From: Candidatus Nomurabacteria bacterium
GTDB taxonomy: Bacteria; Patescibacteriota; Minisyncoccia; Phycocordibacterales; UBA9973
Assembly: GCA_023267195.1 (NCBI GenBank)
Contig: JAHFNT010000002.1
Location: 87,830 to 151,829, forward strand
Reading direction: 5' to 3'
Length of the DNA: 64,000 nucleotides
Part shown: one piece after another, positions 1 through 64,000 of the stretch
How the letters are laid out: each line of letters starts with the position of its first letter
Position numbering within the stretch: the stretch's first letter is position 1
Program-made: the position numbers and the translations under genes
The notes under the pieces: model-generated
The model's database searches: none
The model's input: only the letters and a program-made list of their open reading frames with translations
What the model was told of the DNA's origin: nothing

Positions 1-153
1 AGCATTTTTATCGGCCCGGAAGGAGGTTTTACTGAAAAAGAAATAAATTTAGCAGAAAAATCCGGCTACAGCGTAGCTTCTCTCGGCCCATTAACTCTAC
101 GCGGGGAAACCGCCGCCATTGTCGCCACCTATCGAGCAGTGGAAGGAATCTAG
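1..153 (+). CDS. rsmE: 16S rRNA (uracil-N3) methyltransferase RsmE family, C-terminal fragment (5' part lies outside the window)
   Basis: Frame 1 reads SIFIGPEGGFTEKEINLAEKSGYSVASLGPLTLRGETAAIVATYRAVEGI*. The GPEGG..E......G.....LG..ILR.ETA motif is typical of the RsmE C-terminus. Confidence 0.55.
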   Translation, partial: SIFIGPEGGFTEKEINLAEKSGYSVASLGPLTLRGETAAIVATYRAVEGI

Positions 154-2207
154 CTTTCCAAAATTTTCCTCAACACATCTTCGGGAACCTCTTTGATCTT
201 CTCCCCCTGCGAAGGAGAAGTGCCAGCTTGACTGGCGAGGGGGTCCTTTTTTGTTTGGTTATTTTCTTCTTTTTTAATATATTTCTTCTCTACCTTCTCT
301 TGGATCAAACTTTTCAACTTATTCATTTCTTCCGGCGTTGCAGCGCGATCCTTGGATAATGGAATTTCTTTTTTTACCTCTTCCTTAACTTTCTCCTTTA
401 AAACATCTAGCGAGACAGCCCCGACCTGTGTCGGGGTACCGACTTGGGTCGGGAGCTCAAGTGTTTTATTTAAAACTTCCCGTAAAGCAGAATTGTCGGT
501 AGAGATATGGGTAGATTTTTTGGTAAAAACTTTTTTAATACTACTTAGGATTCCGGATTTATTCGTAGACGCCACTTTAGCTGGCTGCACTGAAGATTTT
601 TCAACTTTTTCGGCGCGTTCATTTTCCCTTCCCTTGTTGTCTTTTTGGGTAAATTCTATACCCAAATCCGCTAGCGGTTTAAAGAATTTAGACTCATCAT
701 ACCGGATTTGATCTTGTCCGCTTTTTTCTACCTTCACTTCGCCAGATTTTATTTTGGCGATACATTCTTTGCAATAAGCTGGCCTGCCCGGCTCTGGCTT
801 GAATGGCACGGTTTTTTCTTTACCGCAAAGAGAGCAAATTATTGGAAATTTTTCCAAAGGTCCGCCGCTGGCGGAAACATTATCTGTATCTCCGAGCGAC
901 ATTTCGCTCCATTCATTGATTTCTCTTTCGACAATCTCCCTCGGCCGGCAGTAAAGATCACGAGAAGATTTTATCACTTCTTCTTCTATTTTTTTATCGC
1001 CAGATTTTACCATCTGTGGCAAGGTTTTCGCAGAAAAAGGACGCGAGGTCACTCCATCGATCATTAATTTCATATAGACTTTGTAGTTCGGCAAATTAAC
1101 AATATCCTGCGGAGTGAATTCTGGCTCAAATTCTGATTCTAAAAATTCCGCGTCATCCGAACCGACCCGGAAAACAATCATCGTTCCCACGTTGCCAAAT
1201 ACCGCATCCCGCACAGCCGAACTCTTGTCCACCACAAGCTGAGCCGTATACTGGTGAGCGACCGTTAGATTTAAACGATATTTTCTAGCCTCAGACAGAA
1301 TACCCGCAAAAGCATCCGTCACGAAGTTTTGAAATTCATCGACGTATAAATAGAAATCTCGGCGATGTTCTTCTGGAATGCGCACGCGCTCCATCGCCGC
1401 TAATTGAATCTTGGTAATAATCATTCCCCCAAGGAGCCCTGAATTATCTTCACCGATGCGCCCCTTGGAAACGTTTACCAAGAAAATCTTACCATCATTC
1501 ATGATATCGAAAATATTTATAGTGCTCTTCGATTGACCGACGACATTTCGGATGATTGAAGTAGAAAGAAATTGTCCAACTTTGTTTTGAATCGGCGCAA
1601 TCGCTTCGTTTCTAAATTTATCCTGCCAAGCTTCGTATTCATGAACCCAGAAAGCTTTAATGACTGGATCTTTTAGATTGGTAATTATTTTTTGGCGATA
1701 ATCTTTATCGACGAGCATGCGAGGAATTCCCAAGAGTGTCGTACCGGGGGTATCAAGCAAGGCGAGAATTGTATTATTTAAAATATATTCCATACGGGCG
1801 CTCCAAGCATTCGCCCAAATTTTTGTAAAAATACCCATCAAACCGGAAGCGACTAAATGCTTGTATTGCGGATCAATGAGCTCTAGAACATTAAAGCCAA
1901 TATGATAATCTGCGTCGGCTGGATTGAAATAGACCACGTCTTTCATTCTATGGGGCGGAATAGCAGAAAGAACTGCTTCGACGTTTTCTCCATGCGGATC
2001 AACCAGACAAACCCCTTCGCCGTTCTGAATATTCTGGATGATCATATTAAACATCAGCACCGATTTACCAGTACCGGACTTTCCGAGAATATAAACATGC
2101 TGCCGTCTGTCTTTGCGCTTGATGCCAAAAAGCTGATTTTTGTCGCGATAAGTGGTAAGACCAAGATAAGTAATATCTTTATTTATGGGTATTTCTGGAA
2201 GTTCCAT
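150..2207 (-). CDS. VirD4/TraD/TraG-like (T4SS coupling-protein family) P-loop ATPase with a K/E-rich low-complexity C-terminal tail and a zf-trcl-like CxxC...P.YCxxC zinc ribbon
   Basis: Walker A is GKSGTGKS and Walker B is LYVDEFQNF, with the TraD/TrwB-like arrangement. The C-terminus has CSLCGKEKTVPFKPEPGRPAYCKECI (zf-trcl-like). No N-terminal TM segment and no neighbouring T4SS genes. Confidence 0.5.
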   Translation of the reverse strand: MELPEIPINKDITYLGLTTYRDKNQLFGIKRKDRRQHVYILGKSGTGKSVLMFNMIIQNIQNGEGVCLVDPHGENVEAVLSAIPPHRMKDVVYFNPADADYHIGFNVLELIDPQYKHLVASGLMGIFTKIWANAWSARMEYILNNTILALLDTPGTTLLGIPRMLVDKDYRQKIITNLKDPVIKAFWVHEYEAWQDKFRNEAIAPIQNKVGQFLSTSIIRNVVGQSKSTINIFDIMNDGKIFLVNVSKGRIGEDNSGLLGGMIITKIQLAAMERVRIPEEHRRDFYLYVDEFQNFVTDAFAGILSEARKYRLNLTVAHQYTAQLVVDKSSAVRDAVFGNVGTMIVFRVGSDDAEFLESEFEPEFTPQDIVNLPNYKVYMKLMIDGVTSRPFSAKTLPQMVKSGDKKIEEEVIKSSRDLYCRPREIVEREINEWSEMSLGDTDNVSASGGPLEKFPIICSLCGKEKTVPFKPEPGRPAYCKECIAKIKSGEVKVEKSGQDQIRYDESKFFKPLADLGIEFTQKDNKGRENERAEKVEKSSVQPAKVASTNKSGILSSIKKVFTKKSTHISTDNSALREVLNKTLELPTQVGTPTQVGAVSLDVLKEKVKEEVKKEIPLSKDRAATPEEMNKLKSLIQEKVEKKYIKKEENNQTKKDPLASQAGTSPSQGEKIKEVPEDVLRKILES
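424..459. repeat. GC-rich double-hairpin repeat (CCCGAC-N4-GTCGGG x2), copy 1, in-frame inside the 3' part of the VirD4-like CDS (encodes PTQVGTPTQVG)
   Basis: ccccgacctgtgtcgggg-taccgacttgggtcggga. Near-identical copies at 56885-56921 and 59382-59419. Confidence 0.6.
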
Positions 2208-2289
2208 ATGTCCATAAATTATAACAGAGATTTCCCAAACTAAAAAGCCTCTAATGTTTCAACAAATTAAAGATTTAGGGGGAAGGACT

Positions 2290-2946
2290 CTACCAAGGAA
2301 ATTTCTCCCCTTTAAACCAAAACTGACCCGTTTCTGGTTTGGAAATAGCCAAATCATAAATATATAAAGCTGCTTCTTCGGGCGACATATCTGCACCTGG
2401 TAAAGCCATATCTGTCATCACTGCTCCTGGGTGTACAGAAGAAACAGTTGCTTTGCCTTTTAATTGGTAAGACAAAATCCTAGTAAACATATTCAGTCCA
2501 GCCTTTGAAATTTTATATGATGGACTACTGGTACCAGGTGGATAACTTAAAGAGCCCTGACGAGAAGAAATGTTCACGACATGAGCATTCAAGTTTAACA
2601 GAGGAATAATGCGCTCGGTAAAATCAATTGGGCCGATCAAATTTGTTTCCAACACTTTTCTTAAAGCAGATATATTCTTTTTAGGATCTTTATCTTCTGG
2701 AAGCCAGGTGCCAGCATTGTTGATTAGTATATCAATCGGTTTTTTGAAATTTATAATTTCGTTCGCGCAATTTTCAATACTCTCAGAATCTGTTAAATCT
2801 AATTTAAGTATTGTTAAATTCTGGTGATCGAGACTGGTCTTACCCTTGGTTGACGTACCAAGAACAAAATATCCTTCTGATAAAAATTTTTGCGCTAGGG
2901 CTTTGCCGATACCCCTACTTATTCCCGTAATTAAAACGGTTTTCAT
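2290..2946 (-). CDS. short-chain dehydrogenase/reductase (SDR) family oxidoreductase
   Basis: N-terminal MKTVLITGISRGIGKALA (TGxxxGIG Rossmann motif) and an SDR-length protein. Start taken at the internal ATG (MKTV). Confidence 0.8.
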   Translation of the reverse strand: MKTVLITGISRGIGKALAQKFLSEGYFVLGTSTKGKTSLDHQNLTILKLDLTDSESIENCANEIINFKKPIDILINNAGTWLPEDKDPKKNISALRKVLETNLIGPIDFTERIIPLLNLNAHVVNISSRQGSLSYPPGTSSPSYKISKAGLNMFTRILSYQLKGKATVSSVHPGAVMTDMALPGADMSPEEAALYIYDLAISKPETGQFWFKGEKFPW

Positions 2947-3034
2947 TAATAAAGTATAGCAAAAAATCTGCAAACCGAAAATCCCTTTAAAAAACGACTA
3001 GGTCTTGCCTAGTCGTTTTTGGCTTGGGAATATT

Positions 3035-4945
3035 TTACGCTTTTGGCTCCTCTCCTTCCTTCTTTTCCTTAAACTCCGCATCCTTCACTTCACTTGGCTG
3101 TTCTTCAGGAGCCGAAGGTCCTGCATTCGCCTGCCCCGAGCCTGTCGAATGGGCCATTGCTTCCCCTATTTTAGACATTTCAGATGAAAGCTCTTCTGTT
3201 GCTTTTTTAATTGCCTCGCCATCAGTGCCATCTTTTACGCCTTTGAGAGCGGAAATTTTGGCTTCTACTCCAGACTTCAAGTCAGCTGGCACTTTGTCGC
3301 CAGCATCTTTGACCGCTTTTTCTGCAGTATAGATAATCATCTCGGCAGTATTTTTTAGATCTACGACTTCTTTCTTCTTTTTATCCTCTTCTGCATGCAG
3401 TTCGGCATCGGCTTGCATCTTTTTAATATCTTCTTCTTTCAAACCAGAACTTGCTTCGATTTTAATTGATTGAGTTTTGCCTGAAGCTTTATCTTTCGCA
3501 GTCACATTCAAAATTCCATTCGCATCTACATCAAAAGAAACTTCAATCTGTGGCATACCGCGAGGTGCTGGTGGCACCCCATCCAAAATAAATCTGCCTA
3601 AACTTTTGTTATCACTTGCCATCGGGCGTTCGCCTTGCACGATATGGATTTCCACCGATGTTTGATTATCCGCAGCGGTTGAAAATACTTGCGATTTATT
3701 TGAAGGAATAGTCGTATTGCGTTCGATCAATTTTGTCGCTACTCCGCCAAGCGTCTCAATGCCAAGCGAAAGCGGAATAACATCGAGAAGCAAAACATCA
3801 CGCACATCCCCTTGTAGCACGCCTGCTTGCACGGCTGCGCCGAGAGCCACGACTTCATCCGGGTTGATAGTTAAGTTTGGGGTCTTGCCGAAAACTTTTT
3901 TCACTTCTTCGACAATTTTTGGCATACGAGTCTGTCCGCCTACCATCACTATCTCATTCATATCTTCCATTTTGAAACCAGAAGCAGCCATAGCGCGTTT
4001 GGTGATCTCAATAGAACGCGAAATGTATTCGTCAGCGAGTGATTCAAGTTGCGCGCGAGTCATTTTGAGAAGAAGGTGTTGAGGCCCTTCTGAGGTAGAA
4101 GTGATGAATGGAATGTTTATTTCACTTTCGATAGCAGTAGAAAGTTCTATTTTAGCTTTTTCCGCTGCTTCATCGAGACGCTGAAGGGCAAGCTTATCAC
4201 TGCGCACATCGACGCCAGAGGTCTTTTTAAATTCTTCCGCAATCCAGTTGATAATTTTATGATCAATATCCCGGCCTCCCAAATGACTATCTCCGTCTGT
4301 AGATTTTACTTCGATGACATCATCGCCGATTTCTAGCACGGATACGTCGAAAGTTCCGCCACCGAAATCGTAGACAACGATCTTTTCATTTTTCTTTTTA
4401 TTAAAACCGTACGCTAACGCTGCGGCTGTCGGTTCGTTAATTATTCTTTTTACATCCAGTCCAGCAATTGCCCCCGCATCTTTGGTCGCTTTTCTTTGCG
4501 CATCGTTGAAATAAGCTGGGACCGTGATTACCGCTTCGGTAATTTTCTCTCCGAGTTTTGCTTCTACATCTGCTTTTATCTTGGAAAGGATCATTGCTGA
4601 AACTTCTTCTGGGCGCATCCATTTATCGCCAATTTTTACTTCCACACCACCATTAGCAGATTTTTGAATTTTAAAAGAGGCATTTTTCAAATCCTTTTGC
4701 ACTTCTGGATCTTCAAAATTGTGACCCATAAAACGCTTAATACCATAAACAGTATTTTCTGGATTGGTCACCGCTTGTCTCTTGGCTAAAAGCCCGACGA
4801 GCCTATCGCCATTTTTAGCCACGGCCACGACAGAAGGCGTCGTGCGATTCCCTTCGACATTTTCAATAATTTTTGGCGCGCCACCTTCAATGATGGCGAC
4901 CGCTGAATTTGTTGTACCCAAATCTATACCTATTGTTTTACTCAT
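3035..4945 (-). CDS. dnaK: molecular chaperone DnaK (Hsp70)
   Basis: [25 protein letters not shown], the VGGQTRMP motif, and a C-terminal EEVKD-like tail. Full-length Hsp70. Confidence 0.97.
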
Positions 4946-5032
4946 ATTTTTTATATGTTATTTATAATTTAACTTATATTTCGCGACCACTAATTATTTG
5001 TATAAAAGCAGTATATATGATAGTATATATCC

Positions 5033-5551
5033 ATGTCAAGCAAATCAAAATATTCCAACAAAATATTAAAAATATTGGGCGAAAAACCGGCCATACCACT
5101 AGAATCTCTTAAGGATGCGGATAACCCAAAAATTTCTTATGCTGTTGCTCGTTCTATAAAAAATCTTGTAACATCAGGCTGCGCCGAGATGCTAAATTCT
5201 GCCAACCAAAAATTTGTACGCATTACCAAAGAAGGTAAGACGAAACTAAACACCCTGCGTCTCGAAGGCGAAGATGCGCTAATCCCCTCTTCTTGGGATG
5301 GATTTTGGAGAATTATTTTAATCGATCTGCCGGAGAACAGAAAAAGTGAAAGAGAGAGTGTGCGTTATCTATTAAAAAAAGCAGGTTTTGTTTGTTTGAA
5401 AAATTCGGCTTGGATTTCTCCATTCCCTTTTGAACATTTGTTTACGAATATAAAAAAAGATTTAGGATTAACGACGGAGATGATGATCATCGTTACAGAA
5501 TTCATAGATGAAGAAACCAAGAAAGTTCTCTTTGAAACTTTCAGTAAATAA
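5033..5551 (+). CDS. small winged-helix / PaaX_C-like putative transcriptional regulator
   Basis: WDGFWRIILIDLPENRKSERESVRYLLKKAGFVCLKNSAWISP matches the PaaX C-terminal-like motif (WDG.W.hh.hDlPe..r..R..hr..L...GF..L..S.W..P). Divergent from dnaK. Confidence 0.4.
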   Translation: MSSKSKYSNKILKILGEKPAIPLESLKDADNPKISYAVARSIKNLVTSGCAEMLNSANQKFVRITKEGKTKLNTLRLEGEDALIPSSWDGFWRIILIDLPENRKSERESVRYLLKKAGFVCLKNSAWISPFPFEHLFTNIKKDLGLTTEMMIIVTEFIDEETKKVLFETFSK

Positions 5552-5560
5552 ATTTTTTAT

Positions 5561-5866
5561 TTAAGCAATCTTTTCTGTCATCCAAGTCTTATAGGCTCGA
5601 TTGATTCTGCGGACATCTACACCGGCAATCATGGGGGTGGAATAGCTGTGGTGCTTGGAGATTAGATCGTTTACATCCTCAAGTTTTGGTTCGAAAGTAA
5701 CGATCACCATCATCACTTCTTCCATTTTTTTAAACTTCCCTTCCCAGTCATAGATAGACTTGATTGGCCAGTAATGCACACAAGCGCCCATTTTTTTCTC
5801 AATAATAAGCTTACTGAGAGTTTCCGCCTCTTCAATTGTCGCGCAAGTAGTATGTATAAATACCAT
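5561..5866 (-). CDS. cutA: divalent-cation tolerance protein CutA
   Basis: About 100 aa, with VHYWPIKSIYDWEGK matching the CutA1 signature. Confidence 0.8.
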   Translation of the reverse strand: MVFIHTTCATIEEAETLSKLIIEKKMGACVHYWPIKSIYDWEGKFKKMEEVMMVIVTFEPKLEDVNDLISKHHSYSTPMIAGVDVRRINRAYKTWMTEKIA

Positions 5867-5935
5867 AAAATAGAGAATAGTATCCTTATAATCATTAGTG
5901 TCCGACCTTTCCCTTATTATACCACTTTACAAATT

Positions 5936-7684
5936 TTAGTAAATTTCTTGGTTGTAACAATTTTCGCAATAAACCTTCTCTGGCCGCTCGGGAGCATACG
6001 GAGTTTCGAATTCATTCTGACACTGAGCTTCATGACCGTGATTTGATAAATTACAGGTACACTGACGATGATATAATTTCAGTGGCGGTACTTGTGAAAA
6101 CCTTTCATAGTATCTGCAGTTCGAGCATAAAATTGGAATAGGTATATGATGCTTCTCATAAAATCTAAGCTCATAATCAGTCAGGCGAAACGCACTAGTG
6201 CATTGATGTGAGCATTTCTCCTCATGTATACATCCCAGGACTTCATCTAAAATACTTTTATTAACATTGTTTAAATCATCGGGAATTTCATGTGCAGGCA
6301 TAGTAATGTTGAAATTTTTATCTTGTGGCTCACGCCACGCATAACCCTTCTTTTCTGCTTCCTCTTTTGTCAAAGGAAAAAATTCTTGCGCTAAAGTTTC
6401 ATTGTACGCCCAAGGAGAAATTTCGATTGGAAAAAATTCTCCATATTTATATATTCTACCTGCTTTATCTATAAAAGGCATACTACTCATTTGCTCTATA
6501 ATTCTCGTCCTTAATATTTTATATTCCTCTTCAGAATAAACTTTATTAAAAATTGCATTTTCTACATTATTAAGTGAAATACAACCAAAAATATTAGTAC
6601 AATTTCTACAACATTCAGTATAATCAGCGTTTCTCACAGAATTTATCGCTGAATAAGAAAATTTTACATTATAATCATTCAGACAACCTGTAGTATATTC
6701 ATAAATTAATTCTGATACCATGGCATAACTAACATCCATAGAATCCTTGAAGGAGGCAAAGGCTCTGTGGCAATATTTTAAATTTTCTGCATTATAAATA
6801 TCAAAACAATTATGGCAATTTTTTACATTCAAAAGATTATTACCTGTAGAATTTATAGAACGAACAATATTGGCAAAACGATATATTGCTGATTGTTTAA
6901 TTTTTATAAATTCTTCCAAAAGAACTTCGCGTGAAGCTCGACTTTTTAAATTTAGTTTTTCTAATTCATTAAAATAGTCTTCTTTAGAATATTGCCGATT
7001 GCGGATATAAAATTTTTTATTACGTAAGTTGTGCGAAAGCACGCAGTCGCTGCAATTTACACAATCAACTAGAAAATAAGAATCGATGCAATTTTTTGAC
7101 AACAAAAGATACTGGCAATTATAGTTTTTTTCTCCTTCAATATTCTCGTACAAATTTTGACCTTCTTTTATGTTCAAACAATCTACGATATCTCCTGACT
7201 TATCGATATTTTTAGAATAAAAAACATTCTCGGATCCTGCCACTACACTATAAGATAAATAAACATTTTTAGATTCACCGCAAGCGTTTGTATAATCCGA
7301 ATCAACCATATTCCTTTGCCATAAAGCTAACCTGGGAACAACATCTATAAATTTTTTATACTGCTCAAAAAATGATTGATTAAAATCGTAATCTCGAGCG
7401 TAATCTTTAGCATCCCACCCGTCTCCCCACCAACATTCATTGCAATAAACAGGAAAAGACACAGATTCGTTATACATTGCAATAATATTTTTATTACACA
7501 AATCACACTTGCGCTTATACAACGTTCGCTCATTGCGCCAAGCCAGTCTTCTCTGCATCCGACATTTTGGACAAAAAGTCGGCGGCGGAACCTTTATCTT
7601 TTCATAAAAATTAAAATCTTCACTTTCTATAGTGAAATCCTTTTTGCAGTTTTGACATATTTTGTTTTCACTTTTGTATTCCAT
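5936..7684 (-). CDS. large cysteine-rich protein (paralog B) with N-terminal zf-trcl-like zinc ribbon, many CxxC/NCxxC repeats, and a C-terminal P.VYCxxCY ribbon
   Basis: ICQNCKKDFTIESEDFNFYEKIKVPPPTFCPKCRMQRR, WWGDGWD, repeated NC..C/DC..C units, NLRNKKFYIRNRQYSKEDY, and a C-terminal EKVYCENCY. Paralogous to 7768-9435. Confidence 0.7.
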   Translation of the reverse strand: MEYKSENKICQNCKKDFTIESEDFNFYEKIKVPPPTFCPKCRMQRRLAWRNERTLYKRKCDLCNKNIIAMYNESVSFPVYCNECWWGDGWDAKDYARDYDFNQSFFEQYKKFIDVVPRLALWQRNMVDSDYTNACGESKNVYLSYSVVAGSENVFYSKNIDKSGDIVDCLNIKEGQNLYENIEGEKNYNCQYLLLSKNCIDSYFLVDCVNCSDCVLSHNLRNKKFYIRNRQYSKEDYFNELEKLNLKSRASREVLLEEFIKIKQSAIYRFANIVRSINSTGNNLLNVKNCHNCFDIYNAENLKYCHRAFASFKDSMDVSYAMVSELIYEYTTGCLNDYNVKFSYSAINSVRNADYTECCRNCTNIFGCISLNNVENAIFNKVYSEEEYKILRTRIIEQMSSMPFIDKAGRIYKYGEFFPIEISPWAYNETLAQEFFPLTKEEAEKKGYAWREPQDKNFNITMPAHEIPDDLNNVNKSILDEVLGCIHEEKCSHQCTSAFRLTDYELRFYEKHHIPIPILCSNCRYYERFSQVPPLKLYHRQCTCNLSNHGHEAQCQNEFETPYAPERPEKVYCENCYNQEIY

Positions 7685-7767
7685 TTGATTTTACTTAAGA
7701 ATTTGCGATAGCAGAGTTTTAAGTTTTTATTTTAAATTACATATATACGCCATGGCTGATATATACA

Positions 7768-9435
7768 TTAGGCTATATTTTGTTTATAGCACTCTTCACA
7801 AGCAACCTTCTGATATCCCCATTCCGGCGGATAATATGCCATTATATCTTTTTCGCAATAAAAACACTTATATGGATAACTTTTTATTATCGACATTTTT
7901 TTAATAGCTTTCATTATTCTCAAGTCAAAATGTAACCGAGGTAAAGCAAAATTTTTCCTTTTATGAAATTCATATTCTGTTGGGGCAATGTTAAACCTAT
8001 ATTTGGTTTCGGGACAAATTAAGGCTTGGAGAGAAATATCGGCCTTTGTGTCAATAATAGAATCTGGCAATTCAAGTGAAGAAATACCATCAGCGGATGA
8101 TAAATTTTCCTCTGACCAATAACCCTCTTTGTCTAGTATTTCCTTTTCCGTTATATTGGGGAAATATATAATCCCTGTAGAAAAATTATAGTCACACAAG
8201 CCCATAGAATATGGCAAAAATTTGCCATATTCCCCCCTCTTCTGCATGTCTCTAACAATCTGCTCGCGCAGCTTCTCATACTCTTCTTTGCTATATTGTT
8301 TATTCAAAATACAATACTTCTTTTTTCTAAGACCAACACACCCAAAGCAATATTCACATTCTATACACAAATCTAAATACTCAGAATACCTGGCATCTGA
8401 CCAAGATGAATGTTTGATCCCAAAGCCACCAAAAACTCCACTATTATTTCCTGACATTTCCGTATTCCATGTAAAAGTTTGATCAATAGAGTCCTTGGTT
8501 TTCATGCCCCTTATGTGATTTCTGCAATTTTGAGATTTTTCCCAAAAGAAACAGTTGACACATTTGTCACAATCAGTTAAATAATCTCCCGAGGAATTGG
8601 TTGTTCTTAAATTAAAATTCTCCCTATGTACAACTTCTTTCTTTAATATGTCTTCAAACTCTTTTTTTAGAACATTTATCTTGGAATAAGAATCGAATTC
8701 TACTTTTTTTATTCTTTCTTCATACTGTTCTTTGGTATATTGTGTGTTTCTTATACAATATTTTTTATTGCGTAAATTCCAAGACATAAAACAATTTTGG
8801 CAATTCCGACAATCGTACAAAAAATAAGAATCAATACAATCACGAGAATTTTCAGAAAAATTCAAATTATAAGAATTATGACAAGAAAGACAGTCGTAAG
8901 AGTTTTGTAAATTAAAACAGTAGACAATGTCGAAGGAATCTTTAGCCTCTACCACTCTGTACAGATAGCTAGAATTCTCACATTTCAATAAAGATCGAGA
9001 TAAATAACAATTTTTAGATTCCCAAACATCATCACACCAATCACAATTAGTACTATTTTCACCAGTCTGATGTGGACGAGGAATTTTTTCTTGAAGTTCC
9101 TTTAGTTGTGCAAAGAATGATTTACTTGGATCGTATTCTTGCGCATAAGATATTGGATCCCAACCATCACTCCACCATTCGTGTGATTTATAAATAGGGT
9201 ATCTAGATTTTTCCGGCAAAACAGTAATCAGGCTTTCTCCAGAAAGATCAGATTTACCCTTGCGAAATTTACCAAATATAACAAATGCAAAATGCTGTTT
9301 TATTCTACACAAAAAACACTGAGCGGGAATACTCAATTCAATTTTTTCATACAAACCCAAATCACCAGAATCTATTTCAAATTCATTTTTACAATCAACA
9401 CAAACTTTAGTTTGGTTCTTTGTATTCATATACAT
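7768..9435 (-). CDS. large cysteine-rich protein (paralog A), same architecture as 5936-7684
   Basis: VCVDCKNEFEIDSGDLGLYEKIELSIPAQCFLCR, WWSDGWD, NLRNKKYCIRNTQYTKEQYE, and a C-terminal QKVACEECY. Its start overlaps the grpE 3' end by about 29 nt. Confidence 0.7.
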   Translation of the reverse strand: MYMNTKNQTKVCVDCKNEFEIDSGDLGLYEKIELSIPAQCFLCRIKQHFAFVIFGKFRKGKSDLSGESLITVLPEKSRYPIYKSHEWWSDGWDPISYAQEYDPSKSFFAQLKELQEKIPRPHQTGENSTNCDWCDDVWESKNCYLSRSLLKCENSSYLYRVVEAKDSFDIVYCFNLQNSYDCLSCHNSYNLNFSENSRDCIDSYFLYDCRNCQNCFMSWNLRNKKYCIRNTQYTKEQYEERIKKVEFDSYSKINVLKKEFEDILKKEVVHRENFNLRTTNSSGDYLTDCDKCVNCFFWEKSQNCRNHIRGMKTKDSIDQTFTWNTEMSGNNSGVFGGFGIKHSSWSDARYSEYLDLCIECEYCFGCVGLRKKKYCILNKQYSKEEYEKLREQIVRDMQKRGEYGKFLPYSMGLCDYNFSTGIIYFPNITEKEILDKEGYWSEENLSSADGISSLELPDSIIDTKADISLQALICPETKYRFNIAPTEYEFHKRKNFALPRLHFDLRIMKAIKKMSIIKSYPYKCFYCEKDIMAYYPPEWGYQKVACEECYKQNIA

Positions 9436-10003
9436 TCACCCTCGCTGGACGAATGACACGCTCGCCCAACTTGTAACCCTTTTGGATCACTTCCGCCACC
9501 GTGTGTTCAAGTTCTTTCTTCTCTGTTTCTACGACGTTTATGGATTCATGAATATTTGGATCAAAAGCTTCACCTACTTCTCCTACGGATTTCACGCCAT
9601 ATTCTTCAAAAATCGTATGGAGCTGTGAGTAAATATATTCCACACCTTTGCGCCAGCTTGCATCCACTTTCCCCCAAGCTTCTTTGTTTTGAAATGCCAT
9701 GTTGAAACTATCCACCACAGAAAGAAACCTAGTTAAAATTCTTTCCCGAACAGCTTCGGAAAACAGAGCACGCCTGTTGTCTTCTTCTTTCCGGTAGTTT
9801 GCAAATTCTGCCCGTTCTTTCTGCCAGCCGGTTAAATATTCTTCTTTTTCTTTCTTCGCTTGCTTTAAATCCGCTCTAAGTTTTTTCAGAGTCTTCTTTA
9901 AATCTTCTTCCCCGTCTTCATTAAACTCAAACTCTTCTACCTCCGTGGTATCAATCTCGGACTCGTTTTTTTCAGACTCTTTTTTAATTTCTTCGTCTTG
10001 CAT
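9407..10003 (-). CDS. grpE: nucleotide exchange factor GrpE
   Basis: Acidic N-terminus, a coiled-coil, and RAEFANYRKEEDNRR (the GrpE FxNYRKR motif). Confidence 0.9.
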   Translation of the reverse strand: MQDEEIKKESEKNESEIDTTEVEEFEFNEDGEEDLKKTLKKLRADLKQAKKEKEEYLTGWQKERAEFANYRKEEDNRRALFSEAVRERILTRFLSVVDSFNMAFQNKEAWGKVDASWRKGVEYIYSQLHTIFEEYGVKSVGEVGEAFDPNIHESINVVETEKKELEHTVAEVIQKGYKLGERVIRPARVNVYEYKEPN

Positions 10004-10040
10004 AATTTCATCTTAGCACAAAAATACCCCTATTTTCAAG
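10004..10040 (-). promoter_or_regulatory. putative promoter for grpE embedded in the upstream terminator loop (-35 TTGAAA, extended -10 TGcTAAGAT about 6 nt before the ATG; possibly leaderless)
   Basis: Minus-strand sequence is ...ccccTTGAAAataggggtatttttgTGcTAAGATgaaattATG. Confidence 0.3.
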
Positions 10041-10055
10041 GGGTATTTTTGTTTT
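10021..10055 (-). terminator. rho-independent terminator after rpsI
   Basis: aaaataccccTATTTTCAaggggtatttttgtttt is a perfect GC-containing stem followed by a U-run. Confidence 0.65.
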
Positions 10056-10058
10056 AAA

Positions 10059-10475
10059 TTATCGTTTAGACCATTGTGGTGCCTTGCGAGCTTTCTTTAA
10101 TCCAAATTTTCTTCGTTCTTTTGCTCTGGGATCACGTTTCAGAAAACCTAAAGTTTTTAAACCTCCACGCAAAGTAATGTCAGAATCAACGAGAGCCCGA
10201 GAAAGTCCATGGCGAATCGCTTCTGCTTGACTATGTACGCCACCTCCGACAACATGCACCTCCACATTCCATTTAACAGTAGAACCAGTTGGCAACCCTT
10301 TCGCTATTGGATCTAAAATAAGGCGTTGTAATTCATGGGTTTTGAAATATTCTTTGGCATCTTTGTCATTAACTACAAAATGAGACTTAGTGGATTCTGA
10401 AATTCGCACGCGAGCAGTTGAAGTCTTGCGTCGTCCCACAGCCTCAATATATTTTTTTGATGTTTCTTTGTCCAT
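10059..10475 (-). CDS. rpsI: 30S ribosomal protein S9
   Basis: GGGVHSQAEAIRHGLSRAL and the C-terminal ...KKARKAPQWSKR. Confidence 0.95.
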   Translation of the reverse strand: MDKETSKKYIEAVGRRKTSTARVRISESTKSHFVVNDKDAKEYFKTHELQRLILDPIAKGLPTGSTVKWNVEVHVVGGGVHSQAEAIRHGLSRALVDSDITLRGGLKTLGFLKRDPRAKERRKFGLKKARKAPQWSKR

Positions 10476-10476
10476 G

Positions 10477-10842
10477 TTAGTCTTGTATTGTTAAATGTTT
10501 CATCATCACTCGACGTAATTTATTGTCTGGAAGCATTTGAAAAATTGCAAGCTTCACTAATTCTTTAAGCCCTTTCTTCTCTACTGTTTCCACGCCTTTC
10601 ATTGTACGAAGTCCACCCGGAATACCTGAATATCTTTGGTGCTGAATTTCCTCCAATTTCTTGGTTGTAATCTTGAGTTTTGACGCATTCACTACCTTAA
10701 CAGGAAAACCAGAATAAATATTTCTTTCAAAGGTCGCCTTGGTCTTACCCATCAAAGACATGGCGACTTCACTTGCCACTCTTCCTAAGGTTCGTCCTGC
10801 CGCATCGATTGTTTTCATTTCTTTTGTCATTTGTTTTTTCAT
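10477..10842 (-). CDS. rplM: 50S ribosomal protein L13
   Basis: DAAGRTLGRVASEVA...MLPDNKLRRVMMKHL. Sits directly upstream of rpsI. Confidence 0.93.
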   Translation of the reverse strand: MKKQMTKEMKTIDAAGRTLGRVASEVAMSLMGKTKATFERNIYSGFPVKVVNASKLKITTKKLEEIQHQRYSGIPGGLRTMKGVETVEKKGLKELVKLAIFQMLPDNKLRRVMMKHLTIQD

Positions 10843-10861
10843 ACTAAGCTATTTGGCAAAA

Positions 10862-11215
10862 TTATACAAATTCTATAATTGCCATCGGTGCGCCGTCAGA
10901 CTTACGAGCTCCTAATTTTAAAACTCTGGTATAACCACCTTTTTTATCCTTATATTTTGGAGCCAAAACCTCAAAGAGCTTTTTGACCTCCTTACCACCA
11001 TTTGAAAGCTTCGACATTATTACTCGGCGAGTAGCCAAATCACCTTTCTTCGCGTTCGTAATAAGTTTCTCAACAAAAGGACGAAGCTCCTTAGCTTTTG
11101 GTAGAGTTGTTTTTATTTTTTCACGTACGATCAAATTAAGCGCTAAAGAATTGAGGAGCGCGCGCTTCTGTGTCTTGTCTCGTCCGAATTTTCTTACGTT
11201 ATTGTGGTGTCGCAT
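10862..11215 (-). CDS. rplQ: 50S ribosomal protein L17
   Basis: MRHHNNVRKFGRDKTQKRALLNSLALNLIVREKIKTT. Follows rpoA. Confidence 0.93.
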   Translation of the reverse strand: MRHHNNVRKFGRDKTQKRALLNSLALNLIVREKIKTTLPKAKELRPFVEKLITNAKKGDLATRRVIMSKLSNGGKEVKKLFEVLAPKYKDKKGGYTRVLKLGARKSDGAPMAIIEFV

Positions 11216-11216
11216 G

Positions 11217-12197
11217 TTATTCTTTTAAATTCAATCCGAATTTATTTAAAACTTTTTTAATTTCTGTAATCCCTTTTTCGCCGATTCCTTCCACCTCGAG
11301 CAAATCTTCCCTCTTCTTGCGAGCCAAACCGCCAAGCGTGCGTATGTTAGCGCCAGTCAAGGCGTTTAAGGTACGAGTAGAAAGATCTAAACTATCGGTG
11401 CGAGTCTTTAGAACATCCGCAAAATCTGCTCCCTTTTTTTCTTCCTTTTCTTCTTCATTCTCCTCTTCTTTGGAAGATTTTTTACCCACCTTCACCTCTT
11501 CCTCTGGTTCCTTAAAATCTACAATTGCCTTTAGTTGATTGATCATTATTTCGATAGAACGGGTAAGGGCTTCACGAGGAGAAAGCGTGCCATCTGTTTC
11601 AATCGAAATTCTTAAACGATTATGGTTTGTCTTATCGCCAACACGCATATTTTCCACTTCATAAGCCACTCGACGAATCGGTGTAAAAATGGCGTCTACC
11701 GCAATCGTACCCACATCAACTTTCTCTTTTTGAAAAATTTCCTTAGGAATAAAACCTAAGCCCTTTTCAATTTTCATTTCTATATTCAAATTTATTTTGC
11801 CAGTAACCTCGGCAATGTGAAGTTCTGGATTTAAAATTTCAACCTGCCCGCCGGTTTTTATATCTCCAACAGTAACCTCTTTTGGTCCTTTGATAGAAAG
11901 AGTCACCATTTGGGGTTCATCAGACAGCATTTTAAAACGGGCCTTCTTTAAATTGAGAATAACTACAATCACATCTTCTTTAAGTCCTTCAATTGTCTGA
12001 AATTCATGGGTTACTCCATCAATTTTGATAGAAGTAATACTTGCTCCCGGCAAAGAAGATAAAATTATTCTCCTTAAACTATTGCCCAAGGTGTGGCCAT
12101 ATCCTGGATACAAGCCATCTATCTCAAATACCCCCTTATTACCTTCTTCTACTACAATACGAGGCTTGGAAGGCATAATTATTTTATATTCAGGCAT
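11217..12197 (-). CDS. rpoA: DNA-directed RNA polymerase subunit alpha
   Basis: GYGHTLGNSLRRIILSSLPG, plus a C-terminal alpha-CTD helix-hairpin-helix. Confidence 0.95.
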   Translation of the reverse strand: MPEYKIIMPSKPRIVVEEGNKGVFEIDGLYPGYGHTLGNSLRRIILSSLPGASITSIKIDGVTHEFQTIEGLKEDVIVVILNLKKARFKMLSDEPQMVTLSIKGPKEVTVGDIKTGGQVEILNPELHIAEVTGKINLNIEMKIEKGLGFIPKEIFQKEKVDVGTIAVDAIFTPIRRVAYEVENMRVGDKTNHNRLRISIETDGTLSPREALTRSIEIMINQLKAIVDFKEPEEEVKVGKKSSKEEENEEEKEEKKGADFADVLKTRTDSLDLSTRTLNALTGANIRTLGGLARKKREDLLEVEGIGEKGITEIKKVLNKFGLNLKE

Positions 12198-12226
12198 AAA
12201 GATTTAAAAAATTAGTAAATAATAAT

Positions 12227-12829
12227 TTAACGACTATAAAATTCCAAAACCGCATTAAGATCAAGAAAGGTTTCTATATTTTTGGGCTTATCTAAAATAC
12301 GCCCCTCCATAGCACCCACATCAAAAGACATCCAAGATGGGGCGCTATAATCCTTTAATCTGCCTCCTAAATTTTCAAAAATTTTCTTGGCTTTGCTTCC
12401 TTCGCGAATTTTCACCACATCTCCTGGCTTTAATTCATAGGATGGAATAGTAACTCTGTGATTGTTAACAATAAAGTGACCATGAGAGACCATTTGCCTA
12501 GTTGCTCGACGAGAAGCACCCAAGCCCATCCTATAAACAACATTATCTAGGCGAGACTCAAGATTCTCGTAGAGCTTTTCGGCTGTACCAGCCCCCTTGA
12601 TATGAGAAACTTTCTTCACATAATTTGAAAGTTGTCGCTCAGAAATTCCGTACGAAAAGCGTATTTTTTGTTTTTCAATTAACTGAGTCCCGTATTCAGT
12701 CAGAGCTTTGGGACGTTTGCCCCCCGGCAAAGATTTCGTTTGGGATGAAGCAAACTTTGAGGTCTGGCATTTATCGTAAACTCCAGGACCTAACCTTCTA
12801 CAAATTTTAAATTTTGGTTTACTTATCAT
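12227..12829 (-). CDS. rpsD: 30S ribosomal protein S4
   Basis: KFKICRRLGPGVYDKC...SRLDNVVYRMGLGASRRATRQMVSHGHF. Confidence 0.95.
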   Translation of the reverse strand: MISKPKFKICRRLGPGVYDKCQTSKFASSQTKSLPGGKRPKALTEYGTQLIEKQKIRFSYGISERQLSNYVKKVSHIKGAGTAEKLYENLESRLDNVVYRMGLGASRRATRQMVSHGHFIVNNHRVTIPSYELKPGDVVKIREGSKAKKIFENLGGRLKDYSAPSWMSFDVGAMEGRILDKPKNIETFLDLNAVLEFYSR

Positions 12830-12853
12830 ATTTTTTAATCTTCATTTTATAAA

Positions 12854-13303
12854 TTATACTCGCCTAGGCTTTTTGGCTTTGGGTCCATTGTGTGGCACTG
12901 GTGTCGCATCCAATATTGAAGTAATTTCTATGCCATGAGCCATAAAAGCCCGAATGGCTGGTTCCCGTCCAGAACCTACTCCCAAAACAACCACATCGGC
13001 ATCTTTTACTCCAAGCGCTACAGCTTTACCCCCTATAACATCACCGACTTTTGAGGCAGCAAATGGGGTCCCCTTCTTAGCCCCCTTGAACCCGAGCGCT
13101 CCGGCACTCCCCCAAAACAAGGTGTTGCCCAATTTATCTGAAAAAAGAACTTTGGTATTATTAAAAGTCGCTTCCACATGCAAAACACCGGAGGTAATTT
13201 TCTTTTTCGGTGTTTTTGACGGAACTTTTTTTGCATCCTCTGCGTTCGCATTTTCTGTTCCCTCTACTATTTTCTCTTCAGTTGTAATTTTGGTTTTACC
13301 CAT
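12854..13303 (-). CDS. rpsK: 30S ribosomal protein S11
   Basis: GVLHVEATFNNTKVLFSD..GN.LFWGSAG...FKGAKKGTPFAA. Confidence 0.95.
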   Translation of the reverse strand: MGKTKITTEEKIVEGTENANAEDAKKVPSKTPKKKITSGVLHVEATFNNTKVLFSDKLGNTLFWGSAGALGFKGAKKGTPFAASKVGDVIGGKAVALGVKDADVVVLGVGSGREPAIRAFMAHGIEITSILDATPVPHNGPKAKKPRRV

Positions 13304-13338
13304 TAGTGATTCGTAATAATTAATTCTTAATTTATTTC

Positions 13339-13719
13339 TTATGTCTTACTTTCTTTTCTCTTACCAGATGCCATCGTCTTTCTCACATTACCTCTTACTG
13401 TCCTTGAATTGGTTTTAGTGCGTTGCCCCCTGACTGGTAATCTTTTCATGTGTCGAACACCTCGGTAACTTTTTATATCCTTCAATCTTTTGATATTGGC
13501 AGCTATCTCCCTTTTCAAATTTCCCTCAATTGGAATTTTCTCTACAAGTGAACGAATGCTATTCTCCTCATCTAAAGTCAAATCTTTCGCTTTTTTCCCG
13601 CGGTCAATGCCAACTTGATCTAAAATTTTGCGAGCTCGAGAAACTCCAATGCCATAAAGGCAAGTAAGCCCGATCTCAAGTCTCTTTTCATTTGGCACTG
13701 TGATTCCAAGAATTCTCAT
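13339..13719 (-). CDS. rpsM: 30S ribosomal protein S13
   Basis: MRILGITVPNEKRLEIGLTCLYGIG...YRGVRHMKRLPVRGQRT. Confidence 0.95.
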   Translation of the reverse strand: MRILGITVPNEKRLEIGLTCLYGIGVSRARKILDQVGIDRGKKAKDLTLDEENSIRSLVEKIPIEGNLKREIAANIKRLKDIKSYRGVRHMKRLPVRGQRTKTNSRTVRGNVRKTMASGKRKESKT

Positions 13720-13722
13720 AAA

Positions 13723-13833
13723 TTATTGTTTTTGTTTATGTTTAGGGTTGGAGCAAATTATTCTCAAATGCCTGGCTCGTCTGACCATTTTACAATTATC
13801 ACAAATTTTTTTTATTGATGCTTTTATTTTCAT
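13723..13833 (-). CDS. rpmJ: 50S ribosomal protein L36
   Basis: A 36-aa ORF found by hand (not in the ORF track): [36 protein letters not shown]. It sits at the canonical position between infA and rpsM. Confidence 0.85.
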
Positions 13834-13967
13834 AAAAAATTTAAAAAAGACACAAGAAAGACCACAGACATAAGAAAAACAAGGAAAAACCCTTATTTTT
13901 CATAACTATAACTTTTTAAAAACTGCAGTTAGTATGATACACTATTATTAAAAAAATTACAACCCCA

Positions 13968-14213
13968 CTATAACCTTTTGATTATCCGACCCTTCCCCCC
14001 ATAAGAATCAAGTACGACTTCGACCCCATCTCCGATTAGAACTTTGATTCTATGCATTCTCATTTTTCCACCCAAATATGCCAGAATTTCTTTTTGATTT
14101 TCTTTATTTTCCTCTTTGGGTTCACCTATCCTAACCCTAAATAAAGTGCTGGGTAATGCCTCAGTGACAACTCCCCTAACTGTCACAATTTTTTCATTTC
14201 TTCGATCGCTCAT
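13968..14213 (-). CDS. infA: translation initiation factor IF-1
   Basis: 81 aa with an S1-like fold: GVVTEALPSTLFRVRI...HRIKVLIGDGVEV. Confidence 0.93.
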   Translation of the reverse strand: MSDRRNEKIVTVRGVVTEALPSTLFRVRIGEPKEENKENQKEILAYLGGKMRMHRIKVLIGDGVEVVLDSYGGKGRIIKRL

Positions 14214-14268
14214 GTATAGACTTGAATTATAATAAAATTAAAAATTTATGTCAATCAATTAATCAGAA

Positions 14269-15570
14269 CTATCTCGGATTATTGATCGTAACTTTAATAT
14301 TTTCAATTTTATCTGGGATACGCTTTATCCAGGGAAAGCTGATCTTGAGCAACGCAGAATCTATATTAGGATACTGCGACAATATACTGCCAAAATCCTT
14401 TTTGGGTTTTCCAGACAAATCAGCTATAAATTTATTTATATCCAAACTCCAGACAATTTTTACAGAACCCGATAATGTAAAATTGATCTCTTTCAAATTC
14501 ACAAAAGAAATATTGTCCTTGTTGGCAAGCGTGAAAGCGATATTTCCAATATTTGGTATATAAACTTCACTACCGTCATATTTTTCTATATTGTTTTCAG
14601 CGATTTTCTTGGTAAGTTTTTGTTCGTTAAATAAAACACCATAAAGAGTGCCTTTCTCGGTCAAAATGGCTCGACCATCATCACTGATAGACGATAAAAT
14701 ATTGGAGTCGTCTATGCTTAAGAAAACTGCCCCCTTGAATAAAATAAAACCGCCGGGAATCTGGTCGGTTGCTTTTTTAAACAATTTTGCCTGAAGATTT
14801 GCTCTTAAGGTCTTTATGGCGGTCTCCTTATCAGTATCTCTAATGGCTGGAATTTTACCCTTGAATCCTCCGATTATTTCTCCCTTTGACCTGCCGTAAA
14901 ACTTAGAATATTTAGGTGTTCCCTTGAAACCCAAAATTTTAAAGTCAAGAGGGAGACTATTGTATTCTTCTCCTGCCTCGCTTCCATAAACCTTTACTTC
15001 AACCGACCCAGGGGTACCATCTTTTTTCATACCTGGTACAACTATTTTTGTCTGCGTTTTATAAATCTTTCCATTGGAACCTTCCAATCTTGTATCAACA
15101 CTAAGCGCTTGTGTAGATGAATTGAAAGCATTATAAATGACGACTACCCCTTTTGCATATTCTTTAGCATCTTTCTCCCCTGCCGCATTCACTACCAAGG
15201 TTTCTTCATCAGAAATACTCATTAAATCAAAAAATAAACCACTATTGTTTGAATCATTACTAGCAAATAAATTTTCATTCAAAACTATGTCTTTTGTCTT
15301 TAAATCCACAGAAATTTCTGCTTTAGAAAATAAAAAAGAAAAGGCAAACAGACAAAACACTACGGAGACAAATGCGAGGCACCAAAGCATATAACGAGAT
15401 CTGCTTTTCGCACGATCCATTACTGTATTTTCTGTTACTATATATTGCGAAGTTTTTTTGACTGTATTTTCTTTAAATTGAAACTGGTTCTCTCGTTTTT
15501 CAGTCACAACCTGGTTCCTAGATTTTTGTGTCGGATGCCTTACCATATCTTGTATTAAATGTTTAGGCAT
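14269..15570 (-). CDS. hypothetical membrane-anchored protein (one N-proximal TM helix, large extracytoplasmic domain)
   Basis: TM segment MLWCLAFVSVVFCLFAFSFLF and no recognisable motif. It occupies the position where secY-adk-map would normally precede infA. Confidence 0.45.
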   Translation of the reverse strand: MPKHLIQDMVRHPTQKSRNQVVTEKRENQFQFKENTVKKTSQYIVTENTVMDRAKSRSRYMLWCLAFVSVVFCLFAFSFLFSKAEISVDLKTKDIVLNENLFASNDSNNSGLFFDLMSISDEETLVVNAAGEKDAKEYAKGVVVIYNAFNSSTQALSVDTRLEGSNGKIYKTQTKIVVPGMKKDGTPGSVEVKVYGSEAGEEYNSLPLDFKILGFKGTPKYSKFYGRSKGEIIGGFKGKIPAIRDTDKETAIKTLRANLQAKLFKKATDQIPGGFILFKGAVFLSIDDSNILSSISDDGRAILTEKGTLYGVLFNEQKLTKKIAENNIEKYDGSEVYIPNIGNIAFTLANKDNISFVNLKEINFTLSGSVKIVWSLDINKFIADLSGKPKKDFGSILSQYPNIDSALLKISFPWIKRIPDKIENIKVTINNPR

Positions 15571-15574
15571 GGTT

Positions 15575-16783
15575 TTATCTCGTATTCAAAAAACGGTTAA
15601 TGTAAATTGAATCAACAACCAGAAAAGGTTCCCTGACTATATCTTTTTCAAATTCTGCAATTCCATGGAATACTTCCATATTTAAGAAAACCAAGTCAAA
15701 TTTTGATTCAGTGAGAGTATATTGGCTGAATTGTTCTGTTTTAATTGTTTCGGAAAAAAATTCAGATAAATCCTTGCCCATATCTATATAAATGGTCGCG
15801 GGAATGGATATGTCGTTTGAAAGATTGGCTAAAGATTCTTGAAAATTTTTCAGCCATTCCTTTTTCAACTCCCCAATAACCAAAGCAAGTTTTTTGCCTG
15901 TAGACTCTAGAGCATGCCCATCCTTAAAAAGAGAAATTAGGGAATTAGCCTCGCCTAAACTGCAATTAAGCTGCTCGGCAACGCCACGAGTAAAAAAATT
16001 ACAACCAATAGGAAAGGAAATCGATTCGCGTAAAGTATTTTTCTTAATCATCGAAATATCTGTTACTTCTCCGCCAATATAAACCAAAAGGAAATTTTCT
16101 TTCTGCGGAAAGATATCGCGCACTACACTGAAAGTAGCCATAGTAAAAGAAGAGAATTTTATATTTTCAAAATGAAAGCACTTCGCCACTGTATCTTCTA
16201 TTTTTTTCAGCATTTGCTCCCCGCTGATAGAAACAAAAATAGTCATTTCTAGTTCTTTAGCTTTTTGATTCAAAAGATCTACAGTTTCATACCCATTCAA
16301 GCTGGTCTTGATATTCTTAAGTTCAATAGCACGAACCTTATCACTGGTGTTGGTATATTTCAACAAATTTTCCTCCTCAAAGAGCTTTATTTCCTTTTGG
16401 ATCAGATCATCGGCTAGTGCTTTAGTAAATACGAAGGGTGTATTTTTTTTGAGAGTAATGATGCGCGTCTGGGAAACAAGCCAAGGCGAAGAGAGAGCGC
16501 AAAAAATCTTTTTCGGAGCGCCAATTTTAGCTTGATATATTTTTTCTACAACAACTTGGAGGGATTCTATCGCGAGAGAAAGTGTTTTGTTGATATCAAT
16601 TTTTTCCTCAATTCTTATCGGCTCTTGAGCGGAAAAAACTATTTTAGGCACCCCAGAACTTCTCGCATAAAAAAGCGCCCCTCCCACAAAGGAAGAACCT
16701 ATATTAAAGACCAAAATTAATTCATCTTGTTTTTGGGAGCCAGAAAAAACACTCATAGGGTAAGTATAACAAAAAAATAACAA
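15575..16783 (-). CDS. actin-like ATPase, FtsA/PilM family (putative)
   Basis: VFNIGSSFVGGALF (phosphate-1-like), LLVYIGGEVTDISMIKKNTL (phosphate-2/DxGxxTTD-like), and SFPIGCNFFTRGVAEQL. The true start may be an internal Met. Confidence 0.4.
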   Translation of the reverse strand: MLFFCYTYPMSVFSGSQKQDELILVFNIGSSFVGGALFYARSSGVPKIVFSAQEPIRIEEKIDINKTLSLAIESLQVVVEKIYQAKIGAPKKIFCALSSPWLVSQTRIITLKKNTPFVFTKALADDLIQKEIKLFEEENLLKYTNTSDKVRAIELKNIKTSLNGYETVDLLNQKAKELEMTIFVSISGEQMLKKIEDTVAKCFHFENIKFSSFTMATFSVVRDIFPQKENFLLVYIGGEVTDISMIKKNTLRESISFPIGCNFFTRGVAEQLNCSLGEANSLISLFKDGHALESTGKKLALVIGELKKEWLKNFQESLANLSNDISIPATIYIDMGKDLSEFFSETIKTEQFSQYTLTESKFDLVFLNMEVFHGIAEFEKDIVREPFLVVDSIYINRFLNTR

Positions 16784-16788
16784 AGAAA

Positions 16789-18567
16789 CTACAAGAGTAC
16801 AGCTTTAATGCGTCTAATTCCCTGCGCAACTGCTTCTTCTTTTTGAATTTTGAAAGGACCACTATCCCTCGAACTATCTCGGGATGAAAAATCCAGCTCC
16901 GCTGTATTTTTCACATGCGGACCACCGCAAAATTCTTTTGAAACTGCCTTGCCATTTTCATCTTCTATGAAATACACGGAAACAGTATCGGCATATTTTG
17001 CCCCGAATTCCATTTCTGCTCCTATACTTTTTGCCTCATCAAGCGACATCTCCCGGCGAATGACATTAAGTCCTTTTTTAATTTTATCATTTACCCAATC
17101 TTCCACTTTTTTCTTTTCCTCCTCAGTTAACTTGTGATCACATAGAAAATCTATACGCAAACGCTCCTCAGTAATATTACTTCCTCTTTGTTTAATAGTT
17201 GGACTCACTACTGATTGCAAACCAGCCAGAAGCAAGTGATGGGCAGTGTGAAGTCTAATAGTTTTTTCATTGTGATTTGCAAGTCCACCTTTGAACATTC
17301 CAGCGGAAGCAGTATGAGAAAGTTTTTGATGCTCAGACATCTTTTTATGAAAATCTTCCAGATCAACCTCAATTCCCTTCTCCTTCGCCAGTTCTAAAGT
17401 TAATTCAATAGGGAAACCATACGTCGTCGCTAAAATAAAAGGATCAATCCCTTTTTCGAACTCTTTATTCCCCCGCTCTAAAGCCTTATGAAATTTTTCT
17501 TCTTCATCCCCCATTTCTTTTTTAATAAAATCACATTGTTGTTCTATATTTGGATAAATGTGTTTATATTTTTTTAATATTTCGTCCATAACCTGGAATA
17601 AACAATGATTCTGAGAACCCACACGATCACCATAATAAACAGCTCGACGAATAAGCCTGCGCAAGACATAACCTTGATCCTTATTTCCCGGTATAACACC
17701 ATCTGAAATTAAAAAAATAGCGCTCCTTATGTGGTCTGCAATAATTCTGGCTGATTTCTCATCATATTTTGCAGAATTCTTTTTAATTAATTCTATAACC
17801 GAATCAAAAACATCCGTTTCATAAATACTTTTTTTCCCCTGCACAACAGTGGTTACTCTTTCTAACCCAGCCCCAGTGTCTACATTTCTTTCTGGAAGTT
17901 CGCCAGCTACTTTTCCATTTTCCTGTTTATAAGCCATGAAAACATCATTCCATATCTCAACAACTTTTTGTTCATCTTCAGCTTTTTCAAAATCTTCTTG
18001 ATTCATATCACCCAATACTCCAGTCAAATCATAAAACATTTCGGTTGATGGACCCGCCGGTGAATTTAATCCGGCACTCCACCAATTAGACTTAGAACTT
18101 TTAAAATATATTCTGTGCTCAGGAATCCCGAGTGACTTCCATATCTCAACTGATTCTACGTCGCGAGGCACTACATCACTTCCACCGAAAACAGTAATAT
18201 AAAGACGAAATACATCTAAACCAAGACCCTCTTCTTTTGAAGTTAAAAAATCATAACTCCACTTTATTGCTTCTTCTTTAAAATAATCTCCGAGAGACCA
18301 ATTACCCATCATTTCAAAAAAAGTTAAATGCGTGGCGTCACCAACTTCATCTAGATCAATCGTGCGAACACATTTTTGAATATTTACAAGACGTTTACCA
18401 TCTGGATGTTTTTCTCCTAAAAGATATGGCATTAATGGCTGCATTCCTGCAATATTAAAAAGTACGGACGGATCATTTTGAGGCACCAAAGAAGCCGAAG
18501 GAATTATTTTGTGCCCCCGTTTTTCAAAAAATTTTAAAAATCGTGCTCGAATCTCATCTGACTGCAT
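16789..18567 (-). CDS. alaS: alanine--tRNA ligase, truncated form (catalytic plus editing domains, no C-terminal domain)
   Basis: N-terminus RARFLKFFEKRGHKIIPSASLVPQNDPSVLF. Editing-site HTAHHLL is present. Only 592 aa. Confidence 0.9.
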   Translation of the reverse strand: MQSDEIRARFLKFFEKRGHKIIPSASLVPQNDPSVLFNIAGMQPLMPYLLGEKHPDGKRLVNIQKCVRTIDLDEVGDATHLTFFEMMGNWSLGDYFKEEAIKWSYDFLTSKEEGLGLDVFRLYITVFGGSDVVPRDVESVEIWKSLGIPEHRIYFKSSKSNWWSAGLNSPAGPSTEMFYDLTGVLGDMNQEDFEKAEDEQKVVEIWNDVFMAYKQENGKVAGELPERNVDTGAGLERVTTVVQGKKSIYETDVFDSVIELIKKNSAKYDEKSARIIADHIRSAIFLISDGVIPGNKDQGYVLRRLIRRAVYYGDRVGSQNHCLFQVMDEILKKYKHIYPNIEQQCDFIKKEMGDEEEKFHKALERGNKEFEKGIDPFILATTYGFPIELTLELAKEKGIEVDLEDFHKKMSEHQKLSHTASAGMFKGGLANHNEKTIRLHTAHHLLLAGLQSVVSPTIKQRGSNITEERLRIDFLCDHKLTEEEKKKVEDWVNDKIKKGLNVIRREMSLDEAKSIGAEMEFGAKYADTVSVYFIEDENGKAVSKEFCGGPHVKNTAELDFSSRDSSRDSGPFKIQKEEAVAQGIRRIKAVLL

Positions 18568-18573
18568 ATTGCT

Positions 18574-19011
18574 TTAATTTATATCAGGCTGATCTATTTC
18601 GTTAGAAATTTTTCTGATAGGCTTTTCAAATATATTTACTATTACAAAAACAAAGAGCACTAGAACTGTGGAAATAATTGCAAGCCCATAAAATCCAAAC
18701 CCCGCAGCCATACCTATGCCAGCCGTCACCCAAAGGCCTCCGGCGGTAGTCAGTCCAAGCACGCGTGACCCCTGGAGCATAATAGAACCTGCACCTAAAA
18801 ACCCTATTCCAATAATTACTTGTGAGGCAATTCTAGTGGGATCAAAACCTCCAATAGCGGAATACTTAATAGCGATTAATTCTGAAATCATAACAAACAA
18901 AGCCGACCCCAAAGACACTAAGGCGTGTGTTTTCATACCGGGTTCTTTGTGGACAAAGAGCCTCTCTGCCCCTATCAGCATTCCAAGCCCAAGGGATATT
19001 AATAATCTCAT
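18574..19011 (-). CDS. mgtC: MgtC/SapB family membrane protein
   Basis: LIGAERLFVHK, THALVSLGSALF and DPTRIASQVIIGIGFLGAG. Start set at the internal ATG (MRLLISL) to avoid overlap with mnmA. Confidence 0.75.
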   Translation of the reverse strand: MRLLISLGLGMLIGAERLFVHKEPGMKTHALVSLGSALFVMISELIAIKYSAIGGFDPTRIASQVIIGIGFLGAGSIMLQGSRVLGLTTAGGLWVTAGIGMAAGFGFYGLAIISTVLVLFVFVIVNIFEKPIRKISNEIDQPDIN

Positions 19012-19054
19012 AACAATTTCACTATTTTGCGTAAAAAATTGTATCATCCTTTTA

Positions 19055-20212
19055 TTATACAACAACTCCTCCTCCCAAACAAATATTATCGTCATACACA
19101 ACAATCGATTGACCTGAAGCCACTAATACTGGATTAGAAAAAATTATCACAGCTGTATTTTTTGAAAGCAGTTTCACTTTGCATGGAAAATATTCTCCAT
19201 GATATCTGATCTGTGCTGTATAACTTTTTTGTGAATCTGGGGTTTTCGAAATCCAATTAGTGTTTTGGATTTGTATTTCTGGCCTCCCTTGATAAGGGGA
19301 GGTCGGGAGGGGTTTTTTAGACACAACCCCCTTCGCCCCCTTGTCAGGGGGAAATTGCGACACTACCAAAATATTTTTCTTAGTATCTTTCGCCACTATG
19401 TAATATGCCCCATCACTTGGACTTTTTTTTGTAATCGTGAACCCATGCCGTTCACCTAAAGTATGAAACACGACTCCATCATGGTAGCCAATCTCTTCAC
19501 CTAATTCATTGAAAACTTTACCTTTTCTCTCTTCAATATAATGCTTTAAAAATTCTTTCAGGTCCACCGCACCCAAAAAGCAAATACCTTGGCTGTCTTT
19601 TTTGGTAGCAACTGGTATTTTGAATTTTTTTGCAAGTCTGCGAACCTCTGTTTTTTTTAGATTGCCAATCGGAAACAAAATTTTACTTAATTGCTCCTGC
19701 CCGAGCGTCCAAAGAAAATAACTTTGATCTTTGGATGGATCAATACTTTTCAGCAAAAAAAATTCTTCGGTGTTTTTTGAGTGGTCTGGTGACTTCACCC
19801 GAGGACCCGAGAAAAATACTGAAGAATTTTTTTTGCCTGCATAGTGCCCAGTTGCCACAAAATCTGCACCCATGGCAAGCGCTTTTTTTAGAAAGGCGCC
19901 GAACTTTACCTCTTTATTACACATCACATCTGGATTGGGTGTTCGTCCAACTTTATATTCACGAATCATGTAATCCGCCACTTCTTTTTTGTAAACATCT
20001 TCAAAATCAAAAGTAAGAAACGGAATATCCAAAAAAGCGGCTACCCGCATCGCATCGCGACGTTCTTCTTCTTCGTTGCACTCTAAAAAGTCTGGGTGCC
20101 AAGTTTTAATAAAAACTCCGACAACCTCATAACCATCTTTTTTTAGGAGGAGAGCAGACACGGCGCTATCTACTCCGCCAGAAAGCCCCACAAATACAAT
20201 ATTCTTTTTCAT
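19055..20212 (-). CDS. mnmA: tRNA-specific 2-thiouridylase MnmA
   Basis: VGLSGGVDSAV (PP-loop), ATGHYA, and C-terminal ...GQSIVVYDDNICLGGGVV. Carries an in-frame GC-rich insertion (see repeat 19285-19352). Confidence 0.9.
   Translation of the reverse strand: MKKNIVFVGLSGGVDSAVSALLLKKDGYEVVGVFIKTWHPDFLECNEEEERRDAMRVAAFLDIPFLTFDFEDVYKKEVADYMIREYKVGRTPNPDVMCNKEVKFGAFLKKALAMGADFVATGHYAGKKNSSVFFSGPRVKSPDHSKNTEEFFLLKSIDPSKDQSYFLWTLGQEQLSKILFPIGNLKKTEVRRLAKKFKIPVATKKDSQGICFLGAVDLKEFLKHYIEERKGKVFNELGEEIGYHDGVVFHTLGERHGFTITKKSPSDGAYYIVAKDTKKNILVVSQFPPDKGAKGVVSKKPLPTSPYQGRPEIQIQNTNWISKTPDSQKSYTAQIRYHGEYFPCKVKLLSKNTAVIIFSNPVLVASGQSIVVYDDNICLGGGVVV
19285..19352. repeat. GC-rich hairpin repeat cluster (CCTCCC..GGGAGG; CCCTTCGCCCCC-TTGTCA-GGGGG), in-frame inside mnmA (encodes FPPDKGAKGVVSKKPLPTSPYQGRP)
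   Basis: Related to the intergenic copies at 23171-23212 and 35343-35362 (shared CCCTTCGCCC and CCCCTG(A/T)CAGGGG cores). Confidence 0.55.
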
Positions 20213-20290
20213 AAAATCAAAATAAGTTACTTTTTTGAATGGTCTGGGGATTTTTTCCAAGGACCTGAGAAAAAGTAATTTATTTTGATA

Positions 20291-20818
20291 CTACAATTCC
20301 ATCAACTTTTTGTAAAGCTCATAAGTCGCGCGGGCATCCGGCAAAGCAGTGTGCGCACGCTCATTTTTTATACCAAAATAAAGACACATCTCATGCAAGG
20401 AAAAATGCTCAAGATTAGGCTCTTTATGCATTTTAGCCCAAGCGATAGATACTGTATCAAGTTTGTGGTAATGCATAGAATTCTTTATTTGTATTTTACT
20501 GAAAGCATATTCCAAAAACCCCGCATCGAAGGCAACGTTGTGCCCCACCATAATACAACCTTCCACTTTTTCTACAAATATTTTTAGTGCCTTTTCCAGG
20601 CTGTAAGCCTTTTCCCAATTTAAGGGATCATAGTGATTTATTTTTAGAGCCACCGGGTCGGCATCTTCTATGTGCTCGGGTTTTATTTTTAATTCAAATT
20701 CTTCAATCAGTTCAAGCTCCGAAGTAGTCAGCACACAACCAATTTCAATAATCTCATTTTTTAGCAAATTGAGACCGGTAGTTTCTATGTCCACAAAAGC
20801 AAAATTGTGTTTACGCAT
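20291..20818 (-). CDS. DEDDh 3'-5' exonuclease (DnaQ/epsilon-like)
   Basis: The Exo I, II and III motifs are FVDIETTGL, HNVAFDAGFL and HTALPDARATYELY. Confidence 0.8.
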   Translation of the reverse strand: MRKHNFAFVDIETTGLNLLKNEIIEIGCVLTTSELELIEEFELKIKPEHIEDADPVALKINHYDPLNWEKAYSLEKALKIFVEKVEGCIMVGHNVAFDAGFLEYAFSKIQIKNSMHYHKLDTVSIAWAKMHKEPNLEHFSLHEMCLYFGIKNERAHTALPDARATYELYKKLMEL

Positions 20819-20819
20819 C

Positions 20820-21713
20820 TTATTTTAAATATTTTACTATATTTTTAGAATGTTCGGCAAAATTTTTGGCATAATGAATATTTCCGTTTTTATCGTGCAA
20901 ATAATATAGATAGGGAGAACTTTGCGGATTGATAGAAGCGATGATAGCCGGAAGCCCAGGATTCGCAATCGGGACGACTGGCAACCCTTTGGTCTTGTAA
21001 GTATCAGGTGCAGCGTCCACTTGAAGCGGCATACTTATTTTAATTCTTTTCCATAAAATTCCAGAGATAATACCCCTATCCACGTCCCCTTTGGCTTCAC
21101 GTTCAATAATTGAAGCCATAATAATGATATCTTCCTTACTTTTGCCTGATCTATCGATGGCAGGTAGAAGAGGCGCAATTCTTTTATTAAAATTATCACC
21201 CAGAGAATTGATCACTTCTTTTTCAGTATCATCAGTTAAGAAAAAATAGGTATCTGGAAAGAGGTATCCCTCCATTTTTTTTGCTTGCGACAAAAATTGA
21301 TCTTGATTAAAATTTTTCAACTTTAGAGCAAAGGTTTCTGCAATTTGCTCTAGATCAAAACCTTCAGGAATCGTGACTGAGATTGGCGCCATGTTGTGCT
21401 CACCCTTTGATATTCTGCGCGCAATTTCAAAAACCGGCAATTTATCTTCAAAGTAGTAATCAGTGGAAATGACATTTTTTTCGCCTCCAAAAATTACTAC
21501 GAAGGTTTCAAACAAAACATGCGAGCGTATAAAATTCTGACTTTTTAGTTGGAGAGACGTACTGCGCAAACTGGATCCTTTTTCTACTCGAAACACAGAA
21601 TTTACCGGGAAATTACCCGGCGCGCTTAAAAATATAAAATAAAAGAGAACACAAAATACAAACGCGCTAAACGCATAAAATAAAACTTTATTAGCCAAAA
21701 TAAAATTTCGCAT
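20820..21713 (-). CDS. mltG: endolytic murein transglycosylase MltG (YceG family)
   Basis: N-terminal TM, then GYLFPDTY, ASIIEREA and LQVDA..DTY..GLP..PI.NPG. Confidence 0.85.
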   Translation of the reverse strand: MRNFILANKVLFYAFSAFVFCVLFYFIFLSAPGNFPVNSVFRVEKGSSLRSTSLQLKSQNFIRSHVLFETFVVIFGGEKNVISTDYYFEDKLPVFEIARRISKGEHNMAPISVTIPEGFDLEQIAETFALKLKNFNQDQFLSQAKKMEGYLFPDTYFFLTDDTEKEVINSLGDNFNKRIAPLLPAIDRSGKSKEDIIIMASIIEREAKGDVDRGIISGILWKRIKISMPLQVDAAPDTYKTKGLPVVPIANPGLPAIIASINPQSSPYLYYLHDKNGNIHYAKNFAEHSKNIVKYLK

Positions 21714-21716
21714 AAA

Positions 21717-23135
21717 TTATATGGGCAAATTTGTCGGCGGAGCGGCCTCTTTTGATTCAATGCGTTCAAGGGTTGGAACTTTCAAGATCTGGCCTGGGAA
21801 ATGCCACAAGGTCGCGAGTTCTTCGACGTTTAAGACAAAAGTGTAATGATGAAAATAAGCTTTAATCAGAGCATCCAGAGAAATAACTCCGGAAATAGGC
21901 CAGTCCCAATGATGTTGAGAAAAAATATGATGACGGAGAGGCAGATGGAAAAATGCCCGTTCTCGGTATTCATTCAGCATTCTGTTAGCCAACATCATAA
22001 CAGTTTTTTGGGAAGCAATAAAATATCCACCATATGCATCCCCTTGGGCTGAGTTGCAACGCACCAGGCCATTTGAGTCAGGTGATGCATATTGGCGAAA
22101 AACTAGGCGTAGATTTCTCCTATTACTCATATCATATACTTCCTTTTTGGCAATATAACAAACTCGAATACCAGTATCAAAACCAATTTTACCGGTTTTC
22201 GCGCTCATCGCTTTGGTAACTCTATCTAGAAATGCCGGAACGCGGATTTCAATTCTAGCTACTTTAATAACTGCCGCGCCCTCCTGTTCCTTTCTTTGAG
22301 AAGTATAGGGGGAAAGCAATCTTAACAATTCTTCCCTTGCTTCCTCTACCCAGTCATGTGTACCAAACCAAGTACCATGAGTTTTATATTCTTTCTTGGA
22401 TGGAGTAATCACGATCTGCATCCACATCTGTTCTCCTTTTTTTAGAGAACCGAAAAGTTCTATAACGGGAGAAATAGGGTCAACTTTAAATTCTTCCTTT
22501 GGATCTTTGTCGAGCCCATAATCAACATAAGTCTTGAGTGGATAAGCTTCTGGTTTTAATAATTTAAACTCGCAACCCCAGCCATTCCAAGCGCTTTTGG
22601 GAGAAATTTCATCAACCGCTAAAGTATAATCCTCTACTTCTTTGACCTGTGCCTGAGGATATTGCGCATACATTTGCGTCTCTATTAGGCCCCGTACGCG
22701 AGTAGGCGTCCGAATGTAAAAATGCACTTGCCCGTCAATCGAAGCAATTTCCAGGGAAAACCAAAACCAAACTGCTCCCTGCCACCACTCTTCGGCTCCT
22801 CCCTTCAAACTCCAGTGGTATAGAGCATTAGTAAAGAAAAGCTCCATGGCTTTCGGACTCCGCAAGACTTCACGCGGAGGAATTATTTCTAACAAAACAA
22901 AATCTATACCCGAAATAAAATCCTGCTGAATATAATGAAGCCATAACTTCCAAGCAATTCGACCAAGTACTACAACCCCAATGATAGACAAGGCGAGCCG
23001 AATTAAACCATATTGTAAATTATATTTAACAAGAAAATACCCGATTACAATAACCAGGATAGCAATCCAATGTTCCTTTAAAGTTTCTTCAATAGAATCT
23101 AAAATTCCTCCGGAGCCATGTTGTTCATCAGCCAT
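21717..23135 (-). CDS. hypothetical membrane protein (two N-terminal TM helices, large conserved C-terminal domain)
   Basis: No recognisable catalytic motif. Co-directional with, and immediately downstream of, the sigma-region-4/HARE-HTH gene. Confidence 0.45.
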   Translation of the reverse strand: MADEQHGSGGILDSIEETLKEHWIAILVIVIGYFLVKYNLQYGLIRLALSIIGVVVLGRIAWKLWLHYIQQDFISGIDFVLLEIIPPREVLRSPKAMELFFTNALYHWSLKGGAEEWWQGAVWFWFSLEIASIDGQVHFYIRTPTRVRGLIETQMYAQYPQAQVKEVEDYTLAVDEISPKSAWNGWGCEFKLLKPEAYPLKTYVDYGLDKDPKEEFKVDPISPVIELFGSLKKGEQMWMQIVITPSKKEYKTHGTWFGTHDWVEEAREELLRLLSPYTSQRKEQEGAAVIKVARIEIRVPAFLDRVTKAMSAKTGKIGFDTGIRVCYIAKKEVYDMSNRRNLRLVFRQYASPDSNGLVRCNSAQGDAYGGYFIASQKTVMMLANRMLNEYRERAFFHLPLRHHIFSQHHWDWPISGVISLDALIKAYFHHYTFVLNVEELATLWHFPGQILKVPTLERIESKEAAPPTNLPI

Positions 23136-23170
23136 TCTTCTATTTTAGTATACAAACGAGAAAAAACAAA

Positions 23171-23212
23171 ACCCCACCCTTCGCCCTCCCCTGACAGGGG
23201 AGGGTTGGGAGA
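23171..23212 (-). terminator. GC-rich hairpin (repeat-family member) acting as terminator of the 23215-24246 gene
   Basis: ccccacccttcgCCCTCCCCtgacaGGGGAGGGttgggagagg, followed on the minus strand by ttttgtttttt. Confidence 0.55.
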
Positions 23213-23214
23213 GG

Positions 23215-24246
23215 TTAGGCAATAGTATAAAGCCCGCTTTTGTTCTTTTTGAAATATTTTGAATTGGCGAGATTTACTAAGATAGTGTTCTTTTTGAAAT
23301 ATCTTTCTTTCATTACTCTTTTGACAATTTCCTCTTTGGACAAAGCGCCTCCCTCTCTTTTCAAAATATCTTCTATAACTTCTCGTGCAATGCCAGCTTT
23401 ATATCCCCATTCAGCTAGTGCATACATTCCTCTGCCAACCAAGATAAAACGCGAATCTTTGATAAGTTCATTATGACAAGTGGCATAGTGTGTTTTTTTG
23501 CCAAAGGTTTTTGAAATTGCGTCTGCCACTTCTCTAAAATGCATAGGTGAACCATGGCGTCTCATTACCAAAAAGGCATAATCTTTAACTCCGCGAGTGC
23601 GAATATTCGGAGAAGTAGCTTTACCCCATTCACCCAAACCGTTTTTGGCTACGGATTTAGACATGGAGAGCCATCTCTTAGCCATCTCTTCGTCCCTATA
23701 TTCCACAGCTATATCTTTCATTTGATCAAAAAACTTTTTAATCATCTCAGTTTCCGGAATAAGATCTTCGTCTTTGAGAGAAGCGAAAAGTTTACGCAAG
23801 GCATCATGAACCTTTTCTGCCATTCCATCATCGACACTCCAACGTACATGAAAATGCTCATCCTCACGATGCTTTTTAAAAATATCTGAGAGTACTAAAA
23901 AGAAATGAATATGATTCTGGGTTGCTTTGTCTTTTGCAATATAAGGAAGAAGCTCATGTTCAGCAACAACAGAACCTAATTTGTACATTAATTGTTTTAA
24001 TTCGTCAAAAACAGCCTGCTCAGTTTTATAAACACTAGATTTCTTAATGAGTTTTAATGCTGCATCTTCAATCTGTCTTACACGCTCTCGGGTAATGTTA
24101 TATTTCTTGCCGATTTCTTCAAGAGTTTTTCTTTTGCCATCAGCAGTTAAACCAAAACGGTTCATGATCACATCCAGAGCTCGATTCTGCAGATGCGAAG
24201 TAATTTTTTTGGTAATTTTTTTGGGTTTAAAAGATATCGCCGGCAT
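23215..24246 (-). CDS. sigma-70 region-4 HTH domain protein fused to a HARE-HTH-like C-terminal domain
   Basis: RKTLEEIGKKYNITRERVRQIEDAALKKL (sigma region 4.2), and C-terminal HFREVADAISKTF...RFILVGRGMYALAEW (HARE-HTH-like). Confidence 0.5.
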   Translation of the reverse strand: MPAISFKPKKITKKITSHLQNRALDVIMNRFGLTADGKRKTLEEIGKKYNITRERVRQIEDAALKLIKKSSVYKTEQAVFDELKQLMYKLGSVVAEHELLPYIAKDKATQNHIHFFLVLSDIFKKHREDEHFHVRWSVDDGMAEKVHDALRKLFASLKDEDLIPETEMIKKFFDQMKDIAVEYRDEEMAKRWLSMSKSVAKNGLGEWGKATSPNIRTRGVKDYAFLVMRRHGSPMHFREVADAISKTFGKKTHYATCHNELIKDSRFILVGRGMYALAEWGYKAGIAREVIEDILKREGGALSKEEIVKRVMKERYFKKNTILVNLANSKYFKKNKSGLYTIA

Positions 24247-24302
24247 ATTTATATTATATCATTAAAATTATTTTTTGTTTAATACTATGACTGTTGTTTA
24301 CT

Positions 24303-26123
24303 TTATTCTCTCTTTGCTTTAACCCGGTCGATTTCGGTCAGATATTTCTTACGCAGACGAACTGATTTCGGGGTAATTTCTAGGTATTCATCATGATTCA
24401 TAACCTCAAGCCCCCGTTCAATATTTAAAACAAAGACTGGATTTAAGGTTATAGCCTCGTCTGTACCAGATGCTCGCATATTGGTAAGCTGTTTCCCTTT
24501 GGTAGGATTCACAGACATATCGTCTCCCTTCAAAACATTACCAACGACCATTCCCTCATACACTTCCGTTCCATGGCCTATATATAGTATACCACGTTCT
24601 TGTAAATTTGCAAGAGAAAACGCTACTGCCTTGCCAGAAACCATGGAAGTCATTGAACCATACTCTCTTTTTCTTATATCTCCGGCATATTCTCTAAAAC
24701 CCGTAACTCGTGAACTCATTATTCCTTCCCCTTTTGTATCTATAATAAATTCACTGCGGTATCCCAAAAGCCCGCGAGTAGGTATATCAAAAATGACCCT
24801 TGCAATACCATGTTTTTCTACCATATCTTTCATAATCCCTCTTCTTTTGCCTATCTTTTCAATAACTTGACCAGAAGCTTCCATTGGCACGTCTATCACC
24901 AGCTCTTCATATGGTTCACTTCGTTCACCATGATTTTCTTTGAAAATCACTTCTGGTTGAGAAACTTGCATTTCAAAACCCTCTCGACGCATATTTTCGA
25001 GCAATATAGCTATATGAAGTTCACCACGACCGTACACCTTAAAAAAAGACGGACCCATTTTGTTTACACCCTGATCAGGGGAAAAATCCACCCGAAGCCC
25101 CACATTAATTTCCAGCTCTTTTTCCAACCGCTCTTTTATCTGCCTAGAAGTAACAAATTTTCCATCACGCCCAGCAAACGGCGAATCATTCACTAAAAAG
25201 TTAAGCGACAAGGTGGGTTCATCTATCTCAATATGAGGGAGCGCTTCCACACTCTCATCTTCACAGATCGTCTCCCCTATGTAGATATCTGGAATACCCG
25301 CCAAGAGCACAATATCGCCAGAGATCGCATTTTCAATCTCCTTTCTGTTTATCCCTTCAAAAGAAAACAATTTTGTTATCTTGCCCTTGCGCACTCCATG
25401 TTGTCCATCAACATTGCCCTTTATAAAAATTTGGCTCCCAGATAAAATTTTCCCAGAATAAATACGCGCCACGGCCAACCTGCCCAAAAAGTTGTCATAT
25501 CCTAGATTAAAAACTTGCGCAGACATTTTTTTGTCGGTAGCTCCAACAGAGGCGGGCGAAACTTTTTCTAAAATCAAGTCTAGGAGCGGATTTAAATTAT
25601 CTGATTTATCACCAAGGTTCCTAAAAGCTACACCCTCCCGTCCAATGGCATAAATGGTTTCAAAATTTGCCTGTTCCTCACTGGCACCCAATTCAAAAAA
25701 TAATTCTAAAATTTCTTCGTGCACGCGATGTGCATCAGCAGCTGGTTTATCAATTTTATTAATTACCACAATGGGCTTTAGTCCAAGTTCTAGAGATTTT
25801 TTTAAGACGAATCTTGTCTGCGGCATTGGACCTTCTGCTGCATCTACTAGTAAAAGAACTGAATCAATTGCTCGCAACACACGCTCTACTTCCGAACCAA
25901 AATCCGCGTGACCGGGAGTATCTACTATATTGATCTTGGTATTTTTATAGTAAATAGAAGTATTTTTAGAATAAATAGTAATTCCACGCTCTTTTTCTAG
26001 GTCGTTTGAATCCATTGATACGCCTTCATCTTGCAAGGCTCCATTTTGCCTCATTAATGCATCGGTCAAGGTCGTCTTACCGTGATCCACATGAGCTATG
26101 ATTGCTATATTTCTTATTTCCAT
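24303..26123 (-). CDS. typA: translational GTPase TypA/BipA
   Basis: IRNIAIIAHVDHGKTTL, DTPGHADF, NKIDK. About 600 aa with the BipA C-terminal domain. The first in-frame ATG was used. Confidence 0.93.
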   Translation of the reverse strand: MEIRNIAIIAHVDHGKTTLTDALMRQNGALQDEGVSMDSNDLEKERGITIYSKNTSIYYKNTKINIVDTPGHADFGSEVERVLRAIDSVLLLVDAAEGPMPQTRFVLKKSLELGLKPIVVINKIDKPAADAHRVHEEILELFFELGASEEQANFETIYAIGREGVAFRNLGDKSDNLNPLLDLILEKVSPASVGATDKKMSAQVFNLGYDNFLGRLAVARIYSGKILSGSQIFIKGNVDGQHGVRKGKITKLFSFEGINRKEIENAISGDIVLLAGIPDIYIGETICEDESVEALPHIEIDEPTLSLNFLVNDSPFAGRDGKFVTSRQIKERLEKELEINVGLRVDFSPDQGVNKMGPSFFKVYGRGELHIAILLENMRREGFEMQVSQPEVIFKENHGERSEPYEELVIDVPMEASGQVIEKIGKRRGIMKDMVEKHGIARVIFDIPTRGLLGYRSEFIIDTKGEGIMSSRVTGFREYAGDIRKREYGSMTSMVSGKAVAFSLANLQERGILYIGHGTEVYEGMVVGNVLKGDDMSVNPTKGKQLTNMRASGTDEAITLNPVFVLNIERGLEVMNHDEYLEITPKSVRLRKKYLTEIDRVKAKRE

Positions 26124-26194
26124 ATAAATGGTCAAACAAAAAAGCCCTAAGGCCTTTTTGTAATTACTCTCATAATAACATAGCTCTGCGAAAA

Positions 26195-26623
26195 CTACAA
26201 ATTTTTCTTGTTGCTGATTATTTTTACAATTTTTGCCACTAGAGTATTTGTTGTCTTCTCTAAATCTCCGTTCACTATTACCTTGGCCCCCACCGCTAGA
26301 TCAGAGGCGGCCGTCTCTAGGCCATTTTTTTTGTATTTTGTATCAACATCTGTTTTCACATCGATAGAAGATACAGCTTTCGTCCGCAGATTTTTTACTT
26401 CCAGTGTAAAACCAGTGCCATTTACAGCCAAAACAGTTCCAACTACATTACTTCTAGTTTTATTTCTAATTTTTGAATTCTTATCGCTCTTATTTTGTCT
26501 TTGGTAAGTTTGCTGGGTATTTTTAATTCCTAAATCCTGCGGTGTGGCAGCAAAGACAGTTGAACCTGAGACTAACAACGATATGGCAAGCGCACCTGTG
26601 GCAATTTGTTTTTTATATTTCAT
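26195..26623 (-). CDS. secreted hypothetical protein (signal peptide; DUF5666-like beta-rich C-terminus)
   Basis: MKYKKQIATGALAISLLVSGSTVFA signal. Adjacent to the two-component system. Confidence 0.45.
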   Translation of the reverse strand: MKYKKQIATGALAISLLVSGSTVFAATPQDLGIKNTQQTYQRQNKSDKNSKIRNKTRSNVVGTVLAVNGTGFTLEVKNLRTKAVSSIDVKTDVDTKYKKNGLETAASDLAVGAKVIVNGDLEKTTNTLVAKIVKIISNKKNL

Positions 26624-26741
26624 GTCAATAATTTTGATTATTTTAATAAATTTATTAATTTTTCTGCATATTATTAATGATAAAGTTACCTAAAAACGAC
26701 TCTTTTAAGTAACACTCACATTTTAGAAAGATACTATGAAG

Positions 26742-27773
26742 TTATTGTGAAGGGATGGGTAAAGCAATAATCACTTGTGTGCCTTTTTTCGCTTGGCTTT
26801 TTATAGATATTGTTCCCTTATGGTTCTCAATAATTTGTTTTGACAAGGTAAGACCAAGTCCAGCTCCCTCCGTACTATGCGACACATTAGCTCTAAAAAA
26901 TGGATCAAAAACCTTGTCAATAACCCCCTCCGGAATCCCTACGCCAGTATCGCTTATGGTTACGACATATTTGCCGGAAATAATTTTATCTTCAAGTGTT
27001 ATTATTCCACTGGGTGGTGTGTATTTAATAGCATTATCTAAAATATTAAAGAATACACGCTCAAGTTCAATCTTATTGCCAATCACTTTCGGCTTATTAG
27101 CTAATCTATTTTCAATATTAATATTTTTTACATTCGCCAAACTTTTATTTTTTTCTACCACAGAATTTATAGTTTCGTTTATGTCAACTTTTTCCTGCTT
27201 TACTTTTATCGGCGCATTATATGTGGATATGTCAAGTAAGCTCTTGCTTAATTTTGAAAATTCTCTCATTTCTTCTAGGGTGTTTCCGAGAGCTTGCTTC
27301 GCCCCCGAGAGATCTAAATTTTTATTATTTAGACTTACTTCGAGACCGGATATAACCACTGAGATGGGGGTACGGAGTTCGTGAGACGCATCAGCAATAA
27401 ATCTTTTTTGCCTTTGCATATTAGATTCAATTGGTTCCAAAGTTTTATGGGTAAGCAAAAACCCAAAGACAATAACAAAAAGTATTATAATGGAATCTAT
27501 GGTTATAAAACGGTTGAGCAGTATATCCCGAGCTTTGTCTATAATAGATTCCGCAACTCTCGGATCTAAAAAAAATATATTTTCTGAAATTGACTGAGCA
27601 AGATTTGAAAGAATTGTGTTGTAAAGCACAATACTTGAACCACCCAAAATCACCATTGCGGTAATGGAATAATAAAAAGTGAGCTTAAGCCGAGCAATAA
27701 AAAAGTCGTCGGGTTTATTATTTGTTTTCCATTCGGTAACCAACCCCTCTAATTGTTTGAATAATTTTTCCAT
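26742..27773 (-). CDS. sensor histidine kinase (HisKA + HATPase_c)
   Basis: H-box ADASHELRTPISVV, with N, G1 and G2 boxes (DTGVGIPE...GLGLTLSKQI). The ORF as drawn overlaps the RR stop by 56 nt, so the start is uncertain. Confidence 0.85.
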   Translation of the reverse strand: MEKLFKQLEGLVTEWKTNNKPDDFFIARLKLTFYYSITAMVILGGSSIVLYNTILSNLAQSISENIFFLDPRVAESIIDKARDILLNRFITIDSIIILFVIVFGFLLTHKTLEPIESNMQRQKRFIADASHELRTPISVVISGLEVSLNNKNLDLSGAKQALGNTLEEMREFSKLSKSLLDISTYNAPIKVKQEKVDINETINSVVEKNKSLANVKNINIENRLANKPKVIGNKIELERVFFNILDNAIKYTPPSGIITLEDKIISGKYVVTISDTGVGIPEGVIDKVFDPFFRANVSHSTEGAGLGLTLSKQIIENHKGTISIKSQAKKGTQVIIALPIPSQ

Positions 27774-28389
27774 TATCGTGAATTTTTTTTCTCAAGTTTT
27801 TTATATGCACATCGACAGTATTGCTAAAAGATGAATCCGCAAAATCCCAAGCGTGTGAATATAAATCATCTCGCGTAACAACTTTATTGATATTACGCAT
27901 CAAATATTCAAGAACCATGAATTCCTTGAGAGTCAGAGAAATAGGCTTGTTTTTATAATTTACGATGCGGCTTGTTGTGTTAATGCTTATATCTTTGTAA
28001 TTAATTATGTCCGGAAATGACTGAGGTGGACGACGCAAGAGTGCGTGAATACGTGCGAGAAGTTCTTTAAAAGCAAAAGGCTTCGCTAGATAATCATCCG
28101 CGCCAGCATCGAGACCTGCAACCTTATCGTCTGTGGTATCAAGCGCAGTAAGCATCAGTACTGGAGTCACTACATTATTTTCACGCCAGTTGCTGCAGAC
28201 AGAAACACCATCTTTTCCAGGGAGCATTCTATCTAAAACAACCAAGTCATACTCGCCGCGATTGATCAGTATTCGGCGTTCTGCCACCAATCCATCTTCC
28301 ACAATATCAACGGCGTAACCTTCCTGGGATAAGCCCTGCTTTATATTTTCCGCCAATTTTCTATTATCTTCCACAACCAAAATCTTCAT
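27718..28389 (-). CDS. OmpR-family response regulator
   Basis: MKILVVEDN...DLVVLDRMLPGKDG receiver domain, plus a C-terminal winged helix (...IQTIRGVGYRM). Confidence 0.9.
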   Translation of the reverse strand: MKILVVEDNRKLAENIKQGLSQEGYAVDIVEDGLVAERRILINRGEYDLVVLDRMLPGKDGVSVCSNWRENNVVTPVLMLTALDTTDDKVAGLDAGADDYLAKPFAFKELLARIHALLRRPPQSFPDIINYKDISINTTSRIVNYKNKPISLTLKEFMVLEYLMRNINKVVTRDDLYSHAWDFADSSFSNTVDVHIKNLRKKIHDNGKIIQTIRGVGYRMENK

Positions 28390-28467
28390 ACCTATATGAT
28401 AACACCAAGAAGTGAAATCCGGATGAAGGGATGCAAAAGATAGTGTTTTGTGCTATTTTATATAGGC

Positions 28468-28553
28468 GCGTCGGTGGTAGAGTGGTCAATTACAACAGAC
28501 TGTAAATCTGTCGCCTTCGGGCTACGAAGGTTCGAATCCTTCCCGACGCACCA
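28468..28553 (+). tRNA. tRNA-Tyr (GTA)
   Basis: Hand-folded cloverleaf: acceptor gcgtcgg/ccgacgc, anticodon stem acaga/tctgt with loop ctGTAaa, long variable arm (gcc-ttcg-ggc), T-arm gaagg-ttcgaat-ccttc, CCA encoded. Confidence 0.8.
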
Positions 28554-28641
28554 TGAAAAGTTTGCTTTATACGATAGGAATAGTCCTACTAATTGCGATC
28601 GTAATTTTTGCGATTCTTGGTTTTGCTTTGTCGAATATGTT

Positions 28642-31344
28642 TTAAACCGACGAGCGAGATCGAACATGAATAGAACTTTTAATTCTATTCTTTTTAGTTT
28701 CAATAAAAAGATCATTTCCTTTCACAGACACATGTACTGTGTCCCCTTTTTTGACACCATTGGAGATTATATATGAAGCAACAGGATTCAAAATTTTATT
28801 TTGAATGAGACGATTTAGAGGTCTCGCGCCAAAATGCGGATCATAACCAGTTTTTGCCAAATACAAAAGTGCTTCAGAAGAAATTTCAAAATTTATTCCT
28901 TTGCCAGCCAAGCGATCAGCCACAACTTTTATTCTCAAATTAACTATTTCTTTCAGAGCAGCCTCCGACAGCACGTCAAAGACAATAATCTCATCAAGGC
29001 GATTCAAAAATTCCGGACGGAAATTGTCTTTCAGGGCATCCATAACCTTTTCTTTCATGTTGCTATAATCCACTTTAGCAGAATTATTCGAAAATCCAAT
29101 TGATTCCATTTTCTCCACAAATTGTGAACCGATGTTCGAAGTGAGAATGATAATAGTATTTTTGAAATTTACTACTCGTCCCTTGCCATCAGTCAAACGC
29201 CCTTCGTCAATAAGCTGCAGAAGCACATTGAAAACTTCTGGGTGAGCCTTTTCAATCTCGTCAAAAAGTATCACTGCATAGGGTCTGTGGCGAACAGCTT
29301 CTGTGAGTTGTCCGGCTTCATCATATCCCACATATCCTGGCGGCGAACCGATCAGTTTGGACATCGAATGTTTCTCCATATACTCGGACATATCTACGCG
29401 GATAATAGCGTTGTCGTCATTAAACATAAATTGGGAAAGTGCTTTGGTAAGTTCCGTTTTCCCCACCCCTGTCGGACCCAAAAAGATGAAAGAACCAATT
29501 GGCCTGTTTGGATCTCCAATACCGGCGCGAGAGCGACGAATGACATCAGACACTCGCTTGATTGCGACATCTTGTCCGACCACTCTTTTGCCTAATTCTG
29601 TTTCCATTTTTTCAAGTTTTTCCCGCTCTTCCTCAAGCATCTTAGTGAGCGGTATGCCGGTCCATCTTGCAACAACTTCTGCGATATCTTCCGCGGTAAT
29701 TTCCTCTTTTAAGATTCGGCGGGACTTTTGCAGCTTTTTCAATCGGGCAAGTTTTGTTTCTAAATCTTTCTTAAGAGCTGGTATTTTCCCATAACGTATC
29801 TCTGCTGCTCTGGATAAATCAGATCTCATTTCGGCATCCTCGGCCTCCAGGCGGATACTCTCCATTTCCTTTTTAATAGCACGAATCTCTGAAACAGTTT
29901 CTTTTTCGTTCTGCCATTTCAATTCGAGCTCTTTGGTTTTCTCCGATAAATTTCCTATCTCCTTGTCAATTTCTTTAATTCTGTTTTTTATTTCTTTTTC
30001 CTTTTGCTTATCTTCTTTTTGTTCTATAGAATTAGAGCTAATTTCTTTTTTCAATGCCTCTTTTTCAATTTCCAAACGCATTATTTTTCGGTGCGCATCT
30101 TCAAGAACAGGCGGTTTGTTCTCGAGCATTATCTTGAGAGAGGAAGAAGCTTCGTCGATCAAATCAACAGCCTTATCTGGCAAAAATCGATTGGTAATAT
30201 AACGGGAAGAAAAATTAACTGCAGCCACTATTGCGTCATCGGTAATTCTTATGCCATGAAAAAGCTCATATCTTTCTTTGAGTCCTCGCAAAATAGCAAT
30301 CGCGTCCTCGATGCTTGGCTCATCAATGTAAACCGGCTGGAAACGTCGAGCCAAAGCTGGGTCTTTTTCAATATGTTTTTGATATTCACGCAAAGTAGTT
30401 GCGCCAATTGCCCGAAGTTCCCCGCGCGAGAGTGCAGGTTTTAACATATTTGAAGCATCCATCGTACCTTCAGCACCACCAGCTCCGACAATGGTATGAA
30501 TTTCGTCAATGAAAAGAATTATTTTTGCATCTGATCTTTCTACTTCTTTCATAATACCCTTTAATCTTTCCTCAAACTCTCCGCGGTATTTTGTGCCAGC
30601 CACCAGAAGCCCCAGATCTAGTGAAACAAGCTCTTTATCTTTAAGCGACTCGGGAACATTATTTTTGGCGATCATTTGGGCTAGACCTTCTACTACGGCC
30701 GTCTTGCCTGTTCCAGCTTCGCCTATCAAGATAGGGTTATTCTTAGTTCGACGAGACAGTATTTGCATAATACGAGTTATTTCATTATCTCTCCCAATCA
30801 CTGGATCAAGCTTGTCTTCCTTTGCCAACTTGGTCAAATTGCGTGTATATTTCAAGAGCAATTTAAATTTCTTGGGCTCAGTTACATCAGTAATATTTTG
30901 GCTGCGAAGTTCTTCTAAAACTTTCATAACTTGATCTTTGTGAATTCTGAATCGCGCCAAAGTTTCGCGCGCTTCACTAGTAACTTCCAAAATTGCGATG
31001 AAAAGATGTTCAGTTGAAACAAAATCATCTTTCATGTATTCCGCCAATTTTGCCGATTGTTCGATAACTTGCGCTAAATCCGGATTGAGATAAATCTGAT
31101 AGGAAGGAGAAATCGTACTGCGTGATTCAGGCAATTCAATCATTTCTAAAACAGAATCGGTCAGAAGCATTGTATCAATTTCTAATTTATCTAAAATAGA
31201 ATTAACCATCGACTCCTCCTGGAGCAGAAGAGCCGCGAGTAGGTGCAGCGAAGAAACATGATTGACTCCGCGCTCAATAGCGAGCTCGTGGGCTTTTTTA
31301 ATTGCGTCCTTGGCTTTAGTTGTAAATTTATTTAATGGTGGCAT
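28642..31344 (-). CDS. clpB: ATP-dependent chaperone ClpB
   Basis: Clp_N, two AAA modules (GEAGTGKTA; GPTGVGKTE), and a middle coiled-coil domain. Confidence 0.95.
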
Positions 31345-31348
31345 AAAA

Positions 31349-32128
31349 TTAATTTGTTTTTTCGCTCGTAATTGTTTTTAGAGCTTCATTAATAGTCCCA
31401 ATTGACGCAAAAGAAATATTTTCTCCTGAAAGGGCTATACCCAAAGCCTCGCCATCTAGATTGAGCACCAGCCCGCCCCCATTGCCCTTAGAAACATTTA
31501 AATCTAAACTTTTGTCTGCGTTAAGCCCTTCAAAAATAGAAGAAGAGATGGCACTGCCAAGTACCAAAATCTTCTGTCCAATTTTCATATTGTTTAAATC
31601 ACCGAAATCAGGAACAGTAAAGGCTGGCTTACTTTTTTCATCGAGCGGCGCGCCGATTTTCAAAAGGGAGAACCCCGCTTTATCTGTAGAAATAAAATCT
31701 GCTTTAAATTTTCCACTTCCGTTTTTTACGTAATAAACTCCTTTATCAAACACCAAACCCGCATCAACAGCAACAAGGCCATCTAGAGAAACTGCAAATC
31801 CCTTCCCTGCCGAAACTTCAACAACAGTTTGTAAATCTACATCTTGCACTTCTTTAGTCACAGAAAAAATGGACGATTGGTTTTTGGCGATAGCATCCAC
31901 GACCAAATCCTCTTCTTTCACGACCACCGTTTGCACTGTCGTCTTGCCTTCTACTTGCTGAATTTTTTCAACTGTTTGTTTGATAACTCGATTAACAGGA
32001 ACAGTAAAAGAATCCGGCGCCTGCTGCATCAGGGTGACTGTGGTAATACCAGTCGCTATAGAAGTGACAAAGCTAAGCAATACAGCCAGCAATATCAATT
32101 GTGATTTGTTTAAATCTTTAATATCCAT
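31349..32128 (-). CDS. membrane-anchored trypsin-like (HtrA/S1C-like) domain protein, probably catalytically inactive
   Basis: N-terminal [23 protein letters not shown] aligns with the GNSGGPLVNLDGEVIGI serine motif, but Ser is replaced by Gly. Confidence 0.4.
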
Positions 32129-32131
32129 CTA

Positions 32132-33295
32132 TCAATTGTACCACTTTTTTAGTTTTTGCAAAATTTTAGATAAAGCTTTTATGGTGTAATCAATGTCTTG
32201 TTTGGTTGTGTCCCGTCCCAAAGAAAAACGCAAGCCTCCGATTTCAGTATCTGTTTCCGGACGTATCGCTTGGATAACATATGAGCCCTCTCCTCGAGAA
32301 CTTTTACAAGCACTTTTGGCTGAAATCAAAATACCCTTTGAGGAAAGCTCAATCACTAAAAGATCGCTTGGAATTTTCGGAACAGTTATATTTACATTAT
32401 TAGGCAATCTTAATTTAGAATCACCGTTTAGAATAATTTTAAAAGGCATTTGCAAAAGTTTTGAAATAAAATAATTGCGAAGTTTCACCAAGCGTTTTAT
32501 TTCTTTTTCTTTAACTTTTTCCACATTCTCTAGCGCTTTGGCAAGTTCTACCGCCAAGGCGACATTTTCTGTACCTGGTCGCAAACCGAACTCTTGCTCT
32601 CCACCAAACATAATTTGGCTGATCGGCGTATTTTTCTTTATGTATAAAATACCTATCCCCTTCGGCCCATAAATTTTTGCTCCGTTCAAAGACATTAAAT
32701 CAACACCCAGCTTCTCAACTTTTACCGGCAAATAATTAACGGCTTGCACAGCATCAGTATGGAAAAAAATTTTTTGTTTATTTATTTTATTGAAATACCT
32801 TATCTCCTTGGCGATCTCTTGGAGAGGCTGGACCGTTCCTATTTCATTGTTTGCATATTGCACCGAAACTAGGACAGTGTTCTGCTTCAACATTTTCTTT
32901 ATTTTTCTCGGATCAACTATGCCAGCAGGTTCTACTTCTATATATGTCACCTCTACTTGCCTGGTCTTCTCCAAATATCTAAAAACTTCCAAGACAGAAG
33001 AGTGCTCGATGTTTGTTGTTATGATGTGTGGCTTTTTAAAATTTTTAACTAACCCTAAAATCGCCAAATTGTTACTCTCAGTTGCTCCGGAGGTAAAAAT
33101 AATTTCCCCGTTTCTCGCACCCAATATATTGGCGATAATTTTTCTCGCACTTTCTAATTTGTTTTTTTCTTTCAATCCAAATTCATGAATTGCTCCCGGG
33201 TTCGCAGACTGAAAGAGCGCGCTCCCGGCATAATCTAGGTATATTTTCTTGATTTTTCTTGCCCCGCCACGATGGGATGAATTTGATTTGACCAT
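32132..33295 (-). CDS. cysteine desulfurase (class V aminotransferase, IscS/NifS/SufS family)
   Basis: IYLDYAGS...FTSGATESNN, PLP-lysine region, and C-terminal SAKSAC (active-site Cys loop). Confidence 0.85.
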   Translation of the reverse strand: MVKSNSSHRGGARKIKKIYLDYAGSALFQSANPGAIHEFGLKEKNKLESARKIIANILGARNGEIIFTSGATESNNLAILGLVKNFKKPHIITTNIEHSSVLEVFRYLEKTRQVEVTYIEVEPAGIVDPRKIKKMLKQNTVLVSVQYANNEIGTVQPLQEIAKEIRYFNKINKQKIFFHTDAVQAVNYLPVKVEKLGVDLMSLNGAKIYGPKGIGILYIKKNTPISQIMFGGEQEFGLRPGTENVALAVELAKALENVEKVKEKEIKRLVKLRNYFISKLLQMPFKIILNGDSKLRLPNNVNITVPKIPSDLLVIELSSKGILISAKSACKSSRGEGSYVIQAIRPETDTEIGGLRFSLGRDTTKQDIDYTIKALSKILQKLKKWYN

Positions 33296-33319
33296 AAAAA
33301 TAGTATATATTGAAAATGT

Positions 33320-33787
33320 ATGAATACAAATCTCGACAATGTTTTTTTCTGGGCTTTTTTTGTTTTCGCCTGCCTGGCCATATTAGTCGGCACTGTTTGG
33401 GCAGTTGTTACTGAAAAACGCTTAAAAAGATTTTTCCTAGGCAAAAAAGCTAAGGATCTCGAAGATACTATCACAATACTAGAAAATGAGATAGTTAAAT
33501 TAAATAAATCAAAAAATAATATTGAGAAAGAAATAGTTAATATAAATTCTAAGCTCAAGAAAAGCATCCGCGGCCTCGAGACCATACGCTTCAACCCGTT
33601 CCCCGACCAAGGTAGCAATCAAAGTTTTGCTATCGGAATGCTTAATGAAGAAGGTGATGGATTGGTAATGTCTAGCTTATATTCTCGCGAACGCATGAGT
33701 GTATTTGCTAAACCAATCAAAAAAGGGCAATCTACTTATGAATTAACAAGTGAAGAAAGGGAGGCTTTAGAGAAAGCAAAAGTGTAA
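33320..33787 (+). CDS. DUF4446-like membrane/coiled-coil protein
   Basis: TM, then a coiled coil, then TIRFNPFPDQGSNQSFAIGMLNEEGDGLVMSSLYSRE. Confidence 0.4.
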   Translation: MNTNLDNVFFWAFFVFACLAILVGTVWAVVTEKRLKRFFLGKKAKDLEDTITILENEIVKLNKSKNNIEKEIVNINSKLKKSIRGLETIRFNPFPDQGSNQSFAIGMLNEEGDGLVMSSLYSRERMSVFAKPIKKGQSTYELTSEEREALEKAKV

Positions 33788-33790
33788 TAT

Positions 33791-35326
33791 ATGGAAAAAG
33801 ATGCAAAAAAATCAAGTGTGCAAATGCGCGCGCCCATAGTGGCGGTTATGGGACATATTGATCATGGGAAATCAACGCTTTTAGACTATATCCGAAAAAC
33901 AAATGTGGTGGAACGTGAAGCAGGAGGTATTACTCAATGCATTTCCGCTTACGAGGTTTTGCATAAAGACGAAAAAGGTATTGAGCAAAAAATAACTTTT
34001 CTTGACACTCCAGGACATGAAGCATTTTCTAAAATGAGAGAGCGTGGAGCTGAAATAGCTGATATCGCCATTTTGGTTGTTTCAGCGTCCGAGGGAGTAA
34101 AACCCCAAACCATTGAAGCGTGGAAAACCATTGCCGAATCTAAAATCCCCTGCATTGTGGCGATAAATAAAATAGACACCCCGGGCGCCAATATTGAAAA
34201 GACAAAACAAGAATTAGCGGAGCATGAAATTTATTTAGAAAATTATGGAGGCAAAATCCCCTACGCCGAGATTTCTGCCAAAGTCGGCACTGGAGTGGAT
34301 AATTTATTGTCGCTCATTTTGATTTTGGCGGAGATGGAAAATTTCACAGGAAATCAAGCAGAAAATGCAACTGGCTTCGTCATTGAAGTAAATCTAGATT
34401 CAAAGAGGGGTATCTTAGCGACCTTGATCATAAAAAATGGTTCAATAAGAAAAGGAATGACTGTGGCGGTAGAAGATAGTATTTGCTCTACAAGAATTAT
34501 AGAAAATTTCAAGGGAGAAACAATAGATTCCGCCACTTTCTCTTCGCCCATACGCATTATGGGTTTTAATAAAATGCCTAGAGTTGGAGCAAAGTTTGTA
34601 TCCTTTTTGAAAAAGTCAGAGGCTGAAAAATACGCAGAAAATTGGCAAAATGAAAAAAATCTCGTAAAAAATAGAAAAATAGAAAGCAAAGAACAAAGTG
34701 AAACAAATAAAAAAGTAATACCAGTGGTATTAAAAGCAGATGTCTCTGGCTCAATCGAAGCCATTGAAAAAGAAATAAATAAAATAAAAAATAAACCGGG
34801 GCTCGAAAATGTGGAACTCAGAATTGTCGGCAGAGGCATAGGGCCCATTTCTGAATCAGATATGAAAGGCATATCTTCAGGTGAAGACGCACTGGTCATA
34901 GGATTCAATGTAAAAGCTGATCGTACTGCCATGGAAATTGCGGAAAAAAGAGGTATCGTAATTTCCTTTTTTGACATCATTTACAAAATGACGGAATGGT
35001 TAGAAAAACAGATGGAAGAAAAAAGGCCGAAAATTGAAACAATCGAAACAACTGGCCGAGCCAAAATTATTCGAGCCTTCAGTCGGACCAAAGAACGCCA
35101 GATAATCGGGGGTAAGGTAGTGGAAGGAAAAATCAGCCTAAACAGCACTGTCAGAATAATGCGCCGAGATTTTGAAATTGGGCGGGGTAAAATTGTAAAT
35201 CTAGAAAAAAGCAAAGTGAAAGCAAGCGAGGTAGGAGAAGGCGCCGAGTTTGGGATGATGCTTGAATCTAAAATAGAAATAGTGGCCGGAGATATCATAG
35301 AATCATTCGCGATAATACAAAAATAA
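33791..35326 (+). CDS. infB: translation initiation factor IF-2, short form
   Basis: RAPIVAVMGHIDHGKSTLLD, DTPGHEAF, NKID. Domains G-II-G3-C2 are present and the N-terminal extension is absent. Confidence 0.92.
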   Translation: MEKDAKKSSVQMRAPIVAVMGHIDHGKSTLLDYIRKTNVVEREAGGITQCISAYEVLHKDEKGIEQKITFLDTPGHEAFSKMRERGAEIADIAILVVSASEGVKPQTIEAWKTIAESKIPCIVAINKIDTPGANIEKTKQELAEHEIYLENYGGKIPYAEISAKVGTGVDNLLSLILILAEMENFTGNQAENATGFVIEVNLDSKRGILATLIIKNGSIRKGMTVAVEDSICSTRIIENFKGETIDSATFSSPIRIMGFNKMPRVGAKFVSFLKKSEAEKYAENWQNEKNLVKNRKIESKEQSETNKKVIPVVLKADVSGSIEAIEKEINKIKNKPGLENVELRIVGRGIGPISESDMKGISSGEDALVIGFNVKADRTAMEIAEKRGIVISFFDIIYKMTEWLEKQMEEKRPKIETIETTGRAKIIRAFSRTKERQIIGGKVVEGKISLNSTVRIMRRDFEIGRGKIVNLEKSKVKASEVGEGAEFGMMLESKIEIVAGDIIESFAIIQK

Positions 35327-35342
35327 TACCCCCTCCAAACCT

Positions 35343-35362
35343 CCCCCTTCGCAGGGGGAGAA
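35343..35362. repeat. GC-rich hairpin (CTCCCCC-TTCGCA-GGGGGAG) between infB and rbfA, member of the CCCTTCGC/CAGGGG repeat family
   Basis: Seen in sequence. There is no U-run on the + strand, so it is not a canonical terminator. Confidence 0.45.
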
Positions 35363-35374
35363 GGAATAAAAAAC

Positions 35375-35695
35375 ATGAACCGAAATGAAAAAGTAGCTGG
35401 AGAGATCAAAGAGCTGGCGGCACAATTTTTAGAACGTGAGAATGATCGAACTTCACTCATCACTATAATTTCCGCCAATGTTTCCCCGGACCTAAAAAGG
35501 GGAACACTGTTCATCACCGTACTTCCAACAGAAAAAGAGACGAGCGCGCTCAACTTTGTGAGAAGGCAACTTGGAGATTTTAGAAAATATTTGAAAAACA
35601 ATCTGCAGATAAAGACAATCCCCTTCCTTGATGTGGCTATAGATCTAGGTGAAAAAAATAGACAAAAAATTGACGAATTGCTCAGAGAAAAGTAA
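35375..35695 (+). CDS. rbfA: ribosome-binding factor A
   Basis: 106 aa with the KH-like RbfA pattern (...TLFITVLP...), in the conserved position downstream of infB. Confidence 0.85.
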   Translation: MNRNEKVAGEIKELAAQFLERENDRTSLITIISANVSPDLKRGTLFITVLPTEKETSALNFVRRQLGDFRKYLKNNLQIKTIPFLDVAIDLGEKNRQKIDELLREK

Positions 35696-35706
35696 TATGG
35701 CAAGAT

Positions 35707-35778
35707 GGCCTGGTAGCCAAGTGGTAAGGCATTCCTCTGCAAAAGGAATATACGGCGGTTCAATTCCGCCCCAGGCCT
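35707..35778 (+). tRNA. tRNA-Cys (GCA)
   Basis: Acceptor ggcctgg/ccaggcc, anticodon stem ttcct/aggaa with loop ctGCAaa, T-arm ggcgg-ttcaatt-ccgcc. Confidence 0.8.
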
Positions 35779-35896
35779 CAAAAAATTAAACAGTTTTAAT
35801 TTTTTGCTGGTTCGCAGCAAGCGAAATTGCCGATGTGAGACGAAATCGAGCAGGCAATAAGAAAAGAGATATGTTAAAATATTTTAGGATATAATT

Positions 35897-35978
35897 TGCC
35901 CGAGTGGCGGAACTGGTATACGCGCACGACTTAAAATCGTGTCTCGCAAGGGATGTGGGTTCGATTCCCACCTCGGGC
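35897..35978 (+). tRNA. tRNA-Leu (TAA)
   Basis: Acceptor gcccgag/ctcgggc, anticodon loop ctTAAaa, long variable arm, T-arm tgggttcgattccca. Confidence 0.78.
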
Positions 35979-36010
35979 ACTGGGAATCTTTAAAAATTAA
36001 ATATAAATTT

Positions 36011-36083
36011 GCGTCCATAGCTCAGCTGGTAGAGCAGATCCCTCTTAAGGATAAGGTCGGAGGTTCGATCCCTCCTGGACGCA
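36011..36083 (+). tRNA. tRNA-Lys (CTT)
   Basis: Acceptor gcgtcca/tggacgc, D-arm gctc-agctggta-gagc, anticodon loop ctCTTaa, T-arm ggagg-ttcgatc-cctcc. Confidence 0.7.
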
Positions 36084-36111
36084 CAGGGCAAAAATAAAGT
36101 AGTTTATTTTT

Positions 36112-36196
36112 GCCGGGGTGGCGAAATTGGCAGACGCACTTGCCTTAGGAGCAAGCGGAGTGATCCATGGGAGTTCAAGTCTCCCCCCCGGCACCA
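36112..36196 (+). tRNA. tRNA-Leu (TAG)
   Basis: Acceptor gccgggg/ccccggc, anticodon stem cttgc/gcaag with loop ctTAGga, long variable arm, CCA encoded. Confidence 0.8.
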
Positions 36197-36232
36197 CTTG
36201 ACTTTTACTCTTGAATATGCTATACTATACCT

Positions 36233-37060
36233 ATGAGTAAAATAAATAAAAAATCAATGAGTTTCGGCTTGAAAATATTGACTATTTTAGCTTTCTGCCT
36301 CCTTTTTGTACCTTTTGAAAAAGCGGCAGCATCCTATGGTACCAATATCACTTACAATGTAGGTGGTGGAAGCTATTTCGGCAGAACGCCCATAGATCAG
36401 CCGGTAGAAATAGAAAATAACCCGGTTCCGGGTGTCAGATCTATCAACCCAAGATCTGCCGACAGATATACAGGCGGAAAAACTATTACCATCACTGGAA
36501 GCAATTTCGTACCTGGTTCAGTAGCTAGATTGAACGGCTCAAATCGCCCCACAACCTTTATTGATTATTCTCATCTGTTGATTCAATTAAGCGCAAGCGA
36601 CATGAATCGTGCCGATGGTTTTTACATCACGGTCTTCAATGGTCTGCCTGGTGGTGGGTATTCTAATGCGGCTTTCTTCACTATCAAAAATGTCTCTCCT
36701 GCTTCCACTAACACAAGCAATAGCAATAACAACTTCAACAACAACTCCAGTGGCTATGATTATTCTGCCAATAGCAACTTTAACAACGCAAATAATACAG
36801 CCAACTGGAATACCAACACCTACGATGCTTATTCCAACACAACCAACACCACTACGGAAATAAACAGAACAAATGATACCACAGGAAACAGCTACAGCAA
36901 TTTAGCCTCGAATGCAATCTTTGGATCAAACACTTTCTTACCTTCTGGATTGGTGCAATGGGTATTGCTCGCAATAATCATCCTAATCATTGTGATCTTG
37001 GCAAGGAAAATATTCGGCGGAGAAAAGAGTTATCACGAAACACCGCTGAAACACGCGTAA
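36233..37060 (+). CDS. cell-surface protein: signal peptide, IPT/TIG-like Ig domain, N/S/T-rich low-complexity linker, C-terminal TM anchor
   Basis: The TIG-like segment is GGKTITITGSNFVPGSVARLNGSNRPTTFIDYSHLLIQL. The Asn/Thr/Ser-rich tract is followed by a hydrophobic C-terminus (VLLAIIILIIVIL) and a basic tail. Confidence 0.55.
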   Translation: MSKINKKSMSFGLKILTILAFCLLFVPFEKAAASYGTNITYNVGGGSYFGRTPIDQPVEIENNPVPGVRSINPRSADRYTGGKTITITGSNFVPGSVARLNGSNRPTTFIDYSHLLIQLSASDMNRADGFYITVFNGLPGGGYSNAAFFTIKNVSPASTNTSNSNNNFNNNSSGYDYSANSNFNNANNTANWNTNTYDAYSNTTNTTTEINRTNDTTGNSYSNLASNAIFGSNTFLPSGLVQWVLLAIIILIIVILARKIFGGEKSYHETPLKHA

Positions 37061-37080
37061 AAAAGCTTCAAAATAACGAA

Positions 37081-37115
37081 AAAGTCAGCCTCAATAGGGT
37101 TGACTTTTTCGTTAT
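37081..37115 (+). terminator. rho-independent terminator after the 36233-37060 gene
   Basis: aaagtcagcc-tcaata-gggttgacttttt (10-bp stem with one G-U) plus a T-run. Confidence 0.6.
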
Positions 37116-37128
37116 TGTATGATACAAT
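37100..37128 (+). promoter_or_regulatory. sigma70-like promoter (TTGACT-17-TACAAT) driving the GC-rich SPFH island transcript
   Basis: The -35 lies in the terminator's descending arm. About 250 nt of GC-palindrome-rich leader follows before the ATG at 37386. Confidence 0.4.
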
Positions 37129-37385
37129 ATCGGAGTATTCTAGTACTTTGAAAATAAGAAATAAAAACATTGAGGTAAGACCTCAGTGTTGAATAGTTGG
37201 CTCGCCAAGAAATGAAACAACCTCTCCGGCCTTCGGCCACCCTCTCCTGGCCAGGAGAGGGCCAGGGTGAGGTAGTCAAATTTATTTTTTAGCGAGCGAA
37301 CTATTCACGAAGTTTCAGTATTCACCAATCTCACAACCCGCGCCCGCGGGCGCACAACAGCGCCAACGGCGCAGGAGAAAAGAAA

Positions 37386-38243
37386 ATGAACGGAAATCTG
37401 GCACCACGCACAGAAACATCGGGGGGGCTGCTTATAAAACTGATCGGGCTAGGCCTGATCGGTGGGATCTTCTTCCATTGGCTCCTCCAGTTCTGGGGTG
37501 TGGTAATCTTCTTCGTGGTCCTCGCAATCACGACAGAATACTACACTGAGACGGTAGCTGGATACCGGGCCCACATCCTGCTTGACCAGTGGAAGGGCAC
37601 CCAGCGAACGGTCTTTCAGGGCTGGTGGTTCAAACTTCCTTGGGAAACTCTTACTCAGGACATCGATCTAAAGGGTGAACTCAAGGAAGTGCTCACTGAA
37701 ACCTACAGTTCTAGGGACGGATCGATGGATGTCAAGTATGTCTATACGATTCGCCCCGACTTTTTCGGTCCAGATGGAGGTGAGAAGATCATCTTGTATG
37801 CGTCCTTTGAAACGGACGTGATCAAGATGAAGGGCCGGGCCTGCGCCAGCCAGGCGCTGTCCGACTACTTCGGTACGAAACCGACCGAAGAGCTTCTCGA
37901 CAAGCACAAGATCGAAGAGGAAGCTCTTAAGTCTGGGTCGAAGGGGAAACTGAAGCTCGAAGAGTTCGAGAAACACTATGGAGCGAGGATCGAGATCACC
38001 CTCGAAGACAGCGATCGGGACAAGGCGACACAGGCTGCCCGTGACACTGTCTCGAAGGCGAAGTCGATCGCCGAGGCGAAGGCCGCGCTCGTGGCAACTG
38101 GTATGGATCCAGCAGTTGCAGACAAGACTGTAAGGATGCTCAACATCCCTGGTATCCAGGAGTACATCGTGAATCTGGATGCCAAGGGGCTTGAGAACCT
38201 AACCAGTGTGGTCATCGGCGGAGGACTCGGGGTGAAGAAATGA
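37386..38243 (+). CDS. SPFH / band-7 (stomatin-prohibitin-flotillin-HflK/C) family membrane protein
   Basis: N-terminal TM. TVFQGWWFKLPWETL..DLKGELKEVLTETYSSRDGSMDVKYVYTIRP and GARIEITLEDSD...AARDTVSKAKSIAEAKAA match the SPFH core and Ala/Glu-rich tail. The segment is high-GC, unlike the flanks. Confidence 0.6.
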   Translation: MNGNLAPRTETSGGLLIKLIGLGLIGGIFFHWLLQFWGVVIFFVVLAITTEYYTETVAGYRAHILLDQWKGTQRTVFQGWWFKLPWETLTQDIDLKGELKEVLTETYSSRDGSMDVKYVYTIRPDFFGPDGGEKIILYASFETDVIKMKGRACASQALSDYFGTKPTEELLDKHKIEEEALKSGSKGKLKLEEFEKHYGARIEITLEDSDRDKATQAARDTVSKAKSIAEAKAALVATGMDPAVADKTVRMLNIPGIQEYIVNLDAKGLENLTSVVIGGGLGVKK

Positions 38244-38662
38244 GCCATGATTCTTCTTCCCCCAACACTCCCCCTAGGGGACCTGCAGTCATCAGTGGGG
38301 TCTTCTTGTTGATCGCATTGATCTTGTCGGTAAGGGAATACAGGGCACAGAGGGCAACGCCCGACCCCACTCCGATCCCCACGCCGGCCCCCCACTACCA
38401 GCCCGCGCCGGCAGTTCCGACCCAGGCAAGGAGGCTCTACCTCTTTGCTGACTACCCGAACGGCGTCATCACGGTAGATGTACACATCGGGGAGGTGGAC
38501 TTCTACCCCAAAGGCGGAGAGGTGTTGATCACCCCTCCGCCCCCACTCAAGCCGTGGAAGGACAAGCCCGGAACGATCAACCCTCGCAGGAAGTTCATCC
38601 CGGGTAAATACAACATCCAAAAGTCAGATCCTGATGCCATCGGCATCGAGGTCTGGAACTAA
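38240..38662 (+). CDS. membrane-anchored Pro-rich protein, translationally coupled (ATGA overlap) to the SPFH gene; function unknown
   Basis: One TM (VISGVFLLIALILSV), a PTPIPTPAP linker, and a small beta-rich C-terminal domain. A weak resemblance to NfeD was considered but not supported. Confidence 0.45.
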   Translation: MSHDSSSPNTPPRGPAVISGVFLLIALILSVREYRAQRATPDPTPIPTPAPHYQPAPAVPTQARRLYLFADYPNGVITVDVHIGEVDFYPKGGEVLITPPPPLKPWKDKPGTINPRRKFIPGKYNIQKSDPDAIGIEVWN

Positions 38663-38713
38663 CAACTGTTCTTCGGCCACACATCGCGCCTGGCCAGCGT
38701 ACGCATCGAATCG

Positions 38714-38749
38714 AAAAGGGCGGACAGGTTTTGAAACCTACCGCCCTTT
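38714..38749. terminator. bidirectional hairpin terminator between the GC-rich island (+) and the pilin-like array (-)
   Basis: aaaagggcgg-acaggttttgaaacctac-ccgcccttt. Confidence 0.55.
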
Positions 38750-38777
38750 CTCAATTTCTACCCAAATTTTTTTCTTA

Positions 38778-39104
38778 CTAGCTAGGCTCAGGTAAATCCA
38801 CTGTTCCCTTTTCTGGATCTATTTGACTCTTGGGTATACCTAGTGTATTCAGAAGAATGCTGAGAATAGTCCAAACTCCCATCATTATGGTGATCCCTAT
38901 CACCCCCCAAAGCATATGGCTCTTCGCGGTTGTTTTTTTCTCTTCGTTTTCTTGATTCAAAAAGAACTGAAGAACGCCATAGAGAAAATAAAGTATCGCT
39001 AAAGCAAAAAGGAAAAGAATGAGTGGATTTATAATCACAGTATCAACTTTTGCTATAAAAGAATCCAAGCTAGCGTAAGCTATTTTTGTAGAAAATAAAT
39101 CCAT
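38778..39104 (-). CDS. small 2-TM hairpin 'pilin-like' membrane protein, paralog 5 of tandem array
   Basis: INPLILFLFALAILYFLYGV - NQENEEKK - MLWGVIGITIMMGVWTIL. Same helix / G.EE.K loop / GhhGhhhhhGhW helix architecture as 39110-41237. Confidence 0.55.
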   Translation of the reverse strand: MDLFSTKIAYASLDSFIAKVDTVIINPLILFLFALAILYFLYGVLQFFLNQENEEKKTTAKSHMLWGVIGITIMMGVWTILSILLNTLGIPKSQIDPEKGTVDLPEPS

Positions 39105-39109
39105 GTTTA

Positions 39110-39484
39110 TTAATACTGAACAGTTGGAAGATTTACATTCTGGACATTACCAACACCAAACGAGTCCAATAGAAGATTTACTAGACCCCAGACACCCACG
39201 ATAACCGCAAGACCGACTATACCGTAGATCATCACGCTTCTAGCGCTAGATTTCTTCTCTTCATCACCGGCAATAACATAGGAGATAACTCCCCAGATGA
39301 AGTAGAGTACTGCCAAAACGATGACTATTGGAATAGCAGCATTCAAAAAATCTCCTACTTTACAAAGCACATTCTGGATCGTTCCAGAATTAGTATTCAG
39401 GTCACAAAAAGCCTGAGTCTGTGCAAACGCAACGACCGGTAAACTCAAAACCAAACCTGACAATACCATTAATTTCTTTTTCAT
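39110..39484 (-). CDS. small secreted 2-TM hairpin 'pilin-like' protein, paralog 4
   Basis: Signal peptide, Cys pair (AFCDLN...VLCKVGD), AIPIVIVLAVLYFIWGV - AGDEEKKSSARS - MIYGIVGLAVIVGVWGLV. Confidence 0.55.
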   Translation of the reverse strand: MKKKLMVLSGLVLSLPVVAFAQTQAFCDLNTNSGTIQNVLCKVGDFLNAAIPIVIVLAVLYFIWGVISYVIAGDEEKKSSARSVMIYGIVGLAVIVGVWGLVNLLLDSFGVGNVQNVNLPTVQY

Positions 39485-39601
39485 AATTTATTTACCCCGC
39501 CTAGCGGGGCAAGCTAACAATAATTAATAATAAATGCGACCTATAATAATAAACTAATAATGTCCTCTAATTATAACCCTTAATAAAATTACAAGCAAAT
39601 A

Positions 39602-40411
39602 CTAATTCCCACTACACCCTGGATAATTGCCACAATAGTCTGGATCGGAAGGATCAAGAGAACAACTATTGCAGATATTGCCACCGCCTGTACCGCCTCC
39701 TCCCCCGCCAGTGGTAGTGGAAGAACTTGGAGGTGTAACTTGGGGCAGGATGGAAGTGTTGTTGATGCCGAAGGTAGCGCGCAGTATTCCTACCAATCCC
39801 CAAACAGACAGCATCACCGCGAAAGCTATAACTCCCCAGATCATGAATTGCTTGCCTTCGGATCTCTTCTCCTCTTCTCCGCCATTGATCAGAAAAAATT
39901 TTACTGTTCCCCAGATAAACATAACGAAAGCTATGGCAAAGAGAAGCGGAACTATAGAATCATTAATAATACTAGTTAGGTAACATAGAACATCCTGAAA
40001 CGTGGAAGAGCTGGTTATCCCAGAACAAGCGCTACTTGTCACTATGGGTTGAAGCTGAGGAGCAGTGGCTCCACCCAAATCAAAAGTATTAATTAAAATT
40101 TCAACAATCCCCCAGATACCGACGATGACAGTAAGACCGATAACCCCGAAAACCATTGTATCCCTGCCTTTTGTCTTGGCTTCTTCATCTCCACCGATGA
40201 CATATCGGATGACACCCCAAATGAAATAAGCGAGACCAAGGGCCACCAAGACAGGCACTACGGCCTTCAAGAGCTCCCCGATCTGACAGATTACCTTCCC
40301 TAGACCCGTCAAGGCATCACACGGCCCAGCCGCCCAAGCAATAAAAGGAAACAAAAAGAGCACAGGTATAATGAAACGAAACCTAGAAACAAATTTAAAT
40401 AAATTTTTCAT
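39602..40411 (-). CDS. tandem-duplicated (two-domain) 'pilin-like' protein, paralog 3, with Gly-run and Cys-rich C-terminal knob
   Basis: Two copies of the Cys-pair / helix / GGDEEAK or NGGEEEK loop / GxxGxxxxxGxWG unit. C-terminus is TTGGGGGGTGGGNICNSCSLDPSDPDYCGNYPGCSGN. Confidence 0.55.
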   Translation of the reverse strand: MKNLFKFVSRFRFIIPVLFLFPFIAWAAGPCDALTGLGKVICQIGELLKAVVPVLVALGLAYFIWGVIRYVIGGDEEAKTKGRDTMVFGVIGLTVIVGIWGIVEILINTFDLGGATAPQLQPIVTSSACSGITSSSTFQDVLCYLTSIINDSIVPLLFAIAFVMFIWGTVKFFLINGGEEEKRSEGKQFMIWGVIAFAVMLSVWGLVGILRATFGINNTSILPQVTPPSSSTTTGGGGGGTGGGNICNSCSLDPSDPDYCGNYPGCSGN

Positions 40412-40417
40412 AAATTT

Positions 40418-40798
40418 TTATTTTAACGCATTTACGGTGCTCTGGATCATCTCCGCAATAGCCCAAGAACCAAGCAGTATCCCAGCGCCGATTACTGTAT
40501 AAAGGAGGGCGTCCTTAGCCTTGGTAAGTTCTTCTTCCTTGCCTTGAGCTTTCACGAAAAGGAAACCGCAGTAAATAACAGCGAGCGCTATCAAGGGTAT
40601 GCCGACCTTAAGCGCGCCTTCTAAGATGACTTGAACAAGCCCTGGTATTGAGGTGATGTCCGGTATGGGGTTGCAGATTTTGCCGAGACAGGGATCAACA
40701 ACTGTTCCCCCTTGATCTGCAAATACAACAAAAACGGGCAGGAAAAAATAAAAACTACTTAAGATTAATTTCTGCCAATTTGTTTTTAAAAAATTCAT
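40418..40798 (-). CDS. small secreted 2-TM hairpin 'pilin-like' protein, paralog 2
   Basis: Signal peptide MNFLKTNWQKLILSSFYFFLPVFVVFA, Cys pair (DPCLGKICNP), GIPLIALAVIYCGFLFV - AQGKEEELTKAK - LLYTVIGAGILLGSWAIA. Start set at the internal ATG. Confidence 0.5.
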   Translation of the reverse strand: MNFLKTNWQKLILSSFYFFLPVFVVFADQGGTVVDPCLGKICNPIPDITSIPGLVQVILEGALKVGIPLIALAVIYCGFLFVKAQGKEEELTKAKDALLYTVIGAGILLGSWAIAEMIQSTVNALK

Positions 40799-40817
40799 TA
40801 CATTATTATACTCCATC

Positions 40818-41237
40818 TTAAAATCCAATCCAAGCCGCATCTTTATAACCTAAAATTACTAAGATCGTTTTGATGATAAGCCAAGCGGCCAGGGCGATGA
40901 TCAAACCTAGCGCCGCGTTGGTAAAAATATTTTTGGCTTCCGTCTTGGCACTAGCAGATTCTTCCCCAGCTGTCACCAATTTAAACCCCGCGTAAGCAAA
41001 CATGATGGCACAAATTGGCACTACCATGTATTTCAAAGTGAAAGTTATGAGGTTATTAACCAAAGCCAAAATCGCATTAAAATCGCAAGGCTGACCTTGT
41101 GAATTATCGCAGGGAACCAAGGGGTCCCCAAATGAATAAGCCGTGGTGAGCATCGGCAGAACTAGAATCATAAAAACAAACACTGAAACGATTAGGAACT
41201 TAGGAGTGCAAATTTGAAATTTATTTATTTTAGACAT
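40818..41237 (-). CDS. small secreted 2-TM hairpin 'pilin-like' protein, paralog 1
   Basis: Signal/TM, Cys pair (VPCDNSQGQPCDF), VVPICAIMFAYAGFKLV - AGEESASAKTEAK - FTNAALGLIIALAAWLII. Confidence 0.5.
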   Translation of the reverse strand: MSKINKFQICTPKFLIVSVFVFMILVLPMLTTAYSFGDPLVPCDNSQGQPCDFNAILALVNNLITFTLKYMVVPICAIMFAYAGFKLVTAGEESASAKTEAKNIFTNAALGLIIALAAWLIIKTILVILGYKDAAWIGF

Positions 41238-41242
41238 AAATA

Positions 41243-42532
41243 TTATCTGGATAATAAAAGATTCAGTTTGGAACTTGCGTCTTTGATGGCGTCCGAAGCA
41301 GAGAAATTATTGGAAAGTACTCCATTCACCATCCCGCTAAAAATACTATCAGTATCCCTAGAGGAAGGGTCAAGCCAGCTTCTAGCATAAAGAGCCGAAC
41401 TATAAAAAATAGGCGAAAAAGCATCCGCCGGTTTAGCGGCTAAGAGCTCTCGGCGAGCCGGGGCCACGCCCATAATAGAAGAAAAGCTCGAAGCAAAGCT
41501 AGAGGTTGATAGCAAGTTAGCTGCAGTAAAGGCCGTATTAAAATTCTTAGAAGAAGATAAAATAGCTATCCCCATCACCCGAGCGCCAGTTGATTTAAAA
41601 TTAGAATTTTTAATCTGCGGGATCGGCGCGACGAAAAAATTCTGATTTGGATTCCTGTTTACCAAAGATTGAAGTTCAGAAGCATAACCAAAATAAAAAG
41701 TTAAATCTTCTCTAGAAAAAGCGTCACTGGAATTCGGGAAAGATCTATTCCAAGAATACGCAGGGCTATTCGGATCCGCAAAATCCGTATAAAATTTTAA
41801 AATTGAAGCGAGGTTGTAATTGCCAATCGATGAATCCAAAGAGGAGTTAAAAATTCCATTGTTTTCCACCACGAGCGGATTGCCAGCTTGCATAAATAGG
41901 GTCGCGAGAATATCTTTCGCGTGAACCACGTTTGAAAAGTGCCCAAGCGCCACTGCTGGTTTGATTATTTTATTTGCATTATCTTTTTTAATGAGAGTGG
42001 GCACCATATTAGTAAGCTCATCCCAGGTCGCGGGAGGATAGACTACGCCATTTGCATCGAGGGCACTTCGGCTGTAATACATCATAAGCGGATCAATGGA
42101 CATAGGAAAGGCTAAAACTCCTTTGCTTGTCAAAAATACTTCCCCAGCTCCAGCAAAAATACTTTTGAAAGTAGAGAGCGGATAACTATTATAGGGAATG
42201 GTAAAGATTTTCTTGGCATAATGAAATACGAGATTATCCGGCAGGAAAAATAGATCCGGTCCCCTGCCTTCAGCTAAGGCCTCAAGCAGATCTTGATCAA
42301 AAGTACTGGCAGATTTCTCCACATAGTTCACTACGAATGTGGGATTGGCTTCGTTAAAATTCTTAAGCGCATTGCCCATTGCCGCAGCCGGAACAGTACC
42401 CCATAGCGTCACCGTGCCTAGGCCACCTGGCGCATCATTTTTGCCTAGCGGTATCGCACCGGAAAAAACCAAAACACCAAACACCGCGGCGACAATAAAT
42501 ACAGCTAAAATAATAATTTGAAAATTTTTCAT
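41243..42532 (-). CDS. extracellular solute-binding protein, family 1 (ABC-type SBP-like), orphan
   Basis: N-terminal anchor, then TVTLWG...ALKNFNEANPTFVVNYVEK...DLLEALAEGRGPDLFFLPDNLVFHYAKKIFTIPYN (SBP_bac_1 pattern). No permease or ATPase genes nearby. Confidence 0.65.
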   Translation of the reverse strand: MKNFQIIILAVFIVAAVFGVLVFSGAIPLGKNDAPGGLGTVTLWGTVPAAAMGNALKNFNEANPTFVVNYVEKSASTFDQDLLEALAEGRGPDLFFLPDNLVFHYAKKIFTIPYNSYPLSTFKSIFAGAGEVFLTSKGVLAFPMSIDPLMMYYSRSALDANGVVYPPATWDELTNMVPTLIKKDNANKIIKPAVALGHFSNVVHAKDILATLFMQAGNPLVVENNGIFNSSLDSSIGNYNLASILKFYTDFADPNSPAYSWNRSFPNSSDAFSREDLTFYFGYASELQSLVNRNPNQNFFVAPIPQIKNSNFKSTGARVMGIAILSSSKNFNTAFTAANLLSTSSFASSFSSIMGVAPARRELLAAKPADAFSPIFYSSALYARSWLDPSSRDTDSIFSGMVNGVLSNNFSASDAIKDASSKLNLLLSR

Positions 42533-42546
42533 CCTGTTGCTTAATT

Positions 42547-43068
42547 TTAATCCTTCATTAATATCATACCATAATGATGACTTCCCGCATCAATCTCTCG
42601 TTCCCAAGTAAAACCCTTTTTCTCAAACATTTCACGGGCTTTTTGCTTGGGCACAACTCTCATTCCGGTAATAGCAGACACTTCCGACCAATCAATCAAA
42701 AGCACCTTCCCCTTCGGCCTCAGGATTCTCTTCGTTTCTAAAATAAAATTTTCTCTATCTTCTACTTGGAAAAGTATATTGGAAGCAATCACCGCATCGA
42801 TAACGCTATCCCCTATTTTTGTTCCGCCTATTTTCTCCACATTGCCCCAAATTATTTCCACATTGCCGAGATGCGCTTCTTTTACTTTGCTTTGAATTGT
42901 GTCCAAAAAATCTTTCTGTAATTCAACTGCGTATACTTTGCCTCTCGGCACAATCTTTCCGAGCAGAACCGAATAGTATCCAGTGCCAGCACCCAAATCG
43001 GCGACAATACTGCCTTCTTGCAATCCAAGAGTTTTTAAATTTTTTAATGGATCGGTGAACACCCGCAT
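42547..43068 (-). CDS. class I SAM-dependent methyltransferase
   Basis: Motif I is VADLGAGTGYYSVLL. Post-I acidic residue in AVELQ. Motif II-like IDAVIASNILFQVED. Confidence 0.8.
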   Translation of the reverse strand: MRVFTDPLKNLKTLGLQEGSIVADLGAGTGYYSVLLGKIVPRGKVYAVELQKDFLDTIQSKVKEAHLGNVEIIWGNVEKIGGTKIGDSVIDAVIASNILFQVEDRENFILETKRILRPKGKVLLIDWSEVSAITGMRVVPKQKAREMFEKKGFTWEREIDAGSHHYGMILMKD

Positions 43069-43084
43069 ATTATAATATAAATTT

Positions 43085-43111
43085 AAAAATCCCGCACTAT
43101 GCGGGATTTTT
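43085..43111 (-). terminator. rho-independent terminator separating the Ig-like protein gene from the methyltransferase-SBP-pilin-like operon
   Basis: aaaaatcccgca-cta-tgcgggattttt is a perfect 12-bp stem with flanking A/T runs (bidirectional). Confidence 0.65.
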
Positions 43112-43126
43112 AAACCTTTTTTTGAA

Positions 43127-44047
43127 TTAGAAATTATCCAACCCTTGGGGCTCTGTGGATGTGGTTCCGCAAAGTTTTACATCAGTTTTCCATTTTGACC
43201 AGGCATCTTTTACCGAAACTAAACGTACACCACGAGCTGTATTTTGTGCTGTTTTAAAATTAGTCCAAGCAGTATTTATCGCCTTATTTCTTTCAGAAAC
43301 AACAGTTTTATCCCAAGCTTCTAGTAGAGCTGCTTTTCTTGTTTGTAAAGATGCCGCTACTGAGTTGGTAAACGTAGACACACTGGCAGCTACCGTTTGT
43401 TCTCTTAGAGAAAGAGCGTCTTTTACACAAGCGATATTGACATTAACAACAATTGGAATATTAACTTTAAATTTACCATAACTTACCGTTACCCTTTTAT
43501 CAGTCGATTTAATATCACCTCCATCTTTTATGGTCGTGGTAAATCCTAAACTTTCAAAAACGGCCTGTGTGCTAAAAACAACGTCTTCCCTTGTTCCATC
43601 CGATTTAATTAATGTTACAATCAAACCAGCTAAATTTAATTTCTCCCCAAAAGTATAGGTGGTTTTATAAGGTTGTTGTTTTACTTCAAATTTTACCGGT
43701 CTAGTTACGGTAATAGCTTGACTCACTGTTTTGCCCCCTACTCTTATCACAACTTTATTACCAGTAAATAGACTGGTCCCATTTGCGGGACTTGTGGTAA
43801 TACCATTAGCACTAAAAGCACTAGTTGAAAAGATAACATCCCTATCAACAGAAATTCCATTACTTTTAGATGATATCGTTACCACTAATCCTGTCAAATC
43901 TAGCAACTCTCCTGCTTTATAATTAACTTTTACGGGTGGTGTCGTAACCTTGACACCGGTAATTATGGAAACATCTTGAGCATAAACCGAAGAACTAAAC
44001 GCAAACAAAATCATCAAAAATCCAAGAAACGATATTGCTTTTTTCAT
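43127..44047 (-). CDS. secreted protein with two bacterial Ig-like (Big_3-like) repeats and a C-terminal helical region
   Basis: Signal peptide MKKAISFLGFLMILFAFSSSVYA. Repeats KVNYKAGELLDLTGLVVTISSKSNG and KTTYTFGEKLNLAGLIVTLIKSDGT. Confidence 0.5.
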   Translation of the reverse strand: MKKAISFLGFLMILFAFSSSVYAQDVSIITGVKVTTPPVKVNYKAGELLDLTGLVVTISSKSNGISVDRDVIFSTSAFSANGITTSPANGTSLFTGNKVVIRVGGKTVSQAITVTRPVKFEVKQQPYKTTYTFGEKLNLAGLIVTLIKSDGTREDVVFSTQAVFESLGFTTTIKDGGDIKSTDKRVTVSYGKFKVNIPIVVNVNIACVKDALSLREQTVAASVSTFTNSVAASLQTRKAALLEAWDKTVVSERNKAINTAWTNFKTAQNTARGVRLVSVKDAWSKWKTDVKLCGTTSTEPQGLDNF

Positions 44048-44129
44048 TTTTTAATTAATTTAATTTATAAATTCAAACTTACCCATGTCGACCCTGTGCT
44101 TATATCTCATAATATAACATAAAAAATCA

Positions 44130-46592
44130 TTATATGCAGGCAAGCGAAGCAATTCCATCTCCAGAACGCAGGCGCATAACAGTAACACCTTGGGTCTGAC
44201 GACCAAGGCTAGAAATATCTTTGAGTGCAGTGCGAATGACTTGTCCCTTTTTAGACATGGCAATTAATTCATGTTCTTCGCCGGAGAGAACTTTTGCTAC
44301 AATCAATTTGCCAGTTTTAGGAGTTACTTTGGCAGTCTTTACACCTGAACCGCCACGCTTTTGAACTTTGTATTCTTTCAAATCAGTCTTTTTACCGAAA
44401 CCGTTCGCGCTCATGGTTAAGAAAAAGCCCTCTCTCTTTTCCTTCCTTACCACATCCACACTAATAACCTCGTCATTTTTACCTAATTTTATCCCAGTCA
44501 CACCTCCCGCCGTTCGGCCCATTTCTCGCACATCAGATTCTTTGAAGCGAATAGATTGGCCCTCGGCTGTCGCCATCATCACCTCATCACCCTTTTCTGT
44601 CACCAAAGCAGAGATGAGCTGATCGTCTTTATCCAGACGTATCGCAATAATGCCACTTCGGCGAACATCTTTAAAACTTTCGGACGCCATTTTTTTAGCA
44701 ACTCCATTTTTCGTCACAAGCATTAAAGAGGTTTTTTCCGCGCCAAGGTCTTTGGGCATCGCCAAAATTGAATTCACCTTTTCTTCTGAAGAAAGCGCCA
44801 GGAAATTCATGATAGATTTTCCCTTCGTAGCCCGGCGCCCTTCCGGAATGTCATACATTTTCATTTGATAAACTTTGCCCAAATTTGTGAAGAATAGAAG
44901 ATTGCTGTGGGTCGAACCAGACACCAGCATGGTGACAAAATCTTCTTCTTTGGTTTCAAGATCAATTACGCCTACTCCACCGCGTTTCTGTGCGCGGTAT
45001 TCAGAAGGATCCGTGCACTTTACATATCCACCGGCGGTGAGCACTAGCATTGTTTCTTTTTCCGGCACCAGATCTTCGTCGGAAATCTCTTTTACACCGC
45101 CTTTAACTATTTTGGTTCTTCGCTCATCAGCATATTTCTCTCGGATTTCTTTTAATTCTCCGGAGATTGTTTTTAAAATCTTCTTTGGGCTTGCGAGCAA
45201 ATCTTTCATGAGAGCGATAAATTCCTGTTTCTCGGCCAGTTCATCCTCCACAGCCTTCCTCTCCAAACCGGCAAGCTTAGAAAGCTTCATTTCCAAAATC
45301 GCCGTCGCCTGCAAATCTGAAAACTTAAATTCTTTTATCAAATTAACTTTTGCCACCTGAGAATCTTTGGACGCGCGAATGACACTAATGACTCGATCTA
45401 TTTTATCAAGCGCTTTCTTCAGACCAAGCAAGATATGCTCACGCTCTTCTGCTCTTCGTAAATCATAAGCACTTCGGCGCTTTACAATTTCCTTTCTGTG
45501 ATCAATGAAAAGCGCCAGAATGGATTTGAGCGAGAGGGTTTGTGGCACGCCGTCCACCAAGGCCACCATATTGAAATTGAAATTTGATTCGAGCTGGGTA
45601 TTTTTATAAATATAATTTAAAACTTTTTCCGGATGCGCGCTACTTTTGAGATCAATCACGATACGGATATCTTTCGTTGATTCATCACGAAGGCCTTTGA
45701 TACCCTCCAGCTTTTTTTCTTGCACTAATTCCGCAATACTGACTATTAAATTTGATTTATTTACTCTAAAAGGAAGCGAAGTAATAATAATGGAAAAATT
45801 ACCGTCTTTCTGCTCCACTATTTCCGCTTCGCCTCTGCACACCACTCCGCCCCGCCCCGAAGAATATGCATGAAGCATGTCTTTAGAGCCAAAAGCGATT
45901 CCGCCAGTCGGGAAATCCGGACCCTTGATAAATTGCATCAGATCTTCTGTGGTCGCTTCCTCATTTTCAATCAAATAATTTGTGGCATCGAGCACTTCTC
46001 CAATATTGTGTGAAGGAATATTCGTCGCCATACCGACAGCGATACCAAGCGTACCATTTAAAAGAAGCGCTGGAACCGAAGAAGGAAAGACGATTGGTTC
46101 TTTTCTGGTCTGGTCATAGTTGGGACGAAAATCAACTGTTTCTTTTTCTAAATCCCTCAAAAGCTCGGAAGAAATCTTAGACATTTTCGCTTCGGTATAA
46201 CGCATGGCCGCGGCATTGTCCCCATCTATCGAACCGAAGTTTCCCTGACCCAAGACCAACGGATAACGATAGGAGAATTCTTGCGCCATGCCCACCATTG
46301 AATCATACACAGCCGTATCTCCATGGGGATGATACTTACCGAGCACGTCTCCGACTACTGCCGCAGATTTACGGAAGCGTGCTGAAGATGTTAATCCCAT
46401 TTCATGCATTGCGAAAAGAATCCTACGATGCACCGGCTTGAGTCCGTCCCGCACATCCGGAAGTGCCCGCGAAGTAATGACAGACATCGCATACGCCAAA
46501 TATGACTCTTTCATTTCCGCCACTACATCAACTGGCAGAATAGTATCTGATCGCACCTCTTTATTTGATTCTTCTCCTTTATTCTTTGCCAT
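44130..46592 (-). CDS. gyrA: DNA gyrase subunit A
   Basis: [21 protein letters not shown], active-site YHPHGD, and C-terminal beta-pinwheel repeats. Confidence 0.96.
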
Positions 46593-46614
46593 AAAATGGA
46601 TCGCGGGCTCTAAA

Positions 46615-46842
46615 TTATTCTGTTATGCTGTTATATCCTCCCACTATATTTGCTTTTAACGCAGAAAGAGGTTCTAAATCTTCGTTTATTTTTGCTTGGG
46701 TTTTTGGGTCAGTGACATTTCTCCCCAGTGAATAAACCCACAATAAAGCCAAAATAATCCCGAGCACCATAGTCGAAACATGCAAGATATGCCTGCGTAC
46801 TCCTTCTGGCTGTCTTCTAATATGATGAATTATTTTTCGCAT
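46615..46842 (-). CDS. small hypothetical membrane protein
   Basis: 75 aa with one TM ([16 protein letters not shown]). Support is weak. Confidence 0.35.
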
Positions 46843-46871
46843 GTTATTTATTCTAACTTATTTTATAAATT

Positions 46872-47510
46872 TTAACTCGCCTGCAAAACCACCACCTCCC
46901 CTTCTTTATTGTCTAAGTCCTTTCTCTTTAAAGTAAGCTTATCAACTTTTTCCGCTTTTTCTTCACCCAACTCCTTTAAAAATAATTTAAGTGTGCCATC
47001 ATCATAATCCATTGGAATTATTAATTTGGGTTCAAGCGAGGAAGCGAGCTTGGCGGAAGCTTTGGCGTCAAGCATGTCTCCTTTTCCACCGACAGGAATG
47101 AAAAGAACATCGGGGGTATTGATGGCCTCGCGAGAATCTTTGGAAAGCTCGGGATCCGAAAGGGCTCCTAAAAAAGCAATATTAATGCTGTCCACTGAAA
47201 ACAAATAAATTGTATTGACGTATTTTTTATTGGCGATTAAAGAATTGGATAGTACTCCTTTAATAAAGATTTCTTTTATCTCATAATCTCCCGGCCCGGA
47301 AATAACAAAGGGCGCCCTCTCGCCATGAGACAACTGTTCAACCCCATTGTAGTCTGGATGATTGGTAGTGACCAAGGCAATATCCGCGCCAAAGTGCGCA
47401 GAGATGCCTGTTTTGGATTCTTTGCTGACAGGATTAAAAGCCAGAACCATTTCCCCTTGCCCAATCTTGAAAAATTGTTTGCCGAAATACGTGATGATCA
47501 TTAGTCTCAT
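46872..47510 (-). CDS. metallo-beta-lactamase-fold metal-dependent hydrolase (UPF0173-like)
   Basis: MRLMIITYFGKQFFKIGQGEMVLAFNP...HPDYNG...VLFIPVGG matches the MBL-fold pattern. Confidence 0.65.
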   Translation of the reverse strand: MRLMIITYFGKQFFKIGQGEMVLAFNPVSKESKTGISAHFGADIALVTTNHPDYNGVEQLSHGERAPFVISGPGDYEIKEIFIKGVLSNSLIANKKYVNTIYLFSVDSINIAFLGALSDPELSKDSREAINTPDVLFIPVGGKGDMLDAKASAKLASSLEPKLIIPMDYDDGTLKLFLKELGEEKAEKVDKLTLKRKDLDNKEGEVVVLQAS

Positions 47511-47596
47511 TATAGCAGAAAAGAGAAGAAAAAGGTAGTTTGAAAATTCAAAAATTGTTAGAATATTAAGTTCTATGTGTTAGAATAATAAATAAT

Positions 47597-49195
47597 ATGA
47601 GCATTTTTGAAAGATGGCAAACAGGTATAGAAACAAAAACAAGTGCTGAAAAATTACCAAAATATCTGTCTATGTATAAAATTCCCGGGCACGAACAGAT
47701 AACTTATCACTCTTTTGTCAGATACCAAAAAGATAAAAAGCAAGATAAAGCGATAAAGGAAGCGGCAGATTTTGCGGCGAATTATAAAAAAAGGATAAAA
47801 AACTCCTCTCCTGAAGATATGATTACATTGATCGAGCAGGGCCTCGCTGAAAATAATGTAAAAACGCAAATAATGTGCGTAGAAATGATTAGGTATGTTA
47901 AAGAGATTGGCAAAAGATTTTCTCTTATTGAAAAGGTAATTGACATCGACAATGAAGAGTTGCAAGCCGCCTGCGCAGAAGCTGTCAGATATGTTCCATT
48001 GGATAAAAGAGATATCTTGATTGAAAAAGGTTTAAACTCCAACAATGAGGAAATACAAGCAGTTTACGCGGAAATGATTAGGTGTGTTCAAGAAGGCAGA
48101 AGAGCTGCATTAATTGAAAAATGCTTAGACATCTGTGGTCTAAAAGCTAGGGTTGTCGCAGCCTTAATGATTTTTCAATATACTACACCAAAAAACCGTC
48201 CAATGCTTGAAGAAAAAGTAGCTGCATTAGTTAAAAATTATTTATCTAGCAATAATGCTAAATTGCAAATAGGTTGTATCAAGATGATATGGAACGCACC
48301 AAAAGATCAGATGTCCACACTAATTGAACAAGGTATTGATACCAACAATATTGAAGTTCAGGCAGCTTGCGCTGGTATGATTGAATATATTATAGAAACT
48401 AACGAAAGAAAAAAACTTAGGGCAAAAATATACAGTGTTATAGAACAGGGTTTTGAAACAAACGATCCAGAAAAACATCTGTTTTGCGCAGAAATGATTC
48501 GCAGTATACCGACAGATCAACAAAATTTGCTTGGAGACAAGTTGGCATCTTTAATAAAAAAAATACTTGAATCTGACAATAGTAATGAAATTAAAAAAGT
48601 GTACGCGGCTATGATCTGTTATGCATCAGAAAACAAAAAAGCAGACCTTTTTAAGCAAGCCTGGGGGAAACTAGGCAATACTTTAATAGAACCACCTTTG
48701 TATGAAAATATGGATATGTCCAAAAGAAAATTTTCAAGAATGGAATTTTCAAAAACCGGTTCAGAAACTACGTTAATTGGAGGCAAATTAAAAGATAAAA
48801 TAATAATTAGGCATATTACACCAGAATCTTTCTTGGCCTGGCAAAAATTATACGAGGATTATGAAATGTGGGCAAAAGCAGGCTTTGATTATGTGCCCAT
48901 AGAACCAATACAGTCGTTTAAGTTAAATGGAAATGGTCTAGTCGATGTGTATAGTGGTGTTTTAGATTTGAATTTGGATGATTGGAAAAAATATATAGGA
49001 GGATATGACCGAGCTTTAGATGGTGTTAAAGAGCGCATAAAAGGTATTTTAATAGAAAGAGGAATAATTCATGGGCATGATTATCATGACGGAAATTTCT
49101 GCCTACGTTTTTTTAGAGACAAAAATGGCAATATAGATTTTAGTAAAAAACCACGTGTTTATATTATTGATTTTGACATGGCCACAATCATGTAG
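47597..49195 (+). CDS. fusion protein: N-terminal HEAT/PBS-lyase-like repeats plus C-terminal divergent RIO/Kdo-like protein-kinase-fold domain
   Basis: About 8 repeats of LIEQGL..NN.E.Q..C.EMIRYV with about 36-aa period. C-terminal IIHGHDYHDGNFCLRF...VYIIDFDMA resembles the RIO/Kdo-kinase catalytic and metal-binding loops (LVHGDLSEYN...IIDFPQ), with a non-canonical catalytic loop. Confidence 0.5.
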   Translation: MSIFERWQTGIETKTSAEKLPKYLSMYKIPGHEQITYHSFVRYQKDKKQDKAIKEAADFAANYKKRIKNSSPEDMITLIEQGLAENNVKTQIMCVEMIRYVKEIGKRFSLIEKVIDIDNEELQAACAEAVRYVPLDKRDILIEKGLNSNNEEIQAVYAEMIRCVQEGRRAALIEKCLDICGLKARVVAALMIFQYTTPKNRPMLEEKVAALVKNYLSSNNAKLQIGCIKMIWNAPKDQMSTLIEQGIDTNNIEVQAACAGMIEYIIETNERKKLRAKIYSVIEQGFETNDPEKHLFCAEMIRSIPTDQQNLLGDKLASLIKKILESDNSNEIKKVYAAMICYASENKKADLFKQAWGKLGNTLIEPPLYENMDMSKRKFSRMEFSKTGSETTLIGGKLKDKIIIRHITPESFLAWQKLYEDYEMWAKAGFDYVPIEPIQSFKLNGNGLVDVYSGVLDLNLDDWKKYIGGYDRALDGVKERIKGILIERGIIHGHDYHDGNFCLRFFRDKNGNIDFSKKPRVYIIDFDMATIM

Positions 49196-49253
49196 AAAAA
49201 TACCATAACCCAGGGCTTGCGTTTTTGTAGTTTTATAGTAGTATGAATTTACT

Positions 49254-49372
49254 CCGACGGAAAGTCGTAGAACCGACCACAGCGTCGGCTTTAAAAGCAG
49301 GATTTGGGGTAACCATCCGACCCAGGTCGGATAACCTAGACCTTATATCCGCTTTGCGCGGATTTTTAATTT
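49254..49372 (+). promoter_or_regulatory. GC-rich structured leader upstream of rpsA (three hairpins incl. CCGAC-CCAG-GTCGG and atccgc-tttgc-gcggat+T-run ending 11 nt before the ATG)
   Basis: Seen in sequence. Candidate attenuator or autoregulatory element, or terminator of the upstream gene. Confidence 0.35.
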
Positions 49373-49373
49373 T

Positions 49374-50459
49374 ATGTACAAAAAAGACGAGACAGTAGTA
49401 GAAGAAAATACAGTTTTAAGTTCTATTGTTGACAGAAGCGCGAGCAAGCCCAAAGTTGATTCTTTAGTGGAGGGTCCAGTAATTTTGGTGCAGAAATCAT
49501 CGGTGTATGTAGACTTGGCGCCTTTCGGCACTGGTATTATTTACGGCCGGGAATTTATTAACGCCAAAGATGTAATTAATAAAATCAGTCTTGGCGACAT
49601 CATTAAGGCAAAAGTTGTTGAAGTAGAAAACGAAGACGGTTATACGGAACTTTCTTTGAAAGAGGCAAAACAAGCCCTAGCTTGGAGTGAAGCAGAAAAA
49701 GCGATAAAAGCTAAAACTGTCCTTAATTTAGAAGTGAAAGATGCAAACAAAGGAGGCTTGATCTTGGAGTGGCAAGGCATTACAGGCTTTTTGCCAGCTT
49801 CTCAACTCAAAGCAGATCATTATCCTCGCGTGCTAGATTCAGATAAAGATAAAATATTGAAAGAACTGAAGAAGTTAGTTGGAGAAAAAATCTCCGTGAT
49901 GATTATTTCCACCCTGCCAAAAGAAGGCAAATTAATCTTTTCCGAAAAAGACAATAATCCGGAGGAAAAGAAAGAAATCTTAAGCAAATACACTGTTGGC
50001 GATAGTCTCGACTGCACTGTTGCCGGCATTGTGGACTTCGGAGTTTTTCTTAAACTCGAAGATGGACTTGAGGGTCTGGTACATATCTCTGAACTAGATT
50101 GGGGGCTGGTGGAGGATCCACGCAACATGTTTAAGGTTGGAGATAAAGTAAAAGCTAAAGTGATTGAAATTAAAGACGGCAAGATTTCCCTCTCCATCAA
50201 AGCACTGAAGGAAAATCCTTGGAAAGAGTTTGAAGGCAAGCTCAAAAAGGGCGATATCATCAAAGGGGTCGTCATTAAATACAACAAACATGGTGCACTG
50301 GTATCTATCAAAGAAGGCGTAGCCGGACTTGTCCACAATTCCACCTTCCCCTCAGAAGCAGCCCTCCGCGCAAAATTAGAACTTGGCAAAAATTATAATT
50401 TCCAAATCACACTTTTTGAACCAAAAGATCAGAAGATGACCTTGGTTTACCTTGAGTAA
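49374..50459 (+). CDS. rpsA: 30S ribosomal protein S1, short four-S1-domain form
   Basis: Four S1 motifs, e.g. GDIIKAKVVEVENEDGYTELSLKEA, GDSLDCTVAGIVDFGVFLKL..GLEGLVHISEL, VGDKVKAKVIEIKDGKISLS, GDIIKGVVIKYNKHGALVSI. Confidence 0.85.
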   Translation: MYKKDETVVEENTVLSSIVDRSASKPKVDSLVEGPVILVQKSSVYVDLAPFGTGIIYGREFINAKDVINKISLGDIIKAKVVEVENEDGYTELSLKEAKQALAWSEAEKAIKAKTVLNLEVKDANKGGLILEWQGITGFLPASQLKADHYPRVLDSDKDKILKELKKLVGEKISVMIISTLPKEGKLIFSEKDNNPEEKKEILSKYTVGDSLDCTVAGIVDFGVFLKLEDGLEGLVHISELDWGLVEDPRNMFKVGDKVKAKVIEIKDGKISLSIKALKENPWKEFEGKLKKGDIIKGVVIKYNKHGALVSIKEGVAGLVHNSTFPSEAALRAKLELGKNYNFQITLFEPKDQKMTLVYLE

Positions 50460-50503
50460 GTCGAAAGGTTTATTTGGAAGATAATAAATAACTTGAGCAA
50501 ACA

Positions 50504-50530
50504 AAAAACCCTGAGCGGGGTTTTTTGTTT
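50504..50530. terminator. bidirectional rho-independent terminator between rpsA (+) and 50529-51197 (-)
   Basis: aaaaaaccc-tgagc-ggggttttttgttt. Confidence 0.65.
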
Positions 50531-51197
50531 AAGCGTCAGCAGTGTCGGTCATAATTTCTGCTTCTCCAATCGTATTCATTATAGACATCACTTGCTCGGC
50601 ATATTTGGGAACTATCGACGGAGGATTGTAAGCGCGGAGAATTTGGATAGTAGTTTTATCGTCATAATGCTTTGCTGTCTTTGGATTATTTCCTCCCAAG
50701 TTTCTAGCAACGGTTTCTATCGCTTCATCATCTGATTTAAAACCAATTTTACACGAACCCCAACCGAAAGCATTGTGTTTTACTTTAATACAATCATTTT
50801 TACCACCAGTAGATTCCCGCACGGCAATAGCAGGAAGCAGACGCCAGTCTAGGTCATTCTTTTCGGCTTCTTCCACCATTTTCATACCAGTACCAGCAAG
50901 CGGCATGTCACGCTCCTTAAAATAATTATCAATAGAAATTGCTTTTTCTGTTCTAGCTTTTTGCAACAAAACCTCTGGGTCAATAGCTTGGTTAAGAACT
51001 AAAGTTCCATTAGTTGTAATATTAAGTTTTTGAATTAACACGTTTCCGGCAATCTGTGAACTATGAACGTTCCCAAAAGAGAGCGACATAGACATAACGG
51101 GCAAAAAAACCAAGGATTGCATAAAACGTATTAAATTTTTATTTTTCATATTGGGGCGGTTTTGCTCCACCAACTCCAGATCTGTCATTTCAGCCAA
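50529..51197 (-). CDS. secreted hypothetical protein, possibly lysozyme/SLT-like (ES motif)
   Basis: Signal peptide. LPAIAVRESTGGKND...NAFGWG loosely resembles the SLT catalytic E-S region. Support is weak. Confidence 0.35.
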   Translation of the reverse strand: MAEMTDLELVEQNRPNMKNKNLIRFMQSLVFLPVMSMSLSFGNVHSSQIAGNVLIQKLNITTNGTLVLNQAIDPEVLLQKARTEKAISIDNYFKERDMPLAGTGMKMVEEAEKNDLDWRLLPAIAVRESTGGKNDCIKVKHNAFGWGSCKIGFKSDDEAIETVARNLGGNNPKTAKHYDDKTTIQILRAYNPPSIVPKYAEQVMSIMNTIGEAEIMTDTADA

Positions 51198-51388
51198 CTT
51201 TGTGACTAAAAATTAAAAAATCCTTATTTCATAGACCTTACGCCTATAATACAAGGACATGCCAACATGATAGCATATTCATAAACAAAAGTCAATAGTT
51301 ATACAATAATATTACCATCTGTCAAATCTAAAATATTCTTATATTACAAGGTATTTTAGAAATTTAGGTTTGACAAATAAGTCTAAAA

Positions 51389-52663
51389 CTAGGCTAATTT
51401 GAACATCTTGTCTGCTACTTTGTAGGCCTCCCCCGCTCCCATAGTTACAAAGACGTCATTTGAGCTCAAGTTTAGAGCTTTTACGAAGGTTTCCGTTGAT
51501 TCGAAGTCGGGAAAAGCCTGCGCTTTATCCCCTGCCTCCTCTATAGCTACTGCCAATTTCTCACTAGAAATGCTCGGATCCTTGTCTTCTCGCGCAAAGT
51601 AAATCGGCAACAGGAGTGTTTGGTCTGCCCCATGGAAAGCCTTGGCAAAGTCATCGAACAATGCTTTCGTCCGGCTATAGAGATGCGGTTGGAATAGAAC
51701 AGTAATATTTTTGGCACCCTTAGGATACAATTCGCGCAAACCCTGTAAGCTGGCCCGAATTTCCGTCGGATGATGCGCGTAATCGTCGTAAATAATTGCC
51801 CCTTCTTTGGTCACGCCTTTTTTCTCCAACCGACGCCAGGTGCCCGAAAATCCCTGCAAGGATTTTCGGGCTGTTTCTTCTCTTATCCCGAGTGCATCTG
51901 CCACCGCGAGCGCTGCCGCAGCATTTTTAATATTGTGAATTCCGGGCACAGAAAGTTTTGGTACTTTGTCTAAAAATTTATCATAGTTAGTAATTATATT
52001 CTCGCTTTGCGACAGAAAAGCATCGAAGGCATTCTGTACATCATCTAAATTTTTATAGTAGTCTAAATGGTCAGCCTCAATATTCGTAACCACCCCCACA
52101 TAAGGATGAAAGTTTAAAAAATGTCTGTTGTATTCATCCGCTTCCACGACTAAATACTCGCTATTCCCCTTTCTAAAGTTACTATTAAATTTCTGCACAA
52201 AAGAACCGACTATTACTGTAGGATCTAATCCGGCCTCAATTAAAATTTCGGCTACCATTGCGGTCGTCGTCGTCTTACCATGTGTTCCTGCTATCGCAAT
52301 GACTTTATATTCTTTAGCAAACTGCCCAAGCGCTTCAAAACAAGAGAGCACTGGTTTACCACGAGTTTTTGCATCTCTAATAATTTCTGGCCCACGATAG
52401 AGCCAGGCATCACTGTACACATATAGGTCTGCGTCCGGTAATTCTTTTAATTCATTTTGATAATAAATGATCGCCCCTGCCTCCCGAAGTGGTTCTAAAG
52501 TCTTCGAACTCTCTTCGTCATTTATTCCAAGCACTTCCATACCCCTCGAAAGCGCCATCTTCGCCAAAGCCGAAATACCGATCCCGCCAATGCCGATAAA
52601 AAATACTTTTCTTGCGCTGAGTATTTCCAAAGTGTTAATTTTAGATAATTCTATATCTTTCAT
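51389..52663 (-). CDS. murC: UDP-N-acetylmuramate--L-alanine ligase
   Basis: VFFIGIGGIGISALA (N-terminal Rossmann), and GTHGKTTTTAM (Mur ligase P-loop). Confidence 0.93.
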   Translation of the reverse strand: MKDIELSKINTLEILSARKVFFIGIGGIGISALAKMALSRGMEVLGINDEESSKTLEPLREAGAIIYYQNELKELPDADLYVYSDAWLYRGPEIIRDAKTRGKPVLSCFEALGQFAKEYKVIAIAGTHGKTTTTAMVAEILIEAGLDPTVIVGSFVQKFNSNFRKGNSEYLVVEADEYNRHFLNFHPYVGVVTNIEADHLDYYKNLDDVQNAFDAFLSQSENIITNYDKFLDKVPKLSVPGIHNIKNAAAALAVADALGIREETARKSLQGFSGTWRRLEKKGVTKEGAIIYDDYAHHPTEIRASLQGLRELYPKGAKNITVLFQPHLYSRTKALFDDFAKAFHGADQTLLLPIYFAREDKDPSISSEKLAVAIEEAGDKAQAFPDFESTETFVKALNLSSNDVFVTMGAGEAYKVADKMFKLA

Positions 52664-53994
52664 TTTAATTTATTCACGATCTCCATAAACTGATCTCCAC
52701 GATCGTATTCGTTCTTGAACATATTGAATGATGCAAAGGCTGGGCTGAAAAGGATAATATCGCCGCTTTTCGCTTGCTTGAATGCTTCCATGACTGCTTC
52801 TTTCAAAGAAGTTACCTTTTGCACCTGAAGTTTTTTGTTTGTAATTTTTTCACTACCAGAGCCTGGGGTTAAAAATACTTTTTTTGTTTTCTTTAGTAAA
52901 AGAATATTTAATTTTTTCAACTCGAGCCCTTTATCCATACCCCCCAGAATTAAAAAAACTTTTTTGTCAAAAGAATTGAGCGCAGCAATGGTTGCTTCCG
53001 GTGTTGTTGAATTTGTATCATTATAAATATCCACCCCTCGAATAGTCTTCACTAATTCCAGCCTGCCGGGGATAGCCTTGAAATTCTCTACCACTTTTTT
53101 GATAACTACTTCTTTAGTTTTTAAATTTCTGGCGACTTCAACAGCGCAAGCAATATTTTCTAAATTATGTTCACCTTTCAAATTTATTTTCCAGTCTTTT
53201 GGAATATTTTTTACATTTGCATTTATTACTTTGCCTTTTGGATTTTTTACTAAGTTTTTCATGCTCGGACCAAGTACCAGCACATCATCTTTTTTCTGAA
53301 ATTTATAAATGTAAGATTTATCTTGAAAATATTTTTGCAAAGCTTTACTTGTGGTGAGCTTAGTCGAACCATAATAATTCATATGGTCCGGCATGAAATT
53401 TGTAAATACAGCAATCTGCGGAGAAATCTTCGCCTCACCGAAACCTTGGAGCTGCCATGAGGAAAGTTCGAAAACCACCACGTCCCAATCCTTCACTTCC
53501 CTTAAAAGCGGCAACGCTGCAGTGCCTTTGACATTCCCGCCCAGATGCACTCGCATGCCAGAGGCTTTTAAAATTTCGTAAATCAATATTGTAGTGGTAC
53601 TTTTCCCGCGAGTACCTGTCACGCCAATAATTTTTACCTTCGGTGCCAGTTTCGCAAATAAAGATTCATCCATTTCTATCGGAATGCCTTTACTGTCCGC
53701 GTACTTGATATATGGCGAATCCAGCGCCACCCCCTGCCCTTTCAAAACAAAATCGCAACTATCAAAATCTTCGAATCGATGCTCCCCCAGCACATAGGTA
53801 ATATTCTTGTACGTTCGGAGCTTTTCAAGCGACGGTCTGAGCTCCGTCGAAGACTTTAAATCCGTCACCAAAACTTTGGCTCCACATTCCGCCAAAAATG
53901 CAATATCCCCAAGCCTTTTGCCCAAGAGCCCAAGTCCGACGACAGTAACTTTTTTACCTTTGAAAAATGTCTTGAAATCCTGCATATTGTTCAT
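52660..53994 (-). CDS. murD: UDP-N-acetylmuramoylalanine--D-glutamate ligase
   Basis: VTVVGLGLLGKRLG, GVTGTRGKSTTT. Overlaps the murC start by 4 nt. Confidence 0.92.
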   Translation of the reverse strand: MNNMQDFKTFFKGKKVTVVGLGLLGKRLGDIAFLAECGAKVLVTDLKSSTELRPSLEKLRTYKNITYVLGEHRFEDFDSCDFVLKGQGVALDSPYIKYADSKGIPIEMDESLFAKLAPKVKIIGVTGTRGKSTTTILIYEILKASGMRVHLGGNVKGTAALPLLREVKDWDVVVFELSSWQLQGFGEAKISPQIAVFTNFMPDHMNYYGSTKLTTSKALQKYFQDKSYIYKFQKKDDVLVLGPSMKNLVKNPKGKVINANVKNIPKDWKINLKGEHNLENIACAVEVARNLKTKEVVIKKVVENFKAIPGRLELVKTIRGVDIYNDTNSTTPEATIAALNSFDKKVFLILGGMDKGLELKKLNILLLKKTKKVFLTPGSGSEKITNKKLQVQKVTSLKEAVMEAFKQAKSGDIILFSPAFASFNMFKNEYDRGDQFMEIVNKLK

Positions 53995-54012
53995 ACTATC
54001 ATAAAAAGAGTT

Positions 54013-55299
54013 TCAGGAAAGCGCAGCCTTGAGCTTCTCCATATCGCTCCAAGGATACTTTACGCCTTTAATTTCTTGATAAGTTTCGGGACCTTTGCCC
54101 ATGAGTAAAACTATATCTCCCGCGCGAGCTATCTTCCCCACTTCTTCTATCGCCCTGTTTCGATCGGGAAATTTTTTTATTTTTTGTAATAATTCCGGAG
54201 AAAGTTCTGAACACATTGCTTCGATAATTTTTTCTGGTTCTTCACTACGTGGATTGTCTGCAGTAAAAATTGCCAGATCAGAAAGTGAAGCTCCGAGTTT
54301 TCCCATCACTGGCCTCTTGAAGGGATCTTTATCTCCCCCGCAACCAAATACAGAGATAACTCTGCCCCCTTCTTTCACAATATCTTTCGCTGTGTTGATT
54401 ATTTTTTCTACTGCATCTGGACTGTGTGCAAAATCCAACACGCCGAGCACGCCGTTCGCACCATAAAAATATTCAAATCTGCCAGCGGGTGGAGAAACTT
54501 TCGCTAAAGCGTTTGTTGTTTTTTCTTTATTAAAACCTAAGAGTAAACAAGCAGAGTAAACTGCAAGCACATTGTAAGCATTGAATTTTCCAATCAGTGG
54601 AGCAGATATTCCATGGTCATTTATTTTTAATTTTAATCCAGAAAAATCCATATTTACAATTTCTCCATGAAAATCCTCCCCGCCTGCATCAGCTATGCCT
54701 GAAGCATTGCGGGCAGGCTGACCTTTAAATCCATAGGTTTCTTTTTTTGCGTTTATGCCATCAAGCATTCTCGCTCCATATGGATCATCCGCATTTGATA
54801 AAGCAAAAGCGTCTTTGGGTAAAAATTTAAAAAAGGCTTTTTTCGCCAAGAAATACTGCTCCATGGTTTTGTGGTAATCCAAATGATCGTGCGTCAGATT
54901 GGTAAAAATTCCGCCAGTAAATTTTATGCCCCTTACCCTATTTTGATCCATTGCATGTGAACTCACTTCCATAAAAACATATTCGCAATCTTTTTTTACC
55001 ATTTCGTTAAAAATTTTGATTAAAGTCGTTGAGTCGGGGGTAGTGCCAGGCTTGCTGGAATTACTTTTTATTTCTATCTTCTCTCTGTTCGCTCTGTTCT
55101 CAACAGTTCCAATTAGCCCAGCCTTATATCCAAGTTCCAGAGCAATTTTATACAAAAGTGTAGCTGTCGTCGTCTTGCCATTTGTTCCTGTGACTCCAAT
55201 AATTTTTAATTTTCGAGCCGGATTGCCATAATAAATCTGCGCTAAAAATAACTTGAAACTCCACCAAATTGTTTTAAGTTTTTTACTAAAGTTTTTCAT
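54013..55299 (-). CDS. murE: Mur ligase, best fit UDP-N-acetylmuramoyl-L-alanyl-D-glutamate--2,6-diaminopimelate (or L-Lys) ligase MurE, N-terminally shortened
   Basis: IGVTGTNGKTTTA, TTPDS, EVSSHAMDQNRV, TNLTHDHLDYH. Confidence 0.75.
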   Translation of the reverse strand: MKNFSKKLKTIWWSFKLFLAQIYYGNPARKLKIIGVTGTNGKTTTATLLYKIALELGYKAGLIGTVENRANREKIEIKSNSSKPGTTPDSTTLIKIFNEMVKKDCEYVFMEVSSHAMDQNRVRGIKFTGGIFTNLTHDHLDYHKTMEQYFLAKKAFFKFLPKDAFALSNADDPYGARMLDGINAKKETYGFKGQPARNASGIADAGGEDFHGEIVNMDFSGLKLKINDHGISAPLIGKFNAYNVLAVYSACLLLGFNKEKTTNALAKVSPPAGRFEYFYGANGVLGVLDFAHSPDAVEKIINTAKDIVKEGGRVISVFGCGGDKDPFKRPVMGKLGASLSDLAIFTADNPRSEEPEKIIEAMCSELSPELLQKIKKFPDRNRAIEEVGKIARAGDIVLLMGKGPETYQEIKGVKYPWSDMEKLKAALS

Positions 55300-55538
55300 T
55301 TTAATTTAGGCTGGGTTAAGATCTCTTGGTCTATCTTCTTGAATCTCTCAATTTCTTTTCCATCTAGGACAATATTTTCCAAAAACATTTGTTTCGGTCT
55401 AGCCCAAATCACGCCGTCTTCTAGGTGCATATAAATAACCAAATGCTCTTTATTTTCGCTATGAATCGCTTCAAAAAGCACCTTTACTCTGGTTCCTTTG
55501 TAGTGTCTATAAACTGCCCCAATTTCTAAGCTTTTCAT
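55296..55538 (-). CDS. DUF1653 domain protein
   Basis: YRHYKGTRVKVLFEAIHSENKEHLVIYMHLEDGVIWARP. Confidence 0.55.
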   Translation of the reverse strand: MKSLEIGAVYRHYKGTRVKVLFEAIHSENKEHLVIYMHLEDGVIWARPKQMFLENIVLDGKEIERFKKIDQEILTQPKLK

Positions 55539-55541
55539 TTC

Positions 55542-56177
55542 TTATTTCTTTTTGACCCCTCCCCATTTTCGATACTTTTCTTTTCGGCCAATGAACCATG
55601 GATCGTTTATATCAAGCCACCATGAATCAGGGTGGGTTTTGGCTAAAATTTTTCCGAGTTCTTTGCCATGCTTGGTCCGAAGATCTTTTATGGCAATATT
55701 TATCCAATCTTTCGCTTTTATATTTCCCTTCACTTCTTCCGCCCGCAGGGTTGAAATCCATTCGAGCCTATCAGCATCTTTCACTATCCTAGCTTCAGGA
55801 GTAAGCCGAGCCTGTTCTTCTTGAAATAGATCAGTGATTTCTTTACCAAAAGGAACACTCTTGGAAATATCTTCCACCGCTTGCCCTTCCGCCAGCCTAC
55901 CATAACGTTGATGCACATAATTGTGATCAGAAGTGCGGCCTTCCCCAATGTCATGCAGGAGCGCCATGAGCACCACTTTGTTTTTATCAACTTTTGGTTC
56001 AAGGTGACACAAAGCATAAGCAATCATTGCAGTATGAAATAGATGCTCTGCGACAGACTGCTCGCCACTGCCTAAAAACCAAAACCCAGACCGTGGTGTC
56101 ATACTATGAATACCCGTTTCATACACAAAATTCGCAATTTGATCGTATGTGTTATTCTTCTTATTTTTCTTTACCAT
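55542..56177 (-). CDS. HD-domain phosphohydrolase (YfbR/5'-deoxynucleotidase-like)
   Basis: H...HTAMIAYAL...LLHDIGEGRTSDH. The HD motif is intact. Confidence 0.7.
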   Translation of the reverse strand: MVKKNKKNNTYDQIANFVYETGIHSMTPRSGFWFLGSGEQSVAEHLFHTAMIAYALCHLEPKVDKNKVVLMALLHDIGEGRTSDHNYVHQRYGRLAEGQAVEDISKSVPFGKEITDLFQEEQARLTPEARIVKDADRLEWISTLRAEEVKGNIKAKDWINIAIKDLRTKHGKELGKILAKTHPDSWWLDINDPWFIGRKEKYRKWGGVKKK

Positions 56178-56222
56178 ATTTTTAAATAAATTTCTTTTAA
56201 TTAGAATTATCTAGATTTTATT

Positions 56223-56744
56223 TTATGATTTTTTGGGCCAAATAGCAACGAAGTAAGCGCTAGGCTCTAAAACATTATTAAACCAGATAAATAACAATTC
56301 TTCTTTAGAAATTTTATGTCTTTGGCCATCTTTTGGATCATTGTAAAAGAAAATACCATTTTTATATCCGGTAATAACAATAAAGTGACCATTTGGAGAT
56401 GGCTTTTTATTAAAAAGCAGAAAAGATCTGACTAATAAAATTACCGGCACCCCTTTTGATAAATATTCTTCTATACGTTTTACATTTGGCCTTTCTATCT
56501 CTGCTTTTCCGCCTGCCGCTTTCTCATTAAAAGAAAAGCATTTGCTTTGGTAGCCTGCGTATTTTGCATAATCAGCTAGTGCAATAGTTCTGACTCCATA
56601 TTTTCTGAGACCGCCAATAAACTTTATAATTTCTTTTTCATTGATCTCTTTTCCGAAATACTTAAAAATCATACGAAGTGCCGTAGGTCCGCAAGTGTCC
56701 TTCTTTTGCTTCAGCAATGGAACATTGAGAATTTTATTTTTCAT
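56223..56744 (-). CDS. peptidase C39-like (papain-fold) domain protein
   Basis: LLKQKKDTCGPTALRMIFKYFG with catalytic Cys context, later GHFIVITGY..NDP (His region). Confidence 0.5.
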   Translation of the reverse strand: MKNKILNVPLLKQKKDTCGPTALRMIFKYFGKEINEKEIIKFIGGLRKYGVRTIALADYAKYAGYQSKCFSFNEKAAGGKAEIERPNVKRIEEYLSKGVPVILLVRSFLLFNKKPSPNGHFIVITGYKNGIFFYNDPKDGQRHKISKEELLFIWFNNVLEPSAYFVAIWPKKS

Positions 56745-56762
56745 CTAATTCTCTTGCGATTT

Positions 56763-59324
56763 TTAATTCACCAAAGACTTCCTGTGTTGTGGTGCATTGA
56801 TCAAACCACATTTTTTGTATTTATAGATTTCACCTGTGGCTGGATTAATGGCTCCACAAGGGCACGGATCATTGCGCCCGATATTCTCCGACCCTATGTC
56901 AGAATCCGACTTTGGTCGGACTTTTTTTCCTCCAAGCTCTGATGGTTCAGTGTGACTTGTCACTAAAGTTTGCTTGGGCACATCATTTGGTTCCTCTTTT
57001 ACACTTTGAACAATGTCGGTATTTATCGTACCAACAAGTGAAAAAACTTGTTCTTTAAAAGTTTCTTCCATTTCTTTAAACATACTCAGTCCGTCTTTTT
57101 TATATTCTACTATGGGTTCACGCTGTCCATAAGCACGCAGATTTACCGATGAACGTAAATAGTCCATCGCTTCAAGATGCTCCATCCACAATGTGTCGGT
57201 AGTGTATAAAGCAATCCTGCGAACAGTCTCAAAAAACATTTCGTCCCCTAATTTTTTTCTTTTTTCTTCAATTGTTTTGTCAAAACCTTCTTTATTTTCC
57301 GCTATGCCGACAAGTAAAGCCTCAATTTCAGCTTTATCTGCGCGCAACATTTTCTGTCGTCTTTCATAAATTATTTTACGTTGATGATTCATTACATCAT
57401 CATATTCAAGCGTATTTTTTCTAGCGTCAAAATGAAATCCTTCTATTTTCGCCTGCGCGCCCTCGAGCGTTCGACTGATAAAACGATTCTCAATCGGCTG
57501 GTCTTCTGGTATGCCAAATCGCCCCATCATAGTTTTAATTTTTTCAGATCCAAAGACCCGCATTAAATCATCTTCTAGTGAGACATAGAACTGCGAAGCT
57601 CCCGGGTCGCCTTGCCTGCCCGAACGACCACGAAGCTGATTGTCAATCCTGCGCGCTTCGTGCCTCTCGGTACCTAGCACGAAAAGTCCGCCTGCATTTC
57701 TTACGAATTGATATTCTTCTTCTGTGTGTGGATTTCCTCCCAATTTAATATCAATACCACGACCAGCCATATTTGTGGCGATGGTTACTGCACCCTTCTT
57801 TCCAGCTTGGGCAATTATTTCTCCCTCTTTCTCGTGATTTTTTGCATTCAAGATAGTGTGCTGCACCCCCTCTTGCTTTAGATAAGCGGAGAGTAGTTCG
57901 TTTTTCTCAATTGAGATTGTGCCGATCAAAACTGGTTGACCTTTTAGATTTAAATCTTTCACTTTTTTGGCGATGGCCTGGAATTTTCCTTTTTCCGTTT
58001 GAAAAATTAAATCAGAGTGGTCTATACGAACAACAGGACGGTTGGTTGGAATAACTATTACATCCAAACCATAAACTTTCAAAAATTCCTCCGCGGAAGT
58101 TGCCGCCGTACCCGTCATACCAGAAAGCTTTTTATAAAATCTAAAATAATTCTGGAAAGTAATAGACCCGGAAGATCGGGTTTCTTTTTCAATTTTTACT
58201 CCTTCTTTTGCCTCAATTGCCTGATGAATACCTTCCGACCAGCGCCTGCCAGGCTGCAGACGGCCAGTAAAGGGATCAACAATAACGACCTCACCTTCTT
58301 TAACTACATAATCTCGATCCCGTTCAAAAATAGCCTGCGCTTTAACAGCAGTTTCTAGATGGTGCACATATTTGATCCCTTTTTCTGTATATATATTTTC
58401 TACTCCGAGAAGTTTTTCAGCTTTACTAATACCGGCATCAGTCAGAGTTATAGCTTTTAATTTTTCATCCACTTCATAATCTGTATCCCGCTTCAACTGC
58501 TTGGCAATTTGATAAAATTTTACATAAAAATCTTCGGAGTCGCCGGACTGCGAAGAAATAATAAGGGGGGTACGTGCCTCGTCTATTAAAATAGAGTCCA
58601 CTTCATCAACAACAGCGAAATTATGCCCTCTTTGCACCAAATCATTTATATTCGTAGCTAAATTATCTCTTAAATAATCAAAACCGTATTCGTGATTCGT
58701 ACCATAAGTAATATCTGCCCCGTAGGCTTCTTTTCGAGAACATGGTTTTAGAAAATCATATACCACCTTAAATTCTCCAACTTGATCGCGCTCTTTATCT
58801 TCTTCCACGTGCTTCGGATCATAGAGGTAAGAAACATTTTGTGAATTAATAACACTCACGCTTAATCCCAAAAAATTATAAACCTGCCCCATGAGTACCG
58901 CGCCGATACGTGAAAGGTAATCGTTCACCGTAATAATATGCACTCCCTCTCCTGTGAGCGCATTTAAATATGCGGGTAAAACTGCTACTAAAGTTTTTCC
59001 TTCCCCGGTGCGCATCTCGGCAATTTTGCCGGAATGGAGAGCCAAACCTCCAATCAATTGAACATCATAATGTCTCTCTTTTAAATTTCTCTTGGCCGCT
59101 TCACGCACGAGCGCAAAAGCCTCCGGCAATATTTCATCCAAAGTTTTAGATTTATTCTCCGACTGCGCTAATCGGTCCTTAAATTCCTGTGTTTTTTTAG
59201 GAAAATCAGTATCTGCCAACTTTGAGCTATTTTCCTCAAAAGCATTGATTTTAGCGACTATTTTATTGGCATTTCCTATGAATTTGGAACTCTCATCTCC
59301 AAATATTTTACTGAATAAAGACAT
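56763..59324 (-). CDS. secA: preprotein translocase ATPase SecA
   Basis: DEAD-like NBDs (VDEVDSILIDEARTPLIIS), PPXD, HWD/HSD, and a C-terminal Zn-binding tail (CPCG...C). Carries the in-frame double-hairpin repeat at 56885-56921. Confidence 0.96.
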   Translation of the reverse strand: MSLFSKIFGDESSKFIGNANKIVAKINAFEENSSKLADTDFPKKTQEFKDRLAQSENKSKTLDEILPEAFALVREAAKRNLKERHYDVQLIGGLALHSGKIAEMRTGEGKTLVAVLPAYLNALTGEGVHIITVNDYLSRIGAVLMGQVYNFLGLSVSVINSQNVSYLYDPKHVEEDKERDQVGEFKVVYDFLKPCSRKEAYGADITYGTNHEYGFDYLRDNLATNINDLVQRGHNFAVVDEVDSILIDEARTPLIISSQSGDSEDFYVKFYQIAKQLKRDTDYEVDEKLKAITLTDAGISKAEKLLGVENIYTEKGIKYVHHLETAVKAQAIFERDRDYVVKEGEVVIVDPFTGRLQPGRRWSEGIHQAIEAKEGVKIEKETRSSGSITFQNYFRFYKKLSGMTGTAATSAEEFLKVYGLDVIVIPTNRPVVRIDHSDLIFQTEKGKFQAIAKKVKDLNLKGQPVLIGTISIEKNELLSAYLKQEGVQHTILNAKNHEKEGEIIAQAGKKGAVTIATNMAGRGIDIKLGGNPHTEEEYQFVRNAGGLFVLGTERHEARRIDNQLRGRSGRQGDPGASQFYVSLEDDLMRVFGSEKIKTMMGRFGIPEDQPIENRFISRTLEGAQAKIEGFHFDARKNTLEYDDVMNHQRKIIYERRQKMLRADKAEIEALLVGIAENKEGFDKTIEEKRKKLGDEMFFETVRRIALYTTDTLWMEHLEAMDYLRSSVNLRAYGQREPIVEYKKDGLSMFKEMEETFKEQVFSLVGTINTDIVQSVKEEPNDVPKQTLVTSHTEPSELGGKKVRPKSDSDIGSENIGRNDPCPCGAINPATGEIYKYKKCGLINAPQHRKSLVN
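56885..56921. repeat. GC-rich double-hairpin repeat, copy 2, in-frame in the SecA C-terminal linker (encodes VRPKSDSDIGSE)
   Basis: tccgaccctatgtcagaatccgactttggtcggact is about 85% identical to 59382-59419. Confidence 0.6.
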
Positions 59325-59346
59325 GAATATATCTTAGCATAAAAAA

Positions 59347-59376
59347 GAAAAAATTCCTCCGTAGAGGAATTTTTTC
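59347..59376. terminator. hairpin terminator immediately upstream of secA, followed by a possible TGcTAAGAT/TATGCT -10 element abutting the secA ATG
   Basis: gaaaaaattcctc-cgta-gaggaattttttc, then on the minus strand cttttttATGCTAAGATata-ATG. Confidence 0.55.
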
Positions 59377-59381
59377 TAGAA

Positions 59382-59419
59382 GATCCCGACCCATGTCGGG
59401 ATCCCGACTTTGGTCGGGA
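59382..59419. repeat. GC-rich double-hairpin repeat, copy 3 (GATCCCGAC-CCAT-GTCGGGATC + CCCGAC-TTTG-GTCGGG), intergenic
   Basis: Perfect 9-bp and 6-bp stems. Lies immediately 3' of a 23-codon Lys-rich micro-ORF (59420-59491, minus). Confidence 0.6.
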
Positions 59420-59657
59420 CTAAGCTCGCTTCTTTGAGCTTTTCTTTGCTTTCTTCTTGCCTCCCTTCTTTGCTTTCTTTTTTGCTGCCATATTCTTTGT
59501 CGCTTACGCGAAATTAATTTCTAAATTTTAGTTTGCAATAAAACGACCAAATATTTATTGCTTCGAACTACTTTAATTATCTCGCATATCAAAACAGAAT
59601 ACAATACTTTTTTTACAAAACTGTGGATAACTTTTAAAAAATAAAAATTTTAATTTT

Positions 59658-59666
59658 TGGTATAAT
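59658..59666 (+). promoter_or_regulatory. extended -10 promoter element TGgTATAAT for sodC, 8 nt upstream of the ATG (near-leaderless)
   Basis: ttTGgTATAATtgatttatATG. A TTATCCACA (DnaA-box-like) 9-mer lies at 59621-59629 on the opposite strand. Confidence 0.45.
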
Positions 59667-59674
59667 TGATTTAT

Positions 59675-60220
59675 ATGAATTATCAAATCAATGGAAAAGA
59701 AAATCTAAAAGTTAGGTGCGAGGTTGCTGGTGATGAAATTGCTGGTACAGCAGAATTTACCGAATACCAAGTCAATACCCAAAAGGTTGTGAAATTAGTT
59801 TTAAATCTAAAAGGAAATCCGGAAAAAATAAAACCGGGACTACACGCTGTGCACATTCACGAGAAAGGAACCTGCGAAGGAGGCTTTAAATGCGCTGGTG
59901 GACATTTCGATCCCGGCCCAGCTGGCAATAGTGACCCAGATGTGAACCATCCCCATCACGCGGGAGACCTACCGAACATATTAATAGACGAAAACGGTGT
60001 AGGAATGCTCGAAGCACTGACTACCAGGGTGACTTTATCCCCAGGGCCTACCTCCATCCTTGAAGCTACAGAAGGAACAGCTATTATGATTCACGCGAAT
60101 GAAGATCCATACAAAGGAGGAGAACATGGCTCCGGAGTTAGCGGTGGACCTCGCATCGCTTGTGGAATAATTAAGGCCGCCGCCGAGCCGGGGCAGGTAG
60201 GAGGAGAACACCATCACTAG
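59675..60220 (+). CDS. sodC: Cu/Zn superoxide dismutase, no signal peptide, His-rich C-terminal tail
   Basis: HAVHIHEKGTC...GGHFDPG...HAGDLPNI...IMIHANEDPY...GNAGPRIACGII-like motifs. The ORF-track start is TTG at 59666, overlapping the -10, so the ATG at 59675 was used. Confidence 0.85.
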   Translation: MNYQINGKENLKVRCEVAGDEIAGTAEFTEYQVNTQKVVKLVLNLKGNPEKIKPGLHAVHIHEKGTCEGGFKCAGGHFDPGPAGNSDPDVNHPHHAGDLPNILIDENGVGMLEALTTRVTLSPGPTSILEATEGTAIMIHANEDPYKGGEHGSGVSGGPRIACGIIKAAAEPGQVGGEHHH

Positions 60221-60234
60221 TTTACAATCAAAAC

Positions 60235-60260
60235 AAAACCCGCCAAGAAGGCGGGTTTTG
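60235..60260 (+). terminator. rho-independent terminator after sodC
   Basis: aaaacccgcc-aaga-aggcgggttttg. Confidence 0.65.
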
Positions 60261-60367
60261 TAATTGTTTTCATTTGAAGCGGGTGATGGCGAAACTCCAA
60301 CATATGTGCCTATGTGAGTGCGACCACCCGCCACAGATAAAAACAATTTGTTAATTATAACAGAAAT

Positions 60368-60438
60368 TCGGGCCGCTGGGAATCGAACCCAGTCTACATC
60401 CTCCCGAAGGATGCGTACGACCGGTATACTACGGCCCG
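60368..60438 (-). tRNA. tRNA-Pro (CGG)
   Basis: Minus-strand cloverleaf: acceptor cgggccg/cggcccg, anticodon stem catcc/ggatg with loop ttCGGga, T-arm ctggg-ttcgatt-cccag. Confidence 0.75.
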
Positions 60439-60448
60439 AAAAATTTTT

Positions 60449-61444
60449 CTATTTTTTGATTTTTGCTACAAAGATATCAGATTCTTCCCATTCCGTAAAC
60501 TCAACTCGCAAAGCTTGCCTTATCAATTTAAAAACTTCATCTTTTTGTACTTCCGCGAGAAGTCTCTGCCTAACTTCGCGATTTTTAGGCATTCTTTCTT
60601 TTAAGATTTCCTTGATTTTATCTAAGTCTGCATCCAGTCTGGCAACTAAATGACCTTGCCCAAATCTAATGGCAAATTCTTTAAAAGCTTCAAGTTCAAG
60701 TTTTATTTCAAGAAGAATTATAAACTGGCTAATGTGTCCCCTGATAGCTTCTTCCGCTTTTTCCCTTCTATCTGGTTTGTCTTTGGAGTAAAATTGGTCT
60801 GTCATCTCCATGTCATACACCAACCGAGCCAATGAAGCATTCGCGCCTAAATCTGCGCCGATAACTGTAAGTGGAACATTGTGTAAACTTCCTGAAAAGT
60901 TTGCATTTTTAAAGTATTTTACTTCTAATAATTTGCCATCCAAAATTTTTTCCCTGATTCCTTGAAATTTTTCGTTGATTTTGTTCCGGCTGATAGTTGT
61001 ATCAATACCTATAGCAAGCTGTCGAGTGTTATCAAATTCTATTATTGAATCAACCCCATTAAACAGATCATCATATTCGGAAGCAACTCGAACCTTAGCC
61101 GCATCTCCAAACCATTTACCTTGTTGCATACAATAAATAATGATTTCTTCTGCAAGCAAACCTCTTTCAATAGAAAACAAATGTTCTTTGTCTTCCCTTG
61201 CTATCATTGCTTTGTCTGCTTGGATTTCATTTTTTTTATTTTTTATTTTTTCTCTATCCTGTGTAATTACATCTAGACTTGCCAAGTCGCCGGAACCAAA
61301 ACTAGCAAGCGAGATACGCTGTCTGTCAATAACTGGACTTAGTACCCGAGACAAGGCAGTTTCGCTTTTTGTTAAATCACCGCGCAAGGGGAAAAATTCA
61401 ACCTTTTTTTCCGCGCCCGGCCCAATAGTTCCTTTTTCAATCAT
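60449..61444 (-). CDS. hypothetical protein (331 aa, no recognisable motif)
   Basis: Long ORF between two tRNA genes with coding-like composition. Function unknown. Confidence 0.45.
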   Translation of the reverse strand: MIEKGTIGPGAEKKVEFFPLRGDLTKSETALSRVLSPVIDRQRISLASFGSGDLASLDVITQDREKIKNKKNEIQADKAMIAREDKEHLFSIERGLLAEEIIIYCMQQGKWFGDAAKVRVASEYDDLFNGVDSIIEFDNTRQLAIGIDTTISRNKINEKFQGIREKILDGKLLEVKYFKNANFSGSLHNVPLTVIGADLGANASLARLVYDMEMTDQFYSKDKPDRREKAEEAIRGHISQFIILLEIKLELEAFKEFAIRFGQGHLVARLDADLDKIKEILKERMPKNREVRQRLLAEVQKDEVFKLIRQALRVEFTEWEESDIFVAKIKK

Positions 61445-61495
61445 AATGCCATTTTAACACATAAATTTTATTAAATATATTTCTAAAAATCAAAT

Positions 61496-61582
61496 TGGTG
61501 GGCATGGAGAGATTTGAACTCTCAAGAGATTACTCTCATACGCTCCTGAAGCGTACGCGTATACCAATTCCGCCACATGCCC
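61496..61582 (-). tRNA. tRNA-Leu (CAG)
   Basis: Minus-strand cloverleaf: acceptor gggcatg/catgccc plus CCA, anticodon stem tacgc/gcgta with loop ttCAGga, long variable arm, T-arm agag-ttcaaat-ctct. Confidence 0.78.
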
Positions 61583-61585
61583 ATA

Positions 61586-62563
61586 TTATCGATTAAATTT
61601 AATAAAATAATGCTTCGGTTTTGATTCTTTTTCTAAAATTACATACCAACTTGGATCAATTTCGGAAACTCTTTTTATTTCGCCATTATACATACAAAGT
61701 GGATCAACCACCCTAGATTTACAAAAAACCTCGGTCTCAAAATCATTCGGATTATTTTCGAAACCTATCTTATTATTCATCCTATCAAATAACAAATGGA
61801 GTCTTTCATCTTTTTTATGATATGGCTCAATTTTTGTAAGTACAATTTTATCAGTCGTATATAAATCAGCTTCAGAAATATAGCCCTTTGAGATAGAGTA
61901 TTTTAGATAGTCCCCTAAATTTCTAAACATACCCCCGGTTATCAAACCACAATAGTATGTGTTATTAATCTTAAGAAAAAGTTCAGCGTATTTTTTCGCA
62001 ATTTTAAAGTCTTTAAAAACCCATAAGTTGTTTTCCACTATAAGATTACTTAGAAAATAATCTGGATTCTGTAATTCGCGAAAAACCATACCGTCTCGAA
62101 GCGAGTAATCGATTCTATCAGCACACAAATTAGGTAAATTATTTTCTTTTAATGGGAAATGTGTGTCATCGAGGATGTAGCCTGCATCAAAGTTGTATTT
62201 TTCTAAAATGGCCGGTATTTCTGACTTTTTAACAAACTCATCAAAAACATTATCTTGCAAATCATGAGTTTTTTCAGAACCAGTATCTAATACATAATCA
62301 ATACAATGAGAAAAGGCGGAGTGCGAAACATCATGAATGAGTCCCGCAATCTGTTCATCGAGAGATGCGCCATATTTTTTCAAAAGTAAACAGACCCCAA
62401 CAGAATGTTCAAAACGAGAAAGCCATCCACCAGGAAAATTAGGTTCAGAATAACTATGTTGATCTATATCTTTCAACCTTTGAAATGTCGGGCAATTGAT
62501 AATTTCAAGCAACACTGGCTCAGAAATCTCGACTTCTCCATAAACTCTGTCTTTGATATTCAT
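61586..62563 (-). CDS. HD-domain protein with dNTP triphosphohydrolase(dGTPase)-like HD motif
   Basis: RFEHSVGVCLLL....LIHDVSHSAFSH matches the RxxHSxxV...HDxGHxPFSH signature of the dGTPase/SAMHD1-type HD core. It is shorter than canonical dGTPases. Confidence 0.6.
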   Translation of the reverse strand: MNIKDRVYGEVEISEPVLLEIINCPTFQRLKDIDQHSYSEPNFPGGWLSRFEHSVGVCLLLKKYGASLDEQIAGLIHDVSHSAFSHCIDYVLDTGSEKTHDLQDNVFDEFVKKSEIPAILEKYNFDAGYILDDTHFPLKENNLPNLCADRIDYSLRDGMVFRELQNPDYFLSNLIVENNLWVFKDFKIAKKYAELFLKINNTYYCGLITGGMFRNLGDYLKYSISKGYISEADLYTTDKIVLTKIEPYHKKDERLHLLFDRMNNKIGFENNPNDFETEVFCKSRVVDPLCMYNGEIKRVSEIDPSWYVILEKESKPKHYFIKFNR

Positions 62564-62572
62564 ACGCCCATT

Positions 62573-63508
62573 TTAAACTTGTTCTAAAATATGTTCAACT
62601 ACTTGATATACCGACGTTCCAACAGATTCACAAACTTGGGAGAAGTGAGAGTCTGGTTTTAGGTCAGGCATAGCATCAATATATAAAAGATAAATTTTAC
62701 CGTGAGAATTCATAACGAAATCTGATTTTAGATAATGCTTTACGCCAAGGTGGATATGTAAATCTTTTACTAAATTAGAAAGCTTTTCTTTTTCCTCAGC
62801 AGAAAAATTGCCGAAAGTGTTACCTAAGGGAAAAACATAAATTTTTCCTGCCTGCGCAGGCAGGTCATTACGAAACTCAGGCACCGAGTGAATAGAAGCG
62901 ACTTTGCCGGCGATAAATTCTTCTACTAAAATGCTTTTCTCATGTTTCGCTCCATCTTCTATCGCTCCCACTAATTCATCAAAAGTTTTCGCCAAATGTA
63001 TACCCATATTTGCGTCTGGGGTAAATGATTTTACTATCCAGGGCGCTCCAAATTTTTCATGCACCTCTTTAGCTTTTTTGATCGCGTACTTGCTTCGCTC
63101 GCCATCAAAATCTTTTTGATAAACTGGCAAAACGACAGCCCTCGGCATGTCTACATCGAGTTTTTTCATATGCGCGCGCAACATCTCTCTACTATTTTCC
63201 AAAGTAGCATAAAAAGAACTCGTCCCGATATTTGGTATAGAAAAATTATCCAAAATCATTGAAACTCTTGGATCAGCAGTGTTCCAAACGACATCGACTT
63301 TATGCATTACTTCTGCTGGTTGTACTGGCACACCATTTAGATGCCACACTCCATCTCTATCAACCAAAATATCTATCGTTTTATACTTGTCGGCCAAATT
63401 CTCCGTAATATGAGAAATAATTTCCCCGCCTTTTTTCAAAGACGAAGTATAACCCTCACCCATTCCCCCGCGCAGTATCCCAATTCTTTTTTTAGTAGCA
63501 GCCTGCAT
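62573..63508 (-). CDS. ddl: D-alanine--D-alanine ligase (ATP-grasp)
   Basis: KKRIGILRGGMGEGYTSSLKKG N-terminus and an ATP-grasp core (WIVKSFTPDANMGIHLAKTFDEL...EEFIAG). The first in-frame ATG was used. Confidence 0.78.
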   Translation of the reverse strand: MQAATKKRIGILRGGMGEGYTSSLKKGGEIISHITENLADKYKTIDILVDRDGVWHLNGVPVQPAEVMHKVDVVWNTADPRVSMILDNFSIPNIGTSSFYATLENSREMLRAHMKKLDVDMPRAVVLPVYQKDFDGERSKYAIKKAKEVHEKFGAPWIVKSFTPDANMGIHLAKTFDELVGAIEDGAKHEKSILVEEFIAGKVASIHSVPEFRNDLPAQAGKIYVFPLGNTFGNFSAEEKEKLSNLVKDLHIHLGVKHYLKSDFVMNSHGKIYLLYIDAMPDLKPDSHFSQVCESVGTSVYQVVEHILEQV

Positions 63509-63527
63509 TGATAAATTATAACATGTT

Positions 63528-64000
63528 TTATTTTCCAACTTTTATTTTGTGAATTTGAATTGTGTTATTAAATACTGTTACATTAAAATTTCCTTTTGCC
63601 ATTACTGCTTTAATAGCTTCTAAAAGTGCTGTTTTCCTAGTCTCAAATGATCCGGCTTCTGTTTCTTGGCCTTGGATCATTATTGGAGAAATTCTAGCAT
63701 TTCCACCATCAGCTAAAACACTTGTCATATTATCAATTAAATTACTAATATCCTGAGAACCATCTAAATAAAAAGGCACAGAATATGTCGCCCAAATCTC
63801 ATCAGCTTTGGGTAATTCACCACTTGCCACTTTGTTTTGTATTTCTGGAGACGTAGCTGAAATCATTTCAGATGTATATACTCCATTTTTATTTTTTCCT
63901 ACTGTTTCTAATCTTATATACGGATCAAAATTTATTACCTTATTTGGATGATATTCTTCAGAAACCAATAAATCTCGTATAGAGTCACCACCACCAAAAA
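63528..64000 (-). CDS. hypothetical protein, probably 5'-truncated by the window edge
   Basis: The ORF runs to the window end. No recognisable motif. Confidence 0.35.
   Translation of the reverse strand, partial: FGGGDSIRDLLVSEEYHPNKVINFDPYIRLETVGKNKNGVYTSEMISATSPEIQNKVASGELPKADEIWATYSVPFYLDGSQDISNLIDNMTSVLADGGNARISPIMIQGQETEAGSFETRKTALLEAIKAVMAKGNFNVTVFNNTIQIHKIKVGK

Follow-up and report, generated by a model that had tools for sequence, protein, structure and literature searches.

A 36-nucleotide double-hairpin repeat in genes and spacers of a 64-kb Nomurabacteria window and of other Patescibacteria

The window, i.e. the whole 64-kb stretch of DNA analysed, contains a GC-rich double-hairpin repeat (the doublet) in three copies. 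The first host gene (150..2207, - strand) encodes a type IV secretion coupling-protein-like ATPase (VirD4-like; Pfam PF10412, PF01935, PF02534, PF12696, PF23477) with a CxxC-x17-CxxC domain. Copy 1 (419..454, + strand; halves CCCCGACCTGTGTCGGGG and TACCGACTTGGGTCGGGA) is near-canonical and lies in a hypervariable linker of this VirD4/TraD-like protein, between 'ALREVLNKTL' and 'VSLDVLK', where it is read as PTQVGTPTQVG; the element begins at 419, not at 424 as first proposed. The second host gene, secA (56763..59324, - strand; PF07517, PF01043, PF21090, PF07516), carries the degenerate copy 2 (56885..56920, + strand; sense strand GTCCGACCAAAGTCGGAT followed by TCTGACATAGGGTCGGAG) in the flexible C-terminal linker that precedes the SecA zinc finger. 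It is read in another frame than copy 1, as VRPKSDSDIGSE; both peptides agree with the original prediction. The canonical copy 3 (59384..59419, + strand; halves TCCCGACCCATGTCGGGA and TCCCGACTTTGGTCGGGA) is intergenic and, as predicted, situated just upstream of secA. A tiny basic ORF, MAAKKKAKKGGKKKAKKSSKKRA (59420..59491, - strand), which is kept in all related loci compared, ends with its stop codon directly against copy 3, and an intrinsic terminator-like hairpin with a T-run (59346..59377, - strand) follows copy 3 immediately 3' on the transcribed strand. In one related locus (L129) this terminator is kept without the doublet.

Profile and covariance-model searches of the window return exactly three doublets, all on the + strand and in one orientation (59384-59421, E = 8e-13; 419-456, E = 2e-10; 56886-56922, E = 3e-4), in line with the predicted minimum of three occurrences. 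The pattern CCCGAC-N4-GTCGGG with up to one mismatch has four matches, which form the doublets at 420-453 and 59385-59418, against 0.01 expected from shuffles; the looser CCGAC-N4-GTCGG has seven against 0.27 expected, those at 56906-56919 and 49317-49330 among them. The three copies had been called near-identical; the copy inside secA is not, and matches copy 3 at 29 of 37 aligned positions with one insertion and one deletion. Marginal relatives (49250..49332, + strand) occupy the 178-bp spacer between an ORF at 47597-49195 and an S1-domain gene: a degenerate hairpin pair (49255-49267, 49272-49289) and a solo unit, TCCGACCCAGGTCGGA (49316-49331; E = 0.04 with the unit profile). The window searches score them at E = 0.075 (49250-49290) and E = 0.16 (49315-49337). 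The single hairpin that had been placed in the rpsA leader belongs more likely to the 3' UTR of the upstream gene, because it lies 17 nt upstream of a terminator-like hairpin (49347..49363, + strand). A scan of the window against Rfam at gathering thresholds finds seven tRNAs and no match at the elements, and a permissive scan of 59300-60500 gives sub-threshold, implausible matches only. Copies 1 and 3 also occur in other assemblies: the independent Logan assembly P0127, a fragment of 100% identity, carries PTQVGTPTQVG, and copy 3 is present in an ENA contig (L200). The ENA contig reaches about 1.3 kb beyond the window.

The unit consists of exactly two 18-nt halves, TCCCGAC-N4-GTCGGGA twice, 36 nt in total. 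Each half is a stem-loop of its own, with a GC-rich stem of 7 bp and a 4-nt loop, and the halves abut directly. The consensus of 32 copies is T-CCCGAC-CYCT-GTCGGG-A, then T-CCCGAC-TTYG-GTCGGG-A, then C. The element has 63-71% GC in a genome of 39% GC, its stems are free of stop codons in every frame, and its flanks are T-rich or purine-rich and have no further common feature. A T-run is absent 3' of every doublet; in relatives, single units followed by a T-run form terminator-like sites. Besides the 36-nt form there is a 45-nt version, and 38-nt relatives of the structure CCCGACGTAAAGTCGGGAT[C/G]CCGACTTTACGTCGGGA have loops complementary to each other, as in REPINs.

The DNA fold energy of the doublet is -15.2 kcal/mol (z = -5.2). 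Covariation supports two hairpins over one long hairpin: with two hairpins 99% of the cells are paired, 27 of them double-compensatory, which none of 500 shuffles equals, whereas a single nested hairpin pairs 93.1% of the cells against 93.2% in shuffles, and 341 of 500 shuffles do as well. The nested hairpin is the minimum-free-energy RNA fold of the doublet and was rejected because covariation for it is absent. Unrelated loci agree in loops and junction at the DNA level, and these conserved loops give the element an orientation.

At the site of copy 3, none of the 28 related loci examined has the 36 bp that lie in the window between the tiny basic ORF and the secA-side terminator. The window sequence there is that of the empty site AGAAGA|CTAAGC with exactly 36 nt added, with no target-site duplication and an ambiguity of at most 2 nt. 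The VirD4-like linker is empty, i.e. without PTQVGTPTQVG, in about 114 of 120 orthologues; the six sequences that carry doublets, one of them a fragment with the same sequence as the window protein, have them at no fewer than three positions. The VRPKSDSDIGSE segment is shared with just one of about 190 SecA relatives (P0060/L205). This relative has copy 2 and lacks copy 3; no evidence was found that the copies inside and next to secA act as a composite or as a recombination pair, nor is a particular significance of their arrangement as flanking direct repeats supported. A further SecA site, a loop of the nucleotide-binding domain (NBD), is empty in the window and in about 20 relatives and is filled in five that are not monophyletic (L108, L069, L140, L142, L126), the search pattern itself accounting, by ascertainment, for part of the stem identity of L108 and L069; L140 SecA has two 45-nt copies. 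Filled and empty states thus exist at each of the three sites in the window and at other SecA sites, as expected if the segments are insertions, and they show that the module was inserted as one unit, without detectable target-site duplication. Some of the differences between species in presence and absence could be due to precise loss or to recombination.

Copies in other genomes, anticipated by the original prediction, are numerous. The family occurs in MAGs of Paceibacterota, Nomurabacteria and Saccharibacteria. A pattern scan of genome contigs recovered at least 119 loci; the low-GC matches listed are nearly all from these three groups, and among the matches listed several MAGs have at least 3-6 each. 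Hosts in other genomes include UvrD, DnaG, DnaQ-like, MurB, AtpG, ComM and SecA, with the element in inter-domain or loop positions; the segments that receive it are hypervariable, either linkers or loops. Canonical copies in non-coding DNA are window copy 3, L021, L113 and those in 16S rRNA trailers. Copy number is low, with three doublets in the 64-kb window and a single canonical doublet found by nhmmer profile search in an unbiased set of relatives (679 kb in all; about 1 per 680 kb), where a covariance-model search adds further diverged copies, mostly in L140. This distribution shows that widely divergent Patescibacteria have exchanged the module or that it has spread among them. Searches with the doublet gave no match in viral contigs, none in INPHARED phages and one 20-nt chance match in PLSDB plasmids, so that an origin from phages or plasmids is not supported. 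A limited library of literature held neither a description of the element in Patescibacteria nor the sequence itself, which does not by itself prove novelty.

The copies are not placed at random with respect to reading frame and strand. At least 20 of the 32 canonical copies lie in long ORFs. Among 36-nt copies, 20 are inside and 12 outside such ORFs, compared with 2 inside and 18 outside for the 37-38-nt forms (P = 2e-4); the 45-nt versions, like the 36-nt ones a multiple of three in length, are found in genes. After de-duplication, 17 of 20 coding copies are read as PTxVGxPTxVG (P = 3e-6), and a second frame in use gives SRPxSGSRxGSG. One orientation relative to transcription is shared by 18 of 20 coding copies and by all five truly intergenic ones. 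Orthologues found by protein search keep the hairpin codons, one of them with a compensatory synonymous pair (ACC..GGG to ACT..GGA); the probability that PTxVG uses these hairpin codons by chance is about 0.04 per unit. Random selfish insertion does not predict the frame and strand biases, which need an added explanation.

We regard the doublet as probably a repeated DNA element of Patescibacteria, very small and non-autonomous, built of two abutting 18-nt stem-loops. It would be selfish DNA resembling REPs, Rickettsia palindromic elements (RPEs) or mitochondrial double hairpins. Since it is 12 codons long and its stems are free of stops, it only adds about 12 residues where it enters a variable linker or loop, even that of an essential protein; these are usually PTxVGxPTxVG and sometimes SRPxSGSRxGSG. 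In spacers, the element sits between stop codon and terminator. An enzyme recognising single-stranded hairpins may mobilise it in trans, as with REP/RAYT or IS200/IS605 ends, and, alternatively or additionally, filled alleles may spread when cells take up DNA and recombine it at homologous sites. The added peptide may itself be under selection, which would account for the frame bias. A phmmer search of 3766 ORFs from 1.17 Mb of low-GC sequence found no RAYT (Y1 HUH transposase) gene and no IS200/IS605-like TnpA ORF, one marginal match being unlinked to any element; with approximate IS200/IS608 queries this is a weak negative.

A different account of the same copies takes the double hairpin for a functional cis-element, a strand-specific RNA or single-stranded-DNA signal under selection; possible roles are 3'-end stabilisation or an aid to termination, ribosome pausing at domain boundaries, or a site for a conserved Patescibacteria protein. 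We hold this to be unlikely, although several observations suit it: nearly all copies are co-oriented with transcription, every truly intergenic one included, the core sequence is kept across Saccharibacteria and Paceibacteria, intergenic copies sit just upstream of terminators, and the single units with T-run in relatives resemble terminators. The stems also appear conserved beyond their surroundings, as the window and L203 agree at 9 of 10 stem third positions against 3 of 8 in the diverged flanks (P = 0.04); L204 has a compensatory pair, the two stem changes in L205 are wobble/Watson-Crick switches only, and the remodelled copies of L140, L142 and L126 still fold as two hairpins. Against a signal of general use, most orthologues do without the doublet at every site examined, host genes and positions are mutually unrelated, and the density is far too low and patchy. 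Template-switch mutation can keep palindromes complementary without selection, and replication-coupled insertion could yield the strand bias, because the genes in the window are co-oriented with GC skew. A broader proposal is likewise unlikely: a phylum-wide, strand-specific and codon-phased structural signal, read as RNA or ssDNA by a conserved host factor or acting as a co-translational pause or 3'-end structure, with stems selected even at synonymous sites of essential genes, or else a new mechanism of hairpin insertion that needs no classical transposase and makes linker diversity in streamlined genomes. A DNA uptake sequence or parS-like protein site was rejected because of low density, variable junction and intrastrand covariation.

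The prevalence of PTxVG might instead point to the protein, with the repeats under selection as linkers or short linear motifs and the palindromic DNA a by-product of the mutually reverse-complementary codons for Pro-Thr (CCG-AC) and Val-Gly (GTC-GG). This is very improbable. The frame used by 17 of 20 coding copies, in which PTxVG is encoded by both strands, would fit, as would a similar SAQVG/PLQVG segment in many SecA tails and a PTQIG-like peptide that non-hairpin DNA encodes in the SecA tail of L201. The latter, which may be an old decayed unit, is the one exception-like case to the finding that orthologues do not carry the same peptides without the hairpin DNA. The existence of intergenic copies (copy 3, L021, L113, 16S rRNA trailers) and of alternative-frame copies, such as that of SecA, conserved in L205, largely refutes the reading and marks the unit as DNA and not a peptide motif; moreover, its codons are rare GC-rich ones in a genome of 39% GC, loops and junction are conserved as DNA, and most orthologues lack it. 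Scarcely any weight remains for chance similarity, convergent terminator hairpins or an assembly artefact. Terminators of relatives do have a similar core, CTTCCGAC-GAAA-GTCGGAAG, and a loose pattern gives chance matches in GC-rich genomes, but next to no match is expected from shuffles, loops and junction agree in unrelated loci, independent assemblies reproduce the copies, and doublets lack a T-run, with a separate terminator following copy 3. The phylum-wide recurrence of the module argues for a small REP/RPE-like repeat and not for chance similarity.

Patescibacteria (CPR) have tiny, streamlined genomes that are usually called poor in repeats and mobile DNA. A conserved 36-nt module inside SecA, DnaG, UvrD, MurB, ATP synthase gamma and other core genes therefore indicates that selfish or structure-forming DNA still invades them. 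The doublet is one source of length variation in the protein linkers of the phylum, and its PTxVG repeats are otherwise liable to be annotated as protein motifs. In metagenomes it can conveniently serve to mark recombination and to type strains, and its frame and strand bias offers a testable handle on how hairpin elements insert and how insertions survive.

Among known hairpin repeats, REPs are defined by a GTAG/CGTC tag at one end and include intragenic copies, and their head-to-tail dimers without spacer are negligible (Di Nocera et al. 2013, PMC3733652). Like REPs, the doublet is a short (20-40 bp) GC-rich stem-loop palindrome repeated with a common consensus; REPs share with it 4-5-nt loops, frequent dimers, positions after stop codons and occasional insertion into replication/repair protein genes without disruption, and REPs of the CGTC type likewise have no known dedicated transposase. 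It differs in its consensus, TCCCGACCYCTGTCGGGATCCCGACTTYGGTCGGGAC, without GTAG or CGTC, in its few and mostly intragenic copies where REPs number hundreds per genome (typically more than 100) and are mainly extragenic, and in being a head-to-tail dimer without spacer, with 7-bp stems and strong frame and strand bias. MITEs combine terminal inverted repeats with a target-site duplication, whereas copy 3 is exactly 36 nt inserted without duplication. The suggested REP/MITE- or RPE-like mobile hairpin stands as a small hairpin repeat tolerated in frame in variable protein segments; strict membership of the REPs or MITEs does not, given the lack of a GTAG/CGTC tag and of target-site duplication, the low copy number and the mostly intragenic location.

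REPIN and IS200/IS605-derived elements are likewise hairpin-based, without target-site duplication and strand-specific in orientation, as in single-strand transposition. The 36-nt doublet departs from REPINs in its direct, not inverted, units, its non-complementary loops and the lack of long-hairpin covariation, although the 38-nt relatives do fit, and it has no room for the flanking cleavage or guide sequences of IS200/IS605. From intrinsic terminators it is set apart by the lack of a U-run directly 3', and from DNA uptake sequences (about 1 per kb) by its frequency, which is 3 per 64 kb in the window and about 1 per 680 kb in relatives.

RPEs are selfish palindromes of a reduced AT-rich genome. 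They sit in frame in essential protein genes, to which they add a tolerated peptide; most families are about 100-150 bp long and confined to Rickettsia. The doublet, too, is a palindromic repeat in frame in protein-coding genes and missing from orthologues, but it is 36 or 45 nt long, consists of two mini-hairpins and is found phylum-wide in Patescibacteria. RPE-4 and RPE-6 are considered in PMC3733652. The mitochondrial double-hairpin elements (DHEs) and GC clusters (Allomyces DHEs, yeast GC clusters, sponge RHEs) also place two GC-rich hairpins side by side in a compact AT-rich genome, occupy spacers, rRNA-adjacent and coding sites, are patchy among relatives and, as here, have no known transposition machinery; they belong to another domain of life and have no apparent sequence relationship to the doublet, the likeness being architectural only. 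As palindromic elements in frame are known from Rickettsia, REP-rich bacteria and mitochondria, the doublet extends a known theme and does not open a new one.

The window has a GC content of 39%, and nearly all of its genes lie on the minus strand, which has a negative GC skew. A protein encoded on a 190,712-bp NCBI/ENA contig (the ENA version of the window's contig is ERZ27279942:k141_5483046) matches the window's SecA at 100% identity, and the SecA proteins of Candidatus Nomurabacteria/Paceibacterota MAGs do so at 84-87%. The motif CCCGAC-N4-GTCGGG (≤1 mismatch) occurs four times in the window, against 0.01 expected, in two doublets (420-453 and 59385-59418) with a period of 18 bp. The looser CCGAC-N4-GTCGG matches seven times (0.27 expected), the additional sites including 56906-56919 and 49317-49330. 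Two models built from 32 copies, one a profile HMM and the other a covariance model, detect exactly three doublets in one common orientation: copy 1 in the VirD4-like gene (419-456), copy 2 within secA (56886-56922) and copy 3 upstream of secA (59384-59421), besides marginal matches at 49250-49290 and 49315-49337. Translation confirms the peptides claimed for the copies inside the VirD4-like gene and SecA. The original prediction called the copies near-identical, but copy 2 is degenerate (29 of 37 positions as in copy 3).

The window also contains a second GC-rich hairpin family of the type CCCTCCCC-TGACA-GGGGAGGG or CCCCCTTGTCAGGGGG (19283-19351, 23171-23216, 35330-35362 and 37220-37275), often preceded by CCCTTCG and apparently unrelated to the CCCGAC family. 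ORF 47597-49195, whose protein has no Pfam match, possesses three diverged 53-nt direct repeats (47852-48303, spacing ~200 nt), probably an internal protein repeat.

An alignment of 32 canonical copies from the window and other genomes gives the consensus T-CCCGAC-CYCT-GTCGGG-A / T-CCCGAC-TTYG-GTCGGG-A, followed by C, in which two 18-nt units abut. Each unit has its own conserved loop, and the difference between the two loops allows the element's orientation to be defined. The inner five pairs per stem are fixed by the search pattern, therefore only the outer two are informative on covariation; these covary (T-A, C-G, A-T; C-G, T-A, G-C), with 27 double-compensatory cells. The two-hairpin model pairs 99% of cells, equalled in 0 of 500 shuffles. 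A nested long hairpin, the RNA minimum-free-energy fold, was rejected, as it pairs 93.1% of cells versus 93.2% in shuffles and lacks covariation support. Folded as DNA, the doublet forms the two predicted hairpins (-15.2 kcal/mol, z = -5.2).

In all 28 related loci examined, the region leading into secA has one order: promoter and leader (both conserved), then a tiny basic ORF (MAAKKK...KKRA and stop), a short spacer and an intrinsic terminator. The same order is found in the window, where copy 3 adds exactly 36 nt immediately 3' of the tiny ORF's stop codon. The empty site reads AGAAGA/CTAAGC in element orientation, and the filled window site shows no target-site duplication relative to empty related loci. 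At this position the related locus L126 carries another, non-canonical double hairpin. The VirD4-like linker between ALREVLNKxL and PVSLDSLK is hypervariable (0 to ~40 residues in 120 orthologues); no doublet is present in ~114 of these, whereas six possess one, and its position varies among at least three sites. One of the six is a fragment, 100% identical to the window protein, from an independent Logan assembly, and two have a 45-nt variant. No CGAC..GTCG hairpin occurs in the SecA C-terminal linker of ~70 SecA loci, and the copy 2 segment is shared by only one of 120 SecA proteins (P0060), whose DNA (L205) forms two well-formed hairpins in the frame of copy 2 and lacks copy 3. The predicted insertions in secA and the VirD4-like gene are borne out by segments absent from most relatives; judged by these alignments, copies 1, 2 and 3 are each an insertion. 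The SecA NBD loop (YLYD..KH.EE/DKERD) is empty in the window and ~20 relatives and filled in L108, L069, L140, L142 and L126, scattered in the SecA tree without forming a common group. A further 45-nt copy in L140 secA lies around residue 691.

The 45-nt variant (CTCCGAC-N10-GTCGGAG/TCCCGAC-N7-GTCGGGA, translated PTPEGVGVPTASVG) is present twice in one secA gene (L140 5507-5555 and 7073-7121) and in VirD4-like orthologues (P0209, P0212). A distinct double hairpin, likewise in frame (TCCAGCGTAGCTGGA plus CCCGACAATTCAGAAGAATTGTCTAGGG, peptide AKSSxAGSPDNSEELSR), is present in the NBD loop of L126 and in proteins P0050 and P0085, at the SecA loop site used by the canonical element in other lineages. 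Distant Patescibacteria (L184, L188, L181) possess a GC-rich nested hairpin CCCGCCGAAGCTCCGCGAAGCGGAGCGAAGGCGGG (peptide GLPAEAPRSGAKVG) in the SecA C-terminal linker, directly before the zinc-finger motif; a comparable origin is possible for ASPIGGLQPRE and SALGGSASGGK, two recurring motifs of VirD4-like linkers. The tiny, very basic ORF (MAAKKKAKKGGKKKAKKSSKKRA, 59420-59491(-), leader to ~59640) is conserved in 28/28 related loci with its promoter and leader, measures 13-36 aa and always ends in KKRA or RRR; its leader starts with a perfect DnaA-box-like TTATCCACA (59630-59622, minus strand). A non-coding block adjoining tRNA-Pro (60230-60359(-)), 92-99% identical in >15 relatives, gives only sub-threshold Rfam matches (best Phe_leader, 47 bits versus a gathering score of 55) and may be an undescribed small RNA.

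Copies of 36 nt lie 20 times in long ORFs and 12 times outside, those of 37-38 nt twice and 18 times, respectively (P = 2e-4); in the best-supported reading, the element persists inside genes because its length is 3n and it lacks stop codons. With orthologous duplicates removed, 20 coding copies remain: the PTxVG frame is read in 17 of them (P = 3e-6), and in 18 the sense strand carries the loops CRAA and AGRG (P = 4e-4). All five truly intergenic copies keep this orientation relative to the upstream gene (P = 0.06). Hosts are unrelated housekeeping proteins (UvrD-like helicase, DnaQ-like exonuclease, MurB, DnaG, ATP synthase gamma, ComM/Mg-chelatase-like), with the element in inter-domain or loop positions. 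As to whether the repeat is a unit of DNA or of peptide, canonical copies also occur in non-coding DNA, coding copies use two frames, and PTxVG depends on the rare codons CCG and GTC (probability ~0.04 per unit). The orthologues L203 and L204 were found by protein search, and the hairpin DNA is still present in both: stem third positions agree between window and L203 in 9/10 cases versus 3/8 in flanks (P = 0.04), and L204 has a compensatory synonymous stem pair. L108 and L069 share identical stems in part through ascertainment by the pattern search; unbiased copies at this SecA site are remodelled, yet still form two hairpins. PTQIG in the L201 SecA tail, encoded by non-hairpin codons, may be an old decayed unit.

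A pattern scan of one genome per species yields at least 119 loci, and further copies exist in Patescibacteria MAGs. Among the matches listed, those of high GC are chance or tandem arrays, those of low GC are nearly all from Patescibacteria (Paceibacterota, Nomurabacteria, Harrisonbacteria, Saccharibacteria), and several MAGs have at least 3-6 each. A related 38-nt family with mutually complementary 5-nt loops is mostly intergenic. The element family is low-copy; a profile search of 679 kb of unbiased secA neighbourhoods finds one canonical copy, so the window genome is ~30-fold enriched. The covariance model adds more diverged copies in relatives, many from L140, three of them in the trailer 3' of its 16S rRNA. 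The double hairpins there (L140 1889-2130) are preceded by the conserved motif aaacaaagaacagag and followed by a terminator; the motif and family hairpins recur in L142 420-464 and L108 476-511. Searches of viral contigs, phages and plasmids give no match.

The evidence best supports a double-hairpin element that is non-autonomous and REP/RPE-like. Strand bias and the missing target-site duplication fit single-strand, replication-coupled insertion, and would equally fit a constraint at the RNA level. A search of 1.17 Mb with IS200 and IS608 TnpA queries finds no credible IS200/IS605-type transposase, a weak negative. The patchy filled SecA alleles with common flanking substitutions suggest spread by recombination after DNA uptake. 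The literature searched contains no description of the element from Patescibacteria. Intragenic REPs are documented (Di Nocera et al. 2013, PMC3733652). Of the original REP/MITE/RPE-like assignment, the REP/RPE-like in-frame hairpins stand, but the element lacks the defining REP tags, REPIN geometry and the target-site duplication of MITEs; its closest known analogues are RPEs, mitochondrial double-hairpin elements and GC clusters.

Follow-up and report, generated by a model that had tools for sequence, protein, structure and literature searches.

A GC-rich gene pair for an SPFH-fold protein and its membrane partner beside VirB2-like pilin genes of Patescibacteria: possible contents of an exchangeable cassette slot

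A sharply delimited GC-rich segment in an AT-rich genome raises the question whether it was recently imported from a high-GC donor or owes its composition to another process. In the window, by which we mean the entire 64-kb stretch of DNA that was analyzed, positions 37190-38760 have a GC content of 0.551 compared with 0.385 in the remainder; 14 successive 400-nt windows reach 0.52-0.60 at a window-wide mean of 0.390 (sd 0.047), and no second peak of similar size was found with 400-nt windows elsewhere in the 64 kb. The surplus sits chiefly at third codon positions: GC3 is 0.66 in ORF1 and 0.73 in ORF2, the two genes of the island, compared with 0.35±0.07 for 41 other ORFs in the window with 200 aa or more, the highest of which has 0.44. 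In GC3 the island lies approximately 4.5 sd over the host ORFs, and its codon usage is strongly non-host. A sequence-only reading of this DNA had recognized the GC-rich island between AT-rich flanks together with long antisense ORFs, and had interpreted the island as a membrane-scaffold module acquired horizontally at a tRNA-proximal site, possibly from a high-GC donor. Comparison of windowed GC and codon usage bears out the strong deviation, and an antisense ORF (37976-38620, minus strand) was found, which is an expected product of GC-rich sequence. The features of the locus are collected in Table 1.

Table 1. Features of the GC-rich island and its flanks, with positions in the window.
Feature	Positions	Strand	Description
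Secreted IPT/TIG-domain gene	36233..37060	+	Left flank; C-terminal membrane anchor; GC3 0.44, host-like
TIG-gene terminator hairpin	37078..37110	+	-18.1 kcal/mol, z -7.0
Sigma-70-type promoter (predicted)	37100..37128	+	TTGACT, 17 nt, TACAAT; TG-extended -10 (TGATACAAT)
CTTTGAAAA box	37146..37154	+	Early leader; YTTTGAMAA in relatives
Leader hairpin A	37166..37190	+	ACATTGAGGT-AAG-ACCTCAGTGT; part of MFE fold
Stem-closed block, 116 nt	37191..37306	+	15-bp outer stem around three-way junction
GC hairpin 1	37340..37353	+	GCGCCCGCGGGCGC, GCGCC-CGCG-GGCGC
GC hairpin 2	37360..37372	+	GCGCC-AAC-GGCGC; abuts Shine-Dalgarno
Shine-Dalgarno AGGAG	37373..37377	+	8 nt ahead of ATG; placement conserved in relatives
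ORF1	37386..38243	+	285 aa; hydrophobic N-terminal helical hairpin (residues 13-48), predicted SPFH alpha/beta domain, long C-terminal helices
ORF2	38240..38662	+	140 aa; start overlaps ORF1 stop (ATGA); TM helix 15-38, Pro-rich disordered linker 39-62, compact all-beta domain 64-139 with end IEVWN
3'-UTR hairpin	38686..38700	+	GCGC-CTGGCCA-GCGU; 7-nt loop CTGGCCA
Bidirectional GC-rich terminator	38715..38749	+	AAGGGCGG...CCGCCCTT; common to convergent pilin gene
VirB2-like T4SS_pilin array, ~5 genes	38778..41237	-	Right flank, convergent; host-like composition

ORF1 had been assigned to the SPFH family beforehand, and its predicted fold supports this assignment. The AF2 model has a pLDDT of 78.9 (80-94 across residues 10-250), and the top 42 Foldseek matches in the PDB at E≤1e-3 are all SPFH proteins (best E 7.5e-9, probability 1.00), including prohibitin, stomatin, HflK/C, QmcA, flotillin, erlin and vault. 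The predicted helices 13-34 and 36-48, which are hydrophobic, and the long helices 213-237 and 242-252 correspond to an N-terminal anchor and a C-terminal helical region, and on the basis of this model we consider ORF1 to be an SPFH-fold protein. At the sequence level its membership is remote and indirect, because support by Band_7 comes via relatives and hhalign. ORF1 of the window has no match to Pfam Band_7 (PF01145) even at E≤1, neither ORF1 nor ORF2 gave a direct match in Pfam, NCBIfam or PHROGs, and PDB sequence searches with single sequences and profiles found nothing. Band_7 was matched at E≤1 by 7 of 20 aligned sequences, comprising 19 ORF1 family members and the paralog in locus L007 (best E 2.8e-10), and hhalign aligned the ORF1 family with a Band_7-positive neighbor-type protein over 206 columns (probability 40%, E 3e-4).

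The expected translational coupling to a second gene for a TM/Pro-rich protein was confirmed by the ATGA overlap at 38240-38243 and by the TM helix and Pro-rich linker of ORF2. The AF2 model of ORF2 has a pLDDT of 83.1; its fold search gave no significant neighbor (the nearest resemble cupins or beta-rolls, with E of 0.04 or higher), and a Foldseek search against viral models returned nothing significant. SPFH genes are typically paired with nfeD, and the SPFH-NfeD operons (E. coli QmcA-YbbJ, PDB 8z5g; archaeal PH1511/PH1510) resemble the module in the SPFH fold with N-terminal anchor and long C-terminal helices and in being coupled to a small partner protein that is membrane-anchored and carries a beta-domain at its C-terminus. 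In contrast to these operons, ORF1 is too divergent for Band_7 and its family is small (228 clusters), the partner gene lies downstream instead of upstream, and partner subtypes interchange between SPFH subtypes. ORF2 had no match to NfeD (PF01957) or to an OB-fold, the C-terminal OB domain of NfeD was not found in it, and it is not recognizable as NfeD. The pairing of an SPFH protein with a membrane-anchored partner is nevertheless kept in at least 15 loci.

Several expression signals are shared with related loci, which we designate L001, L004 and so on. The 3' arm of the TIG-gene terminator hairpin provides the -35 hexamer of the module promoter, a fusion that was also found in L001, L004, L007, L016, L021, L022 and L024. 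The promoter matches the consensus at 10 of 12 positions plus the TG and is almost base-for-base identical across at least 10 loci, and in most leaders compared by eye a CTTTGAAAA-type box follows ~20-30 nt past the -10. The leader (37150-37400) folds with -105.5 kcal/mol (z = -9.3), and parts of it are conserved cis-elements; the earlier reading of it as structured is supported. The palindromes described previously are present, except that the first reads GGCC-TTC-GGCC and not GGCC-TTCG-GGCC; it is held, together with CCCTCTCC-TGGC-CAGGAGAGGG, in the junction of the 116-nt block, and the palindrome CCCTCTCCTGGCCAGGAGAGGG lies at 37240-37261. This block (-61.4 kcal/mol, z -8.2, one copy in the window) is lineage-specific, being absent from L001 and replaced in L021 by another long stem-loop (z -10.1). 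GC hairpin 1 also occurs in L001, L007b, L016 and L020, with variants in L021, L022, L023 and L024. GC hairpin 2 was found with exact GCGCC/GGCGC arms and a loop of 2-7 nt in 10 independent loci besides the window, with compensatory GCGTC/GACGC arms in L024 and L019b and a U.G variant in L022. The pattern GCGCC-loop-GGCGC has 3 matches in the window against 0.07 expected, all within the island. At the gathering score Rfam matched only tRNAs and nothing in the leader or 3' UTR, and over 37050-38850 at E≤10 only chance-level matches far under the gathering scores were obtained, so that the leader was assigned to no Rfam family.

At the 3' end, comparison by eye revealed the CTGGCCA loop on covarying stems (GCGC/GCGC in L021, GCGT/ACGC in L018, ATGCG/CGCAT in L022 and GCACC/GGTGC in L024), and L025 keeps the hairpin as GCGC-CAGACCA-GCGC. 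A hairpin terminator had been proposed for the end of the island, and it is indeed located there; its motif AAAGGGCG...CGCCCTTT is kept in relatives. A covariation count for the terminator from a MAFFT alignment was disregarded, because variable loop lengths shift the arms out of register. A small ORF after an SD-like GAAAGGAGGTGA box in the 3' UTRs was dismissed, as by eye neither start codon nor frame is conserved. The 116-nt block and 83-nt direct repeats that bracket the unit in L018 have a like architecture with ~73% identical 3' halves; the pattern derived for a shared repeat family matched nothing else, leaving this as a weak lead.

The surroundings of the module are conserved. At least 10 related Paceibacteria/Nomurabacteria contigs have the order IF2, RbfA, tRNAs, TIG, slot, VirB2-like pilins, SBP, MTase, GyrA. 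In clade A (L001, L004, L007, L020, L021 and L022), the module is flanked by the TIG gene and the pilins, with IF2/RbfA upstream and SBP/MTase/GyrA downstream, and in L005, L009, L018, L023 and L024 it adjoins the pilins. In the window, the left-flank gene matches Pfam TIG (E 6.9e-8), and three pilins match PF18895 (38778-39104, 39110-39484 and 39602-40411), the other two being assigned by synteny. VirB2-like pilin arrays have been described in Patescibacteria, in a report that mentions neither an SPFH partner operon nor a compositional anomaly at the arrays (PMC12102498). The module always has such an array, made up of highly variable pilin paralogs, as its convergent neighbor, and is itself not a T4SS component.

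Contrary to the expectation that related genomes would lack the island, the same syntenic slot is occupied in all sampled clade relatives with varying contents; absence from close relatives, a usual mark of genomic islands, is therefore not observed. A recent island from a high-GC donor, integrated by the tRNA cluster, would explain the strong deviation in GC and codon usage and the position of four tRNA genes (35707-36196) ~1.2 kb upstream, and a related pair does occur in one high-GC soil contig. This explanation is already largely refuted, and we regard it as very unlikely. The description as tRNA-proximal is correct as to the tRNA genes but loose, because the 828-nt TIG gene lies in between, and relatives have both in synteny. 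The promoter is of the host type and collinear with relatives. Among 5.8 billion clustered proteins, no relative of ORF1 with more than 55% identity was found, and no high-GC donor emerged from the searches. Arginine is encoded by AGG in 10 of 18 cases, unlike in typical high-GC genomes, where CGS codons are usual. Among the classical marks of genomic islands, the module in the window shows the compositional deviation, but direct repeats of 20 nt or more were not found on its flanks, and it is not inserted at a tRNA 3' end. No integrase or recombinase was present among the precomputed Pfam matches ~±6 kb around the modules of relatives, a search confined to the relatives' loci; tblastn of ORF1 against phages and plasmids found no relatives, and a pattern-plus-tblastn scan of IMG/VR found none on viral contigs. 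The sharp GC steps could also be taken for an assembly chimera, in which a GC-rich fragment of another organism was misjoined into the AT-rich MAG contig. This is scarcely credible, since the arrangement was assembled independently in more than 10 contigs (NCBI, JGI, ENA, Logan) and the native promoter and shared terminator are continuous with the island.

Relatives with the island at the same site and of host-like composition would have spoken against horizontal acquisition; the site is indeed the same, but the composition is not host-like. The relatives' ORF1 copies, 46-54% identical to that of the window, are GC-rich too, and a GC3 excess recurs in ~11 of 17 independent loci at host GC3 of 0.24-0.57. 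The clade B modules (L005, L009) are AT-rich, and that of L005 is AT-richer than its host (GC3 0.23 vs 0.44). The closest relative, L021 (IF2 82%, TIG 61%), retains the promoter, leader hairpins, 3' UTR and ORF2 C-domain, the last being 70% identical over 79 aa to the C-terminus of a 313-aa protein (tblastn). In place of 37129-38422, L021 carries two genes, an Ig-like one for 297 aa and another for 137 aa, together with a multi-TM N-terminus (all GC3 0.59-0.71), and DNA collinearity with the window stops exactly at 37128 and picks up again at 38423. Flanks and contents are discordant elsewhere as well: L020 and L022 share 89% identity in pilin-1 and 66% in TIG but only 44% in the SPFH protein, whereas the SPFH proteins of L020 and L007 are 69% identical (about 70%, in this one pair of other loci). 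ORF1 identity is flat, at 46-54% inside clade A and 41-53% between clades, compared with 88-92% within a clade vs 68% between clades for GyrA and ~70% vs ~40% for SBP. The window-type partner (46-63% identical) also occurs downstream of SPFH proteins whose identity to ORF1 is only 25-29%, and ORF1-type SPFH proteins are elsewhere paired with unrelated partners; judged from these sequence comparisons, SPFH and partner subtypes appear to assort independently.

All named or contextually placed relatives belong to Patescibacteria, except for the high-GC soil contig. In the three soil assemblies concerned (L025-L027), a 21-nt direct repeat (TATTCTGGGAA..GGCGGAAA) at 1400 nt spacing encloses the pair, its copies coinciding exactly with the GC steps, and the module (GC 0.48-0.54) is a lower-GC insert between flanks of 0.60-0.69, which argues against recent import from such a genome. 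We take this arrangement, the 83-nt repeats around the unit in L018 and the AT-richer module of L005 as signs of mobility outside the window. The affinities of the L025 contig consist of a weak Sigma70_r4_2 match and a 188-nt stretch that matches a gene on an Azospirillum plasmid at 74% in the DNA. Alleles more than 70% identical in different hosts were not found, so that exchange events are inferred from discordance and were not caught recently.

Since relatives hold swapped, equally odd contents in the same slot, we give an even chance to the reading that the island is an exchangeable cassette, and not a one-off high-GC import, occupying a fixed expression slot in a Paceibacteria/Nomurabacteria-like clade of Patescibacteria. 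The slot would comprise a native near-consensus promoter fused to the terminator of the upstream TIG gene, a long structured 5' UTR whose GCGCC-loop-GGCGC hairpins end at the SD, and on the 3' side a hairpin and the bidirectional terminator common to the convergent pilin array. It usually holds a translationally coupled pair, an SPFH-fold protein as membrane scaffold and a single-pass partner in the membrane that bears a small beta-domain. By analogy with other SPFH proteins, the scaffold may oligomerize into a membrane-attached ring or cage, with the partner anchored alongside in a position analogous to that of NfeD partners. The pair may organize a membrane microdomain that plausibly serves the adjoining pilin/T4SS-like apparatus, as adjacency and general knowledge of SPFH proteins suggest. 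The comparisons show turnover: the cassette does not pass down stably with its flanks, and recombination among lineages replaces all or some of it. The outcome is a mosaic in which SPFH and partner subtypes vary and unrelated genes for membrane or surface proteins occasionally appear. The values (GC ~0.5-0.58, GC3 ~0.6-0.7) would be a property of the pool of cassettes instead of the AT-rich genome in which the island resides, and the island would look foreign because it is an exchangeable allele. Three causes could keep this pool GC-rich: a reservoir of such composition, a recombination hotspot with GC-biased gene conversion, or selection acting on the transcript. Against the cassette reading, no mobility gene was found within ~±6 kb of the relatives' modules, the module in the window lacks flanking repeats, and no lineage was found with the family at compositional equilibrium at GC3 ~0.65, so that the supposed GC-rich reservoir is hypothetical, and by exchange among AT-rich hosts alone the pool should decay to AT unless biased conversion or selection holds it. 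Fast evolution and saturation could flatten identities without exchange, and pilin genes may have been exchanged too, which would confound the flank comparison.

Selection in situ is the main competitor, possible but unlikely in our estimation: a mostly vertical operon would keep its GC-rich codons, the GC hairpins at the SD and the GC-rich 3' structures because they make the mRNA unusually stable or structured, or slow its translation. Such an mRNA might resist RNases that prefer AU or pace the insertion of membrane proteins, and the composition would be functional, not historical. The GC excess begins and ends with the transcription unit, and within the leader unstructured segments are AT-rich (0.24-0.38) whereas the hairpins, like the coding sequences, are GC-rich. 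Two-fold sites of the window module are shifted strongly compared with the host (NNC 0.69 vs 0.34; AAG/CAG/GAG 0.69 vs 0.34) and four-fold sites less so (0.61 vs 0.44), ATC encodes 30 of 32 isoleucines, and arginine prefers AGG, not CGS. Selection would also account for the unrelated but equally GC3-rich genes in the slot of L021, for the persistence of the excess between orthologs only ~50% identical, whose synonymous sites should be saturated many times over, and for the lack of a close donor allele among the clustered proteins; the near-consensus promoter with extended -10 and the strong SD fit as well. However, four-fold sites are shifted as far as two-fold sites in L007b and L021, and selection fails for L005 and for L025, whose repeat-bracketed module is GC-poorer than its high-GC host, and leaves the discordance between flanks and cassette unexplained. 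DnaK and the apparent RpoA, IF-1 and six ribosomal-protein genes of the window (the latter three identified from N-terminal sequences) have GC3 of only 0.26-0.37; the bias of the module is therefore not the host's high-expression dialect, which weakens ordinary translational selection as its cause.

GC-biased gene conversion would require neither a reservoir nor mRNA selection: frequent homologous exchange across the conserved promoter/leader and 3' UTR/terminator handles would by itself raise GC3. The signs of recombination and mosaicism at the slot, the conserved flanking handles and the almost symmetric enrichment of C- and G-ending codons (C 0.36, G 0.33 at third positions) are consistent with this, and Lassalle and co-workers reportedly linked recombination to GC3 in bacteria in 2015. 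We nevertheless judge biased conversion to be improbable, as neither L021 nor L007 has a GC3 gradient extending into the neighbor genes, the modules of clade B are AT-rich in the same kind of slot, and the GC3 difference of +0.3 is, to our knowledge, far larger than effects of biased conversion in bacteria.

The proposed exchangeable cassette has parallels in known systems. O-antigen and capsule loci with a JUMPStart/ops leader are surface loci of atypical GC that are exchanged between conserved flanks. The present locus resembles them as an envelope cassette of non-host composition with conserved flanks, a 5' leader element and alleles discordant with the flanks. It differs in being GC-richer and not AT-richer than the host, in its size of ~1.3-2.3 kb with 2-3 genes, in encoding a cytoplasmic-membrane scaffold pair instead of glycan synthesis, and in a leader with a GCGCC hairpin at the SD instead of ops/JUMPStart. 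Integron cassettes are promoterless ORFs with a 3' hairpin-forming attC, inserted after a fixed promoter. The slot similarly combines a fixed promoter and leader with exchangeable contents and a traveling 3' hairpin (kept in L025), and one case has short flanking direct repeats. Unlike in integrons, no IntI-type integrase was found in the ~±6 kb searched around the relatives' modules and no R''/R' or attC core sites were recognized by eye at the slot, a single cassette is present instead of an array, and breakpoints can fall inside a gene. As a long shot, the slot might represent an undescribed gene-cassette system of Patescibacteria, recombinase-less or served in trans, through which GC-rich cassettes of membrane or surface genes move between them. 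The fixed promoter and leader would then be an expression platform, and the 5' GCGCC-loop-GGCGC and 3' CTGGCCA hairpins would be recombination or processing handles traveling with the cassettes. The adjacent VirB2-like/T4SS apparatus would be a conceivable route of transfer, and cassettes would even enter high-GC bacteria, possibly hosts, of which the L025-L027 copy would be an example.

Patescibacteria, whose genomes are tiny, live attached to host cells, and their envelope and pilin/T4SS-like machinery is central to this lifestyle but poorly understood. At this locus a divergent pair of SPFH scaffold and partner is tied tightly to VirB2-like pilin arrays. The expression slot is fixed and lineages swap what it contains, and over long evolutionary spans these contents stay far removed in composition from the genome around them. 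The tandem GCGCC hairpins at the SD and the 3' CTGGCCA-loop hairpin constitute a candidate new cis-acting RNA motif. For annotation, the locus cautions that a sharp GC island alone is no evidence of recent import from a high-GC donor, and it offers a concrete case for asking whether gene-specific composition is maintained by a reservoir, by biased gene conversion or by selection that acts on the mRNA.

The GC-rich island proposed in the sequence-only reading was confirmed by composition. GC content is 0.551 in 37190-38760 compared to 0.385 in the remainder of the window, and a run of 14 adjacent 400-nt windows lies at 0.52-0.60, where the mean for the whole window is 0.390 (sd 0.047), with no second stretch of comparable GC among the 400-nt windows of the 64 kb. 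The excess sits mainly at third codon positions. ORF1, encoding a 285-aa protein, has GC1/2/3 values of 0.57/0.38/0.66 and ORF2, encoding its 140-aa partner, 0.54/0.48/0.73, whereas the GC content at third codon positions (GC3) is 0.35±0.07 in the 41 other window ORFs of at least 200 aa, the runner-up reaching 0.44. As had been anticipated, codon usage differs from that of the host, and the choice in the module formed by ORF1 and ORF2 is approximately the inverse of host preference: ATC makes up 30 of 32 Ile codons (19% in the host), AAG 75% of Lys codons (24%), CAG 92% of Gln codons (37%) and NNC 0.69 of NNY families (0.34). The dialect of highly expressed host genes was ruled out as source of this bias, because DnaK and the putative RpoA, IF-1 and ribosomal proteins S9, L13, L17, S4, S11 and S13 (these, apart from DnaK, assigned by apparent N-terminal sequence) have GC3 values of 0.26-0.37, with NNC at 0.14-0.39. 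Among the four genes of the nearby tRNA cluster, Lys-CTT and Leu-TAG decode G-ending or CTN codons, which the GC-rich module uses heavily. Since the cluster is conserved in relatives, its adjacency to the module may be coincidental.

Features of the module and its surroundings in the window
Feature	Position	Strand	Remarks
tRNA cluster	35707-36196		Cys-GCA, Leu-TAA, Lys-CTT, Leu-TAG
TIG gene	36233-37060		
TIG-gene terminator	37078-37110		z = -7.0; overlaps module promoter
Promoter	37100-37128		TTGACT-17-TACAAT, TG-extended -10; 10/12 matches + TG
YTTTGAMAA box			in leader
Hairpin	37166-37190		lineage-specific
Stem-closed block, 116 nt	37191-37306		lineage-specific; z = -8.2
GCGCC-loop-GGCGC hairpins	37340-37353, 37360-37372		last one abuts Shine-Dalgarno (SD) sequence
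ORF1	37386-38243	+	SPFH-fold protein
ORF2	38240-38662	+	partner
3' UTR hairpin	38686-38700		loop CTGGCCA, covarying stems
Bidirectional hairpin terminator	38715-38749		conserved, GC-rich; after CTGGCCA hairpin; closes unit
Pilin array	38778-41237	-	about 5 VirB2-like T4SS_pilin paralogues

Searches of Pfam, NCBIfam, PHROGs and PDB sequences gave no match to ORF1. Its AlphaFold2 model, built from 19 homologues, is confident (pLDDT 78.9) and, when compared with the PDB by Foldseek, has 42 significant matches, every one an SPFH protein, including prohibitin, stomatin, HflK/C, QmcA, flotillin, erlin and major vault protein (E down to 7.5e-9). Because of these uniform matches, and because 7 of the 20 aligned sequences scanned singly (19 family members and a paralogue from the related contig L007) touch Pfam Band_7 at E<=1, the SPFH assignment of the sequence-only reading is right at the level of the predicted fold, even though Pfam does not recognise the window protein. 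Few clusters make up the family, 20 by word-indexed search and 228 at E<=1e-3 in a set of 1.84 billion representatives; members with a name or readable context all belong to Patescibacteria (Nomurabacteria, Paceibacterota), except for a high-GC soil contig (L025-L027). ORF2 is translationally coupled to ORF1 by an ATGA overlap, as claimed. In ORF2, a TM helix (15-38) is followed by a disordered Pro-rich linker and then by a compact all-β domain (64-139, pLDDT >90). The β-domain had no significant structural neighbour (best E 0.04, cupin- or β-roll-like), and ORF2 gave no NfeD or OB-fold match, including YbbJ of the QmcA-YbbJ complex that ORF1 matched. Its position makes ORF2 an SPFH partner, but it is not recognisable as an NfeD. 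Together, the two proteins may form a membrane ring or cage, and their adjacency to the pilin/T4SS-like system, as the sole indication, suggests that they could serve it.

Around ORF1 homologues in relatives, the common gene order is aminotransferase, DUF4446, IF-2, RbfA, (tRNAs), TIG-domain surface protein and module, followed by 4-5 convergent T4SS_pilin (VirB2-like) genes, SBP, methyltransferase and GyrA. The right flank in the window, where SBP_bac_1, methyltransferase and GyrA follow the pilins, is conserved in both clades defined by GyrA, SBP, methyltransferase and IF-2, namely clade A (window, L001, L004, L007, L018, L020 and L021; GyrA 88-92% identical) and clade B (L005 and L009; GyrA 68% identical to clade A). 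This framework likewise includes the tRNA cluster and the TIG gene. Because the framework recurs around the modules of relatives, the module is not an insertion unique to this genome. The sequence-only reading had asked whether related genomes lack the island; the same slot is occupied in the contigs of the relatives sampled. These results largely refute a recent import into a tRNA site from a high-GC donor, which is now highly improbable. A chimeric assembly is excluded by independent assemblies, leaving it a negligible probability. VirB2-like pilin arrays of this kind were described for Patescibacteria, with no SPFH neighbour mentioned (PMC12102498). Between genomes, the pilin paralogues share 30-89% identity, and the relationships of pilin-1 are also incongruent with those of other genes.

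Composition of modules and flanks in the window and in contigs of relatives
Locus	Measure	Module	Flanks
Window	GC	0.54/0.58	0.39
L001	GC	0.54/0.59	0.45
L004	GC	0.43/0.49	0.37
L007, both tandem pairs	GC	0.52-0.54	0.41
L018	GC	0.53/0.59	0.42
L020	GC	0.53/0.54	0.35
L022	GC3	0.58/0.69	0.31-0.43
L014	GC3	0.52	0.33
L016	GC3	0.60	0.34
L011, different SPFH subtype	GC3	0.66	0.27 (pilins)

The compositional anomaly is a property of the slot, not of this genome, and recurs across lineages. Module composition is host-like in L009, L010, L019, L023 and L024, and in L005 the module is AT-richer than the host (GC3 0.23 vs 0.44). L021, the relative closest to the window in IF-2 (82%) and TIG (61%), carries other genes in the slot. 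They encode a weakly Ig-like protein of 297 aa, a protein of 137 aa and a multi-TM protein of 313 aa, the C-terminus of which is the ORF2 β-domain (70% identical over 79 aa by tblastn). These genes are equally GC-rich (GC3 0.70/0.59/0.71 vs 0.28-0.33 in the host).

The slot contents are mosaic, and several observations speak for exchange of the cassette. DNA of the window and L021 is collinear from 33282 to 37128, the exact end of the -10 hexamer, and again from 38423, the boundary between linker and β-domain of ORF2. ORF1 identity is flat, at 46-54% among clade A members and 41-53% across the two clades; for SBP, by contrast, the respective values are about 70% and about 40%. Flanks and cassette are discordant between L020 and L022, which share 89% identity in pilin-1 and 66% in TIG, yet only 44% in SPFH, while the SPFH proteins of L020 and L007 are 69% identical. 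SPFH and partner types assort independently: partners of the window type (46-63% identical; L021, L023, L024) come after SPFH proteins that share only 25-29% identity with ORF1, and unrelated partners stand beside ORF1-type SPFHs (about 50% identical; L001, L020, L022). Tandemly duplicated SPFH/partner pairs, each with its own promoter and leader, occupy a single slot in L007 (4479-5794 and 6001-7355) and L019 (125-1467 and 1668-2695); the two SPFH copies of L007 are only about 24% identical, and one is Band_7-positive in Pfam, the other not. Repeat-flanked copies occur elsewhere. The high-GC contig from three independent soil assemblies (L025-L027) lacks pilins and holds an ORF1-family SPFH, 45% identical to that of the window and 57-60% to CPR members, with a window-type partner. 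This pair is a lower-GC element (0.48-0.54, flanks 0.60-0.69) bracketed by 21-nt direct repeats exactly 1400 nt apart (TATTCTGGGAAGCGGCGGAAA / TATTCTGGGAAATGGCGGAAA, 19/21 identical; 1005-1025 and 2405-2425 in L025), which coincide with the GC steps. In the 5.9-kb contig L018, where the left neighbour is not a TIG gene, an 83-nt direct repeat (616-698 and 2308-2390, 84% identical) encloses the whole transcription unit. Each copy folds as a closing stem with two inner hairpins, an architecture like that of the inner core of the window leader block (about 37216-37278), the 3' half being about 73% identical. No comparable flanking direct repeats were found at the window module, and mobility genes, integrases included, are absent from the surroundings of the slot in all annotated relatives.

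We give an even chance to the interpretation that the expression slot is fixed and the module an exchangeable cassette, its composition mirroring the cassette pool. The main rival, in-situ selection on the transcript, which we consider rather unlikely, is favoured by a GC excess that follows the transcription unit, AT-rich leader segments where structure is missing, two-fold sites in the window shifted more than four-fold sites, Arg encoded by AGG rather than CGS, and the nonexistence of a close donor allele in the protein-cluster search, but it leaves L005, L025 and the flank/cassette discordance unexplained. GC-biased gene conversion at a recombination hotspot could reconcile exchange with GC enrichment, and appears quite improbable.

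The expression signals of the slot are conserved as well. The promoter is kept almost base-for-base in at least 10 loci, and the leader of about 250 nt forms a much more stable fold than its shuffled counterparts (z = -9.3), in agreement with the proposed structured leader. The quoted palindromes are present, with the correction that the first reads GGCC-TTC-GGCC, not GGCC-TTCG-GGCC; the predicted hairpin terminator indeed ends the unit. GCGCC-loop-GGCGC hairpins number one or two per leader and are nearly restricted to the position abutting the SD across the sequences analysed (3 observed in the window vs 0.07 expected). The last hairpin has the same arms in 10 independent loci and the window, while the loops differ in sequence and length (2-7 nt); L024 and L019b carry a compensatory GCGTC/GACGC variant and L022 a U·G variant. 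L021 retains this hairpin despite its different genes, and has a different long hairpin (z = -10.1) in place of the 116-nt block. The tandem arms at 37340-37372 (GCGCC/GGCGC/GCGCC/GGCGC) permit two side-by-side hairpins or a nested form (arm 1 with 4, 2 with 3), which ViennaRNA favours in several loci, and could constitute a two-state element. The 3' hairpin is also present in L025. Right after the partner stop, L001, L007, L018, L020, L021 and L022 carry an SD-like GAAAGGAGGTGA box, a near-perfect extended SD complementary to the 16S rRNA 3' end, the opposite strand of which mimics an anti-SD; neither a start codon nor a reading frame is conserved beyond it in these relatives, and the box is missing from the window 3' UTR. 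The suggested Rfam scan of the leader found nothing, and neither UTR has a match there. The UTR hairpins are candidate new cis-acting RNA elements that would work at the RNA level, possibly in mRNA stabilisation or SD insulation or as processing site, or might serve as recombination handle.

Elsewhere in the window, a 53-nt unit in three diverged copies (60-72% identical, about 200 nt spacing; 47852-48303) inside ORF 47597-49192(+) suggests an internally repeated protein. Two adjacent paralogous ORFs on the minus strand (5939-7684 and 7771-9435; 582 and 555 aa) have CxxC-rich N-termini and the lowest GC3 of their neighbourhood (0.26-0.28), and are linked by the 41-nt repeat D12. Beside tRNA-Pro, 60226-60360(-) gave sub-threshold Rfam matches to several families of amino-acid-operon leader/terminator type (Phe_leader: 47.4 bits, gathering score 55, E 1.5e-6) and is probably a generic terminator-like structure; a nearby GC bump (59800-60100) falls within ORF 59666-60217.

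SPFH operons and variable envelope loci of atypical composition are already known. New are a divergent SPFH/partner family of Patescibacteria tied to VirB2-like pilin arrays, a swappable cassette in a fixed slot with no recombinase in sight, a GC3 offset of +0.3 persisting across lineages with orthologues only about 50% identical, and the conserved UTR hairpins. A recombinase-less cassette system, with the hairpins as handles and cassettes able to reach high-GC bacteria, is very doubtful, and would be of high interest if true.

Follow-up and report, generated by a model that had tools for sequence, protein, structure and literature searches.

The window analysed, a 64,000-nucleotide (64 kb) stretch of DNA from a Candidatus Nomurabacteria bacterium, contains five small tandem genes that, at a probability of roughly 60%, encode six VirB2-like pilin domains of a Patescibacterial T4SS in its Paceibacteria/Parcubacteria form. 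These would build a pilus or channel dependent on a T4SS encoded elsewhere, with a solute-binding protein (SBP)-like component as an extracytoplasmic accessory. ORF translation gave seven open reading frames, all on the minus strand, exactly where the initial annotation had placed them, and the unit comprises the following features:

42547-43068, minus strand, methyltransferase (MT), 173 aa
41243-42532, minus strand, solute-binding protein (SBP), 429 aa
40818-41237, minus strand, pilin paralogue P1, 139 aa
40418-40840, minus strand, pilin paralogue P2, 140 aa
39602-40411, minus strand, pilin paralogue P3, 269 aa, two domains
39485-39601, minus strand, intergenic gap P3/P4, 117 nt
39110-39484, minus strand, pilin paralogue P4, 124 aa
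38778-39104, minus strand, pilin paralogue P5, 108 aa
43082-43114, unstranded, palindromic terminator hairpin, -21.8 kcal/mol, z -6.8
38714-38749, unstranded, bidirectional terminator hairpin, -29.4 kcal/mol, z -5.5

The initial annotation had described a minus-strand unit between two hairpins, holding a class I SAM methyltransferase, a family-1 SBP and five small genes with six hairpin domains; its limits and its content were both upheld, and folding gave the two boundary hairpins a stability far above that of shuffled sequence. The hairpin at 43082-43114 marks the end of an upstream Big_3 gene as well as the 5' boundary of the unit, with a TATAAT immediately 5' of the MT start codon, and the hairpin at 38714-38749 is common to the pilin unit and a convergent plus-strand gene ending at 38662. 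Within the array, the P3/P4 gap holds a promoter-like TTGCTT-N17-TATAAT site and a small GC hairpin (z -2.55 on folding) just 5' of the P4 start, and its size is conserved, with a median of ~100 nt at the same junction in relatives. P2 as listed overlaps P1 by 23 nt; its true start is probably the Met at ~40798, which would give a normal signal peptide. The MT, the SBP and the pilin array are co-transcribed, and probably also translationally coupled.

All five small proteins exceeded the Pfam gathering threshold of 26.6 bits for PF18895 (T4SS_pilin), scoring 33.8 (P1), 27.1 (P2), 67.0 (P3, in two stretches), 39.8 (P4) and 30.7 bits (P5), and the VirB2/TrbC-type reading first proposed for them is thus borne out. 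Among the five genes, the TrbC/VirB2 profile PF04956 gave a sub-threshold match on P2 only (E 3.8e-4). The NCBIfam model NF045849 (pilin-like conjugal transfer protein) matched P3 at 43.4 bits against a cutoff of 40, with weaker matches on the other four pilin genes. Furthermore, all 339 P4 homologues carry PF18895, and NCBI names homologues of the small proteins 'pilin', some of those of P4 among them. Between the small proteins and solved conjugative pilins, no significant sequence or structure match was obtained. The pilin reading of the small genes is correct and already known in the literature: PF18895 is a curated Pfam family across Patescibacteria with published tandem arrays (PMC12102498, PMC10633639), and the earlier suggestion of a family specific to this lineage does not hold.

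The six domain copies align over ~90 residues with pairwise identities of 16-45% and share a P-containing first helix, an acidic (D/E)EE..K loop and a G..G.....G.W second helix. In P1-P4 a signal peptide precedes a pair of hydrophobic helices with a short charged loop between them, and an AF2 model of P4 shows a helical hairpin (helix 36-71, loop, helix 75-108). P5 consists of the hairpin without signal peptide or Cys pair, an absence conserved in its orthologues, so that the architecture initially ascribed to all the small proteins stands for the hairpin, acidic loop and second helix of all six domains but fails for these two elements in P5. Lys/Arg number 3-4 in the inter-helix loop against 0-1 in the outer segments, which by the positive-inside rule points to an N-out, loop-in, C-out topology; the Cys pair would therefore lie outside, and a single chain could hold two hairpins, as P3 does. 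In F and T pilins both termini face outward and the loop faces the cytoplasm or lumen. By sequence inspection, the pilin signal peptides are of the Sec type with AxA-like sites. Consistent with the first description, no class III signal peptide with its prepilin-peptidase site (G/F(M)xxxE; G-F...E5 motif) was found in the N-terminal sequences of the pilins or the SBP; given the Sec-type signal peptides and the missing prepilin-peptidase motif, type IV (T4P/T2SS) pilins were rejected.

Each paralogue has a fixed place in the array. P1 (signal peptide, Cys pair and helical hairpin) always comes first, and its orthologues often bear large N-terminal extracellular inserts, one of them reaching 386 aa. 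P2, always second, is the most TrbC/VirB2-like member, and its orthologues also give weak TrbC matches. P3 combines two tandem hairpin domains with a Gly-run/Cys tail; the two-domain gene and its Gly-run/Cys-knob tail are present here as first described, but the tail occurs in few orthologues only, and in 13 relatives the counterpart of P3 is two separate genes. P4, with signal peptide, Cys pair and hairpin, belongs to an expandable P3/P4 class, and P5, always last, is the best conserved of the five (mean identity 64.5%). These comparisons show that the paralogues are not copies diversifying at will but ancient positional orthologues, arranged P1-P2-(P3/P4)n-P5. Such positional orthology over deep divergence also bears on the notion that the small proteins belong to the phage- or toxin-related membrane peptides, such as holins and bacteriocin-immunity proteins. 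Small size, two hydrophobic helices and tandem paralogues would speak for it. It is hardly credible, however, in view of PF18895 membership, the fixed core-chromosome site by gyrA across the whole class and the lack of adjacent phage, toxin or bacteriocin-export genes.

The SBP matched PF01547 at 69.7 bits (threshold 26), and its family profile aligned over the full length of 4r9f (MBP1; E 1.2e-24). The full-length SBP fold is supported by these sequence profiles, the AF2 model being poor (pLDDT 52). At E<1e-30 the family numbers 1070 representatives (50% clusters). Aromatic and polar residues are invariant at many positions, as expected for a sugar pocket, and an N-terminal 'FQ' with a transmembrane anchor is conserved across relatives of 35-45% identity; the SBP sequence has no lipobox. 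The initial annotation had called it an orphan family-1 SBP, and this was confirmed for the 64 kb window, where neither a cognate permease (BPD_transp_1) nor an ABC ATPase was found. Likewise, neither gene occurs within 10 kb in six Pfam-annotated relatives (L003, L005, L007, L169, L170 and L171). We infer that the SBP may serve as an extracytoplasmic carbohydrate-binding accessory of the pilin apparatus and not as an ordinary ABC-importer receptor.

The class I SAM methyltransferase assignment was likewise sound. The MT scored above the Pfam cutoffs for Methyltransf_11, 25 and 31, its translation contains the glycine-rich SAM motif VADLGAGTGYYS, and its best PDB match was 3dh0, an uncharacterised methyltransferase (E 2e-17); no specific methyltransferase family was matched in the profile and PDB searches. 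The protein lacks a signal peptide and is presumed to be cytoplasmic. That it modifies the pilins is pure conjecture.

Synteny across CPR genomes, proposed at the outset as a check, showed that the MT-SBP-pilin unit is kept in near and distant loci. In 78/78 close genomes and 66 of 68 distant metagenome loci the pilin array comes directly after the SBP orthologue, which has the MT directly before it in 74/74 near and 60/66 distant loci (~6 distant loci have no MT), although adjacency is weaker evidence of functional coupling than these figures imply because the whole neighbourhood is syntenic and all loci were retrieved via SBP orthologues of one class. The same gene order was seen in Pfam-annotated contigs of Wolfebacteria, Zambryskibacteria and others. 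The surrounding S1, Lactamase_B_3, gyrA, IF-2 and RbfA genes are syntenic in the same loci. The SBP is conserved to about the same degree as the MT (67% each) and comes close to IF-2 (73%).

Such a background is what would be expected if the MT and SBP were mere neighbours of the array, with the SBP serving an ABC sugar importer encoded elsewhere, the MT acting on a housekeeping substrate and their adjacency inherited in a slowly rearranging core region. Housekeeping S1, gyrA, IF-2 and RbfA are equally syntenic, the SBP profile fits a bona fide oligosaccharide SBP along its full length, and the MT is missing in some lineages and has no specific family assignment. However, the junctions are tight (MT-SBP median 8-9 nt, SBP-first pilin 5-6 nt, over near and distant locus sets), and even where SBP identity is down to 35-45%, spacings are still 0-9 nt and stop and start codons still overlap. 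Moreover, insertions and gene turnover flank the unit on both sides: between gyrA and the MT lie the Big_3 gene here, an IS200-type gene in L005 and two small genes in L171, and gene content 3' of the pilin array is variable, but no insertion was seen inside MT-SBP-pilins in the relatives compared. Together with the missing permease and ATPase genes, here and in the six relatives, this makes mere neighbourhood unlikely.

The channel itself is not encoded nearby. Profile searches of the 64 kb window detected no VirB4, VirB6 or VirB3/PrgI, which counts against the T4SS-pilin reading, and the only T4SS-related gene was a soluble VirD4/TraD-like ATPase at 150-2207, 36 kb away. The initial statement that no T4SS machinery lies nearby therefore stands for channel and VirB4 genes, and holds for the window only, 64 kb of a contig of ~190 kb; in published surveys most Patescibacteria have VirB4, frequently at a distance from the pilin genes, and only 1,135 of 1,948 assemblies have pilin genes in the vicinity of virB4 (PMC12102498). 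The lack of a permease, ATPase or T4SS channel gene could also indicate that the hairpins are integral-membrane parts of a T4SS-independent complex with the anchored SBP, for example a device for uptake or sensing that is fed by the SBP, does not belong to the ABC type and has the 2-TM hairpins as its membrane part. The SBP and hairpin genes always occur together and are probably coupled in translation, the conservation of the SBP transmembrane helix looks like that of a helix packing against partners, the fixed stoichiometric set P1-P2-(P3/P4)n-P5 is more like a defined complex than like a variable repertoire of pilins, and P5 has no signal peptide. However, homology indicates VirB2/TrbC-type pilins, the homologous Southlakia array sits in a T4SS cluster without an SBP, and the operon has no energy-coupling component. 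To our knowledge there is no precedent for an SBP-fed 2-TM hairpin transporter, which also counts against such a complex, and we consider it quite improbable.

Diderm T4SSs usually have one major pilin, encoded in the T4SS operon, and processing enzymes such as the TraX acetylase and TraF cyclase. With the VirB2/TrbC/TraA pilins (Agrobacterium T-pilus, RP4, F pilus) the small proteins share a signal peptide, a hydrophobic two-helix hairpin with a charged loop and the weak PF04956 match; in contrast, the present system lies in a monoderm host, comprises five or six paralogues and carries a Cys pair and an acidic DEE loop. The Mbov_0395 family (NF045849) of Mycoplasma ICEs is a pilin-like hairpin protein in the T4SS of a wall-less monoderm, and P3 scores above its cutoff, but NF045849 models a domain of 80 positions and derives from mobile elements, whereas the present array consists of core genes of the chromosome.

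Closer counterparts are found among the Patescibacteria. Six tandem PF18895 genes, SEML1_0014-0019, are essential in Candidatus Southlakia epibionticum ML1, of the Saccharimonadia (Wang et al., 2023; PMC10633639). Both loci have six tandem divergent PF18895 units (six domains in five genes here), small proteins and sub-threshold TrbC/VirB2 matches on some members. However, the Southlakia array lies inside a T4SS cluster, with genes annotated as PrgI family, TrbL/VirB6-like and lysozyme-like and without an SBP or methyltransferase, whereas here the array adjoins gyrA behind the MT and SBP; essentiality is established for the Southlakia array only. The absence of an SBP from that cluster and the absence of the MT from ~6 distant loci both count against the preferred reading.

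A survey centred on the virB4 neighbourhood reported PF18895/PF04956 tandem arrays of 2-11 genes in 383 Patescibacteria assemblies, most abundantly in Microgenomatia and Saccharimonadia, and proposed host-range or antigenic versatility for them (Quinonero-Coronel et al., 2025; PMC12102498). Taking as an array at least two tandem PF18895/PF04956 genes of low mutual identity, the present locus is one, with five adjacent genes and six domains; within-array identity is similarly low (reported mean 25%, 16-45% here) and pilin genes are often distant from virB4. It differs in its fixed positional orthologues, its Paceibacterial host and the MT-SBP operon. No SBP is mentioned in that survey ('solute-binding' occurs 0 times in PMC12102498), and published accounts of these arrays report no pilus built of PF18895 pilins in any Patescibacterium, a further point against the T4SS-pilin reading. 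The MT-SBP-pilin operon context was not found described in the literature; a Paceibacteria-wide tight operon of a pilin array, a membrane-anchored sugar-binding-type protein and a small methyltransferase is thus apparently new.

MalE-type family-1 SBPs such as 4r9f resemble the present protein in the above-cutoff PF01547 match, the full-length alignment and the sugar-pocket-like residues, but here there is no adjacent permease or ATPase in the loci examined, FQ and the transmembrane helix are conserved, and the gene is probably translationally coupled to pilin genes. In the ChvE-VirA system of Agrobacterium, a periplasmic sugar-binding protein senses host-derived sugars in a T4SS pathway. ChvE, however, is from a different SBP family, also serves in an ABC importer, works through a sensor kinase and has its gene apart from that of the pilin; it offers a functional analogy only for an SBP serving a T4SS.

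On the preferred T4SS-pilin reading, the signal peptides would be cleaved and the hairpins pooled in the membrane, from which they would be extracted and polymerised by a machine of the monoderm conjugation (MPF-FATA) type that is driven by VirB4 and encoded at another site of the genome. The product would be a heteromeric pilus or conduit at the host-cell interface, with surface-exposed decorations formed by the N-terminal domains of P1 and the C-terminal tails of P3, both of them variable, and with P4, which has its own promoter-like site, as the candidate major subunit. Held in the membrane by its unusually conserved N-terminal helix, the SBP may act as receptor, adhesin or assembly factor, and the MT as a cytoplasmic accessory of the apparatus. 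In a stronger and very doubtful form of this proposal, the SBP would be integral to the Paceibacterial T4SS-pilus, capturing a host glycan or nutrient or recognising the host surface and handing over to the VirB2-like hairpin structure, with the MT tuning the acidic cytoplasmic pilin loops. If true, this would constitute an SBP-dependent uptake or recognition route without an ABC transporter.

The minus-strand unit proposed in the initial annotation proved to be real, with seven genes lying between two hairpins that are both far more stable than shuffled sequence. A methyltransferase gene (MT) and a solute-binding protein gene (SBP) head the unit, followed by five small hairpin genes, numbered P1-P5 in the direction of transcription (protein lengths from the ORF list).

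43082-43114: boundary hairpin, -21.8 kcal/mol, z -6.8, directly past the stop of the upstream Big_3-domain gene
42547-43068, minus strand: MT, 173 aa
41243-42532, minus strand: SBP, 429 aa
40818-41237, minus strand: P1, 139 aa
40418-40840, minus strand: P2, 140 aa
39602-40411, minus strand: P3, 269 aa
39110-39484, minus strand: P4, 124 aa
38778-39104, minus strand: P5, 108 aa
38714-38749: boundary hairpin, -29.4 kcal/mol, z -5.5, common to the operon and the convergent plus-strand gene

The genes are tightly packed, with spacers of 14 nt between MT and SBP, 5 nt between SBP and P1 and 5 nt between P4 and P5. The only loose spacer, the 117 nt ahead of P4, contains a promoter-like TTGCTT-N17-TATAAT site and a small GC hairpin. 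P2 probably starts at a Met near 40798. An Rfam scan of 36-45 kb of the window returned known tRNAs and sub-threshold noise, and nothing further; four tRNA genes (Cys, Leu-taa, Lys-ctt and Leu-tag) are located on the plus strand at 35707-36196, between IF-2 and a TIG-domain surface protein. The G+C content is 0.46 at 36001-40000, against roughly 0.35-0.41 across most of the window, and this segment spans the 3' half of the pilin array together with two variable convergent genes, at 37386-38243 (Band_7-like, one TM) and 38240-38662 (Pro-rich, one TM), both found in few relatives only.

The six hairpin domains (P3 holds two) are alignable across ~90 residues at 16-45% pairwise identity, and share a first helix with a proline, a loop of the form (D/E)EE..K and a second helix of the form G..G.....G.W. 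Of the architecture initially ascribed to every gene, the hairpin held for all six domains but the signal peptide and Cys pair did not: five of the six domains have the Cys pair, and P5, like its orthologues, keeps the hairpin without either feature. The two copies and Cys-knob tail described for P3 were both present in the window, although the tail was found in few relatives only. An AF2 model of P4 (pLDDT 67) folded as a hairpin whose two helices span 36-71 and 75-108. Each inter-helix loop carries 3-4 Lys/Arg, against 0-1 in the segments of P1-P4 outside the helices; under the positive-inside rule, this distribution indicates that the mature proteins are N-out, loop-in and C-out, a topology which would place the Cys pair outside the cell and which makes the head-to-tail fusion of two hairpins in P3 possible.

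The resemblance to VirB2/TrbC-type pilins, suggested earlier, was confirmed by Pfam profile searches, in which P1 to P5 scored 33.8, 27.1, 67.0, 39.8 and 30.7 bits, respectively, against T4SS_pilin (PF18895), all above the threshold of 26.6. P2 also gave a sub-threshold match to TrbC/VirB2 (PF04956, E 3.8e-4), and P3 exceeded the NCBIfam cutoff for the 'pilin-like conjugal transfer protein' of Mycoplasma ICE (NF045849), which the other four matched weakly. All of the database homologues of P4 (339/339) contain PF18895, and some are named 'pilin' by NCBI (Paceibacterota, Minisyncoccia). The small proteins hence belong to the VirB2-like family, with hairpin topology. A type IV pilin reading was ruled out, the prepilin-peptidase motif being absent from the small proteins, as originally noted. 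A role as holins, bacteriocins or immunity proteins was rejected in view of family membership and the core-chromosome location, and holin or immunity functions are very unlikely.

A Pfam search covered essentially all ORFs in the 64 kb window, and all ORFs of at least 100 aa were additionally screened for multiple transmembrane segments and ABC motifs. Neither an ABC permease or ABC ATPase nor VirB4, VirB6 or PrgI was found in the window by these screens, in agreement with the earlier description of an SBP lacking its transporter and of pilins with no T4SS machinery nearby. This lack of a T4SS core would fit a membrane complex formed by the SBP and the hairpins independently of a T4SS, which we consider distinctly unlikely. 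The sole T4SS-related gene in the window encodes a soluble VirD4/TraD-like ATPase (150-2207, minus strand; TrwB_AAD_bind, TraG-D_C, DUF87), 36 kb from the operon. It has no transmembrane segment, carries a C-terminal CxxC-x17-CxxC zinc-ribbon domain and a long Lys/Glu-rich tail, and adjoins DnaK, outside any T4SS cluster; a published survey counted ~2 VirD4/TraD-like genes per Patescibacterial genome, mostly unlinked to virB4.

Several further genes were seen in the window. A stand-alone Peptidase_C39-like cysteine protease of 173 aa, without an ABC exporter domain, lies directly 3' of secA (56223-56744, minus strand), and a 472 aa protein with two N-terminal transmembrane helices (21717-23135, minus strand) has no Pfam or NCBIfam match. 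Two adjacent paralogous Cys-rich proteins of 582 and 555 aa, dense in CxxC motifs (5936-7684 and 7768-9435, both minus strand), match no Pfam family above threshold, with weak treble-clef zinc-finger matches at the ends of the first.

Tandem pilin genes of this kind have been reported previously. Quinonero-Coronel et al. (2025; PMC12102498) applied PF18895 and PF04956 to 3,035 Patescibacteria genomes. VirB2-like pilins occurred together with VirB4 in 1,948 assemblies and near virB4 in only 1,135 of these. Arrays of 2-11 pilin genes numbered 441, spread over 383 assemblies (mean within-array identity 25%), and were suggested to give versatility towards different hosts. In Southlakia epibionticum, six tandem PF18895 genes (SEML1_0014-0019) were essential by Tn-seq (Wang et al., 2023; PMC10633639); that array lies inside a T4SS cluster, whereas the window array has no T4SS core within 64 kb. 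The pilin family and the tandem array are therefore already known, the window locus is a member of this published kind of gene array, and the VirB2-like pilin idea is right rather than new; with PF18895 arrays published across Patescibacteria, the suggestion of a lineage-specific family was incorrect. The class-wide MT-SBP operon context and the fixed paralogue order appear to be new, as we found no description of them. An SBP beside pilins is mentioned in neither PMC12102498 (where 'solute-binding' occurs 0 times) nor PMC10633639, and a literature search for an SBP paired with Paceibacteria pilins found no paper.

The SBP scored 69.7 bits against PF01547 (cutoff 26), identifying it as a family-1 solute-binding protein. 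The AF2 model built from 34 homologues (69-77% identity) had a mean pLDDT of 52, too poor for a fold search, and the structural match was taken instead from a profile-to-PDB sequence search, in which a distant-relative SBP profile matched 4r9f ('MBP1') over its full length (E 1.2e-24). Representatives of 50%-identity clusters were searched exhaustively, which placed the SBP in a large, full-length family (1,070 representatives at E<1e-30), and all representatives inspected have an N-terminal 'FQ' and hydrophobic helix. The MT was assigned as a class I SAM methyltransferase by generic matches, profile and PDB comparison yielding no specific family.

The conservation of the operon was examined in 80 species-level genome loci fetched via the SBP (59-76% identity; labelled Nomurabacteria, Paceibacterota or Minisyncoccia), with neighbours annotated using locally built pilin-domain HMMs. 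In this close set the order was S1< Lactamase_B_3> GyrA> MT> SBP>, 5-6 pilin genes, variable genes, TIG<, IF-2< throughout; a pilin gene directly followed SBP in 78/78 loci with sufficient sequence, and MT preceded SBP in 74/74. A more distant set of 80 metagenome loci was fetched with a profile of 70 representatives, its SBPs sharing 38-48% identity with a reference whose own identity to the window SBP is 35%. Here pilins followed SBP in 66/68 loci, MT preceded it in 60/66 and gyrA lay upstream in 49/49, with arrays of 4-7 genes; named members include Wolfebacteria, Zambryskibacteria, Yonathbacteria and 'Parcubacteria', and GyrA-MT-SBP-5xPF18895 was confirmed in Pfam-annotated contigs from three named distant lineages. 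Median junctions in both sets were 8-9 nt (MT to SBP) and 5-6 nt (SBP to first pilin).

No insertion was seen within MT-SBP-pilins among the annotated loci. The gap between gyrA and MT takes insertions, for example an IS200-type gene (L005), two small genes (L171) and, only in the window and L030, a predicted secreted Big_3 (bacterial Ig-like) gene (43127-44047, minus strand); in most other relatives MT directly follows gyrA. Gene content 3' of the pilin array also turns over. The adjacency counts overstate independent support, because all loci were retrieved via orthologues of one protein in one class and synteny extends to the housekeeping genes around the unit. Simple inherited synteny, with SBP and MT unrelated to the pilins, is an explanation we regard as unlikely. 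The MT-SBP-pilin unit and its paralogue order are deeply conserved, with operon structure.

Other features of these loci were also recorded. Between the Lactamase_B_3 and S1 genes of the window lies a 532 aa protein (47597-49195, plus strand) with 'IE(Q/K)G(L/I)..NN..(V/L)Q..C.EMI'-type helical repeats, HEAT/ARM-like by eye; it matches no family, and no homologue was detected in the 80 related genome loci. On a Zambryskibacteria-type contig (L170), a gene convergent to the array end and lacking a window counterpart (13905-15062) encodes a 385 aa protein with a weak match to PF18896 (SLT_3, lysozyme-like), which may be a VirB1-like wall hydrolase. In many assemblies of relatives (L009, L012, L016, L020, L021, L058, L060 and L068) the contig starts only ~16-21 kb upstream of SBP, which suggests that assembly breaks recurrently at a similar spacing from this locus, for instance at a repeat or an rRNA operon.

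Within the close set (n=79), the order P1-P2-P3-P4-P5 was found in 57 loci, and in 13 more with P3 as two genes. Distant arrays, assigned with paralogue-specific HMMs, have P1-P2 at the start, P5 at the end and 1-4 P3/P4-type copies between. Mean identity to the window was 64.5% for P5, 56% for P2, 52% for P4 and 51% for both P1 and P3, compared with 67% for SBP, 67% for MT, 73% for IF-2 and 88% for GyrA. P1 orthologues often contain large inserts between signal peptide and hairpin (the orthologue reaching 386 aa in Wolfebacteria), and the C-terminal tails of P3 orthologues are variable. The fixed ends, expandable middle and additions to P1 and P3 argue for distinct structural roles, in which the first, second and last subunits are fixed, the middle class can expand and decorations are exposed at the surface, and against free diversification of interchangeable copies. 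Antigenic-variation-type diversification is likewise disfavoured, both by the fixed order and orthology in the close loci and by the fixed ends of the distant arrays.

Taken as a whole, we favour pilins of a T4SS encoded elsewhere, with SBP and MT as accessories, at a probability of roughly 0.6. The hairpins would be exported by Sec and retained in the membrane, from which a VirB4-type T4SS encoded elsewhere may take them to build a heteromeric pilus or conduit at the contact with the host, in parallel to the proposal for Southlakia. The SBP, anchored by its conserved helix, could be an accessory that binds carbohydrate outside the cytoplasm, whether as receptor, adhesin or assembly factor. 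The MT is a putative cytoplasmic accessory, for which methylation of the acidic loop is one possibility only.

Patescibacteria, which live on other cells, account for a large part of uncultivated bacterial diversity. Their T4SS is essential in the sole member tested genetically, and so is its unusual multi-pilin array. If the linkage were mere synteny, the present locus would be one more example of a published gene array. As a class-wide, translationally coupled partnership of pilins with an SBP (and MT), it gives the testable hypothesis that a receptor for a ligand or the host surface is tied to the pilus. It also shows that each paralogue has a set structural role, whether first, second, in the expandable middle or last and signal-less, rather than belonging to an antigenic-variation repertoire.
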